A DNA stretch of 64,000 nt from Octopus sinensis (lineage: Eukaryota). This document shows positions 1 through 64,000 of the stretch, in pieces. The translations under genes and the position numbers were made by a program. The stretch spans positions 82,894,001 to 82,958,000 of the forward strand of contig NC_043004.1 in the NCBI RefSeq assembly GCF_006345805.1, given 5' to 3'. Position 1 is the first letter of the stretch. Every line of letters begins with the position of its first letter. The notes under the pieces are model-generated. The model worked only from the letters and a program-made list of their open reading frames with translations. It was not told where the DNA came from and did no database searches.

Positions 1-636
1 CACCCTACTATACGGCTGCGAGACGTGGACTGCTTACCGAAGGCACGAGCGCCAGATAAACCACTTCCATCTCAGGTGTCTTCGGAACCTCCTTCACATC
101 CGCTGGCAGGACAAAGTCCCAGACACGGAAGTTCTGAAGCAGGCAGATCTCCCTAGCACCATCACGATCATGCGCAAGGCCCAGCTGAGATGGGCAGGCC
201 ACGTCTCCCGCATGTCCGACATTCGCATCCCAAAACAGCTCTTCTACGGTGAACTCAGCCAGGGCAAACGCAAAGTCGGAGGGCAAAAGAAGCGCTTCAA
301 GGACAGTCTCAAAGTCTCTCTCACGGACTTCTCCATCGGCACAGAGACTTGGGAGACACTTGCTGCCGACCGCTCATCTTGGCGCAGCGCAATCATCACA
401 GGAGCAAAGACAGCCGAGGAGAGACGGATTCAGTCAGCAGAACAGAAACGCCAGATGCGGAAAGCCAGAGCCACCTGCACCAATAGCACAGCCCCTACCC
501 ACTTCTGCCCCACCTGTGGGAGGGGCTTTCTTGCCCGGATCGGCCTCACCAGCCACCTCCGGTCTCATAGCAGCAATTCCACCAAATGATGTCAATGGTC
601 ATCTTCGAACCCGAAGGACGAACATTATTATTAATA
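1..636 (+). mobile_element. RTE-clade LINE, 3' end (RT C-terminus, C2H2 finger, short 3' UTR, (ATT)n tail); continues off the left edge
   Basis: Frame open from nt 2 to 589: TLLYGCETWT...LRWAGHVSRMSDIRIPKQLFYGEL...GGQKKRFKDSLK...CPTCGRGFLARIGLTSHLRSH, typical of RTE/BovB-like ORF2. Much GC-richer than the flanks; attattatt follows the 3' UTR. Confidence 0.9.
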
Positions 637-734
637 AATACTAGAAAATTAATTTAATGTAATGATTGTTGTTTGTTCCTTCTCGAGCCATGCCTGGCTC
701 ATAAGGGCCGGTTTTTCAATTTGTGGGCGTATAG

Positions 735-1262
735 GTTCCCCACCTGGTCGGGACGCCGGTCCGTCGCAGGTGAGCTGCAAGATGTAGGAGAAAAGAGTAA
801 GAGAAAGATGTGGCGGAAGAGTCAGCAGAAGTTCGCCATTACCTTCTTATTTTTTTACTGCCCACAAGGAGCCAAACATAGATGGGACAAACAAGGACAG
901 ACAAAGAGATTAAGTCGATTACATCGACCCCAGTACGTACTGGTACTTAGTTTATCGACCTCGAAAGGATGAAAGGCAAAGTCGACCTGGGCGGAATTTG
1001 AACACAGAACGTAACGGCAGACGAAGTACCTATTTCTTTACTACCTACAAGGGGCTAAACACAGAGAGGACAAACAAGGACAGACAAACGGATTAAGTCG
1101 ATTACACCGACCCCAGTGCGTAGCTGGTACTTATTTAATCGACCCTGAAAGGATGAAAGGCAAAGTCGGCCTCGGCGGAATTTGAACTCAGAACGTAGCG
1201 GCAGACAAAATACCGCTAAGCATTTCGCCCGGCGTGCTAACGTTTCTGCCAGCTCGCCACCT
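735..1262 (-). mobile_element. Tandem/nested tRNA-derived SINE copies (Octopus OR2-like)
   Basis: Repeated blocks gtcgattacatcgaccccagt...cgaaaggatgaaaggcaaagtcgacc...ggaatttgaactcagaacgta; the same family recurs at 28.4-28.9 kb and 60.7-61.0 kb. Confidence 0.8.
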
Positions 1263-1269
1263 TATTTCG

Positions 1270-1405
1270 CCATTACCTTCTGCCGGACCCGCATGGAGCC
1301 TTGGTGTTTCGCTCATCAACACACACATCGCCCGGTCTGAGATTCGAACCCGCGATCCCTCGACCAAGAGTCCGCTGCTCTAACCACTAGGCCACGTGCC
1401 TCCAC
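1270..1405 (-). mobile_element. tRNA-derived SINE head (partial)
   Basis: Minus strand has A-box TGGCCTAGTGG and B-box GGTTCGAATC; same family as the full-length copy at 34450-34763. Confidence 0.75.
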
Positions 1406-1524
1406 TAATGTAACGATAGTGTGTCAAAAAGGAAACAGCACATAGGAATACCATAGTATTTTTCTAGGTTTCCAAGTATTATATAAGTCGGCGGGGGATG
1501 TATGTAGAATATTTATATATTTAC

Positions 1525-2595
1525 CTTTGAATTGATTTGTAATCCGTTGTATATTAATAGTATGCTATAAATTCCATTCAATGATCCGAAAATGATCTGA
1601 AGTGCGTAAATGGTTGGGGTTTGTACCTGCCTCGCAACTTCGTTTACTATAAGGCAACAAATAACCAATGAACTCACAACAGCGATAGCAGATGAATATT
1701 GAAGAACTGCATTCATATATTTTAATAAATCGCAGAGCTTGCCATGATTATTTATTATCTCAGTTAGATCTTCGTTGCAAGTAACTCTTGTATGATTTTC
1801 TTTATATTCGTTCAAAATATTTAGGAACATCTGCGTTATATGTTTAAATTCATTTGTTACAAGTAATAGGAATGTATGAAGACTTACATTCCAAGCTGAT
1901 TGAAGAAAAAAGACCCAGATATTTGTAATACAATTCAAAACTAACATAATATTATAACTGAAAGATTTGTGATTTTCAGTTTGTATAGGATATGTTAATA
2001 CATTAAAAAAATCAAGGTCATGAGGGATAAGTAATGGTAAAGCAATATAGACCACAATCGACAATATAATATTACAACCTATTTCGAATCGAATATTATT
2101 GATTCCGAATTTCCTATATTTATCGATATTCCTTAAACTTTCCATTTGCAATATATATTCACTATATTCGTGCATGAAGAAGCGTATTTTTTCCCGGTTC
2201 CAAATCAAGTTGAGTGTAATCATATCTGGATATATTTTCATAAAAAATGCTGAGCATTTCGCTACAAACTCGTCTGTAGCTGAATACTCTATTATAACAA
2301 AACAAAAGAAACGGACAATATCAAAAACCGGTATTAAATAGAGAAGAGGGCGGCAAAAATAAAGGATTCGTGTTTTAAATCCTGATTGTTTCCAAATTTC
2401 CGCGTCCATTTTTGTAGGAAACTTATCCAAAACCGAAACCTTATTTATAGCTGCCAGCATTTTCGGAAGATGTGTATCGTTTTTTGCTCTTGACTTCCGT
2501 TCATTACCATTTCCCTCCGGGGAATTCTTTCCGACCTTCCTTTTATGGACACGTACCATATTCGGAGAAAGAGAGAATACTTTTTGTGAAAACAT
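1525..2595 (-). CDS. GR/OR-like (7TM ion channel superfamily) receptor exon 1: N-terminus + TM1-TM6, 357 codons, ends at phase-0 donor
   Basis: ATG at 2595; about six hydrophobic segments; shares W..SG.K.R, WNR, EFK, HGKL..LLK..N and GLQ.N with the four paralogs; AAG|GTAAAT donor at 1525/1524. Confidence 0.82.
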
Positions 2596-2597
2596 TC

Positions 2598-2623
2598 TAT
2601 CTATCTATCTATCTATCTATCTA

Positions 2624-2654
<31 letters not shown>

Positions 2655-2689
2655 TTATCTATCTATCTATCTGTCTATCTATCTATCTA

Positions 2690-2776
<87 letters not shown>

Positions 2777-2791
2777 ATATCTATCTATCTA

Positions 2792-2838
<47 letters not shown>

Positions 2839-2859
2839 TATATATATATCTATCTGTCT

Positions 2860-2920
<61 letters not shown>

Positions 2921-2969
2921 TTATCTATCTATCTATCTGTCTATCTATCTATCTACCTATCTATCTATC

Positions 2970-3014
<45 letters not shown>

Positions 3015-3068
3015 GTGTGTATGTGTGTGTGTGCATGTGCGTGTGCGTGTGCATATATGTGTGTGTGT
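2598..3068. repeat. Compound microsatellite (CTAT)n/(TA)n/(TG)n
   Basis: Directly visible; begins 3 nt upstream of the exon 1 ATG. Confidence 0.95.
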
Positions 3069-3809
3069 CCACGTCAAGAAATGACAGAATTTTCAACGTT
3101 CTCTAGATAGACATAAACATAAGCCCCCAAAATGCAGCTTGATGGCTAGTAGAAGTCATAGAACAATATCCAGTATTTGCTAGAGTTCAGTAATACAACA
3201 TATAGTGGAATCTCAAAAAATCATCGCATATTTTATGACGGGGTAGTCACAAACGTTATCTTGAAATAAACTTTGCTTGTATCTCTGGTTTAGTCACTGG
3301 CAATCCTCATCCATTCCCCGTCTTCAGTGTTGTATCGAGTAAAAACAAGGCTGATAGTTATCTGTCTTCTTGCGAATACTTTAAGCTTTTAAAGAGCAGT
3401 AAACAAGAAATGCATGGAAAATAAAGTGTTTTCTGTTACGAAACCGTAAACCCTTCCGAAAGATGATCGAGAATTAATCCGTCGATTATACACATTCATA
3501 TACGTATGCAGAGTGTGTTAATGCGATGTGAAAATTAGCAATCCCAGGTTTCTATAGGAAATGTAGATGTTTCTATAGGAAATGTAGATTATTGGCTATT
3601 TATCTCATGGGAATAGATCAAATTAATGTAGACGCCTGTCATGAGAAACCAATATGATTAAAAAATCGATTAACGTTGTACATTTTTCTTTGGCAATGAG
3701 CTAACTTAGCTCCTTTTATAGAGGCACCACATATAACCATAGAGGTTATATATATGTGTGTGTGTGTATGTATGTGTGTGTATGTGTGTGTGTGTATGTA
3801 TATATATAA

Positions 3810-3851
<42 letters not shown>

Positions 3852-5684
3852 TTCAATTAAAAGGATTCATTAGGACTAGAGGCGCATCAACGTGTTGGAC
3901 TTTATATACAAAAAATTATATATACGCTTGTATGTATGTCAGAAATAAATATCCACACCATACAGTAGAATAGGCAATGTTATGTGTACGACGAGAAAAC
4001 CAAAAGAGACATATGAGTCTGCGTATGTATCTGTAGGTAAATGTATGTGCATATAAATTAATACAAACACATATTTATATAAGCTTTCTGATTAGTAAAT
4101 TCAGTGCACGCCCAATAATTAATGTTCTAACTATTTAGATAAGTAACCAAAATAATTGAAGGAACATCAATTAATATTTAAGTGTTCTGCAATCAATGGA
4201 ATAAATATATGTTGATAATATAGGTGTGGTATAAAAATATATAAAAAAATATATATAATCAATTATCCATCCTGTTATTTCTTTCATTATTCAGTTATCA
4301 ATGGATTACCTCCTAATAAAGTTTTGCTCGTGTGTTGTAGACGTCCTCCTCCTGTTTCGAAGATCAAAGTCAATCTTTTCAGATATAATGTATGCGAGAC
4401 TCTGTATTTTATGCTATATTTAGAAAAGGAGATGGGTGTATCCCATGATATTTTTAACGGCATCCAATGGCTAGTTAAGGGATGCTAAACTTTATGCATG
4501 AAATAATATAGATTTCATTGAAGTATGAAGTACAGCTGTTAAACCAGAATTTGGACGAAATCTGCCAACAAAACTCTAATAAAAGAACATGTGTGAATAT
4601 AAACAGATTTCTCTCTGTATAAGAAAACAATAACATACAAACAAGATGCCATCTACGCAAGATTAGAAGGAAACTAATTTGAAGTTTAAAAATCATGATA
4701 AATTCAAAGTGTAGTTCTACAGTATACTGAAGAAAGGGTGGACTGAAAAACACATACTGTACTCAATAACCTGCAAGATTCGACTGATAATATGTAGAAT
4801 CAATTGGTGTTTAATATAATGCGCTTACAAAACGTTGATTTCATGTGTGAGAGTTATATTAGTAGGATGTCAAATTTATATATATATTATATATATATAT
4901 ATAATATATATATAAATGAAAGAATGGAGTTGAATGACGAATTAACAAAATTCCTTTATTTTCGACATATGTTTCGAATTATCCATAATAAGATAATTCA
5001 TTCAACTACTCAATTATATATATATATTTATATATATATATATAGTTCATCCACGGAAGAGGGTGAATATATTCAAGCTCGACAGTTAGTCAATCACGTG
5101 TCTTCCTAGACGTCATTACAAATTTGAATGCAGTCCAGTTCTAAGAGCTACGTTTGGTTATGAAATATTAAAAATTTCGTTCAAAACAGAAAAGGTAAAT
5201 TAAGTAACGACAGCGAAAAGTTTGTTTTGAATATGAATATCCTAATTATTTTGAAAGTAAAGAACAGGTTAATTGGAACTATACAAATGCACTCATTAAG
5301 CAGACTCTGTGCTAAACACGTTAAAATATATTAACTTCAAAATAATAGCCTGACTTTAGGTGAGGAAGTTTTAGTTCAACCCTGAAATTGAATTTCAATC
5401 AAAATATCCCAACAATTTTTAAAGCAAACTCCACAATATTTGTCTCCAGATGCAAGAGTTGAATGAGAGGAATCTTGAGGAATCTTCTGGTGAAAACAAT
5501 TGTTTTATATTTCTTTTATTATTCAAAATTCAGATAAGCAAATTCATAGGAGACGAAATAACGCTAAGCATTTCTATCGTCGTGCTAACGATTTTGCCAG
5601 CATGACGCCTTCCCGGAATCATAATAATGATATTTGTATGTATAGTATTATAATATAAACAATATTAACAAACACAATACTTAC

Positions 5685-6761
5685 ATTATTATTGAGCCGT
5701 AGTCCTCTATATATCAACCATAAACAATAAATAAATGATGGCAATCCGAAGATGAGTTGTATAATGTAGATATCATCTGTTAATTCTTGATTTGCTAATT
5801 CATAGGCAAGAAGACAGGTACTGAGAAGACATGTCATTGTCGTAACAACACAAGCTGTTTGAAATAACGCGTTTATCAATTTTAATAAATGGCAAAGTTT
5901 TCCATGAGTTTTAATAATCAGATAGATTGTTTTACAGTCGTGGGTGCGAGCGTCAAATATTCCAGCATTTTCATCTTGCATTTTCATTAACATATTTTCA
6001 AATTTCTTTGACAAGCATTTAAACTCATCTGTAATAACTAATACGAGTATCTGGATCATGGTAGTGTTAGGAATTAAGAGGATTAATGTCAGTAAATTTG
6101 ATGTCAAATTCATTACCAAACCAAGGATGTAGCCATTACTGTCAGTTGTCAGCGGAAAAACAATGACACTTAGAAAAACGTTCGGTTCCTTTAATAACAG
6201 CGGCAATATTATTTGTACCACAAAACAGAGAGGTACACCAATAATCAGCTGCAGTACCATATCTAACATTACATATTTGTTATATCTAGCCATGTATTCG
6301 GTACTTTGGTTTATTGGAATATAATTCCCGAATTCGTGTATTAGCTGATTGATGATATACCTATTCCATATCATAGTTGCTGCAACTAGACATGGGAACG
6401 CCTTTAGTAATAGAAGAGAGGCGTTTGCAACAACACGGGCGTTATTCAGAGTTGAAACTTGTATTAAAAACCACAGAAATTTTATAGTATCACTAATAAC
6501 AAAGAAATAAATAATAGACAGCAAGCAATAAAAAAGGCGTTCCTTTAATCCAGACGATCCCCAAATTTCTTTATTCATTTTAGAAGAACAGCACAAAATT
6601 GAAAACTGTTTAATTTTCTTGAGGAATGAATTCAGATCTGAATCTTTTATTGGGTGTGATTTGTATTCATCTATATGTACATTAAACGACTCCCAAGGAC
6701 CGAGGATTGAACGACACGGCTCTATAGTTGAAGTAAACGTTTGGAAACCCTGTAAGGCCAT
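5685..6761 (-). CDS. GR/OR-like receptor exon 2: N-terminus + TM1-TM6, 359 codons
   Basis: First real ATG at 6761 (MALQGF...; the track start at 6863 is GTG); intact frame; motifs WGSSGLKER, IWNR, PINQSTEYMARY, DEFKCLSKK, HGKLCHLLKLIN; AAT|GTAAGT donor at 5685/5684. Confidence 0.85.
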
Positions 6762-7198
6762 GATGCATTTGTACAAGTTCAAAGTGAATTCGACGCACAG
6801 TTCAGTACATTTAGCATCACTGCCTTCTGTCTGTAGTAGTTTGTATATTACAGCACTCAACACAAGTAATAATATTTATACTAAGTCCATAATGACTAAA
6901 TGTTCCCGACGTAAATTAATTTTACATTTGCTGCATAAAGCTTATAAAGCTTACTTTTGGTATAGTAATTAACGTATGCACAATATAAATAACACTTGCT
7001 GTAATAAATTCTTCATAAATAATTTTTATTGTTTGTAATAGCGGCAGTAGTATAAACAGTTAAGCTTTGAAAAGCAAGTCAAAATTTATAGAAAATATAT
7101 ATTTAAGAATTATGATTGAACAAACAAGCGAAGTCTGTTAACATTGTTATAAGGATAATTTCTTTGTTCAGCGTGTCAATAACATCACTTCCGCATAT

Positions 7199-7242
<44 letters not shown>

Positions 7243-7589
7243 CTATGTAGAGCTAATGCTTTTTTCTTTGTGTACATAGTTGTGATATGTACGAGCATAC
7301 GTGTTGTAATTGTGCATTCAAATGTGCATTATGCAAAGCAGATATTCCGGTTGAGTGAAATTCTTAATTTTAATAGATAGAAATGCATTAACTCTATGGA
7401 CAATAATAAGCGGTAACTCTAGAGACGAATAATATCCACAGACCGCTGAAACCAGCTTAACATGTGTATCTACTAAAGAACACAATATATAAACAAAAAG
7501 CTGCTTAAAATTGAATGGTGTATTAAATTTAATCCGTTTATACACGTAGCACAGAATAAAAATTGAGCCATTACACTCTTTCTTTTACT

Positions 7590-7783
7590 CTTTTACTTGT
7601 TTTAGTCATGTGACTGTGGCCATGCTGGAGCACCACCTTTAGTCGAGCAAATCGACCCCAGGACTTATTCTTTGTAAGCCTAGTGCTTATTTTATCGCTC
7701 TCTTTTACCGAACCGCTAGGTTACGCGGACGTAAACACACGAGCATCGGTTGTCAAGCGATGTGGGGCGTGGGACAAACATAT

Positions 7784-7843
<60 letters not shown>

Positions 7844-8040
7844 TATATAGATATATATATATATATATATACATATATACGACTGGCTTCTTTCAGTTTC
7901 CGTCTACCAAATCCACTCACAAAGATTTGGTCGGCCCGAGGCTATAGTAGAAGACACTTGCCCAAGGTACGACGCAATGGGATTGAACTCGGAACCATGT
8001 GGTTCGTAAACAAGCTACTTACCACAAGCATTAACCAGCA
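7590..8040 (+). mobile_element. SINE (Octopus OK-like) with internal (TA)n
   Basis: cagtcat.tgactg.ggccatgctggagcacc...aaatcgacccc...gacgtaaacacacc...ccgaggctatagtagaagacacttgccc; near-identical copies at 12.1, 14.6 and 42.4 kb. Confidence 0.8.
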
Positions 8041-8373
8041 CAAATATTGAAACAATATTCTAAAATTCAAAATGTAGCGCTAAGATTATAGTAAGCAAAT
8101 ACAGAAAGTATCAATATACTTTAATATTCTAAGAGCGGATACTAGGTTTCAAATTCAGCAATCACTCATCTGAAACAGTTATTACCTTCTACGAGTTATT
8201 ACCTTTGGATGCATACGACAAATGTCTTGCTACAAGTAATAACGGTTTCGAATTTTCACAAAAGATCAGCAATTTCGCTGAGGGGAGTTATTCAATTACA
8301 AAGATATTGGTTCATTTATTATAAAAGAAGGGAAATAAAATATATGCGTATAATAATAATAATAACAATAATG

Positions 8374-8411
<38 letters not shown>

Positions 8412-8496
8412 TAATAATAATAATAATGATGATGATGATGATGATGATAATAATAATAATAATGATAATAATAATAATGATAATAATAATGATAAT

Positions 8497-8558
<62 letters not shown>

Positions 8559-8560
<2 letters not shown>

Positions 8561-8912
8561 CCGGCAGATGACAACGTGTCTCTAAAAGAAATGGAGAAAC
8601 TCTCAAAATACAAAGACCTGGAAATAGAGGTAACTAGAATGTGGAATCTAAAAACAGAAACAATTCCTATCATAGTAGGTGCATTAGGCATGATAAAAAA
8701 ATATTCAGACAAATACATAACAAAAACACCAGGACTTACAAACACATATAACATACAGAAAATTGCACTACTAGGCACTGCACACATCCTACGCAGAACA
8801 CTTTCCATACAATAACCATCAGAGCATCACAACAAATCACAGCACATACCCAAGGCACACAGAGCTGCGCTCGGTAGTGAAGTGAAAGCACGCTATAAAA
8901 ATAAAACTACTG
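8559..8912 (+). mobile_element. 5'-truncated R4/Dong-type LINE 3' end (subfamily A) in (AAT)n
   Basis: Encodes DDNVSLKEMEKLSKYKDLEIEVTRMWNLK...GTAHILRRTLSIQ, nearly identical to 51650-52002; (AAT)n on both sides. Confidence 0.88.
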
Positions 8913-8922
8913 AATAATAATG

Positions 8923-8996
<74 letters not shown>

Positions 8997-8998
<2 letters not shown>

Positions 8999-9179
8999 TG
9001 GGCCCCACCTGCAAGGTCATGTGCTGTTTATCTTGATATGCGATCCCCATGTCGCGCACATATGGTTGTGATGCATGTGCCTGGCGTACCCTTATCAGGC
9101 GGGTAGTCATGATGGGTATATTGGGCTTCGTATATTTTATCCCAGTGTCACTTTGATGGCATGAACTGCTCTCTCACTC

Positions 9180-9247
<68 letters not shown>

Positions 9248-9803
9248 ATGCTCTGATGCAGTACCAGGCAGTGGGTCTCATGGCTTCTGATCTTAACTGA
9301 TTGGAAGTGTTATCATATACATTGTTTTGTCTTGGTATAAAAGATGGGCTACAGCAAATATTCTGCTCAATACCATAGATTTGCTTGTCAGTTGTTTGAC
9401 CTCAACCAGTTGAGCCTGTCCCTTAGTCGCTGACGATATGCGCATCTCTGATCACGAGCAAAAGTAGTGGGGGAGCATCATAGCCATGTGTTGAGAGAGA
9501 TTCTTTGGGGTTTGAATAATTCACCTCTGGAAACATGGGTGGCTTCTTCAACATCCTTAAACAACCCTTATTCAGGGACCTTTTGAGCGGGATGGGCTAC
9601 TCAACCTGAAGAAAATTCTAACTGGTCCCCACCTGAAAGGTCACGTGCTTTTTATCTTGATATGAGATCACCATGTCGCGTACATATGGTTGTGATGCAT
9701 GTGCCTGGTGTACCCTTATCAGGCGGGTAGTCATGATGGGTATATTGGGCTTCGTATATTTTACCCCAGTGTCACTTTGATGGCATGCTCTGCTCGCTCA
9801 CTC
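8997..9803 (+). mobile_element. AAT-flanked ~560-bp non-coding element: 3' partial copy (8997-9179) and full copy (9247-9803)
   Basis: ctgatgcagtaccaggcagtgg...aactgggccccacctgcaaggtc...ctgctctctcactc then (AAT)n; at least nine related copies in the window. Confidence 0.8.
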
Positions 9804-9850
<47 letters not shown>

Positions 9851-9866
9851 TATAATAATAATAATG

Positions 9867-9948
<82 letters not shown>

Positions 9949-10885
9949 TAATAATAATAATAAAAATAAAAATAAATCGGGATTGTAAACACGGTACCGT
10001 ATAAAAAACATTCGCACTGAAAGCATATGTATGTGTACATACATATATTCATGCGTGCGTGTGGACACGATGTTGTGGGCGTGTTGCTGTGGTAGATTAA
10101 ATGCAGGTAAGCTCATTCTATCCTTTCAAGACGATAGATCAATTTTATTTTATATAATTGATTGTAAAATTAATTGCCAATTATTAAAGTACATTCTAGA
10201 AAGGATACTAACATTATATTATCTGGAGGATAACTCTTTTACACCCAGAAACTTAAACCCATTATAAGCTTTACTCTTCTTCCGTTAATCAAAGTAAAGA
10301 GAATCTTCAGTTTTGATATTGTGAGGGCTTTATCCAGCATCGTGCTTTAAATTGATATTTCCTTTATATGTAAACAGAAAAGAAATTACAAATCATTATA
10401 ACATTAGCAAAGTAACAGTTTATTTATTTAAACAATGGGTAAGATCTGATTCACAATAACAAAGAGATATCGATAATACATGCTTATATACATACAAAAT
10501 GCATTACATACACGTATGTACCGCTGTATGTACATAAAGATTCATGAATATCGCTAATATGTATTGACAATGCATTAAATATTTTGGTAGAGTTAATGTA
10601 GTAAAACATTCGTTAATAAATATTACTTTTATATATTAACAACGCATCACATTAAACAAGATGGGAAATGAAGACACGGCTATTAATCCAATAAATTACA
10701 TGTAAATGCTAGTGTGTGCGGAGGAATGGCTGTGTGGTAAAGAGCTTGCTTCTCAACCTTATGATTCGGGGTTCAGTCGCACTGTGTCGTACTTTGATCA
10801 GATGACTGTAATTCTGTCTCCTACGGTCAGCCAAAGCATTGTGAGTGGATGTGGTAGATGGAAACTAAAAGCAACCCGTGGTACG

Positions 10886-10947
<62 letters not shown>

Positions 10948-11131
10948 CATACACACACACACACACATATATATGATCTCAAGATTAATCAGCCGAAATT
11001 GCGAGGATGATCTGGTTCTTGTCTGAGGATAGAAAGCTTGTTTTTTTTTTTGTATCGTCTATCTGGATGTTTTGTTGTTCCTTTTTGTATCATCTAGTTG
11101 TCCGGATGTTTTGTGTTCTTATCCCATCTTG

Positions 11132-11194
<63 letters not shown>

Positions 11195-11763
11195 ATTTAT
11201 ATGTATGTATGTATATGTACGTATATACACACACACATATATAGACACACTCACTGATACATGTATACACGTATATATCAATGTATGGGGGTTTAGTTCA
11301 CAGGTGATCTAAACGATTATTTTCATTATTTACATTTGACAGATATAGAAGCGTGTACGCTAGGTTGATATGTTCACCTCTTTTTTTGGGGTGGGGGGTG
11401 TCTACTATATCAGTATTTTAACCCACATGGATATACGCAGGTTTGCACCTAAGGACTCATGCTTTGAGTTCTATAATTTCGGAAAGTTGAACTATAAAAT
11501 TTTATGCGTCTATTTTCTCTTCCCTTTCCATCTCCTTATTCTTTCACTCCCTTCCTCTATGTTGTTATCTTATTGATATATACCATTCACATTTTCCATA
11601 TTTTTCCCCAACTTTCTCTGATGACGGAATATCCCATACTCGGGGATATTCCAGAAACAGCTATAATATTTTGAATTTCCTCCGGTAATAATATTGTGTA
11701 TGACTAGAGATGGTTGCCTCGCCTTAATGTATGACGTCTTGTTTAAGAATTATATATGTATAA

Positions 11764-11803
<40 letters not shown>

Positions 11804-12074
11804 TTCTGTGTTTCTCCCTCCCCCACCGCTTGAGAATCACTGTTAGCGTACTTACATCCTTATAATTCGTAAGTCACGTCCTCCAAACGTTGTGACTCGC
11901 CAAACGAAAACCGATACAATAAATACGAAGTTTAAAAACTTATATACTGAGGTTCATTTCTTCGACTAAAAGCACATTAAAGTTGGCGCCTCGGTATGGC
12001 CACAGACTGAAACATTTAAGAAATAAAAGATAGGTTTTTGTGGGTGTGAGTATGTATATATATATATATACTCT

Positions 12075-12454
12075 TACTTGCTTCAGTCATTTGACTGCGG
12101 CCATGCTGGAGCACCGCCTTTAATCAAGCAACTCGACCCCGGGACTTATTCTTTGTAAGCCCAGTACTTATTCTATCAGTCTCTTTTGCAGAAACTCTAA
12201 GTGACGGGGACGTAAACACACCAGCATCGGTTGTCAAGCAATGCTAGAGGGACAAACACAGACACATAAACATATACACACACATACATATATACGACAG
12301 GCTTCTTTCAGTTTCCGTCTACCAAATCCACTCACAAGGTTTTGGTCGGCCCGAGGCTATAGCAGAAGACACTTGCCCAAGATGCCACACAGTGGGACTG
12401 AACCCGGACCATGTGGTTGGTAAGCAAGCTACTTACTACACAGCCACTCCTGCG

Positions 12455-12455
<1 letters not shown>
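12075..12455 (+). mobile_element. SINE (OK-like)
   Basis: Homologous to 7590-8040. Confidence 0.8.
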
Positions 12456-12491
<36 letters not shown>

Positions 12492-12629
12492 TAGCATTAA
12501 AGACCGGTCGTTGCCTGGTCATAGTGCTAGTGCATGTATATATGTGTATATATATGTGTACATATTACATGTACATCTATATATATATACATCTACACAT
12601 AAAATACAAAATACAAAGTTATATCTTCA

Positions 12630-13200
12630 TATCGCTAGTGATAACAATACTCAAAATATATAACAGACTGGAATTGTAGGCCTGTCTCTTGCAATTTCGA
12701 TCAATTGTATCTTGTCCTCACTCTTGTATAGAAGTGTGGCTACAATCCAGCCTACCTCTACTTCTGGTGGGACATTTTAAATTTTTATCCGGGACGTCCT
12801 ACGTTCCAGATATAAAGGTAAAAATAAAATATTTCCACTTTGTAAGGTTCGAATCGAGTACTCCCTTGCACGCTCCGTTGACTCGAACCTTGTATCTACT
12901 GTGGCGAATTTACCGCCTTTGGTTAGATATCTTTCATAGTCGCACCAAGACACTTTTCGATGGTGCTTTCCTCCAGGTATTCAAATCTTTTCTTTTTCTC
13001 TATACTTATACTTTATAGACAATAGTCTTTTCTTTAATTTAATGTTTTATTTCGTTTGGTGGTGTTACGCTAGATTCACCTTCTTTGTCGGTGATCAATC
13101 CGTATTTCTTCCATTTTAATTTCAATGAGTTCGCACCCGCCGACGGCTGCAGCGTAATTCCTTTTTGGACTTTCTTCTATCGAAGGCATTCTAACAAAAA
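12630..13200 (-). mobile_element. Degenerate non-LTR ORF1/gag-like fragment
   Basis: Minus-strand frame with stops: KGGKFATVDTRFESTERAREYSIRTLQSGNILFLPLYLERRTSRIKI*NVPPEVEVGWIVATLL; resembles RRM-type ORF1 of LINEs by eye. Confidence 0.35.
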
Positions 13201-13799
13201 TGCTTCCGTGTAAACGGTGAAAATATTGTCAATTTCCCCAAACAGGGACACAATTCAATTTTTAAGCAATAACCAAAGCTCCTTCTCCCAATGAGGGAGG
13301 GTTACAGTTTACAATTATTTAACAAATGCAACACAACAATGTTTCCTTTACGAGGAACCAACAAACGTGATAACAATAGTTAAACAGTAATAATAATAAC
13401 AACAAACCTTACGATGAGTCAGAAAGCAGTAATCAGTTGAAGCTTTAGTCCTTTATGTATAAGAAATAAACCAACAGCAGTACTCTGTATGAGCAGCTGT
13501 TCGAGAAAACAGATATTACATACAGCCAAACTTCATATAGATACTTAATGCTAGCTAATTAGCAGATAATCTAATGTAAATGCACAGCTCCATCTGGACT
13601 ATTCCATTTCTGCATGCTAATTTTATTTTTAATTTATTCCCATTCATGTGAAACCACTTATTCAAGTTCAAGTCATTGATGCAATTTTATACCAATTGCT
13701 ATTTTTAATTTTGTTATGTTACGATTATATTATGTTTTAGTTTGATTTTAATTATTACTTACTACATATAATTCAATTGTTATTATTATTTTTATTGTT

Positions 13800-14065
13800 A
13801 AAGTGAAAGCATCTGACATAAAAGAAAGAAATATTTTTGTTTCCCTTTTAACATGTAATACTGAAATAGTGGAGAAGATATGATATTGCTATGGCCTCGC
13901 TCTAGGCAAGAAGTTGAACATTGTTTTGCCCATGAAACTACATGGACCCTAAGTAAGGCATGTGTAAAGTTTGAATGAGATTGGTGGTGTAGTTCTCAAG
14001 TTTTAGGGAAACACATAGACAGACAGACAGACTGACACACATTCTCAGTTTTACATATATAGAGA
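13800..14065 (+). mobile_element. Helitron/HINE (DINE-1-like) non-autonomous element, 3' part
   Basis: Ends ...gtaaagtttgaatgagattgg...acatagacagacagacagactgacacacattctcagttttacatatatagagat, the usual HINE-type terminus with (GACA)n. Confidence 0.45.
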
Positions 14066-14619
14066 TATATATAACATGAAGGTTTCAGATCTAGTTTACA
14101 TGTGGGTGTATATATTTAAGATAGAAAACTATGATAAATATGTAAAAACGCATAAGAGATTTGTATAATCAAAATTTCTGACAATGATTTATGAAATATA
14201 TTTTTGTAGTCAAAAATTATTGTCAACAATATTAATGGCGCCTCCATGATTCAAAACTGAGATTTCGAAGCTTGATGAGCGTAAGACGCGCAACTGGAGC
14301 GTCCAGTAATACAACTCGTTGTTTCATTATGATATTAATATTAGCATAAATCTTTATTATACAAACCTCCTGTGCGTTTTTACATGTTTCTTTCGTATAT
14401 ATATATATATATATATATACATGATTGTATACGTACGTTAATTCCAAAATTACGAAGTAATTCCGAACACCCAGAAACAGCTGTCGAAACTGTAACAACA
14501 TACATCATCCTCTTAAATTTTCTGCTCCTTTGTACTATGTGTACGTGCCCTCTGCTAATGTATATATGTGGCTCTTTCCGCGGTATTTTCTTCACTCACG
14601 CATCCAAAATTTACCTTGT

Positions 14620-14990
14620 TTATTTCAATCATTTCACTCCGGCTATGCTGGACCAGCGCCTTCAGTCGAACATATCGACCTCCGAACTTATTTTTTGTAA
14701 GCCTAGTACTTATTGTAACGGTTTTTTTTCGGAACCGCTAAGTTACGGGGACGTAAACAAACCGACATCAGTTGCCAAGCGATCGTGGAAGATAAACACA
14801 AAACTACACTCACACACATACATATATTGGCTTCCTTCAGCTTCCGTCTACCGAATCTACTCACAAGGATTTGGTCGGCCCGAAGCTATAGTAGAAGATA
14901 CTTGTCCAAAGTGCCACGCAGTAGGACTGAACCAGAACCATGCGGCTGGTAAGCAAGCTATTTACCACTTAGTCACTCCGGTACCTAATA
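14620..14990 (+). mobile_element. SINE (OK-like), diverged
   Basis: Homologous to 7590-8040. Confidence 0.7.
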
Positions 14991-15329
14991 GTCATATTTT
15001 GTGAAAACGGAAAAATGATTTTCGTTCTACCGTTGCTTATGTATTAATTAGCATATTTTCCCTAATTTCTAATTTTGGCCGTCGCGGAAGCGAAAATGTT
15101 TGTTGTTTTGCTCGAAATAAATAGAAACAAACTTTAACTGATTAAAAGTATTGGGACATGGACGACTTTTTAAGGGAACGACTAAATCAGTTATGTCGAA
15201 AACCTGAATCTGCTTCAGAGAAACAACGGTGTTCCTTTGTCAAATAAATGATTTTCTCTAAATAAATGATTTTCAACATTTCAAGGAATTTAAGTCTTGC
15301 TAGTTCTCGTACAAATGGCCAATTCAGAA

Positions 15330-16140
15330 GTTGCATTTCAGAACCTATGTTTTTAGACCAGAGCTACTCAATAATGTTTTCAAAATAGCCAGAGGTTTGT
15401 TTTTGTTTCTGTCCTGTCCAAGGTACATAAGTTGTTTTTTTTTGTTGTTGCAGCGTGGAAATTTTGTTGCGAAGAGGAAATCTGTCGCAGAAAATGAGTG
15501 GAGTCCAAATGCAAACAGTCTGCTGTCTTAACCCGATTCGTTGTGGAGATAGAGCCCAAAATGTCCAAAATATGTAGTTAGTGGGTTATTAGCTGAAGTG
15601 TTTGCTGATGCTAGTGAAGATTCCGTGGCATCTTATTTATCGGTGGGTGACTGGCGAAGATAGGCGAGTGAGAAAGCTGTTCTAGGAATGTACTATTGCT
15701 AAGGCAAAAGAAGAACTTGTGGATCTTTACAACCGTTCAGCAGGCATATTTACAACAATAACCGGCGGTTTGCAGAGCTCAAGTTCCTCAAACAAAATCT
15801 GAAAACTGGTGAAATGATCATTCAAAAATATTTTTCAGAAAATTTTCAACTGAAGCACTAGAAAGAAGTGATGGCAGCTCACTGGTCCAGCAACATAGTT
15901 ACTCTCTTCACTGCCGTGGCTGACATCAAGGATGAAAAATGTGAAATTGAGCATATATCATATATAATTGTTTCTGATGAAATGAAGCACGAAAAGTGCA
16001 GTGTCTATGCATTCAACACAGCCATTAGCAAAGAGGCTAAGCAGTTAACCCATGCCTCCAAAATACACTACTAGAGCGATGGTGCTGGTTGTCAGTTCAA
16101 AACAAGTAAACACTGGCGATCTTGCTTTATCATGAGTTGT
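15330..16140 (+). mobile_element. Degenerate DDE/DDD DNA transposase relic (family unassigned)
   Basis: HWSSNIVTLFTAV...SYIIVSDEMKHEKCSVYAF...KIHY*SDGAGCQFK resembles the catalytic SDG..QFK region of eukaryotic DNA transposases. Confidence 0.45.
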
Positions 16141-17490
16141 AATTAACAAGAAGAATGAGATGGAAGTTCCAACTTTATGATAAAGAACAAAATATTGAAG
16201 GAAACTTTAACGAAAATATCAATGGAGATCTTATGAAAATTAGAAGTTTTAAATCTAGAAAATTATCCCCCAGAAAACACAAAACTTATAATGGAAATTA
16301 CTAGAAAATATTAAGTTTAAGAAAAATATTTTCGAGAATAAACACTTACTAAAATTAAAGACCAAAGTAAATGAATTTAAGAAAATGAAAGGAGTAATCA
16401 TACAAGCGGACACAAGTGGAAAATTTTATAATGTAGACGAGAAATTATATCACATAAGGAAAAACTTGTAAAAATACGAAACAGTAAATAAAAATGTTCT
16501 CACATCTTTTAATCTCAAAGCTAAGAAAATAATGAATGAATAGAAATTTGACAGAGATTTATGAACCTTCTAGACCAAGATTATGCTTAAAAGACCATAA
16601 AGAAAATTTTGAAATCGATCCTAATATAAGGCTGATATAACCATGTAAATCTGAAATTGGAAAACCTAGCAAAGGAATTATAGATAAGTATTTACACTCT
16701 GTACAAACCACAATTAAACCTAGCCTATGTTCAAGAACACAAGATGCAACTAATTGGTTCACAAAGATTCAAGACAAGAAAATATGCAAAATTTATCAAA
16801 TTGACATTAACGGTTATTACCAAACTATCGACAATAGTTGTTTTTTAAATATGACACTCAAATTTGGTAAGAATAGAACAAATTTGTCCATGAAAGAAAT
16901 AAAAATTATATTCGCAGCTAGAAAAACAGTGATATTCCATGAAGATAAATATTGGGGAAGAAAAGATACATCAGATAGTTTCGATATACCAATGGGTGCA
17001 CAGGATTCTGCAGAGGTAATCGACATATTCGGTATCTATCTACTAAATAAGTTTAATGAGAAATTTCATGAATTACGAAAAGGCGGACTATATCGAGGCA
17101 AAAACGAGACTGCATAAATTCTTTAAGAACCAAGTCTATCGATATCAATGGAAAAATGAGAATGAGTCTAGAGAGTGAACCAAGAGAAGCAACATGTGGC
17201 AAGGGGGACAACTAACTCCTTAGTATAATTTTTAAAATGGTCAAATTTGCATATGGAGGTGTGGTCTGTACTTTTGTAGGAACAGGTTTTCCTTCTTTAG
17301 GCGTTCTTGTAGTGAGATTGAATCTTTCCATTGCAATAATGGGAAGATATGAAAGTACGGCGTTTTATTACTAGCTCATCTGTCGAGATGTCCGCTTAGT
17401 GGTATCTGTCTGTATTGAGATATACAAGTCTCTTCTTTATGCAACGTGACTCTGCGTCTCTAAGGAAGGCTCGTTTGGCTCATATAATTG
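16140..17490 (+). mobile_element. Penelope-like element relic (RT + GIY-YIG region)
   Basis: IFAARKTVIFHEDKYWGRK...FDIPMGAQDSAEVIDIFGIYLL...GGLYR matches PLE RT motifs (MG...GLYRDD); many stops and frameshifts. Confidence 0.65.
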
Positions 17491-17895
17491 TGATCACCAC
17501 CTTAAACAGTTTAGGACATAGCTACGGTTCTGGGAAGCACATGTCAAGTTGGTCTTAATTGGAAATCGCATTTCAGCAAGGACAAAAATTCTATATTTTT
17601 TCCACATATTTTCAACCTGTATATATATATATATATATATATACCTACATCCATATAGGTGTGTGTCTCTGCAGGCTGTATATAGAGTGTGGTTGTATCT
17701 GACCATATACACAAACGTAAGAATATTTGGACTAGTTCTTATTAGAGTATGCCTGCGTAGTTCTATGCATATCTATGCCTATATTTGTATGAGTCTAGGC
17801 ACCTCTTTTTAACTATACATATGTAGGTGTATGTATATTTATGAGTACGGATGTATATACGTGTATGCATGTGGCTATGTATATTTGTATGAATT

Positions 17896-17950
<55 letters not shown>

Positions 17951-18185
17951 GTGGCCTGCTCGCTTAGCCAGCGGGGTGGCATCGTTCGAAGGCTAAAACA
18001 ATGCGAACGCATTGTGACCAGCGATATGTAGCAACATCTGATGGTCTGGTCGGTCACGTGATATCACGTGACGTGATATATATACGTATGTATGTGTTAA
18101 TGTCCCTGTGTATGTATATATATATATGTGTATGTATACGTGTATATATATATAAGTCTATATGTATGTATGCGTATGTATGTGG

Positions 18186-18234
<49 letters not shown>

Positions 18235-19308
18235 TGGAATAAGGGTTATTACATATATATATATATGTGTGTGTGTGTTTGTGCGTGTGCGTGTGTGTGT
18301 GTGTGCGCACGCAAGCAGTTATGGCTGTATGTATGTAGATGTATATGCGTGAATATAAGTATTATGTATGTATATGTATATTTGCATGTCTGCCCTTCTG
18401 CCTGCATATAATTATCCAAGGAGCGCGTATACGCATACATATACGTGTGTATGTCTATGTTTATGTATATAGGACAGGCATATATGAATGTACACGCATC
18501 TGTATGTATTATCATCTTCATCATCATCATTATCACCACCACCACCATTATCACCATCATCATCATCATCATCATCATCATCCTCATCTCCATCATCAGT
18601 ATGAATAGTTTTACCTTACTGAGTCGTATCCTAGCTCTCAGATGGTCGCTTATCAATTTTCCAATGAGAATAAGTGACCGAAATATCATAAATCTTTCTG
18701 AACGGATGGCATGTCTATAGTATTGTTAATAACAACTGACTGAACTTGAGCAAAGTTATGTGAATTCTTGGAATATTTATGTCATTCGATGTCTTCAGTG
18801 TAACAAAACTCTCCAGTTATAGAGGGAAAATTTAAATGTTTTGTTGAAGAGTAACTGGAAGTGTACCCGGCTCATTAAGAGGTTCCTGAAAACGACAGAA
18901 ACTGGTTAACGGATTCGTTTTCCTAAGGAAAAAGGAATTTTGTAGAAAAGGAATTTTCCCCTTGATCGGTCGGAGGAGTTATTTCCTAGCACAATCACAG
19001 TCAGCTAAAAACACTTTGATTCACTGTAAAACAAAATAGCATATTGGAAGTTGTCTCTCTATCTGTCTGTTCACATCACTCCTCTGGATTTCTTTTCTCT
19101 TTGTCTCTGTTTGCAAATGTATATAAAACGCTCATAATTGTACATAAAATGTTTCATGTTTCATCTATTCTAAACAAGAATATTAAGGGAATACATTCAT
19201 TTGAACATTTCAGGCGAAATATTTTGATAAAAACTCACGAAATAATTATATCTGATTAGATGTATTTAAGAATGCTGAAGAGGTAAGAATTAGAACGTGA
19301 GTACTTAC

Positions 19309-20391
19309 ACTGAAATTTAACTGTAGTCCTTTGAATATTACTACCAGGCATGTAAGTGCTGTTAATATTCCGCTCACAATTTGCAATATGTAACCTTTTC
19401 CAGCCACTAAGTTATTTGCTACTTCATACGCTATAACACAACAAATAACCATAAATGTAAATACTGAAATACCGCCTCCGCCTTTAGATATAGCGTTCAC
19501 AAATTTCAGCAAATGACAAAGTCTTCCATGCTGGTAAATAATCTGATAAATAATTTTATTGAAATGATTACGCGAGACAAATATTCTTCTATTTTCCCCG
19601 TGCATATTCCGCAAGACTTTTTCAAGTTTATCTGACAAACATTTAAACTCATCTGTCATATATTTGAATAACACAACATTCATTACATTGTTTGGCATCG
19701 TTAGTAGGTTTGCCAATATTTGTGTCATGAAATTTATTAACAAAACAAATTGAAATAAGCCGCTTTCACGTGTTAGTGGGAAACCCATCACATCAAAAAA
19801 ATATTCCGGTTCTTTTAACACTATTGGCAATATAAGGTAGATTGTAAGACACAGCACTAGAATTATACAAATATTTAATGCGATTTGTAACATTCCTATT
19901 TTATTATATTTAGCCATATGTTTATCACTTTGGTTTACTGGAATATAACTAGGAAATTCTTGGAGAAACTGAATGACAAATTGTCTATTCCAAATTATAT
20001 TTATTGCAAGCATATTGGGAAATGTCTTCATGTATAGAAGAAGACTTTTTGCCAAAAGTGGCCCGGGTTTTTCACTGGAGTATTTTGCTAAGATAAACCA
20101 TGGCAAACGTATGAAATCAACAATAATCACGAAATACAACAAAAGTAGCAAACAATACAGAGTCCGTTTTTTTAATCCAGATGATTTCCATATGTTGATG
20201 TTCATTTTAGAAGGAAACCTAAGAAATATTGAAAGTTTTTCTACTTTCTCCAGCAATATATTTAGAGCAGTGTCCTTAACAGCATTTAATTTGTATTGGG
20301 TGGTATTTATATCCAGAGGATCATATATGTTAACGATAGTGTGGTACGTTGCCTTACTTGGAAGGGCAGTTGATGAAGAGAGCAAAGCCAT
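19309..20391 (-). CDS. GR/OR-like receptor exon 3: N-terminus + TM1-TM6, 361 codons
   Basis: ATG at 20391 (MALLSS...); intact; WKSSGLKKR, IWNR, PVNQSDKHMAKYNK, DEFKCLSDKLE, HGRLCHLLKFVN, GLQLNFS; AGT|GTAAGT donor at 19309/19308. Confidence 0.87.
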
Positions 20392-20680
20392 TCTATAATC
20401 ATGTACGTATAAAATTATTTCTACGAAAACTCCTGGCGGTTGTAATAACCTGATCCTGTATGTGTATAAAATTCAATGAACACAAGCCATACAACATATA
20501 TATTAAGTGTTCTTCCAATAAATTAAAACCTCACCCTCTATGTAAATAAACTAATCAGTTTTCTTTTCCATGATAACCATTAACACATTATTTATTATTG
20601 AGTTACTATCTATTACGTAAATAATCTTACTAATTTATTTCACATGATTGTGACAGAGCCATGATTAATTAATGTGCTAT

Positions 20681-20826
20681 ATTACTAATATATTCAAACA
20701 AAGGCATGTAACTACTCGATATTATATGAAACACTAATGATAGCGGATTGGTTTTATCGTTAAGACACCGGAAATATAACTTGTATTACATGTCTCGATT
20801 TAGTACACTCCAAGATCAAATAGCAC
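20681..20826 (-). promoter_or_regulatory. Conserved non-coding block upstream of exon 3 (candidate promoter, CCAAT box)
   Basis: Aligns by eye with 31293-31445 upstream of exon 4 (tactaata..., ctcgat, gattggttt, tagtac.ctcca.ga, agcac); gattgg reads CCAATC on the minus strand. Confidence 0.5.
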
Positions 20827-21472
20827 CGATGTCGACTTTGTTAATATAACTACGCTGGGGCTGATATTACTACCTATAAGTCATGCTCTTAACTATATAA
20901 TAACATATAAAAATGTGTGGATACCTTATGATTCGTACTCAAAAGCAAATCCTATAATTATTGCTCAGATACAGATTTAGTCTGTGATACGATTACATCA
21001 ACAAGTATAATCCTTTCCTCTAAAGATACAAAGCCTGAAATTCTGCGGGAAGAGAAAAGTCGATTACATCGACCGCACTGTTTCACTGTTGCTTAATTTG
21101 TCGGCCCGGAAAGGATGAATGTCAAAGCTGACCTCGGCAGCATTTCACCTGTATTTTTGTTCTGAGTCCAAACTGCAAAGGATTCTACCATCTCGCCACC
21201 TTTGCATTGCCAAATATAATGCGAATGGAATTATCCAATTTCAAACTGCGTCTCAGTCATATTTGGAAAAAATAAATGTTTTCTCCAGCAATAACACACT
21301 ACGTACTAGTTTCCTTAAAAGCGTCTAGTGCTTGACTGGTTCTTGATTTCATCGACTATGAAGAATGAATGACAAAGTAGACCTCACTGAATTTGAACTC
21401 TGAACATAAGGATGAACGAAATACCGATAAGCATTTTGCCCGGCGTGCTAACAATACTGCCAGCTAGCAGCC

Positions 21473-21568
<96 letters not shown>

Positions 21569-21574
21569 CTTTAA

Positions 21575-21698
21575 AAAAAAAATGAACGATCTATTGTGTT
21601 TAATGGCCTACCAATGTATACTATGAGTTTCTTTGCCCTAGGAGTCGGGAAGACACTCGGCAAGAAATGGAAGCAAATTTGAAAGAAGAAGAAAATAA

Positions 21699-21769
<71 letters not shown>

Positions 21770-22150
21770 ACTCACATAAAAAATTGACCATCAATAGGCC
21801 GGATATATTTGTCAGAGATCATCCAGAAAAATGTTTTCTGATCGATCTACCAATACCAAAAGAGGACAACGTTTCTTTAAAAGAAATGGAGAAAATTTCA
21901 AAATACAAATACTTGGAGATAGAGGTAACGCGAATGTGGAGCCTAAAAGCAGAAACAGTTCTTATCATAGGTGGCGCATTAGGTATGATTAAAAAACATT
22001 CAGACAAATACATAGCAAAATCCCCAAGACTTACAAGCAAATATGACATACTGAAAATAGCGCCTCTAGGCACCGCACACATCCTACGTAAAAGATTTCC
22101 AGTACAGTGAAAATAAGAGCATCACCACCAGCCACAGTACATGCCGTGAG
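21575..22150 (+). mobile_element. Tandem R4/Dong 3' fragments: subfamily B 3' UTR, (AAT)n, diverged subfamily A endonuclease fragment
   Basis: 21575-21700 matches 53370-53483; 21770-22110 encodes RPDIFVRD...EDNVSLKEMEKISKY...GTAHILRK; flanked by (AAT)n. Confidence 0.8.
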
Positions 22151-23244
22151 GTACTTTGTCTTCTTGAACAAAACAATTCATCTGACGTTGCTCTGCGATG
22201 ACTTCGACACCTGATGTGTTGTACGGTACAGTTGTTCACAGAATGACAATCCGATCGAGAGAGTGAGCTAATGTGTGACAGGAACATTTGATCACTATAA
22301 TGAAATCGCTTGTGTAGATCGTTTGGCTGACGCTGAAGTCACCTACGTCGTTCTCTGCGAGAGAGTCTACAATTTTTACCAGTATTGCGTTGGTGAGCGA
22401 TGCATGCTTTCAAAATGACTGTAGTTACACTATACTCTTCTGATATGGGTACCTCAGATGCATGCGTTATTAAGATAAACTGTTCATGATCTTACTGTAA
22501 GAGATTTCTTGAGTTCCCTGAATAAGCTTTGTTAAATGAAGATGAACAAGACACGCGTATTTCCAGAGGTGAATTACTCAAATCGCAAAGATTTCCTACA
22601 TATGGCTCTGATTCCTCTCCACTACCTATGCTCGCGGTCAGAGATGCACATATCGTCAGCCGTTAAGGGACATGCTCAACTACTTAAGGTGAGGAACATA
22701 ACAAGCAAATCTGCAGTATTGAGCAGAATATTTGATGTAGCCTATAATTGTATACCAGGACAAAACATGCACATGGTAACACTTCAATTCAATTAAAACT
22801 AGAAGCCATGAGATCCAGAACCTGGTACCAGAGCAGGTCATTTGCTATTATTATAATAATGTTGATTTCAAGCCTTTGCACAAAGCCAGCAATTTCGGTG
22901 AATAGTTAAGTCGATTATATCGAGCCCAGTGTTCAAGTGGTACCGTTACAAAAAATAGATCAATGAATTATGTGTATAGCTGGAAATAATTACAAAAATT
23001 CTAAAATATTTACAGCACAGCACAGAAATTACTAAAGGCAGAGATCAAAATCAGGTGATCATGTGTGGAGTGGGATAAAAGGACAAGTATGGAATTCAAA
23101 GAGAGTGTGAGAAACAGATGGAAGAGAAACCTTTACGTGGTCATCTTTGGAAACCCATTGAGGATGTTCGTGGATCAATACTCTAGGTCTGGATGAAAAA
23201 AAGGGGAATTAAAAAATAAACTGAGAGCATTTATTATAGCAGCC

Positions 23245-24090
23245 AAACCAGCTTACCACGAAGAATGTGTTATCAAGAAATTTCAGTAAGCGCCAGGATG
23301 TAAAACGAGCAAGACTGATGAAAAGATACAAAATTTGGCAATAAGCGCTATACCTAGCTTTCGCCATTAACATTTAGAAACGTAAATGTCCGTGGTTCAT
23401 CAGTGAAGCCGTCCCATGGAAGACATAATTCACGGAACTAGACACATTCTGTCGCTTGCTGAAATTTCTTGAGAACACATTCATTCTTCGTGGTAAGACG
23501 ATTTCGCGCCTTCTGCTAGCTTATTTGGAATCCATCTAGGTGGTTATTCTTATATATGTACGTAATATATTTTCTTAATCTTCGGATTTTTTAAAGTATG
23601 CTAGGCCACTAGTTTTAAGTTTATATTAATTAAATAATATTAATTTCTATTCTGATTATTTAATTTTTAAATAACCATGTTCTTTAACAGGTAAATTCGC
23701 TGCGGAAATTTATTAACTGCAGAGCTCTTTCCGGTTTCAGCGCGCCAAAATGAAGACATTTGAAATATACCCTTAAATATAATTGGCAGAGCGTTATAAT
23801 ACATGTCCTCTTTCGGGAGGATGTCTTGTGTCTAGTTCTATGAATGATGTCTTCCATGCGACGGCTTGACTGATGAACCACGGATAATTTACGTTTGTAA
23901 ATGTTAATGGCGAAATCTAGGTATGTAGATTATTACCTAAGTTTGTATCTTTTCATTTGCCTTGCTGGGTTTTTTATTCTGGCGTTTGCTGAAATTCCTT
24001 GAGAAAACTTTCTTCGTGGCAAGACGATTTAGCGTCTTCTTCTAGAATATTAGGAATCTACCTTGGTGGTTATTCCTCTTATATATGTAT
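23245..24090. repeat. Inverted and direct copies of a ~270-bp repeat with CTGATGA...GAAA motif (pLTR-like)
   Basis: 23245-23445 (minus) matches 23820-24020 (plus); a partial plus copy lies at 23455-23560. Confidence 0.7.
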
Positions 24091-24443
24091 AATGTTTGTT
24101 AAAGTATAATGAACGAATCAAACATATTTTCAGATGTGATTTCTTCAAACCGCAAAAACTTCCTCTCAGCACATGGCTATGATGCTATTACACCTGCTCG
24201 TCATCAAAAATGCACATTTCATCAGCCGCTATGGGACATGCTCATCTAGATAAGTTGAAACAACTGACGAGAAAATATACAGGTTTGAGCAGAATATTTG
24301 CAGCCCATCTTTTATACCAGACGAAACATGTACATAATGGTATCTCATATAATTTAAGATTAGAAGCCATGAGAGCCAGTGATGGTACTGCATCATATTG
24401 ATAATAATCATAATAATAATAATAATAATAATATTTAATAATA

Positions 24444-24525
<82 letters not shown>

Positions 24526-25195
24526 GAGTGAGAGAGCAGTGCATGCCATCACAGTGACACCGGGGTAAAATATACGAAGCCCAGTATACCCATCATGGTT
24601 ACCCGTCTGATAAGGGTAAACTAGGCACATGCATCACAACAATATGTGCGGAACATGGTGATCTTATATCAAGATAAACAGGACATGACCTTGCAGGTGG
24701 GGCCAGTTATAATTTTCTTCTTGATGAGTATCCCATCCCGCTCAAAATGTCCCTGATTAATGATTGTTTAAGGATGTTGAACAAACCACCCATGTTTCCA
24801 AAGGTGAATTATTCAAACCCTAAAGAATCCCTCTCAACACAAGGCTATGATGCTCTCCCACTACTTCTGTTCGTGATCAGAGATGTACATATCGTCAGCC
24901 ACTAAGGGACATGCTCAACTGGTTAAGGTCAAACAGCTGACCAGCAAATCTGTAGTATTGAGCAGAATGTTTGCTCTAGCCCATCTTTTATACCAAGACA
25001 AAACAATGTGCATAAAAACACTTCCAATCAGTTAAGATCAGAAGCCATGAGAACCACTGTCTGCTACCACATCAGGGCATTTTATCATCATCATCATCAT
25101 CATCGTCGTCGTCGTCATCGTCGTCGTCGTCATCGTCATCGTCATCGTCTTCATCGTCATCGTCGTCGTCGTCGTCGTCATCGTCATCGTCATCG

Positions 25196-25247
<52 letters not shown>

Positions 25248-25774
25248 TATTATTATCATTAATATTATTATTGAGTGAGAGAGCAGTGCATGCCATCAAA
25301 GTGTCACTGGGGTAAAATATACGAAGCCCAATATACCCATCATGACTACCCGTCTGATAAAGGTACACTAGGCACATGCATCACAACCATATGTGCGCGA
25401 CATGGTGATCTCATATCAAGATAAACAGCACATGACCTTGCAGGTGGGGCCCAGTTAGAATTTTCTTCAGGTTGAGTAGCCCATCCCGCTCAAAAGGTCC
25501 CTGAATAAGGGTTGTTTAAGGATGTTGAATGAACCACCCATGTTTCCAGAGGTGAATTATTCAAACCCCAAAGAATCCCTCTCAACACATGGCTATGATG
25601 CTCCCCCACTACTTCTGCTCGTGATCAGAGATGCACATATCGTCAGCCACTAAGGGACATGCTCAACTGGTTAAGGTCAAACAACTGACATGCAAATCTG
25701 TGGTATTGAGCAGAATATTTGCTGCAGCCCATCTTTTATACCAAAACAAAACAATGTACATGATAACAATTCCA

Positions 25775-25775
<1 letters not shown>
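24526..25775 (-). mobile_element. Two minus-strand copies of the AAT-flanked ~560-bp element (24526-25082; 25273-25775) separated by a (CAT/CGT)n tract
   Basis: Reverse complement of 9247-9803; 3' ends abut (ATT)n on the plus strand. Older partial minus copies lie at 22540-22830 and 24140-24400. Confidence 0.82.
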
Positions 25776-25825
<50 letters not shown>

Positions 25826-25879
25826 TCAAAATGTGGCACTAGGCCAAGAAATTCCTGTAAGGTGTAGGTTGTCTATATT

Positions 25880-27110
25880 GACCCCAGTGTTTAACTGGAC
25901 CCTGAACAATGAAGAAGTACTCAATTAAATCCATTAAATAACGTGTACAAATAGAAATAAAAAGCATACTAGAATATTTACAGCACAGAAGACTTAATAT
26001 AGGCAGTGAATAAAGATTAGGCGATCAACTGTAGAATGGCGGAGAAGGACAAGAAAGAAATTCGTAGAGAGTATGTTAAACCCATTGAAAAGAAATCTTT
26101 GGATGGTTAGTTTTAGAAAATCAATGAGGTTGTATGTGGAGAAAATATGCCTATGTCGAGACGAATTGAGCTAAATGTAAAGTGTGGAATTTTTGATGAA
26201 ACAATGGAATATATTGTTGCAGATTGTCCCCATAGTCCATCCCCTCCTCACCGTGGTGGGGCGCTGGCAACGGGTAGTGTCAGAGCTATGCCGTCGGTAC
26301 TTCGCTTCCTGGTAGAGCCACCCAAGGCAGATTGGTCTGACACCGAGTGGTATTAGGGCCACAACCCGGCAGACAAGGCTCTGGTGAAAATCTGTTTCGG
26401 CAACCGGCGGCTCCTCGGTCGTTCTGTCCCTGCGTCTGCGGACAATCTGCGGCAAAGAGGATGTCTCTACATGCGGGATTGTTGAGGACTGCTTGTGAAA
26501 TTCATATTCCCACGAAACTTCTTCCACTGTCATGGTTTGAGATACCTCGAGGGTGTAAAAAAAAGCCGACTTAACCCGCCCAGGGTGAATGTCACCACAA
26601 GCACAAGTATGTAAGTAAGTAAGATTGTCCCACTCTGGTTTAAGGAGGGTTTAAGAAAAGTAGGTATGAGAAAGTTGCGAACGTGTCGCACCGGAAGTTT
26701 CGTAAACAAATGTGGATTTAAAGCTGGAGATATTCAGCATGTGGTTGAATGAGCACCTAAGTTGGAAAAATGAAACCTTTCATAGGATTTCTTTATTGAA
26801 AGGGATAAGAAACTGGTGAATAATATACCACGCATAACAAAAATAGACAAGAAGGGGGAAGTTACTTAATAATTTATCCATCAATCCTCTTTGCTTCCAG
26901 GTTCGTTAAAAAAGAGAATGAAAAATAAAAATATTGTAGTCCCTGGGAAACAGCTGGAATTTGAAATCTGAAATCTGTAAAAGTTGCATCTGTAATATTT
27001 GGTGCATTAGGGACAAAAACGTGAAAGAAATTTGAATAGAACGTTCTGTAGTCCTTCTGCAGAAAGTTTGCCTCTTAGAGATAGGGAAGGTTAACATAAG
27101 GTAACAGTAA
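25880..27110 (+). mobile_element. Decayed R4-like LINE 3' region (zinc knuckle/RLE) interrupted by an insertion
   Basis: KCGIFDETMEYIVADCP zinc-knuckle remnant; homologous uninterrupted copy at about 33260-34230; weaker copy at about 22950-23230. Confidence 0.6.
26231..26621 (+). mobile_element. 391-bp GC-rich retroposed element with (TAAG)n tail and 10-bp TSD
   Basis: TSD AGATTGTCCC at 26221-26230 and 26622-26631; tail gtaagtaagtaag. Confidence 0.8.
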
Positions 27111-27329
27111 AGTATAAACATTTTTTTTTTACAACAAACGATTTAAATAATTCCCTCGAGCATTAATATAGAAATCTGCATGATAATATTCACACACATT
27201 CTTAGTCTAATAGTTTAAAGTGGCTGTATATTTACTGTTATTTTCATTATTTTTTCTATTCTGGATTCAAGGCCCGGAATTTTGGGAAAGGGAGTGAAAG
27301 TTATGTCTCCCAAATGATTCTGTAAACTA

Positions 27330-28323
27330 CGAAACAAATGATATTCTGAAGGAACAAGGTCGGAAAAATAAGGCGGGTGAGGCATTTTTCCTAAACAAGC
27401 TCTTCAATCTTCAGTGATGTGATCTGTGCAGTGTGGGGTTGCGCATTGTCCTGATGAAACATGATTCCTTTTCGATTCACTAAAGCGGGTTTTTTTCTTC
27501 AAAGCTTGGTTCAGTAGACTTGAGCATTGATTGTTGCATTAGGTGGTAACAAATTGAATTACACCTTTGCAATCCCACTAGATAGAGAGAAGAACCTTTT
27601 TTCCTATGATGTTCCCTTCTCGGTTGTGGTTGAGTTTTTCCCCTTTTACCAAGCCACTGTTTACGACGTTTAGTATTTCGATAGACGATCCACATTTCGT
27701 CACCGGTCACAAGTCTATTTAAAAAGAGTGAAATGAGTTCGCAAGAATGGAGAGAAAAGCAGATGTCAACACGGAATTTGCAATTGCTTTTGGACAATTC
27801 ATGAGGCATCTATCTTCTAAGTGTAGGAAACTTTCCAAGTTGTTGAAAATGACGATGAATAGTTGTATCGTTTGAACTAAGATTTATTGCCAATTCTTCA
27901 ACTGATAACACAAGATGTTTTTGAAGTAATGCCTCAAGGAGCTTATCATCAAACTCAACTGGACGTCCTGTTCGATCTTTATCTGCAAGGCTGATATCTC
28001 CATTTCTGAATTTTGCAAGCCATCTTCTGCAAGTTCTCTCATTCAAGCATTCTATGTTTCTAGTCGCTTCGGCTGCAGATTCCCATTTTGTACTCATAAA
28101 GCATTTTCTGTCTCAAATGCTCTTTGGATACTTCCATGTTAGAAAGGGTTTTAATCAAAGAAATTTTAATTCTATTATTCTGTAAAATAATATTTAATTA
28201 ATTTAAATGTACACAAATGCATAAAAATATTTTTAAAATTCCATTAGACATTCTAAAATACTATTAAATTTTATTCATTTTTAAAAAAGGTAAAATCGGA
28301 CAGAATTTATGGGTTGACCTGTA
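27330..28323 (-). mobile_element. Degenerate mariner transposon (one TIR retained)
   Basis: AAEATRNI...RRWLAKFRNGDISLADKDRTGRP, PHELS, LVTGDEMWIVYRN; TIR-like tttatgggttgacctgta at about 28306-28323. Confidence 0.85.
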
Positions 28324-28369
28324 AATTATTATGATGTTTTCAAATTTTGGCAATGGGCCAGTTATTTAG

Positions 28370-28950
28370 ATGAGTGGAGCGAATTGATTATCTGCCAATA
28401 CTCAACTGGTACTTAGTTTTACAAACATCAATCGCTAAGTCTACCTCAGCAAAATTTGAACTCAGAACGTCAAGATGGACAAAATGCCGCTATAGATGGC
28501 GTCCGCCGTGCTTACGATTCTACCAGTTTGCCACCTTAATTTTATTTATTTTCTACTCTAACGTTTGGGTGAGGGGGCCAGTTGATTAGATTGACCCTAG
28601 TATGCAACTGGTACTTAATTTATCGACCCCAAAAGGATGAAAGCCAAAATCGACCCTGGCGGAATTTGAACCCAGAACGTAATACAGCCGAAATACTGCT
28701 AAGCATTTCGCCCGGTGTGCTCACGTTTCTTATTTCTTTACTGCCCACAAGGGGCTACACACAGAGAGGACAAACGGATGAAGTCGATGACATCGACTCC
28801 AGTGCGTAATTGGTACTTATTTAATCGACCCCGAAAGGATGAAAGGCAAAGTTGACCTCAGCGGAATTTGAACTCAGAACGTAACGGCAGACGAAAAACC
28901 GCTAAGCATTTCGCCCGGCGTGCTAACGTTTCTGCCAGCTCGCCACCCTT
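28370..28950 (-). mobile_element. Cluster of OR2-like SINE fragments
   Basis: Same blocks as 735-1262. Confidence 0.78.
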
Positions 28951-29764
28951 GGCTTTGCAACTGCATGATTTCGAATTGAATCCCAGATCTTGTGCCGTTC
29001 GGCGAGTGAATTTTCTTGTAGAATTGGACGACCATTGCTTTCTACAGAAAAAAATGTATGGATGTTTGTTGCACATTTATAAGTGTGAGTCCTTTTATGT
29101 GCGTCTTTATGTATGGATAGGTGTGTGCCTGAGCATGTGTGTGTTTGTGTGTGTATGTGTGTGAGTATGTGTGTGTTTGTGTCTGTGTGCGTTTGTGAGT
29201 GTAGGCACACCGTTGTTCGTGTTCCCAGCGTTTCAACAACTGGCCATATGTTCTATCAATCTAAGTGAATTAGCGTTAATGCAAAGAAAGAAAATAAACC
29301 CCAGTTTTCGGCTCCGTTTGTTGCGGTAATAGCCGATCTTAAGAATCGTGCACCTTCATGACCCTGGTGCAATGACTGATACGAGAAATAAAAAAAATAA
29401 CAGATATTCTATGGCGAACGCTGTAGTACCTGTGTTAAAGCAAATTGCTTTAGCTGAACAAATGTCAAAATGTTACTATTATTCTAAATTACATCTAAAT
29501 TATAATTCGTTTCCGGTAAAACCTCTTGAAAATTGAAATCTTGTTAACCCTCTTCACTATAGGAGAATTTTCACGGTGCTCATTTTCTTCTACTGCCATA
29601 ATATCTACAATTTTTCTCTATTTTTAAGCAAATAGTTAAGCGAATAAATTTATATTTACAGTTCAGGAAAAAACTATGTTAATTATGACGTATAAAGATG
29701 AAGTCAAACGCGAAGTTGCATTTAATACTGTCGGAAGAATAAGATTAACAATTCGAATACTTAC

Positions 29765-30847
29765 ACTAAAATTTAGCTGTAGTCCTTTATATGTATACAG
29801 CACGAATGCTAGTGCTGTTAGTACTCCGCACACAATTTGCAATATGTAGCCATTTCCTGTGACTAAGTTATTTGCTACTGCATATAGTATAACACAACAG
29901 ATTATAAGGAATGAGAATATTGAAATAGCGGCTCCGCCTTGAAATACACCATTCATATATTTCAGCAAATTGCGAAGTCTTCCATGCTGGTTAATAATCT
30001 CATATAGGATTTTACTACAATGACCACGTGTAACAAATATTCCTGTGTGTTCCCGGTTCATTTTGTGCATGACATTTTCAAGTTTATCCGACAAACGTTT
30101 AAATTCATTTATCATAAGTAATATTACTATAAAGAACATTGTATTGTTTAGCATCGTCAGGAGATGAACTAATAAATGTGTTATGAAATTTATTGCCAAA
30201 ATACATTCAAATAACTCGCTCTTACGTGTTAATGGGAAACCCAACACATCAAGAAAATATTCCGGTTCTTTTAAAACAATTGGCAACAAAATTTGAACTG
30301 TAAAACACATTACGACACCTAAAAATGTATGGAATTTGATTTGAAACATTCCCATTTTATTATATTTAGCCATATGTTTATCACTTTGGTTTACTGGAAT
30401 ATAACTACGAAATTCTCGTAGAAACTGAATGATAAATTGTCTGTTCCAAAGTATATTTACTGCAAGCATACTTGGAAGTGTCTTCACGAATAGAAGGGAA
30501 CTTTTTGCCAACAGAGGCCCAGTATTCTCACTGGTGTATTTTGCTACAATAAACCATGGCAAACGAATAAACTCAATAATAAACACGAAATACAATAGAA
30601 GAAGTAAACAATACAAAATGCGTTTTTTTAATCCAGACGATTTCCATGCGTCGATATTCATTTTAGAAGGAAACCTAAGAAATATTGAAAGCTGTTCAAC
30701 TTTATCCACAAAGATATTTAGAGTCGTCAGTTTAATAGGCTTTGATTTGTAGTCTTCCATATTTATATTAAATGGATTAAATATATCAACAACAGCGTGA
30801 GATGGTTCCATATTTGTAAGAACAGTTGGTAAAGAGAGCAACGGCAT
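29765..30847 (-). CDS. GR/OR-like receptor exon 4: N-terminus + TM1-TM6, 361 codons
   Basis: First real ATG at 30847 (MPLLSL...; the track start is TTG); intact; closest paralog of exon 3 (LSIFLRFPSKMNI, PVNQSDKHMAKYNK, LPIVLKEPEYF); AGT|GTAAGT donor at 29765/29764. Confidence 0.87.
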
Positions 30848-30977
30848 TTTACGTCTGTATATATATAAAGTAATTTCTATGCGCACGCTCAAGCTGGTAA
30901 AGCACTCTGTTCCCTATCATTACAATTCTTTACTTATCTATATCTACATCTATCTATTTATCTATCTATCTACCCAT

Positions 30978-31064
<87 letters not shown>

Positions 31065-31292
31065 CGTGAGAGGAAGAGAGAAAGAGAGCGAGGGAAAGAT
31101 GAATATAAATAGATGGAAACTAGTTATACTACTAAATTTAATTTAACCCTGCCCACTGTGTAAATAAGCTCTTGCATTTACTTTCTATGTTAATAAATTA
31201 GCCATTACTAAGAAAATAACTTTTCAATGATAATGTTAATTCCTATTGGTTATGTTCAGATTGTTGCCGAATCAAGATTCTGTAATGTGATA

Positions 31293-31445
31293 TCTTACTA
31301 ATAGATGCAAATAAAAGTAATTAATAGCTCGATTTTGTGTAAAACGCCAATGGTACCAGATTGGTTTCCTCATTAGATCATTGGAAAAAAAAAATACCTC
31401 GCATTATTTGTCTCCACGTAGTACGCTCCAGGAATATCCAGCACA
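31293..31445 (-). promoter_or_regulatory. Conserved non-coding block upstream of exon 4 (candidate promoter)
   Basis: Homologous to 20681-20826; retains gattggttt (CCAAT on the minus strand). Confidence 0.5.
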
Positions 31446-32379
31446 TTTTCATAATTTGTCTTTCATAACAATAGGGTTGCGTTCTAGTAAGGCACTTTAA
31501 TGTTCGTTACTGGTTTTAGCTACCCTTTCAGATCGTATGCTTTAGTGTCTGATCTAGAAACATATTCGATACATGTCATTTGGCCATCAAAACAAAAAGT
31601 GAGTCATACTAATTATTATATCAGGATTTAGCTATAAAATATGTGTATGACTTCAAATGCGTACAAATAACCAAATGACATGATCATTGCTTGGGCGCCG
31701 TCTTGGTTGAATGTTTAGATTTCTGCTACGGTTATACGATTATATTACCAAATATCAGTGATATTCTGCGGCTTCAAATTCTGCCTATTTTATAGCGTCT
31801 AATATTAAAATACATTTTTCATCAGGAACGCACTAAGTACTCTTTTTCTTAATAATGTGATGGAAACGGCAAAACGTGGTCGACTGCTTTGTTTTTGCTT
31901 TTAATAGATAAGTAAATTTTATGCAAATTGACTATTTTTTTCATTCCGTCGTGATATTTAATGTATTGGCGCACACACAGACACATTACCGGCTAAATGA
32001 TACACTTTCACGTCAATACCGAACATGAGCTTATTAACATCAATGAATATATCTCATTCTTCTAATGGAAGATAACTGCCAATTGGGTGTAGGTACTGAA
32101 CGAAAAAGTGACATCCATATATGATTGTGTGTATGTACGTATGTTTGTATGTATGTACGAGTACGCAGAAATTCCAAGATCATGTCCGGCGTGCTGGAAG
32201 ACCCCTCAGCTTCTGTTAAGCATGTCTCTAGGAGAAGGTCACTCAAGATATAAAACCAGGTACGCAGAGAATGGCATTGGATACATGGTGATCTTCGTTT
32301 TGTGCACCCGTATCCCTGAGCCCCCGATTCATATTGGCACCAGACAGATATCTCGCTCTGGCCTGTCTCTAGATAATTT

Positions 32380-33125
32380 CAATAGAGTGGAGAGGGTCTC
32401 TAAGATATCGTGCAAGCCTTATTGGACCTCGAGAAGTAAGTGGAACAAATAGGGGCTGCAAAATGGGGGAGCACTTGCAGAAAGCAGCACTGCTTGGAAC
32501 CGCTCGAATACTCCGGAAGGTGCTCGAAAAATGAGAGGTGTTATCTTAGTTCACAATAGTAATAATAAATACTGATGCAGTACCAGACAGTGGCTGTCGT
32601 GGCTTCTGATCTTAACTGATTGGAAGTGTTATCATGTACTTGGTTTTGACTTGGTATAAAAGATGGGCTACAGCAAATATTCTGCTCTATACCACAGATT
32701 TGATATTCGGTTGTTTGACCTTAACCAGTTGAGCCTGTCCCTTAATGGCTGACGATATGCGCTTCTCTGATCATGAGCAGAAGCATTTGGGGAGCATCAT
32801 AGCCGTGTGTTGAAAGGAATTCTTAGAGGTTTGGATAATTCACTTTTGGAAACATGGATGGTTCGTTCAACATCCTTAAACAATCCTTATTCAAGGATCT
32901 CTTGAGCGGGATGGGTTACTCTACCAGAAGAAAATTCCAACTGTCCCCCCACCTGCAAGATCATGCGCTGTTTATCTTGATATGAGATCATCATGTCACG
33001 TACATATGGTTGTGATGCATGTGTCTAGTATACCGTTATCAGACGGGTAGTCCTGATGGGTATACTGGGCTTCGTATACTTTACTCTAGTGCCACTTTGA
33101 TGACATGCACTGCTCTCTCACTCAA
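32380..33125 (+). mobile_element. R4-like LINE 3' tip (as 55300-55475) followed by an AAT-flanked ~560-bp element (32570-33125)
   Basis: LQKAALLGTARILRKVL-type terminus, short AAT spacer, then a full element copy and (AAT)n. Confidence 0.72.
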
Positions 33126-33197
<72 letters not shown>

Positions 33198-33259
33198 TGA
33201 TTGCAAATTTTGGCACAAGACTAGTAAGTTCGGCTGAAGTTTAAGTCGAGTATATGGAC

Positions 33260-34230
33260 ACCAGTTTCAATTGGTACCTGAACAGAAAAGGTACTTAGTT
33301 GAATTAATTGAACAATTGTACAAATGTGTACAAATGGAAAGGAAAAAAATATTCTAGAATATTTACAACACGGCATAGAGATATTATTAAAAGCAATGAA
33401 TAAAGAACTGATGATCAAGTTTGGAATGGGAGAAAAGAACAAGAATGACATTCAAAGGGAGCATGTTATACAGATTGAAGGGAAATCTTTGCATGTTCAG
33501 TTTTGGAAAACCAGTGAGGAAGTTCGTGAAACACAATATTTTGACTTAAAGGAAAAACGGGACAAATAAAATAGAAACAGTGAACATTTATTATAGCAGA
33601 TCAATAACAAGCGATAAAAATTAAGAACATGAGAAAATATGTGTAAGGGATAAACGTAAAGTGTGGAAATTTCTATGAAACAATGGAATATATTGTTACA
33701 GATTGTGCCGCGTTGGCTCAGGGACAATACATGAAAAGAAGTCATGAACAAGTTGTGAACGTATCGCACTGGAGGCATAGTAAACAGATGGAGATTTGAG
33801 GCTGGAGGTACTTGGTATAACCATAAAGCTGAAAGTGAGCCTATGGCGGAAAAACGCAGCATTTTATGGGATCTCTCGATTCCAAAGCAGAAGAAGCAAG
33901 GAAACAATAAACCAGACCTAATAAAAGACAAGGAAAAAGAAGATTCTTAATGATTGACCCATAAGTTCCCCTTGATTTTAGGATTGTAAAAAATAAAATT
34001 TAAAATTAAAAAGATTTAAAACTTTAAAATTGGAAACCGAGACAATATGGAGTATTAAATCTGTATATGTTGTCCGTTTAATGTTTGGTGCGTTAGGTGC
34101 TGTGAGTTATGAGGTAGAGAAATACCTAAAGGAAATTTGAATAGAATGTTCTGTACAACTTTTGCAGAATGTCTGACTCTTCGAGAAAGAGAAGATTAAC
34201 AGAAGGGATCAGACATTAATTAGCAGGAAA
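33260..34230 (+). mobile_element. Decayed R4-like LINE 3' region
   Basis: ETMEYIVTDCAALAQGQYMKR.HEQVV, ILWDLSI, KPDLI remnants (CCHC + RLE). Confidence 0.6.
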
Positions 34231-34449
34231 AAATGTAAATTTAATTTTACAACTAAACCTTTAACTAATTCCCTCGCACATTAATGTAGAATTATTGAGG
34301 CAAGTATTAGCAGTCCAATATCTTTTACGAGAAAACACTTAAATCATTCCCTCCATCATTAACTATGCGAAGAAATCTATATAACATCCGCGCACCTTCC
34401 TATTCCAATAGTTTACACAGGATGCATATTTAAAGTAATGTTGATTATT

Positions 34450-34763
34450 CTTTATTTATTTATGCGCCCTATTCAAGCCTAGCCACGCTCATGTGCCCGG
34501 GTTCCCGGTTTCTGTGGCGTGTATGTTTTCCGCAGCTGGACGGGACACCAGTCCATCGCGGCGTTACTCAAGAAACAGGAAGAAAGAGTGAGAGAAGATC
34601 GGGTTGAAAGAGTACAACAGGAGTCACCACTACCCCCTGCCGGGGCATCGTAGAGCTTTAGGTGTTTTCGCTCAATAAACCCACACAACACGCGGGTGGG
34701 AATCGAAACCGCGATCCTCCGACCGCGAGTCCACTGCCCTAACCACTGGGCCATTGCGCCTCC
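34450..34763 (-). mobile_element. Full-length tRNA-derived SINE with 13-bp TSD
   Basis: A-box TGGCCCAGTGG, B-box-like GGTTTCGATTCC, A-rich tail; TSD AATGTTGATTATT at 34437-34449 and 34764-34776. Confidence 0.88.
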
Positions 34764-35164
34764 AATGTTGATTATTAATTATCTTTTTTACTTGGATTGT
34801 AGAAAACCACCTTTCCTCGTTTATCTTCTATATCTATTTGATGTAAGGTAGATATCCCTTATGAAGTCCTTTTATTTTATACATCCGTTGAGTTATCTAT
34901 CCTATTTCATATTCATTTAAAATTTTATAATTTTTAATTTTCTTATTTATTTTTGCTTTCTTCTTTTTCTTTGGTGCTGGGAGTATCTTCATTACTCAGC
35001 ACTTGAGAAATTTACATTAACGCACTATTTAAAAAACATATTAATGTTCTGATTACAGCTATAATACTGGTAGCAAATCCTTTAATTTACATTCACATGT
35101 ACCCTTATTTTATTGCTAGTTTACCTGTTATGGTTTATTTACTTATAATCTCTGATTATTAGTT

Positions 35165-35620
35165 CTAAATATTTCTGTTAGCTGCATTGAACGTATACGA
35201 ATACGTGGCAATTGCTTGTGATTGACATCGATAATTTCGGTTTAATATAATTAGCAATGCCATAGCTGACATTTGGTTTCTGTATTTGTAATCTCGTTCC
35301 ATAACATATTTTTCTAAACGGCAAAAGCGTGCTTCAGATCCTAACACAGTTTCATGAAATATTGTAGCAACCGCCAAAAGCTGGCTCGAAATATAAAGTG
35401 GTTTTGATATCAAATTTCTTTACTGCATTTCAGTACACTCCAGAGAAGGAAAGGTTAAGTTTTCCCGATAGAAACAGGCAACATAATTCTCTAAAACTGC
35501 CATAATGACAGAATTTCTTCCTCCTTCTTCTCTTTTCTTCATTCTCTTTAGCAGGCGATTTCTTTTGGCTCTTTGAAGGATATCATTGCAACGTTTATTC
35601 CGTATATTTTAAATTGATGC
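35165..35620 (-). mobile_element. Possible degenerate hAT transposase C-terminal dimerisation domain
   Basis: About 155-codon minus frame with one stop: FPSL...LLAVATIFHETVLGSEARFCRL...RNQMSAMALL, loosely like the hAT LxIPxTS.xxER.FS...RL..L.LL motif. Confidence 0.3.
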
Positions 35621-35759
35621 ATTGATAATATTGAGCCATAAATGCACCTATATGCATATGGGGAAAAACTGTATGCCTATAATAAATAGACGTTTAAAAC
35701 CATTAGTTATGTCTATTTCATATATATACATATATATATCTTCAAACTGTAAATTTTAA

Positions 35760-36900
35760 TATTGTATAAGTCTTTGGTGTAATAATATCTTCCTTATGTA
35801 AATATCGTTGTTTATGTAATGATCTAATTATCGTAATTTTCTATATTATTAGATATTAAATTTAAGTTTATTCGTAAGATACTACTTAGCGATAGATTTG
35901 TTATTTGATAGCAAGCATACGAGGTGTATTAAGTTAGGCTCTTGTATATACATGTTTTAATAGTATTAATTGTAGTTTAAATTTATAATCAAATTAGATA
36001 AACTTTGATAAACTTAGATATGTTTCGATTAAAGATTGGTCTAGGCCATGTCTAATTTAATAGCATAACTTAGTTATTTCTTTAAATTGATATTCGCTAG
36101 TTATTCCCATTGATAAATATATCTATAGTATTTATAGTATTTATTCGATACTATATTACTACGAATTGATTATTTCTATAAGTATTTTACATAAGATTTC
36201 CGAAAGTTCGTTTAAGTTGGTTTATTTGTATTTTGAAATTAGCTATTTCATCTTTAAATATGAAAAGTTAATTTATTAGGTTTTTATTTTATTATATGTG
36301 CATATATATTTATAGAGATTATTTTAGATCTTAATATTTATATACATTTATATATTTTCATTGATAATTTATATATATTAGTCATTTTTAAATATTTATG
36401 TAATTAGCTATAGACTAATACCAATATTAGATTATTGGTGGGTTTCCTATTTAACATTATAGTCGATTTTGATATAATCATAATTGTTTAGTTTTATGTT
36501 TCTGGTTTCATAATAGAGTTTATTATAAGTAAAATTATTATATTATTTATATCGTAAAAATATTGTTTAAATATTTCTGATTATATTTTAGATATTTCAA
36601 TTAACCTGAAGATTGACTGTAACCATAACTCGAATTATTACGAATTGTACAGCCATGAAACGATCGTAGTGTTTTACTCTTTATCTTTTATTAAACTTTT
36701 AATACTTTTGATATATATTTAAAATAATATAAATTAATTAATTTTATGTATTGGCTTCTGTTTTTCATTGTTTGATTTGCCTAATAGTGGTTTTATCTCT
36801 AATTTAATATAATATAATATAATATATTTATACTATAAAATTGGATTTAATCCTAAATCTGATTTTTCCCTGTAAGTTTGGATTTATTCCCTAATATTTT
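35760..36900 (-). mobile_element. Very AT-rich, probable Penelope-like RT relic with a hammerhead-like motif on the opposite strand
   Basis: Scattered remnants (MG..LANI; NNDIYIRKILL) on the minus strand; hammerhead core at 36606-36668 on the plus strand. Confidence 0.35.
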
Positions 36901-36929
36901 ATTACATATATATATATATATATAATATA

Positions 36930-36989
<60 letters not shown>

Positions 36990-36991
<2 letters not shown>

Positions 36992-37290
36992 ACGAGTGTG
37001 GCTCAAAAATTATAGGCATTTTTTAAACTTTATTTACACAAGAGATAAGCAAGTACCTCATTTTCCTATATAGTCTCCTTTATTTTCGATGTACTTTGTA
37101 CGACCATCCACGAGCGGTCCCCGTATTCTGCCAAAAGCCTCCATTGAATTTCAGTACCTGACACACATTCCGACTAGAGGAATAGGTTCGCAGTTCTTTG
37201 CTCTTCTTTGGTAAATACTGCTGCTGGAGCGGTCATGCTTTACGTTGTAAAACTAGAAAAGGCGCGATCAGCTCAAATTTCTGATCACAT
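36990..37290 (-). mobile_element. Mariner 3' end with TIR next to (TA)n
   Basis: Minus-strand VDGRTKYIENKGDYIG resembles the mariner C-terminal RW.KCI...GDY; tacgagtgtggctcaaaa TIR-like end. Confidence 0.55.
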
Positions 37291-37324
37291 ATCCATCCCA
37301 CATATACATGCATACATACATATT

Positions 37325-37391
<67 letters not shown>

Positions 37392-37410
37392 GTATATATA
37401 TATATAATAT

Positions 37411-37463
<53 letters not shown>

Positions 37464-38794
37464 CTGCTGTCCGTAAATATGTGCATGTAATTTTAATTAT
37501 GAAGATATTTTCAAATTTTTGTGTAAGACCTGTTATTTCAACTCTAAAACTCAACTGGTACTTATTTTATCCATACCGTAAGGATGAAATGCAAAGTCGA
37601 CCTCAGCGATATTTAAAATTTAAGATGGACTAAATGCCGCTAAGGATTTCGTCTACCAGTTCACCGCCTTAACTATAAATAAAAGGATAAACTACTTACT
37701 GTATGTAAGCAGTTAGCCTTGAACTTGCATGACTTGCACAACAAGATATAGCAACATGTGCCAAAGATCGTTTGAAATTTGATATGAAATATTCAATATT
37801 AGTTATATCGTGTCATATATGTGGTGCTTTGATTTAATGAAATATAACTACCAAATTATTATAGAAACTAATTGGCATCAGGCTTAGTCCAAACTAAATT
37901 TATTGCACACATAACAGTGAGCACCTTTACCGACAAATCAGAACTTTTCGCCTATAGAAGCGCAGAGCCTTTAATAGAATAATTTGTTAATATAAACCAT
38001 GGGAGGTATACTCTTTCAATGGTAAAAAATAAAATAAATGAGGAGGACACAGAAAAGTAATCGGTTGTTCAAACCAGACAAGTGACAACTTCCTATAGTA
38101 ATTTCAGGAGAAACATTGTACAGAATCGAAAGCTGTCAAATTATCTTTAGGGATGAATTAAGAATACTATCGTTCATTGAATATGACTTGTATTTCTCGA
38201 TATTTATATAAACCAAATGATAGTTGTCGATAATATTATGTGATTATTCTCAATTTGAAAGAAACTTTAGGACGTTGGTAAATATTCCAAGGCCATTAGA
38301 CTTTTATGTATGCACAAGTTCTGTTAATTGCACACTTCTGTAGATATAGCTTTGTTTAATGCTTGATTAGATAATTGCAAGCAGATTACTCATTACATCA
38401 GGCAACACTAATAGGAGTATATATACTAAGTGATTAATTGTTAACTTTCCTCGCAGCAGTTTATAACATCGCCCATTTGGTACACATACTAAAGCGTTAG
38501 TTAGTAATTAAATAATACATTACTGAAATTACGTTTAATATAATTAGCTCCTAATCAGATGAGTTACTATGAGTGTGACCATGTTTTCGTTATACAATAT
38601 GAAGGTGTTACTCCTACAAGAAGGAAGACCACTTACCAAGTTTTGTTAACTAATTGCTTCTGTCTAAAGCAAAAGTGGAAAAAATGCATAGACATATAAT
38701 TACTTGGATATGCACACTCACACACATGCATATATATAATTTCCACACAAACACACACACACATGCACACACACAAACGCACGCACATACACAC

Positions 38795-38825
<31 letters not shown>

Positions 38826-38949
38826 AATATATATATATATATAAATGTGAGGTGTTGGAAGACCCAAAGATTGGCAGGTAATGCTATGTAAGTGCTAAGA
38901 ACAGAACGTAGTTAAATTCTTGGTTCGATAGTGATACGATTAAGGAGAC

Positions 38950-39450
38950 TAATGAGGGTTTTGTATTAGCATGCATGTATATATTACACTATATGAGATA
39001 ACAAGGCAAAGGCTGTGATAAGTTTTCAGGACATTTATAAGGAAAGATATATCGATATTGTCTTACAGCTGCTTTTGGGATATTATGGATATCTCCTCAT
39101 TAGAGACGATATGAGATGGTTAATTAGAGGTAAAAATTTGAGTTCGAAATAAGGAATTATTAGAGAAAAGGGAGGGAATATAGAGGGAAAAAAGAGCATG
39201 AAAGTAGAAATAAAATATCAAACATTGAATTTGCAGTTCCATTATTCGAGTAAAGTGGTGTATAGAAGTGGTAAAAAAGTTTCCTGTACATGGTGTCTAA
39301 GTTCCTGTAGTAGTTCATGTTTAGTCATTTCAAAGTATAGAGCCGTAGATTCTGTGTTGCACATTCGAAGGTGATTTGTGGTGTGAATGAAAATTTAAGG
39401 ATGTTTTGGTAGTATTTGTGGGTACAAGGAGGAGGAGAGATGTGTATGAT
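38950..39450 (-). mobile_element. Penelope-like 3' relic with degenerate hammerhead
   Basis: Minus strand atcgtct-ctaatga-stem-aaaagc-agct-gta-agacaat at 39110-39057; upstream GIY-YIG-like remnants are weak. Confidence 0.45.
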
Positions 39451-40532
39451 TAGAATGAGGAAGAGAAAATGGGAGGAAGAAAGGGAGAAACAAAGAAAAG
39501 TGAGAAAAGAAATAAATGAAAACTAAAAAGTGAACGAAAAGTGATGAATGAAAAAAATAAGTGAAGAAATGGTGAAAAAAGTGAGAAAAGGAGTGTTAGA
39601 TGGTGGTCAAGATAATGGGAGGTGAGGAAGGGAGGGGAGTAGAAGAGAGAGAGAGGCAATTATGCAGGTAAAATTGATAGATGAGTGTGCGGGGCCTTAA
39701 ATTGTTCTCGCAACCAAGATATCAGCTCGAGAAATGAGATTAGGGCTTTATTTAAGAGAATTGACGATATTGAAGAATAATTCTTAGAGATATCAAACTG
39801 AAAGAATTGAGAATTCTGCTTATAAGGAAAAGTGGAACAAAGTGATGACATCACCTGTAGAACTTCAAAGCGGTGGTTTAACTTTAGTCGTAAAACGGGT
39901 TAGAATTCGATCGATAATGCATTCACCAATTCGACTCAAGTGTGATTTACAACTTTCTATATTATTTTCCATGCGACTATATATATTAACAGTGATAGTC
40001 CCTTCCAGTTCTTCTTCACTAATACTAATTTGACCTCCCCAGAGGTAAATTCCAACCGCAGTGTAGATAGAAAAGCTTGCAATTTTCGGGCTTTTCAATT
40101 CTGTTTTCTTGGAAGTTTCTGCCTGCATAAAAATTTAGTACCGTGATATAGAACCACCCTGCTACCAAGGAAAGATCTATATCCGTGGCACTGTTGATTT
40201 CAAGCATCGCTACTCCACACATGTGAGTTCGTTCTCCAATCCAGACTCTAGATTATGTACCTACGTATCAGCTTATATACACAACCTCACAACTTAAATT
40301 ATGTTTAAGGGAATCGCAAAAAATACCACTCCAGTACAACCCCCCTTTAATTAATAAATTATCATATGCAATACTTTCTTGTTTACTCAATATTCACCCC
40401 TTTCATTAAGTCTACATAATATAAATATAAAGATCAGTCTAGCAACTAATACCACACTTCTTATTTCTATTCCTTCCCATTGCTACACACACTGACACAC
40501 AGACAGACAGACAGACAAACATCCAATGTTTT

Positions 40533-40577
<45 letters not shown>

Positions 40578-40732
40578 CATTATTTACATTTAACGGATAT
40601 TTGTCCTCAACTTGTTCCTTGTTAGCACAACGTTTCGGCTGATATACCCTCCAGCTTTCATAAGGGTTCTTGGGAGAATTTCGAATCTGGGTTCTCATTC
40701 CTAAGGTATTTTTCGATATTATTATTATTATC

Positions 40733-40763
<31 letters not shown>

Positions 40764-41089
40764 TAGTAGTAGTAGTAGTAGTAGTAGTAGTAGCCACAGT
40801 AGTAGTATCATCATTCGGGTCACTGCCTGGAATCGAACTCGGAATCTTGGGGTTAGTAGTCCCCTCTCTTAACCACTACACCGTGGGTAATTATGGAGTG
40901 AACGTTAGGGCTTATAAATCTAATATCTTCCAAGCCTTCCTTAATACCGGAGAATATTAGATTTAAAAGCCCTACAAATTCACTAACTGCATCAACTTGC
41001 AGTAAAACCAATAGTAATTTTCCTTCATACTTATTCTTAGTGCAATTTTTGTAGAGTGCAGTTTGATTTTAACAGTTTGTTTATCAAAT

Positions 41090-42099
41090 CACAAAGAAGA
41101 ATATTCTGCTTGTTGTGCTTTATGAGTTCAATAAAGGCAACAAGGCAACGGAGTATGCGAGATATATTAATGCAGTAGATGTGTGTCGGGCAATAAGCTT
41201 AAGCCAGTGTGAACGGTCGTTCCAGAAACTCCGAACAGGAAACAACAGACTTAAAGATGAGCCTCGTCCTAGATAATTTGTTGAGCTCGACAAATCCTGG
41301 TGGAACAAAATCCCATCACAACTATTTAGGAACTAGTAGAGATGCTTGAATTTATTCATTGAACCAATCATCGACACCTGCATGCCAGTGGAAAAGTCAT
41401 GAAATTGGGTCAATGGGTTCCTCACAAACTTTCCGTGTCTAGTCACGCACAGTGTGTGAATGTATGCTCACCTTTGCTGTCACCTCTCATGAATGAACCA
41501 TCTTTACACCGAATAGTGACTGATGACGAGAAATGGGTTCTCTATAAAAATGTGAAGCGCCAAAGACAGTGGTTAGGGAACGGGGAAACACCGGCACCCC
41601 AGGCTGAAGGTTTTCACGGAATTAAGGTGTTTTCTATTTGGTGGGCTATGAAAGATTTAGTCCACCTTGAACATTTAAACCCAGGCCAAACGATGAACAT
41701 GATAGCAAATGAGATCTACTTCAAGCAGCTTGAACGGCTTCAGTCACTGCTAGTAGAAAAACGACCATCTTGGGTTTGAAACTGGATCAGTTTAAATGGG
41801 TAACAATTCTCCACCCACCACATTCACCGGACATAGCCCCCATCTAATTATCATTTATTCAGCAGTTTTCAAAATTGGACAGAAAAAATATGAATTCAGT
41901 AGATGAGGCTAGAACAATACTAGAAGAGTATTTTTCGTCACCCACAAGTGAAATTTGGAAGCGGAGCCTTGCAATTCTACCAGATAGATGGAAGAAAATT
42001 TTGTAAAATCAAGAAGCGTAGAATAAAAAAGAACTTGGTTTATCTTTATTTTGAAAAAATAAAAGAAGTATAAAACAACCGTATTATTTATGGGATGAC

Positions 42100-42105
<6 letters not shown>
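41090..42105 (+). mobile_element. Degenerate mariner transposon
   Basis: KLGQWVPHKLS, HRIVTDDEKWVLYKN, HPPHSPDIAP; right TIR ttatttatgggatgacctaata followed by (TA)n; left TIR not found. Confidence 0.85.
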
Positions 42106-42165
<60 letters not shown>

Positions 42166-42444
42166 CCTATTATATACATTTTTATTATTATTTTTGCAAT
42201 TTACTTAATCTTTACATTTTATTGCTATTTTAATTTTAACTTTTCTATTATATATAATTTTCTAGATGGTGTAATTTAATTATTCATGTTGAATTGATAA
42301 AAGGGTTTTTTTTCTAATTTTTTCATATATACACATATATATATATATATATGCATCAATACCTATCATTTTATCTATCTATCTACCTATCTAGCCGTGT
42401 GCTTATTTATCTATGTATTTATCTATTTTTTTCTCTTTTGCTCT

Positions 42445-42860
42445 TTTGATGGTTTCAGTCATTTGACTGTGCCGCGTTTACGTCGAGCAAATCGACCCCA
42501 GAGCTTATTCTTTGTAAGTCCAGTACTTATTCTATCGGTCTCTTTTGCCGAACCTCTAAGCTACGGGGGTGTAAACACACCAGCATCGGTTGTCAAGCTT
42601 TGTTGGGTGGGTGGGTGTCAAACACAGACACACAAACATATACACACACACACACACATATTTATATATAGAGATAGATATATAGATATATATATACATA
42701 CATACATATATACGACGGCATTCTTTCAGTTTACGTCTACCAAATTCTCTCACAAGGCTTTGGTCGGACCGAGGCTATAGTAGAAGACATTTGACTAAGG
42801 TGCCACGCAGTGGTTGGTAAGCAAGGTACTTACCACACACCCACTCCCACGCCTATCTGT
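42445..42860 (+). mobile_element. SINE (OK-like)
   Basis: Homologous to 7590-8040. Confidence 0.78.
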
Positions 42861-43273
42861 ATGTTTACGCTGGTGTTATAACTTCGTATCCATAATAGAT
42901 AAAGATGTAGCTGTCTTGAGCATGTGTTTAATTGCATAATTATTCATTAATTAGCGATCCCGCTGATTATCTACAGATTCTGATTTAGCTTATTTGACAA
43001 TTAATAATGAAACTCGAGTTCGAGATTAACTTATTCTTTTTTTGTTCATTTTAGTGTTATAACAGCATACCTCATGAATTATTTTTCATGCTTTGGGTTT
43101 TAAATGCCCTTTCTAGCATGTAAGAACTCCTTTCAAGGGTCCTCTTTCTGTGTATCAAAATGTTATATACACCCTTATATTTTTTAGAATATAGTATGTC
43201 TTATGACTTTTATTTAAGCACGCTAACCACTGGCAATAAATTATTTTAATGTATTACACTCATGTTTATTACA

Positions 43274-43309
<36 letters not shown>

Positions 43310-43537
43310 AGCAACGAGACACAACAAGGTGGTAGATGAATGTTACTACTAGTTTAACCCCGGGCGGATTCTCCACCAGCTCGTTTCCGGTGCAAGAACC
43401 GCACTCTTTATGAAAACTACATCGCTAACAGGGGGAGCGACCACCTGCCACCCTCCAACATCTGACAGGAACGCCGGACCGGCAGGTTTCGAGCTACGTC
43501 TCTCTCTCTTTCACACACACATAAATATGTATATATT

Positions 43538-43583
<46 letters not shown>

Positions 43584-43604
43584 ATATTATATATATATAT
43601 ATAT

Positions 43605-43652
<48 letters not shown>

Positions 43653-43659
<7 letters not shown>

Positions 43660-44390
43660 ACAATGTAGTGAGAATGTTGGATGATTATATATAGGTTTAT
43701 TTACATTTTTAGCGCTTTCTTCCTTTATCGGGTTTATCGAAAAAGTGATTTATAGTAAGTTTGCTTGGCCTTTTTTTATTGAAGAATAAAAGTGATGAAG
43801 CTTTAGAAAGAGAGGGGGATGGAGGGAGATATGGGAACGAGAGTAACAAATTAGAAAGGAAATTGCAAGGGTGAGAGTAGGAGGAGGAGGAGAGAGTGGG
43901 TGGTAGTGAAGATAGAGAAGAGAAAAGGAAGTATGAGAGTTTTGATGGTTTGGAGCGGAAGAGAAAGGAAAGAAAAAAAGTTTGTGAGGGAGGAGAACAT
44001 GTGGTTTTGCATCACTATGGTCGAAAACAACATATTCTATCAAACTAGTTTAACCGCACTGATAGAACAGCCACGCATCCCCTTCCTCCCTGTCAAACTT
44101 TTTCTTCTTTCTTTCCCCTTTATCTGCAAATCACCAAAACACTCCTTTCTTCACTATCACCCACTCTTAACCCTGCTCCTTCTTTTCTAATTTGTTTCTC
44201 TCTTTCTCCGCCTCTATCTCTCTTTTTCTCAAGCATCATCACTTATAATTTTATACAAAAAGGCCAAGTAAACTTACTATAAACCACTTTTTTGATAACT
44301 CCGATACAGGAAGAAAGTTCTAAATATGTAAATAACAATATTTATAATCATCCAACATTCTGACTACCTTCTTATTCTCAATATACAATA
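43653..44390. repeat. Long imperfect inverted repeat (about 350-bp arms, short spacer)
   Basis: gaatgttggatgattata...tatagtaagttt.cttggcc...aacaaattagaaa recurs in reverse complement at 44190-44390; flanked by (GA)n on the left and (TC)n on the right. Confidence 0.85.
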
Positions 44391-44423
44391 TCTGTACATC
44401 ATTTCAATCTCTGTCTCTGTCTC

Positions 44424-44465
<42 letters not shown>

Positions 44466-44494
44466 CATATATATATAATATATTTACTAGCTGA

Positions 44495-45120
44495 CGTACC
44501 CGGAAATTTCCAGGAAAGCAGGGCGTTTCCTTTGCTTTTGTTCTCATAATTGTTTTGCTAATCCCATAACAACAATACAAATACTTGGCCCTTGAAACGG
44601 GTTTTAAGGGCTTTCCCAGAATATATAGAACTTAGGAGGAAATATTAATAAATTATGTATGCTAAAATCGTGAAGCATGTTATGTAATAACAGGCTAATC
44701 ACTTACAATTCAAAGTAAATAAATCTGAAAAGGGCTTTTGACCGTTCCCAGAGAATATTACCTTCAGGGGCGCTAGTGTTGGTATATTCGCGAATAAGTC
44801 ACTAACCAAAATAAGTGGATCTATTTCTTAGGAAATAAGCATACTCAATCTGATTTACACCACACGATTTAAGGAAATGAATAGGTTATTTCCCATGTCT
44901 GTTAAGATCTGCGTCAATGGGGTATTTTCTTTGGATGTTAAAATAAAATATATTAGATATATATAAAGATCTATTCCAAGAGCCCTATTCTCGATTATTT
45001 TAACAATCTGAGCATGTCATGTGGTTTCCAGGCATAAGTTCTAGTCACTTGTCAAGTTTCATCAACATCGATAAAACGATGCTGGTGGAGTTGGCTAACA
45101 ACTCTACAAACACACACACC
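44495..45120 (+). mobile_element. Helitron/HINE-like non-autonomous element
   Basis: Starts tactagctgacgtacccgg; ends near ...acaaacacacacacctacagtcagcattt. Confidence 0.4.
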
Positions 45121-45489
45121 TACAGTCAGCATTTCCCACATATGTAGTAGATACATTTAGATAAATATTTAGAAACATAGACAGATAGATTGTTGCATAG
45201 ATGTAAATCTATAATTAGAAATAGATGCAGTTGTGTGCATATATATTTATGCGTGTGTCGATGTAAGTATGAGTGTAGGTATAAATATGTGTAAGTATTG
45301 AAGTGTGTAAATTTACATATGTAAAATACGATTTGCGACGCTGTATCTTCTCTGTGCTATGGAGATGAAAGTATATATGAACATATAAAGACATAACGAA
45401 CCTATGTTGAAATCATCTCAAAGCGTTGTCTGAGATTCAAATATGTAATTTTAGTGATAATAAAAATTTAATTAAAACATAATTCTTAC

Positions 45490-46575
45490 GTGGAAATTTA
45501 GCTGTAGACCTTTATGTATTGCCGGCAGACAGTATACAATCGATATTATACCATAGATAAATTGTATCATGTATCCATTTTCTTTAACTAAGTTATTTGC
45601 TATTCCATATGCCATAAGACAGCAATTAAAAAATAAAAATATACATGTAACTGTATATGTACTTTGAGATATTCCATTGATAAATTTGAGCAAGTCACGC
45701 AGAATCCCATGTTGATTAATTATCTGATATAATATTTTCTGATAATTAGTACGTACAACAGATAATTCCGTATGTTCGGTGCGCATGTTTTGAAAGACTT
45801 TTTCAAGTTTCTCCGACAAATATTTAAACTCATCTGTTAAAATTGAAAGTGATACGTAGAAGAGTATGCTATTCGATGCTATCAGTATATAAGTGAATAC
45901 ACTTGTCATGCAGTTTAATGCCAGGATATATCCGTAAAATTCGCTCTTATTTGATACTGGAAATGCTAAAGCCTCTAGGAAATGAATCTTCTCCTTTAAC
46001 AAAATTGGTAAAAGACCTTGGGTGACAAAAGGTAGCAATACACTTAAACATATTTGAATTTTGATATAAAGCATTCCAAATTGTTTGTATTTAGCCATAT
46101 ATTCAGTATTTTGGTTCATCGGAATGTAACTACTGAATTCTTGTATTAACTTATTGAAAAGCTGCCTTTTCCAGATTATATTTATTGCATTCAAACCGGG
46201 AAAGAATTTGAGAGATAGAAGAAAACTTTTTATTAATAGAGGTCGAGTGTCTTCAGTTGAATAATTTGCCAAAATATACCAAGGTAAACGTACAATTTCA
46301 CTTGTAACAATAATGTAGAGCAAAAAATGGACACAGTACAAAATTCGTTTTTTCACTCCTGATGATTTCCAAGTTTTTATATTTATTTCAGAAGGTAATC
46401 TACACAGAATTGTAAACCATTGAATTTTCTCCAAGAATGAATTAAGAACAGTGTATTTTATAGCTTTTGGCTGATAGCCGTCGATATCTATCTCCACTGA
46501 CTGATATGTGTCGAAGACTGAATGAAGTGATTCCATGTTTGAAGAAAACTGTGGATAAAGATTTCTAAAAGTCAT
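45490..46575 (-). CDS. GR/OR-like receptor exon 5: N-terminus + TM1-TM6, 362 codons
   Basis: First real ATG at 46575 (MTFRNL...; the track start is GTG); intact; WKSSGVKKR, PMNQNTEYMAKY, DEFKYLSEKLE, HGILRDLLKFIN, GLQLNFH; CAC|GTAAGA donor at 45490/45489. Confidence 0.87.
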
Positions 46576-47079
46576 TACATAATTTATAAGCAAATAATGA
46601 ATATACCGCACAATCGTGGCGAAATCGAGGTTGGGATGCTGTGTCTCAAGGAGAGTTCATATATTACATCAGCGAACACTAGCTATAACATTTATAATCA
46701 ATTCATAATACGTTTTCACGCAATAAAGAAAAGCCACGCCCAGATGGAAAATATAATACGCGACTTAATCTGGAGTTTTTTATAATCAGTTCATTGGCTG
46801 ATGATCTATAATGTCATTCACCTTCTATTGATTTGGCTATAGGTTATACGAGCAGATAAAAGAAAGGGAAAATGCCAATCGCAGTAATATATTATCCATA
46901 TTTCCTGCAGCCTAATAATATAAATCTTTTAGGCACAAATACATAGGCATACAAATACACGGACTGACGGTCATATCTGACGATATCATTGCATCCAGAT
47001 CCTGAACATTTTATCGACTGCGGAATAATTATTGTGAAGAAATTAATACTAAAACCAAATCTTAGCTTAGAAATATTGT

Positions 47080-47480
47080 TTACTAGCAGTATAGCATAGC
47101 GTTGCTCGGGCTTGTTTTCTTTTCGACAATTTAGAATTGGAATTTTTGAAAAGCAATAACTTTGCATTATGTATCTTGTTATTCTCTATAAGTGGACATT
47201 TTTGTGGTTGAAATACACCGGAAAATGGCGACATAGCAGTAAAAAAATAGTATAAAATAGGGATTTTCATAGAAAAAAAGCACCTTTTTGATGTTAATAA
47301 TTTTTGATATTAACATCATTCGATTTGAATTCCTTCTTCAGTGGAAGGAAGAGCAAGCCTTCTTCTATCATAATCTCAATTTTGGTCAACTTGCGTCGCA
47401 GGGTCTTGGATAAGATAGTGTTAGTTGAAGGCTACCAAACCTGCCACACACAGACAAGATCAGCTTGATATATAGAGAGA
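47080..47480 (+). mobile_element. Helitron/HINE (DINE-1-like) element
   Basis: actagcagtatagcatagcgttgctcggg 5' end; ...cacacacagacaagatcagcttgatatatagagagat 3' end. Confidence 0.55.
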
Positions 47481-47815
47481 TCATAATTGTGAAAGTAGCA
47501 ATAAAGGTCACATTAATGTGGCGACGGACATGGTAGTTAGCTTCTTTATCTACATAGTGGATGCAGCAATAAATGTATCATTATTTGTGATGATGATAAT
47601 AATACTCTTTTCTATTAAAGGCACAAGACCTGGAATGTGACGGATGTAGTCAATTGCATCAATCTCAGTGTTCTACTAGAACATAATTGATAGACATCGA
47701 CATAATGAAAGTGAAAGTCATCTCCAGCGTAATTTGAAATCAGAAAATAAAGACGGACGAAATGCCGGCTTGTTAACCATTCTGCCAGTTCGTTACCTTA
47801 ATAATAATAATGATG

Positions 47816-47870
<55 letters not shown>

Positions 47871-47893
47871 TTATAATAATAATAATGATGATG

Positions 47894-48008
<115 letters not shown>

Positions 48009-48036
48009 AATGATGATGATGGTGATGATGATGATG

Positions 48037-48094
<58 letters not shown>

Positions 48095-48104
48095 TAATAT
48101 ATGT

Positions 48105-48635
48105 CCTGATGCAGTATCAAGCAGTGGCTCTCGTGGCTTCTGAACTTAACTGATTGGAAGTGTTATCATGTACATTTTTTTGTCTAGGTATACAAGATGG
48201 GCTACGGCAAATATTCTGCTCAAAACCAGAGATTTGCTTGTAAGTTGTTTGACTTTAACCAGTTGAGTATGTCCCATAGTGGCTGACGATATGTGCATCT
48301 CTGATCATAGGCAGACGTAGGGAGAGCAGCATAGCCCTCTGTTCAGAGGAGTACTTTGAGGTTTCATATTTATTCACCTCTGATAACACAGGTATTTTCC
48401 TTATCCTCCTTAGACAAAACTTATCCAGGAACCTTTTGAACGGGATGGGCCTCATTTTAACTGGGCTCTACCTGCGAGGTCATACGCCGTTCATCCCATG
48501 AGATCACTGTTTTGAGATGCATGTACCTGGTATACACATATGCTACACGTAGTCATGATGGTATATTGGGTTTCGTATACTTGTACACTAGTGTCACTCT
48601 GATGGCATGCGCTGCTCTCTCTCTCTCTCAATCAA
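48105..48635 (+). mobile_element. AAT-flanked ~560-bp element, diverged copy
   Basis: Homologous to 9247-9803; long (AAT)n/(GAT)n upstream and (AAT)n downstream. Confidence 0.75.
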
Positions 48636-48644
48636 TCAGTAATG

Positions 48645-48711
<67 letters not shown>

Positions 48712-49005
48712 TAACAACAATATTAATAATACCTGGAAAACTTGAAATGGCAGAAATTCATAAGATAGTGATCATGGCTATTGCCCATACCATACCTAAA
48801 ATACAGTCTATGTAATGTCAAATTTTACAACAAACTCATAATTTTCTAACGGTTTCTTAAGCATTCTCTAGAATAATACTATGTGCAAAACCATATATGT
48901 GACACCCTAAGCATTACACCAAATTGAACTTCTAACTTGTTATCTCTTGAGATCTCCGGGTTAGACTTAGAGCCAACTTCTACAAATACAAATCAAAAGT
49001 CAAAC

Positions 49006-49066
<61 letters not shown>

Positions 49067-49076
49067 TATAATAGTG

Positions 49077-49151
<75 letters not shown>

Positions 49152-49153
<2 letters not shown>

Positions 49154-52002
49154 CACCACCCAAAAAAACCCTGTGGATGAATAACATCGAAAGCAAAATA
49201 AAAAAAATTAGAAAAGACCTGTCGATTCTTAATGAAATCAGCAAACAATCAACGCTACTGAGCAACAAAACGAGAACAACAATATTCCGCAAATATAACA
49301 TCACAGAGAATGATTTGCCTGAAATAAAAGAAAAGCTAAAGCAAGATATCCTTGCCAAAGCACAAAGGATCCGCCGGTACAAGAAACGCCAACGCTTCTT
49401 TGAAGAAAACAAAAAGTTCAACTCCAACCCCAAAAAGTTCTACCAAGAACTGGGCAAAAATAAAATAGAAGTCACTGCAGCACCAACGGCAGAAGAATTG
49501 GAAGAATTCTGGAGAGAAATATGGTCGGCGAACGAACCACCAAAAAAAAGGAGTATCAAAATAACAAACTCGGCATCTGAACAAGTTTGGACCCCCATAA
49601 CAACTGAAGAGGTCACCCAGGCACTGCAAAGACTAAGCAACTGGAAGGCACCTGGGCATGACAAGATCCCCAACTTCTGGTTGAAATATCTAACAGGAAT
49701 GCACAAAAAGCTGGCTGAAAACTTTAACAACGTACTAGCAGAGCCAGAGACAATGCCTGAATGGCTCACGAAGGGGAAAACCATCTTAATTCCCAATTCA
49801 AATGAAACAGAGAAACCAGAAAACTACAGACCAATAACCTGCCTCCCTACTATGTTCAAGTCATTTACTGCAGTGATATCACAATGGCTGAACAAGCACC
49901 TGGACGAAAACAAACTGTTCCCAGAAGAGCAGAAAGGATGCCGCAAAGGCTCATATGGCTGTAAAGATCAACTAATTATTAATAAAGCCATAACTGAAGA
50001 CAGCCACAGAAAGAAGAAAAGCCTCAGTATGGCCTGGATTGACTACAAAAAGGCGTTTGATAGCATCCCCCACACATGGATCCTCGAAACACTAGCCATT
50101 AACAAAGTAGCACCAACAATCATAAAATTCATAGAGCACTCTATGAATAAATGGCAAACAGTCCTACCCCTCCAAACAAAAGAGGGACTCATGAAAACCA
50201 AAGACATCCCCATTAGAAGAGGAATATTCCAGGGAGACACGCTCTCACCAGTCCTTTTCTGCTTGACACTGTCACCTCTATCTGATATGCTAAATAGAAC
50301 TGGATGCGGATATAAATGTTACGGCAAACCGATCAGCCACCTTTTATATATGGATGACCTAAAACTATACGCTGCAAATGACAAACAGCTGGAAACACTA
50401 TTAAAGACAGTTCATGGATTTACCAAAGAAATAGATATGAAATTTGGATTAGAATAATGCGCCAAATTAACCAATGAAAGAGGAAAACTAGTTAAGAGTA
50501 ACAACATCACACTAGATAAAACCAATGAAATAAAAGAATTAGACCAAAGCCAAACTTACAAATACTTAGGAATCCATGAACTAGATAAGACACAACACAC
50601 ACAAATGAAAGAGAAAATAAAAAAAGAATATTATAGACGAGTTAGATCAATACTAAAAACAGAGCTCAATGCTAAAAACAAGATAATAGGTATCAACACT
50701 TTAGCTGTCCCAGTTATAAGTTACAGCTACAATATCCTTAAATGGACACTAAATGAACTGACGAAAATAGATAGGAAAACAAGAAAAATAATGACAGGAT
50801 CTAGGATGCATCACCCAAAATCTGACATAGAAAGACTATATATACAATGTATAGAAGGTGGTAGAGGCCTTATACAGCTGGAAAACTACTATAAAATAAC
50901 CACCATAGGACTGCAAAAATATCTACTTCAGAAGGAAGGAAAACTGATCCAGATAGCGGCAAAACACGAGCAAAACAAAAAACTGTTCTCAGTATTTAAG
51001 GAAGCTGACAAATACAAACAAGAAATCATACCACCTAATAAACATGAAGAAGAAGAAGAAGAGGAAGAAACAACAAATGCTATAAAACAAATGAAATCCA
51101 AACTAAAAATAAAACAGCAACGAACCATGATAAAACGATGGCAAGAAAAGCCCCTTCATGGTAAATACTGGACTAAACTAAACGCAAAAGAAATAGACAA
51201 AGAAAAATCCCAGCAATGGTTGAGAAGGTCAGGACTCAAAGCAGAAACAGAGGGATTTTTAATTGCAGCACAAGACCAAAGCCTCCCCACAAGAAATTAC
51301 CAAAAACATGTAATGAAAAGAAATATTACAAGTAACTGCAGAATATGTTGAGATGGACAAGAAACAATAAATCATATTATCTCTAACTGCCCAGTCCTGG
51401 CTAAGAAGGAATACATTCACAGACATGACAGAGTTGGAACCTACATACACTGGAAGCTATGCCAACATTATGGAATAACAACAGAAAAAAGATGGTATAG
51501 GCACACATCAGAAAATGTCACAGAAAACGAGAAAGCAACCATACTCTGGGATATGCCGATACACACAGATAGAGAAATTAAGGCCAACAGACCAGATATA
51601 GTTGTCAGAGACCATGAAGGAAAAAATGCTTTTTAATTGATATATCAACACCGGCTGATGACAACGTGTCTCTAAAAGAAATGGAGAAACTCTCAAAATA
51701 CAAAGACCTGGAAATAGAGGTAACTAGAATGTGGAATCTGAAAACAGAAACAATTCCCATCATAGTAGGTGCATTAGGCATGATAAAAAAATATTCAGAC
51801 AAATACATAACAAAAACACCAGGACTTACAAACACATATAACATACAAAAAATTGCACTACTAGGCACTGCACACATCCTACGCAGAACACTTTCCCTAC
51901 AATAACCATCAGAGCATCACAACAAATCACAGCACATACCCAAGGCACACAGAGCTGCGCTCGGTAGTGAAGTGAAAGCACGCTATAACAATAGAACTAC
52001 TG
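49152..52002 (+). mobile_element. R4/Dong-type RLE LINE, subfamily A, 5'-truncated, lightly mutated
   Basis: RT (APGHDKIPNFW, YRPITCL, DYKKAFDS, GIFQGD, YMDD), CRIC...HIISNC knuckle, RPDIVV RLE; stops at 50455-50457 and 51349-51351 plus frameshifts; (AAT)n at both ends. Confidence 0.93.
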
Positions 52003-52012
52003 AATGATAATC

Positions 52013-52057
<45 letters not shown>

Positions 52058-52080
52058 TAATAATAATAATAATAATAATA

Positions 52081-53483
52081 ATTCCTTAGCAGTTCCAGTT
52101 GTTACATTCCTTAGCAGTTCCAGTTGTTACTTATAGCTACAATGTGTTGAACTGGAATATGAATGAAGTAAAGGATATAGACAGGAAAATACGCAAGCTG
52201 CTGAGTTGCAATAGGATGCACCACAAAGAGGCAGACGTACATCGCCTTTACCTTCGCAGAGCCCAAGGAGGTCGAGGCCTGATCCAATTTGAACTAGCTT
52301 ACAAAACAACCACAATTGGACTGGCCAAATATCTTGAAATAACGAATGACTGGATGCTAAATCTCGTGGAAAATCATGAGAGACGAAAGAAGCTTCATTC
52401 TATCATAAAGGAAAGCAAAACATTTGCTATTGATCTCGTGCAGGATACCCAAACTGAACAACCCGAGGGAAGTACAGCAACTATTGTTGCAAAGAAGGTG
52501 AAAATAATGGCAACGAAAAAAGCGCACAAGCAATTGGCTGATAGGTGGGAGGAGAAACCTCTGCACGGCAAATATGTGACCCGCAGGAAACAAGCTGATG
52601 TTGACCAGAAGCAAACCCATCAGTGAATACGGAGCTCAGGGCTAAAAGCAGAGAGCGACGGTTTCATCCTGGCTGCTCAAGATCAAAGCCTATTAACCCG
52701 GAACTACCAGGCCAATGTAATGAAAAATGGAGCAGACCCAAAATGCCGATTCTGCAACGACATGATTGAAACAGTGGACCACCTAATCTCTGGATGTAAA
52801 GTCTTAGCACCAGTGGAGTATAAATTAAGACATGACTGAGTTGGCCAATATCTACACTGGCTAATAAGTCGGCATTACAATATCAAAACTGCCGACATGT
52901 GGTATAATCACCACCCTGAAGCTGTAACTGAAGGAGAAAATGTAACCATTCTGTGGGACTTTCCAGTACATACAGACCGAACCATCAAAGCCAATAAACC
53001 AGATATTGTTGTGAAAGACAAAAACAATAAAGTTTGCTTATTGATCGACATGAGCATCCCCTGTGATCATAATATCTCGGCGAAAGAGTTTGACAAGCTC
53101 AGAAAATATAAAGACCTGCTCATTGAAATTGAGAAAATGCGGCATCGCAAGGCGGTTACAATACCAATGATCGTAGGAGCACTAGGAATGATCAAGAAGG
53201 GAACCAAAAATTATATGAGAATGATCCCTGGCTTACCATCCCTGCAAGAAGTGCAAAAGATTGTCTTAACTGGTACATCACTCGTATTGAGAAGAGCATT
53301 GTCGCTGTGAGAACTGTTACTGCCCATGTATTTTAATTTAACCCTAAAAAAGAAAAAAAAATATGAACGAACTATTGAGTTTGGTTTAATGGCCTACCAA
53401 TGTATACTGTGAGTTTCTTTACCCTAGGAGTCGGGATGACGCTCGGCAAGAAATGGAAGCAAATTTGAAAGAAGAAGAAAAAC
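52081..53483 (+). mobile_element. R4/Dong-type LINE, subfamily B, 5'-truncated
   Basis: MHHKEADVHRLY, CRFC knuckle, ILWDFPVHTDRTIKANKPDIVV RLE; distinct 3' UTR; (AAT)n flanks. Confidence 0.9.
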
Positions 53484-53484
53484 A

Positions 53485-53513
<29 letters not shown>

Positions 53514-53515
<2 letters not shown>

Positions 53516-54091
53516 GACATGACAGAGTTGGGACCTACATACACTGGAAACTATGCCAACTTTATGGAATAACAACAGAAAAAAGATGGTATAGGCACAC
53601 ACCAGAAAAGGTCACAGAAAACGAGAAAGCAACCATACTCTGGGATATGCCGATACACACAGATAGGGAAATTAAGGCCAACAGACCAGATATAGTTGTC
53701 AGAGATCATTAACAAAAAATGCTTTCTAATTGATGTATCAATGCCAGCAGATGACACCGTGTCTCTAAAAGAAATGGAGAAACTTTCAAAATACAAAGAC
53801 CTGCAAATAGAGGCAACCAGAATGTGGAATCTAAAAACAAACAATTCCCATCATAGTAGGTGCATTAGGCATGATAATAAAAATATTCAGACAAATACAT
53901 AACAAAATCACCAGGACTTACAAACACATATAACATACAGAAAATTGCACTACTGGGCACTGCCCACATTCTACGCAGAACATTGTCCATACAATAACCA
54001 TCAGAGCATCACAACAAATCACAGCACATACCCAAGGCAGACAGAGCTCCGCCCGGTAGTGAAGTAAAAGCACGCTATAAAAATAAAACCA

Positions 54092-54094
<3 letters not shown>
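53514..54094 (+). mobile_element. R4/Dong-type LINE, subfamily A, 3' fragment
   Basis: Near-identical to 51420-52002; (AAT)n flanks. Confidence 0.9.
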
Positions 54095-54180
<86 letters not shown>

Positions 54181-54204
54181 TGATGGTGATGATATTAAAT
54201 AATA

Positions 54205-54688
54205 ATGTTTGTGTTAGTATAAAAGATGGACTACAGCAAATATTCTGCTCAATACCAGAAATTTTGTTGTCAGTTATTTGACCATAAGCACTAGAGCATT
54301 TCTCTTAGTGGCTGACGATATGTGCATCTCTGATCATGATCAGAAGTAGAGGGGATCATGAACAGATATAATGTGTTAAGGTGAATTCTTTGACGTTTGG
54401 AAAATTCACTTTTCAATACGTAGGTGCTTCGTTCAACATCCTTAACAAATCCTTATTTAGGAAACTTATGAGCAGGATGTGCTACTCAACCTGAAGAAAA
54501 TTATAACTGGGCCCCACCTGCAATGTCATGCGCTGTTTATCTTGATATGAAATCACCATGTCGCGCACATATTGTTGTGATGCATGTGCCTGGTGTACCC
54601 TTATCAGATGGGTTGTCCTGATGGGTATACTGTGCTTCGTATATTTTATCCCAGTGTCACTTTGATGGCATGAACTGTTCACTCACTC
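54205..54688 (+). mobile_element. AAT-flanked element, 5'-truncated copy
   Basis: Homologous to the 3' ~480 bp of 9247-9803. Confidence 0.75.
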
Positions 54689-54735
<47 letters not shown>

Positions 54736-54781
54736 TAATAATAATAATAATAATATTAATAATAATAATAATAATAATAAC

Positions 54782-54816
<35 letters not shown>

Positions 54817-54834
54817 GGATAATGATAATAATAC

Positions 54835-55475
54835 AAATAAACACACCAGAAAGTGATAAAATGGTGAAACCGTATGGGATGTTACCAGGCAATTTACGCC
54901 ACTAGCGCAGAATGAATATAAGGGACGCCAGGATAATATAGCAAGGCTTGTCCATTAGACACTTTGTAAGAAGTATGGACTTGATAGAACAAAAATTGGT
55001 ACGACCAGAAACCCGAAGGCAACATCGAAAATATTAATGCAAAGATCCTATGGGGTTTTATGATTCAATGTGACCATGAGATAGAGAATAGGAAGCTAGA
55101 CATTGTCTTAATTGAGAAAGCGAGCAAACTATACTGGATCATAGATATAGCATGCCCAGCTGTCAAGGTATGCGATAAGGGAAAGGGAAAAGTCGACAGA
55201 TATGACCGGTTAGCTTGGGAGGTTAAGCAGTTGTGGTCGACGAAAAAAGTGGTAGTAGTACCAATAACTGTCGGAGACCTGAGAACAGTGAGTAAAAATC
55301 TTGCAAGTACATGGAACAAATAGGGGCTGCAATAAGGATGGGAACACTTGCAGAAAACAACACTGCTTGGAACCGCTGGAATACGCGGGAAGGTGCTGGA
55401 AAAATAAGAGGTATTACCTTAGTTCACTGGTAGTGAACAGCTGTCAATGTAGTACATCTCCAGTGTTAGAAGACG
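54835..55475 (+). mobile_element. R4-like LINE fragments (fourth subfamily; RLE region)
   Basis: IQCDHEIENRKLDIVLIEK...WIIDIACP...VVVVPITVG; LQKTTLLGTAGIRGKVL; (AAT)n flanks. Confidence 0.7.
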
Positions 55476-55484
55476 TGGAAAGAA

Positions 55485-55516
<32 letters not shown>

Positions 55517-55576
55517 GAAGAAGAAGAAGAAGAAGAAGATGAAGAAGAAGAAGAAGAAGAAGAAGAAGAAGAAGAA

Positions 55577-55917
55577 TATAGAGAACCCCTTCGGTCATGA
55601 CTGACCGTGGAATTGCACCTAGATCGTTACCCTCCCAGGCACAAGTCTGGGCAATTTTGTTTATGGAAGACCAGCAGTCGCCCAAGCATATTAGCCTCCC
55701 CTCTCCACGCCACCAGTGTTATCCAAGGGAAAGGCAACGGCTGATATAGCTTGGCACCTGTGACGTCGCAACTCATTTCTACAGCTGAGTGAACTGGAGC
55801 AACGTGAGATAAAGTGTCTTACTAGTGAACACAACACGCAGCCCGGTCCGGGATTCGAACTCACAACTCCACGGTCGTAAGCTCGACGCTGTAACCACTG
55901 AGCCATTCGCCTTCACC
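55577..55917 (-). mobile_element. Full-length tRNA-derived SINE with (GAA)n tail
   Basis: A-box TGGCTCAGTGG, B-box AGTTCGAATCC, internal CAGCTGTAGAAATGAGT; tail 55515-55575. Confidence 0.8.
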
Positions 55918-55929
55918 ATAATAATAATG

Positions 55930-56006
<77 letters not shown>

Positions 56007-56007
<1 letters not shown>

Positions 56008-59000
56008 GCTCATGGTAGACCAAAAGAAAACAGCAATAATGTAGACGAAATAGGTAACAGTAGCACAGAAGCCAGGGTACAAGCGGCAAATCAACTTCCC
56101 AATGGGGAAGTTAAACAAAGAATAGCGAAGACGAGAGATTTGAAAAAAGAGGAGAACGTAGACCTTCCTCAAGAAAACCAAAATAGATATGACATAGAAT
56201 TTGAGGTGAATAATAGAGAAAAGATTATGGAAGCAAAAGTGGACATTATGAGAGAACTCGGCAAGATTGAGCTCACTGACATGGTTAATAGAGAACCACT
56301 ACCAAAGTTTTCAAATGGCACAAGAAATAACAACACAATCATGACATATAACGTTGCCCTAGGACAGATCTTAAGAAATAAGGGGAATGATTTGACAACC
56401 TTAAATAATCTCATTTATTCCACTGCTAAAGTAGTAACTACCCAACTAGGTATTAAGATGACAAAGAAAAAGGCCAGGCATGTCAATGAACCTCCTAAGT
56501 GGAAAGTAGCGATACAAAAAGAGATTGAATCTCTGCGGGCGGATGTTTCAGTTCTCGATGAGCTTGCTAGAGGAGTGAATATTAAGCCGAGAAAAGCTAG
56601 AAAAATCAAGCAAAAATATAAAATCAAAGATCTCATAAACCTCCCTGCAACTAAGGAACTGTTGAAACAACGGATACAGTTGAAAGCTCAACGGCTTAGA
56701 AGGTATGACAAAAGAAACAAATTTTATCGACAAAATAAATTTTTTAAGACAAATGCAAAGAAATTTTATAGGGAAATTGGCAAAAATAAAATACACATAG
56801 AAGATCTACCTAAGATTGAGGAAGTGGAGGAGTTCTGGAAGAAGATATGGAGCAACGAAAAAGTGTTTAATGCTGAGGCTGACTGGATAGAACGTGAGAA
56901 AGAGAGACTGGATGAACTTGAAGAACAGAAATGGGAAGCAATAGGAATAGAGGAGCTAAGGTGTGTCCTTAGGAAGGCTCATAAATGGAAAACCCCAGGA
57001 CTGGATCGGATCCCTAACTTCTGGCTGAATTGTTTGACAGAGGTACACGAACATCTCGCTGCATCTCTGTCTGATGTCATTCAGAACCCAGAGCAAATAC
57101 CTGCTTGGCTGACTGAAGGAACCACCTACCTATTACCTAAAACCGAAGACACAAAAACCCAAAGAATTACCGGCCAATAACATGTCTCAACACCAACTAC
57201 AAAATCCTCACATCCATAATAACAGAGAGAATGTACGCTTTCCTTGAACAAAATTCTATCCTTCCACAAGCTCAAAAAGGTTGTAAAAGAAACTCTTATG
57301 GGTGCAAAGACCAATTGCTCATAAACAGAATGATTGTAGAGAATTGCCGGAGCAAAAACAAAAACCTGAGTATGGCATGGATAGACTACAGGAAAGCGTA
57401 TGACAGTGTCCCACATAAATGGATACTCAAGGCCCTTGAGATATACAAGATCACTCCTGTCGTCTCAAAATTCTTAGAGAATAGCATGACCATGTGGAAC
57501 ACACGTCTCTTTCTAAGCCATAGTAATGGGATGAGCCAGTCCAACAGCATCAACATCAAACGAGGCATCTTTCAAGGTGACTCCCTCTCTCCATTACTTT
57601 TTGCATGGCACTGATCCCACTCTCAAACGAATTGGATAGTACCAGATACGGGTACAAAGTTTTTAGTAAGTTAATAAACCACCTTTTATATATGGACGAC
57701 CTAAAGCTGTTTGCCAGGAATGACCAAGAGCTAGAAGGGCTGCTAATAACTGTTAAAGAGTTTAGCAATGATATCGGAATGGATTTTGGCCTTGATAAGT
57801 GTGCTAAAGCAACTTTTGTAAGAGGCAAGCTCAGACAAACAGCTTCTGTTAAATTAGATATTGACACTACCATCAAGGAACTTGACCCACAGGAAAGTTA
57901 CAAATACCTAGGAATCAACGAAGGAGATGGTATACATCATGCTACTATGAAGGAAAACATAAGAAAGGAGTACTATAGGAGAATAAGGCTTGTACTGAAG
58001 ACTGAACTCAACTCCAAAAATTGCATTGAAGCCATTAACACCCTGGCACTTCCAGTAGTCCAGTACAGTTTTAATATCATTAACTGGAACCTTACGGAAC
58101 TCCAACGCTTAGACAGGAAGACAAGAAAGTTACTGACATCCAAGAGCATGCACCACCCTAAGGCAGATGTAGACCGCTGGTACCTACCTAGAAGCAGCGG
58201 GGGGAGAGGAATGATGCAATTAGAGCTGTGCTATAAGACCTCTACTGTAGGAATGAACAGGTACCTATCTAGTACAAAGGACTGGATGCTGCGACTTGTG
58301 TGAGAACACGAAAGCAGCAAAAAGCTGCATTCTATTGTCAAGGAAGCTTATAAGTTCGAAAGGGAACTAGACATTAACCTTGAATCAGATGAAGAGCCGG
58401 AAACCACTGCTACCAAGCAAGCAAAGCGAATCAAGCAGACTGCAAAAAAGAACGGGCAGAATCAAATTGAGAGGCGGTGGAGCCAGAAGCCCCTGCATGG
58501 ACAATATATTCTCCGAAGCCAAAATGCTGATGTAGACCAAACAACAACCCATCAGTGGCTGAAGAGCTCTGGATTGAAAGCAGAGACTGAAGGTTTCATA
58601 ATGGCAGCACAAGATCAAAGCTTGTTTACCAGAAATTACCAGGCTAACGTTCCCCGAAACGGTACTGACCCTAAATGCAGATTCTGCGACACATTTGACG
58701 AAACGATAGACCATCTCGTTTCGGGATGTCCTGTGCTGACACCAAACGAATACAAAAATCGCCACGATAGGGTAGGACAGTATATACATTGGAAGATATG
58801 TAAACACTACAAATCCGACACTCCTGCTAACTGGTATGAACACCATCCTCAGCCAGTTGTTGAAGGTAAAGATGTCACCATCCTCTGGGATTTTCCAGTC
58901 AACACTGACAGAACGATCAAGGCTAATCGACCAGACATAATTGTTAAAGACAGGAAGAAAATACTTGCAGACTAATAGAAGTAAGCGTCCCCACTGATAA

Positions 59001-59395
59001 AAATGTATCTGTCAAGGAATTTGACAAACTTAGTAAATATAAGGACCTGGAAATCGAAATACAGAGGATGTGGAATCTTAAAACAAAAACTGTTCCTGTT
59101 ATTGTAGGTGCCCTAGGTATGATAAAAAAGGGATGTCAGAAACACCTAGACAATATCCCTGGAAAACCATGTCTCAAGGAAATCCAAAAGATTGTGCTAA
59201 CAAGTACTGCCCACATCCTTAGAAAAACCCTATCAATGTAAATGTTTGTGTTTGCATTACATGGAGATATATCTCTACTCCCCCTCCCCAAGCTTTCAGC
59301 TATATTTCAACAACTCTTAACCTTCACTTGCCCTTGGGCAATGGGTGTGCCCCGGCAGGTGATTGCATCAAACATGCAGATTAAAAGTAAATGAC
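56007..59395 (+). mobile_element. R4/Dong-type RLE LINE, subfamily C, long copy with frameshifts
   Basis: PPKWK, KTPGLDRIPNFW, DYRKAYDS, GIFQGD, YMDD, CRFC, RPDIIV; frameshifts near 57165 and 57600, stop at 58301-58303; (AAT)n flanks. Confidence 0.93.
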
Positions 59396-59418
59396 AATGA
59401 TAATAATAATAATAATAA

Positions 59419-59963
59419 ATGCCCTGATGCAGTACCAGGCAGTGGCTCTCATGGCTTCTGATCTTAACTGATTGGAAGTGTTATCATGTACATTGTTTTG
59501 TCTTGGTATAAAAGATGGGCTACAGAAAATATTCTGCTCAATACCACAGATTTGCTTGTCAGTTGTTTGACCTTAACCAGTTGAGCATGTCCCTTAGTGG
59601 CTGACGATATGTGTATCTCTGATCACGAGCAGAAGTAGTAGGGGAGCATCATAGCGATGTTTTGAGAGGGATTCTTTAGGGTTTGAATAATTCACCTCTG
59701 GAAACATGGGTGGTTCTTTCAACACCCTTATTCAGGGACCTTTTGAGCGGGATGGGCTACTCAACCTGAAGAAAATTCTAACTGGGCCCCCACCTGCAAG
59801 GTCATGTGCTGTTTATCTTGATATGAGATCACCATGTCGCGCACATATGTTTGAGATGCATGTGCCTGGTATACAATTATCAGACGGGTAGTCATGATGG
59901 GTATATTGGGCTTCGTATATTTTACCCCAGTGTCACTTTGATGGCATGAACTGCTCTCTCACA
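59419..59963 (+). mobile_element. AAT-flanked ~560-bp element, full copy
   Basis: Near-identical to 9247-9803 and 25273-25775 (reverse complement). Confidence 0.82.
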
Positions 59964-59964
59964 C

Positions 59965-60020
<56 letters not shown>

Positions 60021-60029
60021 TAATAATAC

Positions 60030-63000
60030 TTGTTACACAAAAAGTACGAAAAACTACACGTGCAGAACAATGTGACAACAGAAATGACCGGACCGGTACC
60101 CTACGAAAATGATGACCGTCAAAACAAAGGGCCGGACATTGTTCCTCATGACCCGCAAATAAAACCAAAAAGGCATAAATGGACAATCCTACACGCTTAC
60201 TTTACAGCTGTGCTCTACCCAAAGAAAGAATATACAACAACATATACATATAAAATATGGAAGAAAAATGACATAAATAAAGACATGGATATAGCAATGA
60301 ACCCTAATAAACTATCTAACATACGACGATATATCAGAAATAGAAATAGAACACTTAAAAGAAAAAATACATCAGAAAAATGTAGATGGAAGCCACACAA
60401 CAATGCTAAATAATATAAACACTGAGCTAGTAAAACACCGAAGACAAACGTAATTTTTCCTACAAAAACGAAGTAAACGAAAACCAACAAACCCAGACCG
60501 TACGAAAAGCAGCAAGCCAAAACACGACAGACAAACATACGAATGAGAAAGAAAGCGACACAAATCTAAAACCTGGAAACACGAAGGGGAGCATAATGAC
60601 TATGATATTATAAAAAGTAGAATAATCAAAGAACTGAAAACCACAGATCTCAAAATGGACCACCGACCATACCTCCTAAAAAAATAGACAAAAACAACAT
60701 CAATAATAAATATATTTCTTTACTACCCACAAGGGGCTAAACATAGAGGGGACAAACAAGGACAGACAAAGGGATTAAGTCGATTACATCAACCCCAGTG
60801 CATAACTGGTACTTAATTTATTGACCCCGAAAGGATGAAAGGCAAAGTCGACCTCGGCGGAATTTGAACTCACAACGTAACGGCAGACGAAATACCGCTA
60901 AGCATTTCGCCCAGCGCGCTAACGCTTCTGCCAGCTCGCCGCCTACGCTTCTGCCAGCTCGCCGCCTAATAACATCAATAATAATTAGCATAAACCTAGC
61001 CGTCACGGAACGAATAGCCACTGAAACAAATAGCGATATCACTGAGCTAAATGACATAGTATATGCAGCAGCCACTGCAGCCACAAAAGAAGCTGGATAC
61101 TCACTCAAACCCAACCAAACAGGAGTACAATCACCCAAACAAACCCTGTGGATAAATAACATCCAAGAAAACGGACAAAAGTGAGAAACGATCTGTTGAT
61201 TCTTAACGAAATTAGTATATAACCAACGCTACTAAGCAACAAAACGAAAGCAAAAATACTGTGCAAATACAACATCATAGAAAGAGATTTACCTGAGATA
61301 AATGAAAAGCTAAAGCAAGATATCCTCTCCAAAGCAAAAAGGATCTGCCGGTATGAGAAACGCCAACGTTTCTTTGAACAAAACAGTTCAAATCCAACCC
61401 CAAAAAGTTCTACCAAGAACTTGGCAAAAATAAAATAGACATCACTACAGCACCTTCGACAGAAGTGGAAGAATTCTGGAAAGTAGTATGGTCGGCGAAT
61501 GAAGAACCACAAAAAAGGAGTATTAAAACACCAAACTTAGCATCTGAGCAACTTTGGACTCCCATAACAATGGAAGAGGTCACCCAGGCACTTCAAAGTC
61601 TAAACAACTGAAAGTCACCTGGGCATGACAAGATCCCCAACTTCTGGCTGAAATATCTGACAGGAATGCACAAAAAGCTGGCTGAAACATTTTAACAACA
61701 TACTGGCAGAGCCAGAGACAATGCTTGAATGGCTCACCAAAGGGAAAACCATCTTAATTCCCAAATTCAATGAAACGACGAAACCAGAAAACTACAGACC
61801 TATAACCTTTCTCCCTACAATGTACAAGGCATTTACTGCAGTAATATCGCAAAGATTGAACAAGCACCTGGACGAAAACAACTTGTTTCCAGAAGAGCAG
61901 AAAGGATGTCGCAAGGACTCATATGGCTGTAAAGATCAACTAATGATCAATAAAGCCATACCTGAAGACAGCCACAGAAAGAAGAAAAGTCTCAGTATGG
62001 CCTGGATCGACTACCGAAAGGCGTTTGATAGCATTCCCCGCATGTGGATCCTCGAAACACTAGCCATTAACAAGGTAGCACCAACAATTATAAAATACAT
62101 AGGACATTCTATGAATAAATGGCAGACAGTGCTACAGCTCCAAACAAAAGACGGACTCGTGAAAACCACAGCCTTCCCCATTAGAAGAGGAATATTTCAG
62201 GGAGACACGCTCTCTCCAGTCCTTTTCTGCTTGACACTGTCACCTCTATCTGATATACTAAATAGAACTGGATGCTGGAAACACTACTACAGGCAGTTCA
62301 TGGATTTACCAAAGAAATAGATATGAAATTTGGATTAGAAAAATGCGCCAAAGTAACCATGAAAAGAGGAAAACTAGTTAAGAGTAGTATCCTCACACTA
62401 GATAAAACCAATGAAATAAAAGAATTAGACCATAGCCAAACTTACAAATATTTAGGAATCCATGAACTAGATAAGACACAACACACACAAATGAAAGAGA
62501 AAATAAAAAAGAATGTTATAGACAAGTTAGATCAATACTAAAAACAGAGCTCAATGCTAAAACCAAGATAATAGGTATCAACACTTTAGCCGTCCCAGTT
62601 ATAAGTTACAGCTACAATATCCTTAACTGGACACTAAATGAACTAACCAAAATAGATAGGAAAACAAGAAAAATAATGACAGGATCTAGGATGCATCACC
62701 CAAAATATGACATAGAAAGGCTATATATACAACGTATAGAAGGTGGTAGATGTCTTATACAGCTGGAAAACTATTATAAAATAATCAACATAGGACTTCA
62801 AAAATATCTACTTCAGAAGGAAGGAAAACTGATACAAATAGCGGCAAAACACGAGCAAAATAAAAAAAAAATGTTCACAGTATTTAAGGAAGCTGACAAG
62901 TACAAACAAAAAATCCTAACACCTAACAAATATGAAGAAGAAAAAGATGAAGAAACAACAAAAGCTATAAAACAAATCAAATCCAACCTAAAACAAGAAC

Positions 63001-63883
63001 TGCAACGGACCATGATAAAACGATGGCAAGAAAAGCCCCTTCATGGCAAATACTGGACTAAACTAAATGCAAAAGAAATACACAAAGAAAAATCCCAGCA
63101 ATGTTTGAAAATCTCAGGACTCAAAGCAGAGACAGAGGGATTTTTAATTGCAACACAAGATCAAAGCCTCCCCACAAGAAATTACCAAAAACATATAATG
63201 AAAAGAAATATAACAAATAACTGCAGAATATGTGGAGATGGACAAGAATCAATAAATCATATTATCTCTGGCTGCCCAATCCTAGCTAAGAAGGAATATA
63301 TTCACAGACACGACAGAGTTGGGACCTTCATACATTGGGAGTTATGCCAACATTATAGAATAACAACAGAAAAAAGATGGTATAGGCACACCTCAGAGAA
63401 GGTCACAGAAAACGAGAAAGCAACCATACTCTGGGATTTGCCAATAGACACAGATAAATTAAGGCCAACAGACCAGATATAATTGTCAGAGATCATTAAG
63501 AAAGAAATGCTTTCTGATTGATGTACCAATACCAGCAGATGACAACGCGTCTCTAAAAGAAATGGAGAAACTTTCAAAGTACAAAGACCTGGAAATAGAG
63601 GTAACTCGAATGTGGAATCCAAAAACAGAAACAATTCGTATCATAGTAGGTGCATTAGGCATGATAAAAAAATATTCAGACAAATACATAACAAAAACAC
63701 CAGGACATACAAACACATGTAACATACAGATGATTGCACTACTGGGCACTGCCCACATCCTACGGAAAACATTTTCAATACAGTAACCATCAGAGCATCG
63801 TAACAAAACACAGCACATACCCAAGGCACACAGAGCTGCGCTCGGTAGTGAAATGAAAACACGATATAAAAAAAAAACTATTG
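60030..63883 (+). mobile_element. R4/Dong-type LINE, subfamily A, near full-length, heavily mutated
   Basis: N-terminal RHKWT region, RT, CRIC knuckle, RLE and the same 3' UTR as 49152-52002; many stops and an internal deletion around the YMDD region; (AAT)n flanks. Confidence 0.9.
60710..60970 (-). mobile_element. OR2-like SINE inserted in the Dong element, 14-bp TSD
   Basis: TSD AACATCAATAATAA at 60696-60709 and 60971-60984. Confidence 0.88.
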
Positions 63884-63886
63884 AAC

Positions 63887-63950
<64 letters not shown>

Positions 63951-64000
63951 TACAGCCCAAACGTATATGTTACTCTTTAAACTTCCAAATCTTTCAATTT

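What the first reader, a model, noticed from the sequence alone, without database searches (positions are those of the whole stretch)
1525..46575. Putative variable-exon array: five TM1-6 receptor exons ending on the same phase-0 donor, probably spliced to shared C-terminal exon(s)
Seen in sequence: five minus-strand paralogous exons of 357, 359, 361, 361 and 362 codons. Each has its own ATG, and each ends at the identical homologous codon after G-L-[QR]-[LI]-N-x-x on an in-frame GT donor (AAG|GTAAAT 1524, AAT|GTAAGT 5684, AGT|GTAAGT 19308, AGT|GTAAGT 29764, CAC|GTAAGA 45489). The residues past each donor are unrelated read-through. I found no segment homologous between the gaps that could encode TM7, even in the short 3-kb gap between exons 2 and 1. 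Established: Drosophila Gr28b, Gr39a and Gr23a splice alternative long N-terminal exons to shared C-terminal exons. In OR/GR cryo-EM structures the ligand pocket is built from helices within S1-S6, while S7 lines the pore and contributes to the anchor. Inference: this is one alternatively spliced locus with five or more ligand-binding modules sharing one pore module located left of nt 1, a variable/constant design in a probable mollusc that I do not know to have been described.
Basis: partly seen in the sequence, partly recalled or inferred. Interest (0 to 1): 0.95.

Follow-up and report, generated by a model that had tools for sequence, protein, structure and literature searches.

The report
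Octopus taste-receptor gene with alternative first exons
The five long exons are alternative first exons of one Octopus sinensis gustatory-receptor-like gene, spliced to three shared short exons just left of the window that encode the pore helix; insects use the same design, and RefSeq already models two other isoforms of this gene.

Summary
Five minus-strand ORFs of 357-362 codons each have an ATG and end on a phase-0 GT donor at the homologous codon.

The window is Octopus sinensis chromosome contig C8:82,894,001-82,958,000. Three short phase-0 exons (A 23 aa, B 30 aa, C 17 aa plus stop) lie 4.0, 5.6 and 9.1 kb downstream of exon 1. They encode the S6-S7 loop and TM7 (TYSIVAYQT).

I assembled 218 kb of contiguous sequence. 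A profile for exon B finds only two copies in it: this set and that of the neighbouring gene LOC118764606. None lies in the window's gaps.

Joined to A-B-C, all five exons pass the Pfam 7tm_7 threshold through TM7. Alone, none does.

The array is larger than the finding states: 13 intact variable exons and about 7 decayed ones spread over 153 kb.

RefSeq LOC118764605 isoforms X1 and X2 join variable exons 8 and 13 to A-B-C, splicing across the entire window. O. bimaculoides has the same junction.

No transcript evidence exists for the five window exons. Their intact frames, dN/dS of 0.35-0.49 and conserved donors argue that they are used.

The design is the one long known from insect Gr28b, Gr39a and Blattella Gr60a-m, so this is a new member of a known kind.

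The parts
1..1524 (-). In-window start of the intron from the V1 donor to constant exon A. The three constant exons lie OUTSIDE the window, to its left. Exon A is at window -2516..-2448 (C8:82,891,484-82,891,552; AHQLVDHIYAMPLHDLSHEAIIK). Exon B is at -4132..-4043 (C8:82,889,868-82,889,957; LSFFLHRLTSEQIGISIGGCFVINPASVLT). Exon C plus stop is at -7674..-7621 (C8:82,886,326-82,886,379; LIGSIITYSIVAYQTRS*).
   Evidence: All junctions are phase 0 with AG acceptors and GT donors. Exon B scores 67.5 bits on the exon-B profile, and 54.3 bits on a profile built without it. The sequence is identical in RefSeq X1 and X2. There is no A, B or C homologue in 1-1524.
1525..2595 (-). Variable first exon V1 (357 codons, TM1-6), donor AAG|GTAAAT, 3,972 nt upstream of the exon A acceptor
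   Evidence: V1+ABC scores 37.9 bits on Pfam 7tm_7. A (GATA)n array at 2596-2984 abuts its ATG.
5685..6761 (-). Variable first exon V2 (359 codons), donor AAT|GTAAGT
   Evidence: V2+ABC scores 33.5 bits on 7tm_7. TATAAATA at -119 from the ATG.
19309..20391 (-). Variable first exon V3 (361 codons), donor AGT|GTAAGT
   Evidence: V3+ABC scores 26.9 bits on 7tm_7. The closest copy in another octopus (L031) is intact, keeps a GTAAGT donor, and gives dN/dS 0.49.
29765..30847 (-). Variable first exon V4 (361 codons), donor AGT|GTAAGT
   Evidence: V4+ABC scores 41.2 bits on 7tm_7 and 41.0 on 7tm_6. The closest copy in another octopus (L032) gives dN/dS 0.39 and keeps the donor.
37748..38264 (-). Decayed variable exon (covers only positions 9-182 of the family, 9 stop codons)
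45490..46575 (-). Variable first exon V5 (362 codons), donor CAC|GTAAGA
   Evidence: V5+ABC scores 32.5 bits on 7tm_7. TATAAATG at -121 from the ATG.
46576..64000 (-). Intronic stretch between V5 and V6, filled with LINE-like debris on the + strand. The array continues OUTSIDE the window to the right, in window coordinates: V6 64372-65454; V7 87486-88382 (N-truncated, status uncertain); V8 96388-97440 (the first exon of RefSeq X1); V9 106661-107713; V10 109853-110905; V11 114032-115084; V12 132133-133185; V13 153571-154626 (the first coding exon of RefSeq X2). About six further decayed copies lie among them.
   Evidence: exons and donors; RefSeq X1 = V8+ABC, X2 = V13+ABC; RVT_1 hits in 49177-58303.

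Best explanation
The window lies inside one very large gene of Octopus sinensis, RefSeq LOC118764605. The gene encodes gustatory-receptor-like (GRL) proteins of the insect OR/GR seven-transmembrane ion-channel superfamily.

Thirteen intact, tandem, same-strand first exons are spread over 153 kb. Each carries its own ATG and encodes the N-terminus plus TM1-TM6, which is the part that builds the ligand pocket in solved OR/GR structures.

Each variable exon ends at the same phase-0 donor. Each is spliced, as an alternative to the others, to a single set of three short phase-0 exons (A, B, C; 70 aa). These encode the S6-S7 loop and TM7, the anchor-contributing and pore-lining helix. The five exons of the finding are the five nearest to the constant exons.

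Shown here: the exons, donors and acceptors; the uniqueness of the constant set; family membership of the joined products; and annotated junctions for V8 and V13 in O. sinensis and for V13 in O. bimaculoides.

Inferred: V1-V5 are spliced in the same way. Each variable exon is transcribed from its own promoter, so the cap-proximal donor is the only one with an exon upstream of it, and downstream variable exons are removed as intron because they have no acceptor. The isoforms differ in ligand specificity while sharing the pore and part of the assembly interface.
For: 1. Five intact paralogous exons with identical phase-0 donors.

2. One collinear A-B-C exon set lies 4-9 kb downstream of V1. It was found with the C-terminus of a distant paralogue, and its boundaries were read from the sequence.

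3. No other A, B or C copy lies in the window or in 218 kb. A nine-sequence exon-B profile gives 67.5 and 60.3 bits for the two real sets and at most 9.9 bits for everything else. A control profile built without either set still finds both, at 54 and 43 bits.

4. A genome-wide search finds no minus-strand exon B between 82,889,966 and 83,067,865, yet it detects the private C-termini of plus-strand neighbours at 40% identity.

5. All five V+ABC products pass the Pfam 7tm_7 gathering score, with matches running to profile position 365 of 370. Without ABC, none hits 7tm_7.

6. RefSeq XP_036361414.1 equals V8+ABC exactly, and XP_036361415.1 is V13+ABC. Both introns span the window.

7. O. bimaculoides XP_052825885.1 ('isoform X1') joins the V13 orthologue to ABC. 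Its variable part is 78% identical and its constant part 97%.

8. The neighbouring LOC118764606 model skips a paralogous long exon to reach its own A-B-C set.

9. dN/dS is 0.35-0.49. Donors are kept in another species' copies. Truly dead copies nearby carry stops and frameshifts.

10. The AF2 model of X1 retrieves only insect OR, Orco and GR structures as its top 18 hits.

11. The same design is documented in insects (PMC6175461, PMC2204066).
Against: No RNA data could be consulted, so no junction read links V1-V5 to exon A.

RefSeq carries only two isoforms, neither using a window exon. I could not inspect the RNA-seq support of those Gnomon models.

The upstream region of V1 is a 389-bp (GATA)n array, and V4 also has microsatellites upstream. 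Their promoters may therefore be compromised.

Separate promoters rest only on a TATAAAT at about -110 to -121 in V2, V5 and V6, which is weak evidence in AT-rich DNA.

The structure model has low confidence: mean pLDDT 58, and below 50 over most of the constant region.
Confidence: 0.85

Rival explanations
1. Dead or silent exons. Only some first exons, such as V8 and V13, are used. The five window exons are untranscribed relics lying in the long intron of LOC118764605.
For: RefSeq has no isoform using V1-V5. Decayed copies do exist in the array. Microsatellites abut V1 and lie upstream of V4.
Against: All five keep 357-362 open codons (P about 3e-9 each by chance), an ATG and a consensus donor. 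dN/dS is 0.35-0.49 rather than about 1. The closest copies in another octopus are also intact with GTAAGT donors. Real relics in the same array carry 3-9 stops. Chemoreceptor transcripts are usually too rare to be captured by routine annotation (general knowledge).
Confidence: 0.08
2. Five independent genes, each with its own private TM7 exon or exons hidden in its gap.
For: This is the default organisation for most GR/GRL genes. Plus-strand neighbours at C8:82,786,380-82,864,901 do have their own C-terminal coding segments.
Against: tblastn with two divergent A/B/C sets and a profile search with a leave-out control find nothing in any gap. The best off-target hit, 9.9 bits at window 27702-27734, is a mariner-type transposase relic. 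The distant paralogue's exon B is detected at E 2e-7, so closer private copies would not be missed.
Confidence: 0.02
3. Truncated six-helix products. Transcripts read through the donors to the nearby in-frame stops and give proteins without TM7.
For: Each frame stays open for 3-33 codons beyond the donor.
Against: The tails are unrelated in sequence and length. The GT donor is conserved at one phase-0 position in 13 paralogues that have diverged to as little as 26% identity, and in another species. TM7 forms the pore in every solved family member (established knowledge). Pfam recognises the products only when ABC is added.
Confidence: 0.03

Closest known systems
Insect GR (and some OR) genes with tandem long first exons spliced to three shared short exons: Drosophila Gr28b, Gr39a and Gr23a; Blattella germanica Gr60a-m (13 isoforms)
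   Same: Same protein superfamily (Pfam 7tm_7). Long first exons each have their own ATG and encode TM1-6. There are three short shared 3' exons, and all three introns are phase 0 at the positions held to be ancestral for the superfamily. Pseudogenised isoform exons are interspersed. At 13 intact variable exons the array equals the largest cockroach case (PMC6175461, PMC2204066).
   Different: The host is a cephalopod mollusc, not an arthropod. The scale is far larger: 4-156 kb from donor to acceptor, with LINE and mariner debris and microsatellites in the introns. The TM7 motif ends Q-T instead of Q-F. No expression or ligand data exist. I could not check whether Robertson 2015 (not held in the paper library) already noted alternative splicing of mollusc GRLs.
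GRL genes of non-arthropod animals (Robertson 2015 and Saina et al. 2015, as cited in PMC7746228 and PMC6175461)
   Same: [quoted passage not shown]
   Different: In the papers I could read they are described as ordinary separate genes. Here many first exons share one 3' module.
Vertebrate clustered protocadherins and UGT1A (variable first exons with their own promoters plus constant exons)
   Same: Works alike: a tandem array of large variable first exons, one downstream constant module, and long-range cis-splicing from the cap-proximal donor.
   Different: Unrelated proteins. In those systems promoter choice is demonstrated; here it is only inferred. This is an analogy, not family membership.
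RefSeq LOC118764605 (XP_036361414.1, XP_036361415.1) and O. bimaculoides LOC106880487 (XP_052825885.1)
   Same: This is the very gene. The models use the constant exons found here with the junctions I predicted independently.
   Different: They are named 'uncharacterized protein'. Only two of the 13 first exons are modelled, and none of the five in the window. UniProt A0A0L8FXQ7 (60 aa) consists of the constant exons alone.

Membership tests
GR/GRL family (Pfam 7tm_7; insect OR/GR 7TM ion-channel superfamily) | Significant match to the family profile over the whole length | tested here: met
   All five V+ABC products score 26.9-41.2 bits against a gathering score of 26.6, reaching profile position 365 of 370. 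V3 only just passes at 26.9. RefSeq X1 and X2 carry precomputed PF08395 hits.
GR/GRL family (Pfam 7tm_7; insect OR/GR 7TM ion-channel superfamily) | TM7 motif T-Y-h-h-h-h-h-Q-F | tested here: inconclusive
   Exon C reads T-Y-S-I-V-A-Y-Q-T, so T, Y and Q are present and F is replaced by T. The paralogue P0018 has TYVIVVLQT. Three of the four motif positions are kept.
GR/GRL family (Pfam 7tm_7; insect OR/GR 7TM ion-channel superfamily) | [quoted passage not shown] | tested here: met
   The V|A, A|B and B|C junctions are all phase 0 with GT..AG. The same three junctions occur in XP_036361416.1. The criterion is as stated in PMC6175461 and PMC7746228.
GR/GRL family (Pfam 7tm_7; insect OR/GR 7TM ion-channel superfamily) | Seven TM helices in the OR/GR fold | tested here: met
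   The AF2 model of X1 is all-helical. The top 18 Foldseek PDB hits are exclusively insect OR, Orco and GR structures (probability 0.98-1.0, TM 0.39-0.63), and the next hits have probability at most 0.3. Caveat: mean pLDDT is 58, and it is low in the constant region.
GR/GRL family (Pfam 7tm_7; insect OR/GR 7TM ion-channel superfamily) | Intracellular N-terminus; tetrameric ligand-gated cation channel | not testable with these tools
   Needs topology mapping, electrophysiology or cryo-EM.
Alternatively spliced GR locus of the Gr28b/Gr39a/BgerGr60 type | Tandem, same-strand paralogous long first exons, each with an ATG and a donor at the homologous phase-0 site | tested here: met
   13 intact exons, five of them in the window.
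Alternatively spliced GR locus of the Gr28b/Gr39a/BgerGr60 type | A single shared set of 3' exons downstream of the array and no private copies | tested here: met
   (profile search with leave-out control).
Alternatively spliced GR locus of the Gr28b/Gr39a/BgerGr60 type | Transcripts that join different first exons to the same shared exons | tested here: inconclusive
   Annotated for V8 and V13 (RefSeq X1 and X2) and for the V13 orthologue in O. bimaculoides. These are Gnomon models whose read support I could not see. Nothing exists for V1-V5.
Alternatively spliced GR locus of the Gr28b/Gr39a/BgerGr60 type | A separate promoter for each first exon | not testable with these tools
   The only hint is a TATAAAT at -110 to -121 in V2, V5 and V6, in homologous alignment columns. 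CAGE or 5' RACE is needed.

The most novel reading that the evidence does not exclude
Cephalopods evolved, independently of arthropods, a protocadherin-like promoter-choice system for 7TM ion-channel chemoreceptors. Each of the 13 first exons would be chosen in different sensory cells, for example in suckers or the olfactory organ. All isoforms share one pore and anchor helix and so could co-assemble. The design would be general for octopus GRLs, since at least three loci on this chromosome look alike. This would be the first documented case outside arthropods.
Probability: 0.3. Interest if true: 0.6.

Novelty: new member of a known kind. Interest (0 to 1): 0.45.

Why it matters
Octopus chemosensation is currently explained mainly by nicotinic-receptor-derived chemotactile receptors (PMC11526382). 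GR-like channels in cephalopods are essentially unstudied.

This locus alone could add up to 13 receptors that annotation pipelines mostly miss. Two of the 13 are modelled and called 'uncharacterized'. In O. bimaculoides one UniProt entry is only the constant module.

It also shows that the 'variable ligand module, constant pore module' gene design of insect GRs occurs in Lophotrochozoa. The ancestral trio of phase-0 introns presumably makes that design easy to evolve.

In practice, GRL counts in molluscs based on gene models are likely to be underestimates. Curators should look for orphan long exons that end in G-L-x-x-N-x-x|GTAAGT.

Tried and rejected
- A regex for [ST][YF]x5Q[FYLMIV] on all frames found no TM7 exon, because the octopus motif ends in Q-T.
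- An all-against-all blastp of stop-to-stop fragments between the gaps was swamped by transposon and low-complexity hits and was abandoned.
- The first protein-database search with V4 found only unspliced genomic ORFs of another octopus from Logan contigs, with no transcripts.
- Exact look-ups of P0018, P0024, P0025 and P0026 returned nothing, because records of the window's own genome appear to be left out. No transcript contig could therefore be obtained.
The region was fetched in smaller batches instead.
- The best off-target exon-B profile hit (window 27702-27734) was checked and is a mariner-like transposase relic.
- phmmer of X1 against PDB sequences found nothing. Only the fold comparison links it to solved OR/GR structures.
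- Robertson 2015 could not be read. Full-text searches for alternative splicing of mollusc or cephalopod GRLs found no paper.
Those features are now described in the text of the flanking in-window parts.


Full report
**Observation.** The window carries five long minus-strand ORFs. Trimmed at the in-frame GT that follows the conserved G-L-[QR]-[LI]-N-x-x, they are 357, 359, 361, 361 and 362 codons long. Their coordinates are 1525-2595, 5685-6761, 19309-20391, 29765-30847 and 45490-46575. The five are paralogues, 28-63% identical in pairs. Alignment stops at the donor, and the read-through tails are unrelated. The stop frequency on this strand is 0.053 per codon, so an open frame of 360 codons has a chance probability of about 3e-9. 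A sixth, decayed copy lies at 37748-38264 with nine stops.

**Identity and place.** Of the five exons taken alone, only V4 reaches a Pfam threshold (7tm_6, 29.3 bits). The window is C8:82,894,001-82,958,000 of a 2.7-Gb genome. That genome is Octopus sinensis: XP_036361416.1 of that species sits on a contig of the same length, 107,269,306 bases. A search of the genome shows that the five exons belong to a much longer same-strand series.

**Finding the missing TM7.** A profile of the five exons was searched against 1.8 billion representative proteins. It found one spliced relative, XP_036361416.1 (P0018, 408 aa). Its last 74 residues look like a GR C-terminus...GISVGGFFVIRPSSILTIFGSLFTYVIVVLQT. 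Using that tail in tblastn against the window and its left flank gave three collinear minus-strand hits, all in the 10 kb left of the window and none inside it.

Reading the DNA gives three exons:
- Exon A: AHQLVDHIYAMPLHDLSHEAIIK, with a TTTAG|G acceptor after a long T-rich tract and an AAG|GTTCGT donor.
- Exon B: LSFFLHRLTSEQIGISIGGCFVINPASVLT, with a CTGCAG|C acceptor and an ACG|GTAAAA donor.
- Exon C: LIGSIITYSIVAYQTRS followed by a stop, with a TTGCAG|C acceptor.

All three junctions are phase 0. The acceptors of A, B and C lie 4.0, 5.6 and 9.1 kb downstream of V1. This is the trio of phase-0 introns regarded as ancestral for the GR/GRL superfamily (PMC6175461, PMC7746228).

tblastn with A, B and C found nothing else in the window or in the flanks of 30 paralogous loci. 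I then assembled 218 kb of contiguous sequence, C8:82,874,001-83,092,000. Within it only two A-B-C sets exist: the one above, and a second at 83,060,342-83,071,030 that belongs to XP_036361416.1.

A nine-sequence profile of exon B scores 67.5 and 60.3 bits on these two sets and at most 9.9 bits elsewhere. A control profile built only from seven other loci of the chromosome still recovers both sets, at 54 and 43 bits. A diverged private copy would therefore have been seen. The 9.9-bit hit, at window 27702-27734, is a mariner-type transposase relic. Genome-wide, the constant-region query detects the C-termini of plus-strand neighbours at about 40% identity. It finds no minus-strand copy between 82,889,966 and 83,067,865.

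**Extent of the array.** A profile of the long exon maps 13 intact copies between 82,895,525 and 83,048,626. V1-V5 are in the window and V6-V13 lie to its right. About seven decayed copies, with stops, frameshifts or truncations, are interspersed. V7 lacks the usual N-terminus, so its status is uncertain. All 13 end at the homologous phase-0 GT, and 11 of them read GTAAGTAT. V9-V11 are 93-96% identical, which points to recent duplications, whereas V1 and V13 are only 26-36% identical to the others.

**Do the pieces make a receptor?** Each of V1-V5 joined conceptually to A-B-C passes the Pfam 7tm_7 gathering score of 26.6. The scores are 37.9, 33.5, 26.9, 41.2 and 32.5 bits, and the matches run to profile position 365 of 370. 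Without A-B-C none hits 7tm_7. Exon C carries T-Y-x5-Q of the TM7 motif, with T in place of the final F.

An AlphaFold2 model of RefSeq isoform X1, built from a nine-sequence alignment, has low confidence (mean pLDDT 58, pTM 0.52). Even so, its 18 best PDB matches are all insect OR, Orco and GR structures (probability 0.98-1.0, TM 0.39-0.63). The next matches are unrelated, with probability at most 0.3.

**Evidence for the splicing itself.** Searching the protein database with only the 70 constant residues returned two RefSeq proteins of this genome with 100% identity: XP_036361414.1 and XP_036361415.1, which are LOC118764605 isoforms X1 and X2. X1 is letter for letter my predicted V8+ABC (421 aa). 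X2 is V13+ABC, starting 19 codons downstream of the first in-frame ATG. Their first introns are 99 and 156 kb long and span the whole window.

In O. bimaculoides, XP_052825885.1 (LOC106880487 'isoform X1') joins the V13 orthologue to the same constant exons. Its variable part is 78% identical and its constant part 97%. UniProt A0A0L8FXQ7 is the constant module alone.

The neighbouring gene has the same design on a small scale. The XP_036361416.1 model joins the long exon at 83,087,112-83,088,122 to its own A-B-C set, skipping a paralogous long exon at 83,073,852-83,074,820. That skipped exon has a GC donor, CAAAAT|GCAAGT.

These are computational RefSeq models, and I could not see their read support. 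For V1-V5 there is no annotated isoform and no transcript that I could reach.

**Are V1-V5 alive?** Several observations indicate they are under purifying selection:
- The frames are open and the donors are consensus.
- dN/dS is 0.49 for V3 against V4.
- dN/dS is 0.49 and 0.39 against the closest copies from another octopus species (genomic Logan contigs), which are themselves intact.
- Those copies keep GTAAGT at the same codon.

Genuinely dead copies in the same array are riddled with stops. This argues for purifying selection on the exons as coding, spliced units.

Weak hints of separate promoters exist. TATAAAT lies at -110 to -121 from the ATG in V2, V5 and V6, in homologous alignment columns. 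On the other side, a 389-bp (GATA)n array abuts the ATG of V1 and microsatellites lie upstream of V4. Those two may therefore be weakly expressed or silent.

**Mechanism (inferred).** Transcription would start at one variable exon. Its donor is then the cap-proximal 5' splice site. Downstream variable exons have donors but no acceptors, so they are removed with the intron. The first available acceptor is that of exon A.

The product has a private TM1-6 module and a common loop plus TM7. In solved OR/GR tetramers, S7b lines the pore and the intracellular part of S7 contributes to the anchor (established from the structures listed). All isoforms would therefore share the pore helix and part of the assembly interface.

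[quoted passage not shown] Drosophila Gr39a has four to five large exons and three small conserved ones (PMC2204066). Functionally it resembles vertebrate clustered protocadherins and UGT1A.

What is new is the host, a cephalopod and hence a lophotrochozoan. Also new are the scale (up to 156 kb) and the fact that 11 of the 13 first exons, including all five in the window, are unannotated. I found no paper describing alternatively spliced GRLs in molluscs, but Robertson 2015 is not in the library. I file it as a new member of a known kind.

**Verdict.** The result is a sound and useful annotation finding of moderate interest (0.45).

Noticed in passing
window 2596-2984: A (TCTA/GATA)n microsatellite of about 98 units abuts the ATG of V1 directly. 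(TA)n, (TG)n and (GATA)n runs also lie about 110 nt and further upstream of V4. These may have displaced the promoters of these two exons.
   Followed up: partly
window 37748-38264 (-): A decayed copy of the variable exon, covering only family positions 9-182, with nine stop codons.
   Followed up: yes
window 49177-51351, 55927-58303, 62676-63482 (+): Fragmented LINE-like retrotransposon ORFs (Pfam RVT_1 and zf-RVT hits) lie in the intron between V5 and V6, on the opposite strand.
   Followed up: partly
window ~27600-27800 (-): A mariner-type transposase relic (...FLNRLVTGDEMWIVYRNTKRRKQW...). It was the best false hit of the exon-B profile.
   Followed up: yes
C8:83,060,342-83,088,122 (window 166342-194122), loci L048-L051: The neighbouring gene LOC118764606 (XP_036361416.1) has the same design with two long exons and its own A-B-C set. 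The annotated model skips the proximal long exon, whose donor is GC (CAAAAT|GCAAGT).
   Followed up: partly
C8:82,458,451-82,489,361 (outside the window): Four same-strand long exons (at 82,464,396, 82,478,415, 82,484,650 and 82,488,339) lie upstream of a single exon-B match at 82,458,451. This may be a third locus of the same kind.
   Followed up: no
L053-L058 (C8:82,786,380; 82,806,706; 82,831,680; 82,864,758 on +; 83,106,063; 83,173,935 on -): Six nearly identical exon-B copies (ILVFLNRLTTESHGIDVGGCFVITPSSTLT) on both strands, some inside open frames of 165-172 aa. This looks like a different, recently expanded GRL subfamily with another gene structure.
   Followed up: no
window 153571-154626 (V13, outside the window): RefSeq isoform X2 starts at an internal Met (MENTSLLL), 19 codons downstream of the first in-frame ATG. 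An AG lies just before it (TCCATAG|ATATG), so a 5' leader exon spliced into V13 is possible.
   Followed up: no
window 6880 (V2), 46696 (V5), 65564 (V6): TATAAAT lies at -119, -121 and -110 from the ATG, in homologous alignment columns, although synonymous divergence between these exons is at or near saturation (dS 0.9-1.4 among V2-V5; V6 not measured). These are candidate private TATA boxes.
   Followed up: partly
L031-L036 (Logan contigs, SRR11869384-94): Genomic contigs of another octopus species carry intact copies closest to V3 and V4 (68-70% aa identity). The species was not identified.
   Followed up: partly

Follow-up and report, generated by a model that had tools for sequence, protein, structure and literature searches.

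In the 64,000-nucleotide stretch of Octopus sinensis DNA analyzed here (the window) we found a long exon in six copies, five of them intact and one decayed, all on the minus strand and spanning 45 kb. They would probably form an array of alternative first exons in the GR-like (GRL) family, sharing 3' exons that would lie beyond window position 1. We arrive at this reading because the copies stop after TM6, because the window is without tail exons, and because another locus in the same species (L006) sets a precedent with two first exons on one tail. The copies are the following.

1525..2595, minus strand: copy A, long first exon; 357-codon ORF, supported by alignment, the most divergent copy and the last in the array
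5685..6761, minus strand: copy B, long first exon; 359-codon ORF, supported by alignment
19309..20391, minus strand: copy C, long first exon; an ORF that runs for 361 codons from the ATG to a phase-0 donor and covers the N-terminus plus TM1-TM6
29765..30847, minus strand: copy D, long first exon; 361-codon ORF, supported by Pfam 7tm_6, AlphaFold and Foldseek
37736..38267, minus strand: pseudo-copy, remnant of a sixth first exon (its N-terminal half, decayed), found by tblastn with the window copies
45490..46575, minus strand: copy E, long first exon; 362-codon ORF, supported by alignment

The preliminary description had covered positions 19309-30847, and both of its ends proved exact: copy D has its ATG at 30847, and the exon of copy C has its final base at 19309, with GTAAGT directly after it. 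Copies C and D are both intact and align with 63% identity; however, these coordinates take in only two of the six copies in the window. The pseudo-copy corresponds to residues ~9-180 (tblastn E-values down to 1.8e-20) and carries several stop codons and a frameshift, and downstream of copy A only 1.5 kb of the window is left. Homology between copies C and D ends ~30-50 nt beyond the exon borders. The region around the array is littered with transposons.

The five intact ORFs are not a product of chance, since ~360 codons have stayed open in all five copies despite a genome of 33% GC and since dN/dS lies at 0.26-0.51 over all pairs of copies (0.49 for C versus D, with a dS of 0.42). Such ratios show that the five ORFs are under purifying selection, the constraint being real but only moderate (dN/dS 0.3-0.5). 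Copies A, C and D matched no annotated database protein (A was looked up exactly, D and A were compared by similarity, and the array was searched with a profile).

In every intact copy the exon ends two codons past GL(Q/R)(L/I)N and is followed directly by GTAAGT, GTAAAT or GTAAGA. These donors, consensus-like in 5/5 copies, fall at the same codon after TM6 and in phase 0, and a spliced O. sinensis relative has a donor identical to them in position and phase.

1519-1524, minus strand: phase-0 donor of copy A (AAG/GTAAAT)
5679-5684, minus strand: phase-0 donor of copy B (AAT/GTAAGT)
19303-19308, minus strand: phase-0 donor of copy C (AGT/GTAAGT)
29759-29764, minus strand: phase-0 donor of copy D (AGT/GTAAGT)
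45484-45489, minus strand: phase-0 donor of copy E (CAC/GTAAGA)

Of the C-terminal phase-0 introns that had been described at first, the window thus holds one, beginning at the donor after TM6; the remaining introns and TM7 are absent from it.

First exons and the TM7 tail

In related octopus loci the sequence after TM6 is carried by a tail of three exons of 69, 90 and 60-63 nt (23, 30 and 20-21 codons), all introns being in phase 0 (0-0-0 at loci L001/L006 and at L002), and these exons contain GISxGG and TYxIVVLQTK. It is through a 74-aa tail that the paralogues P0017 and P0016 gain TM7. The hallmark of the superfamily in the literature is the TM7 motif (T/S)Yhhhhh(Q/K/E)(F/L/M) (PMC7746228), and the octopus paralogues, with TYVIVVLQT or TYAIVVLQT, fit three of its four positions. 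At L006, two intact first exons stand 12 kb apart with a single tail, all within 47.8 kb; the annotated O. sinensis protein there consists of the distal first exon plus the tail, and in the O. bimaculoides protein A0A0L8FL56 the same tail follows the orthologue of the proximal one.

The relationship of these proteins to the window copies is distant. O. sinensis LOC118764606 (P0017) belongs to the same octopus family by profile (E = 4.8e-4), and both it and A0A0L8FL56 (P0019) resemble the window copies in exon plan and in having the conserved H..L..LL...N segment, at a locus where a single tail accompanies two first exons. They are, however, only 13-19% identical to the window copies, their locus is another one and their N-terminus is shorter, and it is at their locus that the tail is seen.

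Searches of the window for a counterpart to this tail were negative. The TM7 motif has no instance on either window strand, regular expressions for the tail motifs found nothing on both strands, and an HMM search for tail exons gave a best E-value of 1. With phmmer the E-values in the window were 1.7 or worse, as against 1e-5 to 3e-3 for exons 3 and 4 recovered in a cross-subfamily control, and a splice-aware leave-one-out scan scored at most 17 anywhere in the window, including the stretch 1-1524, as against 60 and 58 for the true exons in L006 and L002. No tail was found in the 3.1-kb gap between copies B and A. While the window subfamily might in principle have a tail that has diverged beyond recognition, the tails of two subfamilies are 43-60% identical though their first exons are just ~15% identical.

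What is inferred for the window array is a shared tail, along with the choice of promoters, function as a tetrameric channel and a role in sensing, if any. Each first exon, with its own start codon, an encoded intracellular N-terminus and TM1-TM6, and a phase-0 donor at its end, would have its own promoter and be joined individually by splicing to a shared three-exon tail; the tail, with TM7 as the pore helix, would come from exons past window position 1. One locus could in this way give rise to five or more receptors in which the ligand-facing halves differ and the pore helix is identical. The receptors had initially been described as diversifying by tandem duplication, a claim that we would revise, as what has been duplicated is a first exon that lacks TM7 and there are no tail exons between the copies.

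These observations are better accommodated by alternative first exons with a common tail than by separate genes. We consider it unlikely that whole genes were duplicated in tandem to give five independent GR-like genes of four exons each, whose own TM7 exons were missed. A gene of that form exists at L002, which has a single first exon and its own tail, and exons of 20-30 codons are generally hard to detect; yet four independent searches came up empty over 45 kb while leave-one-out controls recovered exons 3 and 4 of other loci by wide margins, the spacer from B to A measures only 3.1 kb, and the homology of C and D stops some 30-50 nt outside the exon, all of which argues against whole-gene duplication.

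The array might also be orphaned or dying, with its 3' exons lost or its exons surviving as unexpressed relics, and yield no functional receptor. One copy is already a pseudo-exon, transposons occur throughout the region, and A, C and D were not found among annotated database proteins. We nevertheless regard decay of this kind as quite improbable, given that five ORFs of ~360 codons are still open in an AT-rich genome, that dN/dS stays within 0.26-0.51 in every pair, the young C/D pair (dS 0.42) included, that the donors of 5/5 copies are consensus-like, and that the key motifs are invariant.

It is very improbable that each ORF encodes a complete six-TM protein that reads through into the intron and works without TM7. 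Every ORF does reach a stop codon 4-34 codons past the donor, but the stretches past the donor are conserved in neither length nor sequence, whereas the donor itself is conserved in position and phase and is used in the spliced relative; moreover, PMC7746228 states, citing Butterwick 2018, that TM7 lines the pore in solved OR/GR channels.

Assignment to the OR/GR superfamily

The assignment of the copies to the GRL branch of the insect OR/GR superfamily of 7TM ion channels holds. Against Pfam 7tm_6, copy D scored 29.2-30.1 bits (gathering score 25.8) and was one of 3 of the 18 family members to match this model; copy C by itself had no 7tm_6 match, and resemblance to insect receptors at the sequence level is weak. 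The full-length relative P0017 matched 7tm_7 (E = 1.3e-7), and no competing family in Pfam fell below E = 0.004. When the AlphaFold model of copy D (pLDDT 80.5, pTM 0.76) was searched against the PDB with Foldseek, ranks 1-11 were all insect OR/GR chains (TM 0.45-0.61, probability 0.99-1.00), the chains being those of MhOR5, AgOR28, AaOR10, ApOR5/Orco and Gr43a, with an E-value of 9e-5 for 7lic; hits after rank 11 were at TM ~0.15. Identity between copy D and the insect receptors in these structural alignments is just 10-16%. For the AlphaFold model of P0017, Foldseek ranks 1-19 were all OR, Orco and GR chains.

The OR/GR-like identity proposed in the preliminary description is therefore upheld by a 7tm_6 score above the gathering score, by best Foldseek matches that are exclusively insect OR/GR, and by the phase-0 intron after TM6; best hits to GPCRs or transporters, named there as the outcome that would speak against it, appeared with neither Foldseek nor Pfam. 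That the genome is an octopus genome, as was suggested, is likewise upheld, relatives having been found in O. sinensis, O. vulgaris and O. bimaculoides.

The sequence features described at the outset were also recovered. The segments DEFK.LS, I..HG.L..LLK..N and Y..Q...G are present and invariant in all five copies of the window and in two relatives from databases, at residues E248-F249-K250 (DEFKxLS), I284, I285, H288, G289, L291, L294, L295, K296 and N299, and Y334, Q337 and G341, respectively; N299 is invariant in 18/18 aligned family members. The long hydrophilic N-terminus appears in the AlphaFold model as ~72-85 residues rich in K/R, and the six hydrophobic segments appear there as six long transmembrane helices, which the window copies encode in 357-362 aa. 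Copy B shows six hydropathy peaks, and its loops are predicted to be long inside and short outside: the inside segments (N-terminus, IL1, IL2 and IL3) have 81, 43, 64 and 10+ aa with 24 K+R, and the outside segments (EL1-3) have 9, 21 and 17 aa with 2 K+R. This charge distribution predicts, by the positive-inside rule, the intracellular N-terminus that had been expected, and none of the evidence placed the N-terminus outside the cell.

We therefore give practically no credence to a GPCR, transporter or other multi-pass identity for the copies in place of an OR/GR-like channel: a search of PDB sequences with the family profile did find no OR/GR chain and one weak GPCR match (E = 6), but GPCRs and ABC transporters reached TM values of only 0.11-0.19 with the copy D model (0.12-0.16 for GPCR structures) as compared with 0.45-0.61 for OR/GR, DRY and NPxxY occur in none of the copies, the N-terminus is predicted inside the cell, and Pfam matches were to 7tm_6 and 7tm_7.

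Within the OR/GR-like fold, DEFKxLS and IINQHGxLxxLLKxxN are predicted to sit where TM4 and TM5 extend far into the cytoplasm. In Orco the corresponding region is the anchor domain of the tetramer, and the octopus exons may, since the region has that role in Orco, encode an anchor domain as well.

Comparison with known receptor loci

Alternative long first exons have been described in Drosophila Gr23a, Gr28b and Gr39a and in Blattella germanica Gr60a-m (PMC6175461). These insect GR loci share with the window tandem long first exons on the same strand, each with its own ATG, TM1-TM6 and a phase-0 donor, and share with the octopus relatives exactly three short final exons, in 0-0-0 phases, that carry TM7. 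They are arthropod loci, whereas the array here belongs to a cephalopod mollusc and its shared tail and splices are predicted.

PMC7746228, citing Robertson 2015 and Eyun 2017, reports GR-like genes across Mollusca. The same source notes that in non-insect animals GR-like proteins also serve purposes other than chemosensation, and the second chemoreceptor system put forward in the preliminary description is conjectural. The octopus family matches the animal GRLs of non-insect protostomes in fold, predicted topology, 3' phase-0 introns, expected length (~435 aa with the tail) and the TM7 TY....Q motif of the paralogues; unlike other animal GRLs, the window subfamily is barely detectable by Pfam models. 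We found no description of a cephalopod GRL family or of its gene structure in the literature searched. Novelty is limited, in that mollusc GR-like genes are already known and UniProt already lists A0A0L8FL56 under the name "Gustatory receptor". Variable first exons in tandem arrays, each presumably with a promoter of its own, are also joined to constant 3' exons at the clustered protocadherin and UGT1A loci, a likeness in gene architecture only, as those proteins are unrelated to the window family.

Contact chemosensation in octopus is currently explained by the chemotactile receptors (CRs), nAChR-derived pentameric channels that are clustered and lineage-expanded (PMC11526382). The window array would resemble them as a clustered, expanded set of ionotropic receptors, here as candidates only. 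The CRs are Cys-loop pentamers, whereas the window family is 7TM and OR/GR-like, presumably forming tetramers, so that the two are unrelated in fold and ancestry; ligands and expression in the suckers are proven for the CRs, and the window family is known here from its sequence.

By analogy with insect Gr28b/Gr39a and the clustered protocadherins of vertebrates we put forward, as a speculative proposal, that promoter choice in an octopus GR-like array may give sensory cells individual receptors through variable first exons and a constant pore tail. If true, an unstudied ionotropic sensory system would exist beside the nAChR-derived chemotactile receptors, and the variable-exon GR architecture would either be ancestral to protostomes or have arisen twice. 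The gene plan, with a long first exon and three short exons separated by introns in phase 0, and probably with multiple alternative first exons to a tail, is seen as typical of arthropod GRs, and its occurrence in a mollusc bears on its age. Expression of the family in sensory tissue would make it a second candidate class of ionotropic receptor to test. Automatic annotation will miss or mis-join loci of this kind, and counts of cephalopod receptors made from annotated proteins are for this reason probably too low.

Long first exons of the GR-like receptor family

The edges of the interval 19309-30847, flagged in the preliminary description as a GR/OR-like chemoreceptor family, proved to be those of two paralogous minus-strand ORFs, with the ATG of copy D at 30847 and the frame of copy C reaching GTAAGT (last base 19309). 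When we scanned the whole window, C and D were found to be two of five intact copies of a long first exon, all on the minus strand and each stopping after TM6.

First-exon copies in the window
1525-2595, minus strand: copy A, intact ORF
5685-6761, minus strand: copy B, intact ORF
19309-20391, minus strand: copy C, intact ORF
29765-30847, minus strand: copy D, intact ORF
45490-46575, minus strand: copy E, intact ORF
37736-38267: sixth, decayed copy, residues about 9-180 kept, with stop codons and a frameshift

Protein identity among the copies was 29-63%, and the homology of C and D stopped about 30-50 nt beyond the exon. Each of the five intact copies had a phase-0 donor (GTAAGT, GTAAAT or GTAAGA) two codons past a conserved GL(Q/R)(L/I)N. 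The motifs picked out in the preliminary description held up, as the E-F-K of DEFKxLS, I..HG.L..LLK..N and Y..Q...G were invariant in all seven sequences compared (the N of the second motif in all 18 aligned family members), and neither DRY nor NPxxY occurred in any copy, as had been stated.

Tail exons and the arrangement of the array

In full-length octopus relatives TM7 is carried by a tail of three short 3' exons (an example of the C-terminus of spliced relatives being IHDIVEDLYAMNFKGLSTETRMK, LTLFLDRLNTTPSGISVGGFFVIRPSSILT, IFGSLFTYVIVVLQTKRPTDS). On genomic loci these exons (2, 3 and 4) measure 69, 90 and 60-63 nt, exon 3 carrying GISxGG and exon 4 TYxIVVLQTK, and have AG/GT boundaries; the introns are all phase 0, the first following the same codon as the donors in the window. 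This is the plan of arthropod GR genes, which have a long first exon, three short final exons and 0-0-0 phases (PMC6175461). TM7 lines the pore in solved OR/GR channels and holds the sole diagnostic sequence motif of the family, (T/S)Yhhhhh(Q/K/E)(F/L/M) (PMC7746228).

Searches of the window did not find such a tail. A tail HMM run against all six-frame fragments gave a best E-value of 1, regular expressions for TY.....Q, GISxGG and VVLQTK gave no plausible match on either strand, and tblastn with the tail of P0017 (O. sinensis LOC118764606) was negative. Single-sequence phmmer gave E-values of 1.7 or worse in the window; in a control, the same query, taken from one subfamily, recovered exons 3 and 4 at the locus of the second (1e-5 to 3e-3). 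We also conducted a splice-aware leave-one-out scan in which all AG-ORF-GT candidates of suitable length were scored, each with nothing but the exon of the other locus. True exons scored 60 and 58 in the related octopus loci L006 and L002, respectively (runners-up 15 or less). For exon 3 the best window candidate reached 1; for exon 4 it reached 17 and fell within copy B itself. The tail was likewise not found in the 3.1-kb spacer between B and A, nor by a scan for AG/GT-bounded exons in the 1.5 kb below copy A (1-1524), and comparison of the regions downstream of the copies by tblastx and blastp matched only transposon, SINE and microsatellite sequence. Since the tails of the two control subfamilies are 43-60% identical despite first exons only about 15% identical, tail divergence is an unlikely excuse for this result.

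A locus with two first exons was seen at L006, which we took from O. sinensis with 10-kb flanks (47.8 kb). Its two intact first exons, each with its own ATG, lie 12 kb apart and are 43% identical, and the locus has just one tail set. In the annotated O. sinensis protein this tail follows the distal first exon, the proximal one being skipped; in the O. bimaculoides protein the same tail follows an orthologue (87% identical) of the proximal one. Both layouts exist in the family, since L002 of O. vulgaris has one first exon with its tail. At the L006 proximal first exon the donor (24278-24283; O. sinensis CM016866.1) reads GCAAGT in place of GTAAGT. Either the intron is of the GC-AG type or the site is weakened, which could be the reason why the annotation takes the distal exon.

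In the reading we propose, the window would show that part of a GR-like gene which varies, with alternative long first exons in an array. Each would probably have its own promoter and probably be spliced to three tail exons common to all, located past copy A in the downstream direction and beyond position 1. At least five receptors would result, differing in their TM1-TM6 halves and sharing the pore helix. Taken as a whole we regard this statement as moderately probable, and a shared tail for the array, considered separately, as likely. The arrangement would be that of insect Gr and Or loci, where alternative first exons with a shared tail are well documented (PMC6175461), and this gene architecture would be worth noting if confirmed.

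The single-first-exon layout of L002 is the one expected if the copies were separate genes, each with an undetected tail; with the control tails as similar as they are, we consider this unlikely. A silent or orphaned array we find more doubtful still; pairwise dN/dS was 0.26-0.51 (0.49 at a dS of 0.42 for the youngest pair, C/D), which indicates that the ORFs are maintained by selection. Complete six-TM proteins made by read-through were rejected as very improbable, because past the donor the similarity among copies is gone entirely.

Assignment to the OR/GR family

Sequence evidence by itself is thin for OR/GR membership. Copy D scored 29-30 bits against Pfam 7tm_6 (insect odorant receptor; gathering score 25.8), only three of the 18 family members matched 7tm_6, and the sole full-length relative matched 7tm_7. 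A search of PDB sequences with the family profile found no OR/GR chain, so that Pfam and the predicted fold carry the family link. An AlphaFold model of copy D built from the 18-sequence alignment had six long helices (pLDDT 80.5, pTM 0.76), and a Foldseek search of the PDB with this model placed insect receptors, namely MhOR5, AgOR28, AaOR10, ApOR5/Orco and Gr43a, at all of ranks 1-11 (probability 0.99-1.00, TM 0.45-0.61). From rank 12 on the matches were to ABC transporters, GPCRs and a potassium channel, and TM fell to about 0.15. With a full-length model of P0017, ranks 1-19 were all OR, Orco, Gr43a, Gr64a and BmGr9 chains.

In copy B six of six helices were above the hydropathy threshold, the N-terminus and even-numbered loops being long (24 K+R) and the odd-numbered loops short (2 K+R). 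This predicts an intracellular N-terminus and fits the long-inside, short-outside loops, one criterion by which GR-like proteins are judged (PMC7746228). The OR/GR-like 7TM assignment of the preliminary description was borne out by the 7tm_6 match and the Foldseek ranking. Of the outcomes it had named as contrary, GPCR or transporter identity was rejected on the Foldseek result, and the charge counts predict the opposite of an extracellular N-terminus. We consider the family assignment taken alone to be near certain, and membership of a non-OR/GR family a negligible prospect. In the model the invariant DEFKxLS and IINQHGxLxxLLKxxN lie where TM4 and TM5 extend far into the cytoplasm (helices 213-265 and 270-325); by analogy with Orco, this region may be the anchor domain keeping a tetramer together.

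Octopus relatives and surroundings of the copies

Of 1.84 billion representatives searched exhaustively with a profile whose alignment included all five copies, only 17 matched; the search found about 15 clusters at 50% identity. This suggests a family of dozens of receptors, not hundreds, so that "expanded", as the family had been called, stands as a relative term. Two of the 17 were spliced, P0017 and P0016 (O. vulgaris); P0019 (O. bimaculoides A0A0L8FL56), named "Gustatory receptor" in UniProt, came from a later search. The close matches were unspliced ORFs only, as were the members in the cluster listings, and the records for three of the matches (P0003, P0004 and P0005) were Logan contigs of 1.6-2 kb only. 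Similarity searches with copies D and A found no annotated protein containing either; D retrieved two Logan ORFs and A nothing, and an exact look-up of the copy A ORF returned no record. Another of the 17, P0013 (2762 residues), matched over many stretches and resembled a merged exon array; it was a false positive, a translated satellite whose 78-residue repeat gave many weak matches to profile positions 111-162.

Reports of GR-like genes span the protostomes and include Mollusca (PMC7746228, citing Robertson 2015 and Eyun 2017). Together with the automatic name of the octopus relative, this means that the family's presence in octopus is not new. In our full-text literature search GR-like genes of cephalopods were nowhere described, nor how many there are or how they are structured, and the octopus chemosensation reviews found treat nAChR-derived chemotactile receptors only. 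The "GRL" of an apple-snail paper is the GPCR GRL101, unrelated to GR-like receptors. Outside insects, members of the superfamily also serve light sensing and development (PMC7746228).

The spacers are filled in large part by SINE-like repeats and long AT-rich microsatellites, and upstream of copy E a large part of the sequence (49-63 kb) consists of decayed non-LTR copies; no additional receptor exon turned up between E and position 64000.

Repeats and mobile elements in the window
27218-28112, minus strand: decayed mariner/Mos1-type DNA transposon between copies C and D (HTH_48, 26.2 bits; partial Transposase_1; several frames)
49177-51351, 55825-58303, 61721-63482, plus strand: three decayed non-LTR retrotransposon copies (RVT_1, zf-RVT, broken ORFs)
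about 858-1261, 20961-21463, 28589-29076, 37554-37619: short interspersed repeat family, DNA 75-82% identical
8296-8808, 21667-21790, 24229-24630, 25008-25377: long trinucleotide microsatellites

The GC content of 1-2000 is 0.46 (about 0.33 elsewhere), and a 121-codon open frame at 11-373 on the minus strand has no Pfam match; this region, where the tail would be expected, may mark the margin of a further repeat or gene. The short interspersed repeats are found in several spacers, among them the sequence immediately downstream of copies A and D, and they account for all the strong matches seen between the regions downstream of the copies. The trinucleotide microsatellites translate as poly-Ile, poly-Tyr, poly-Asp and poly-His ORFs, and an element of roughly 300 bp, at 8299-8826 and 21822-22121, adjoins two of them, with 65% identity at the protein level.
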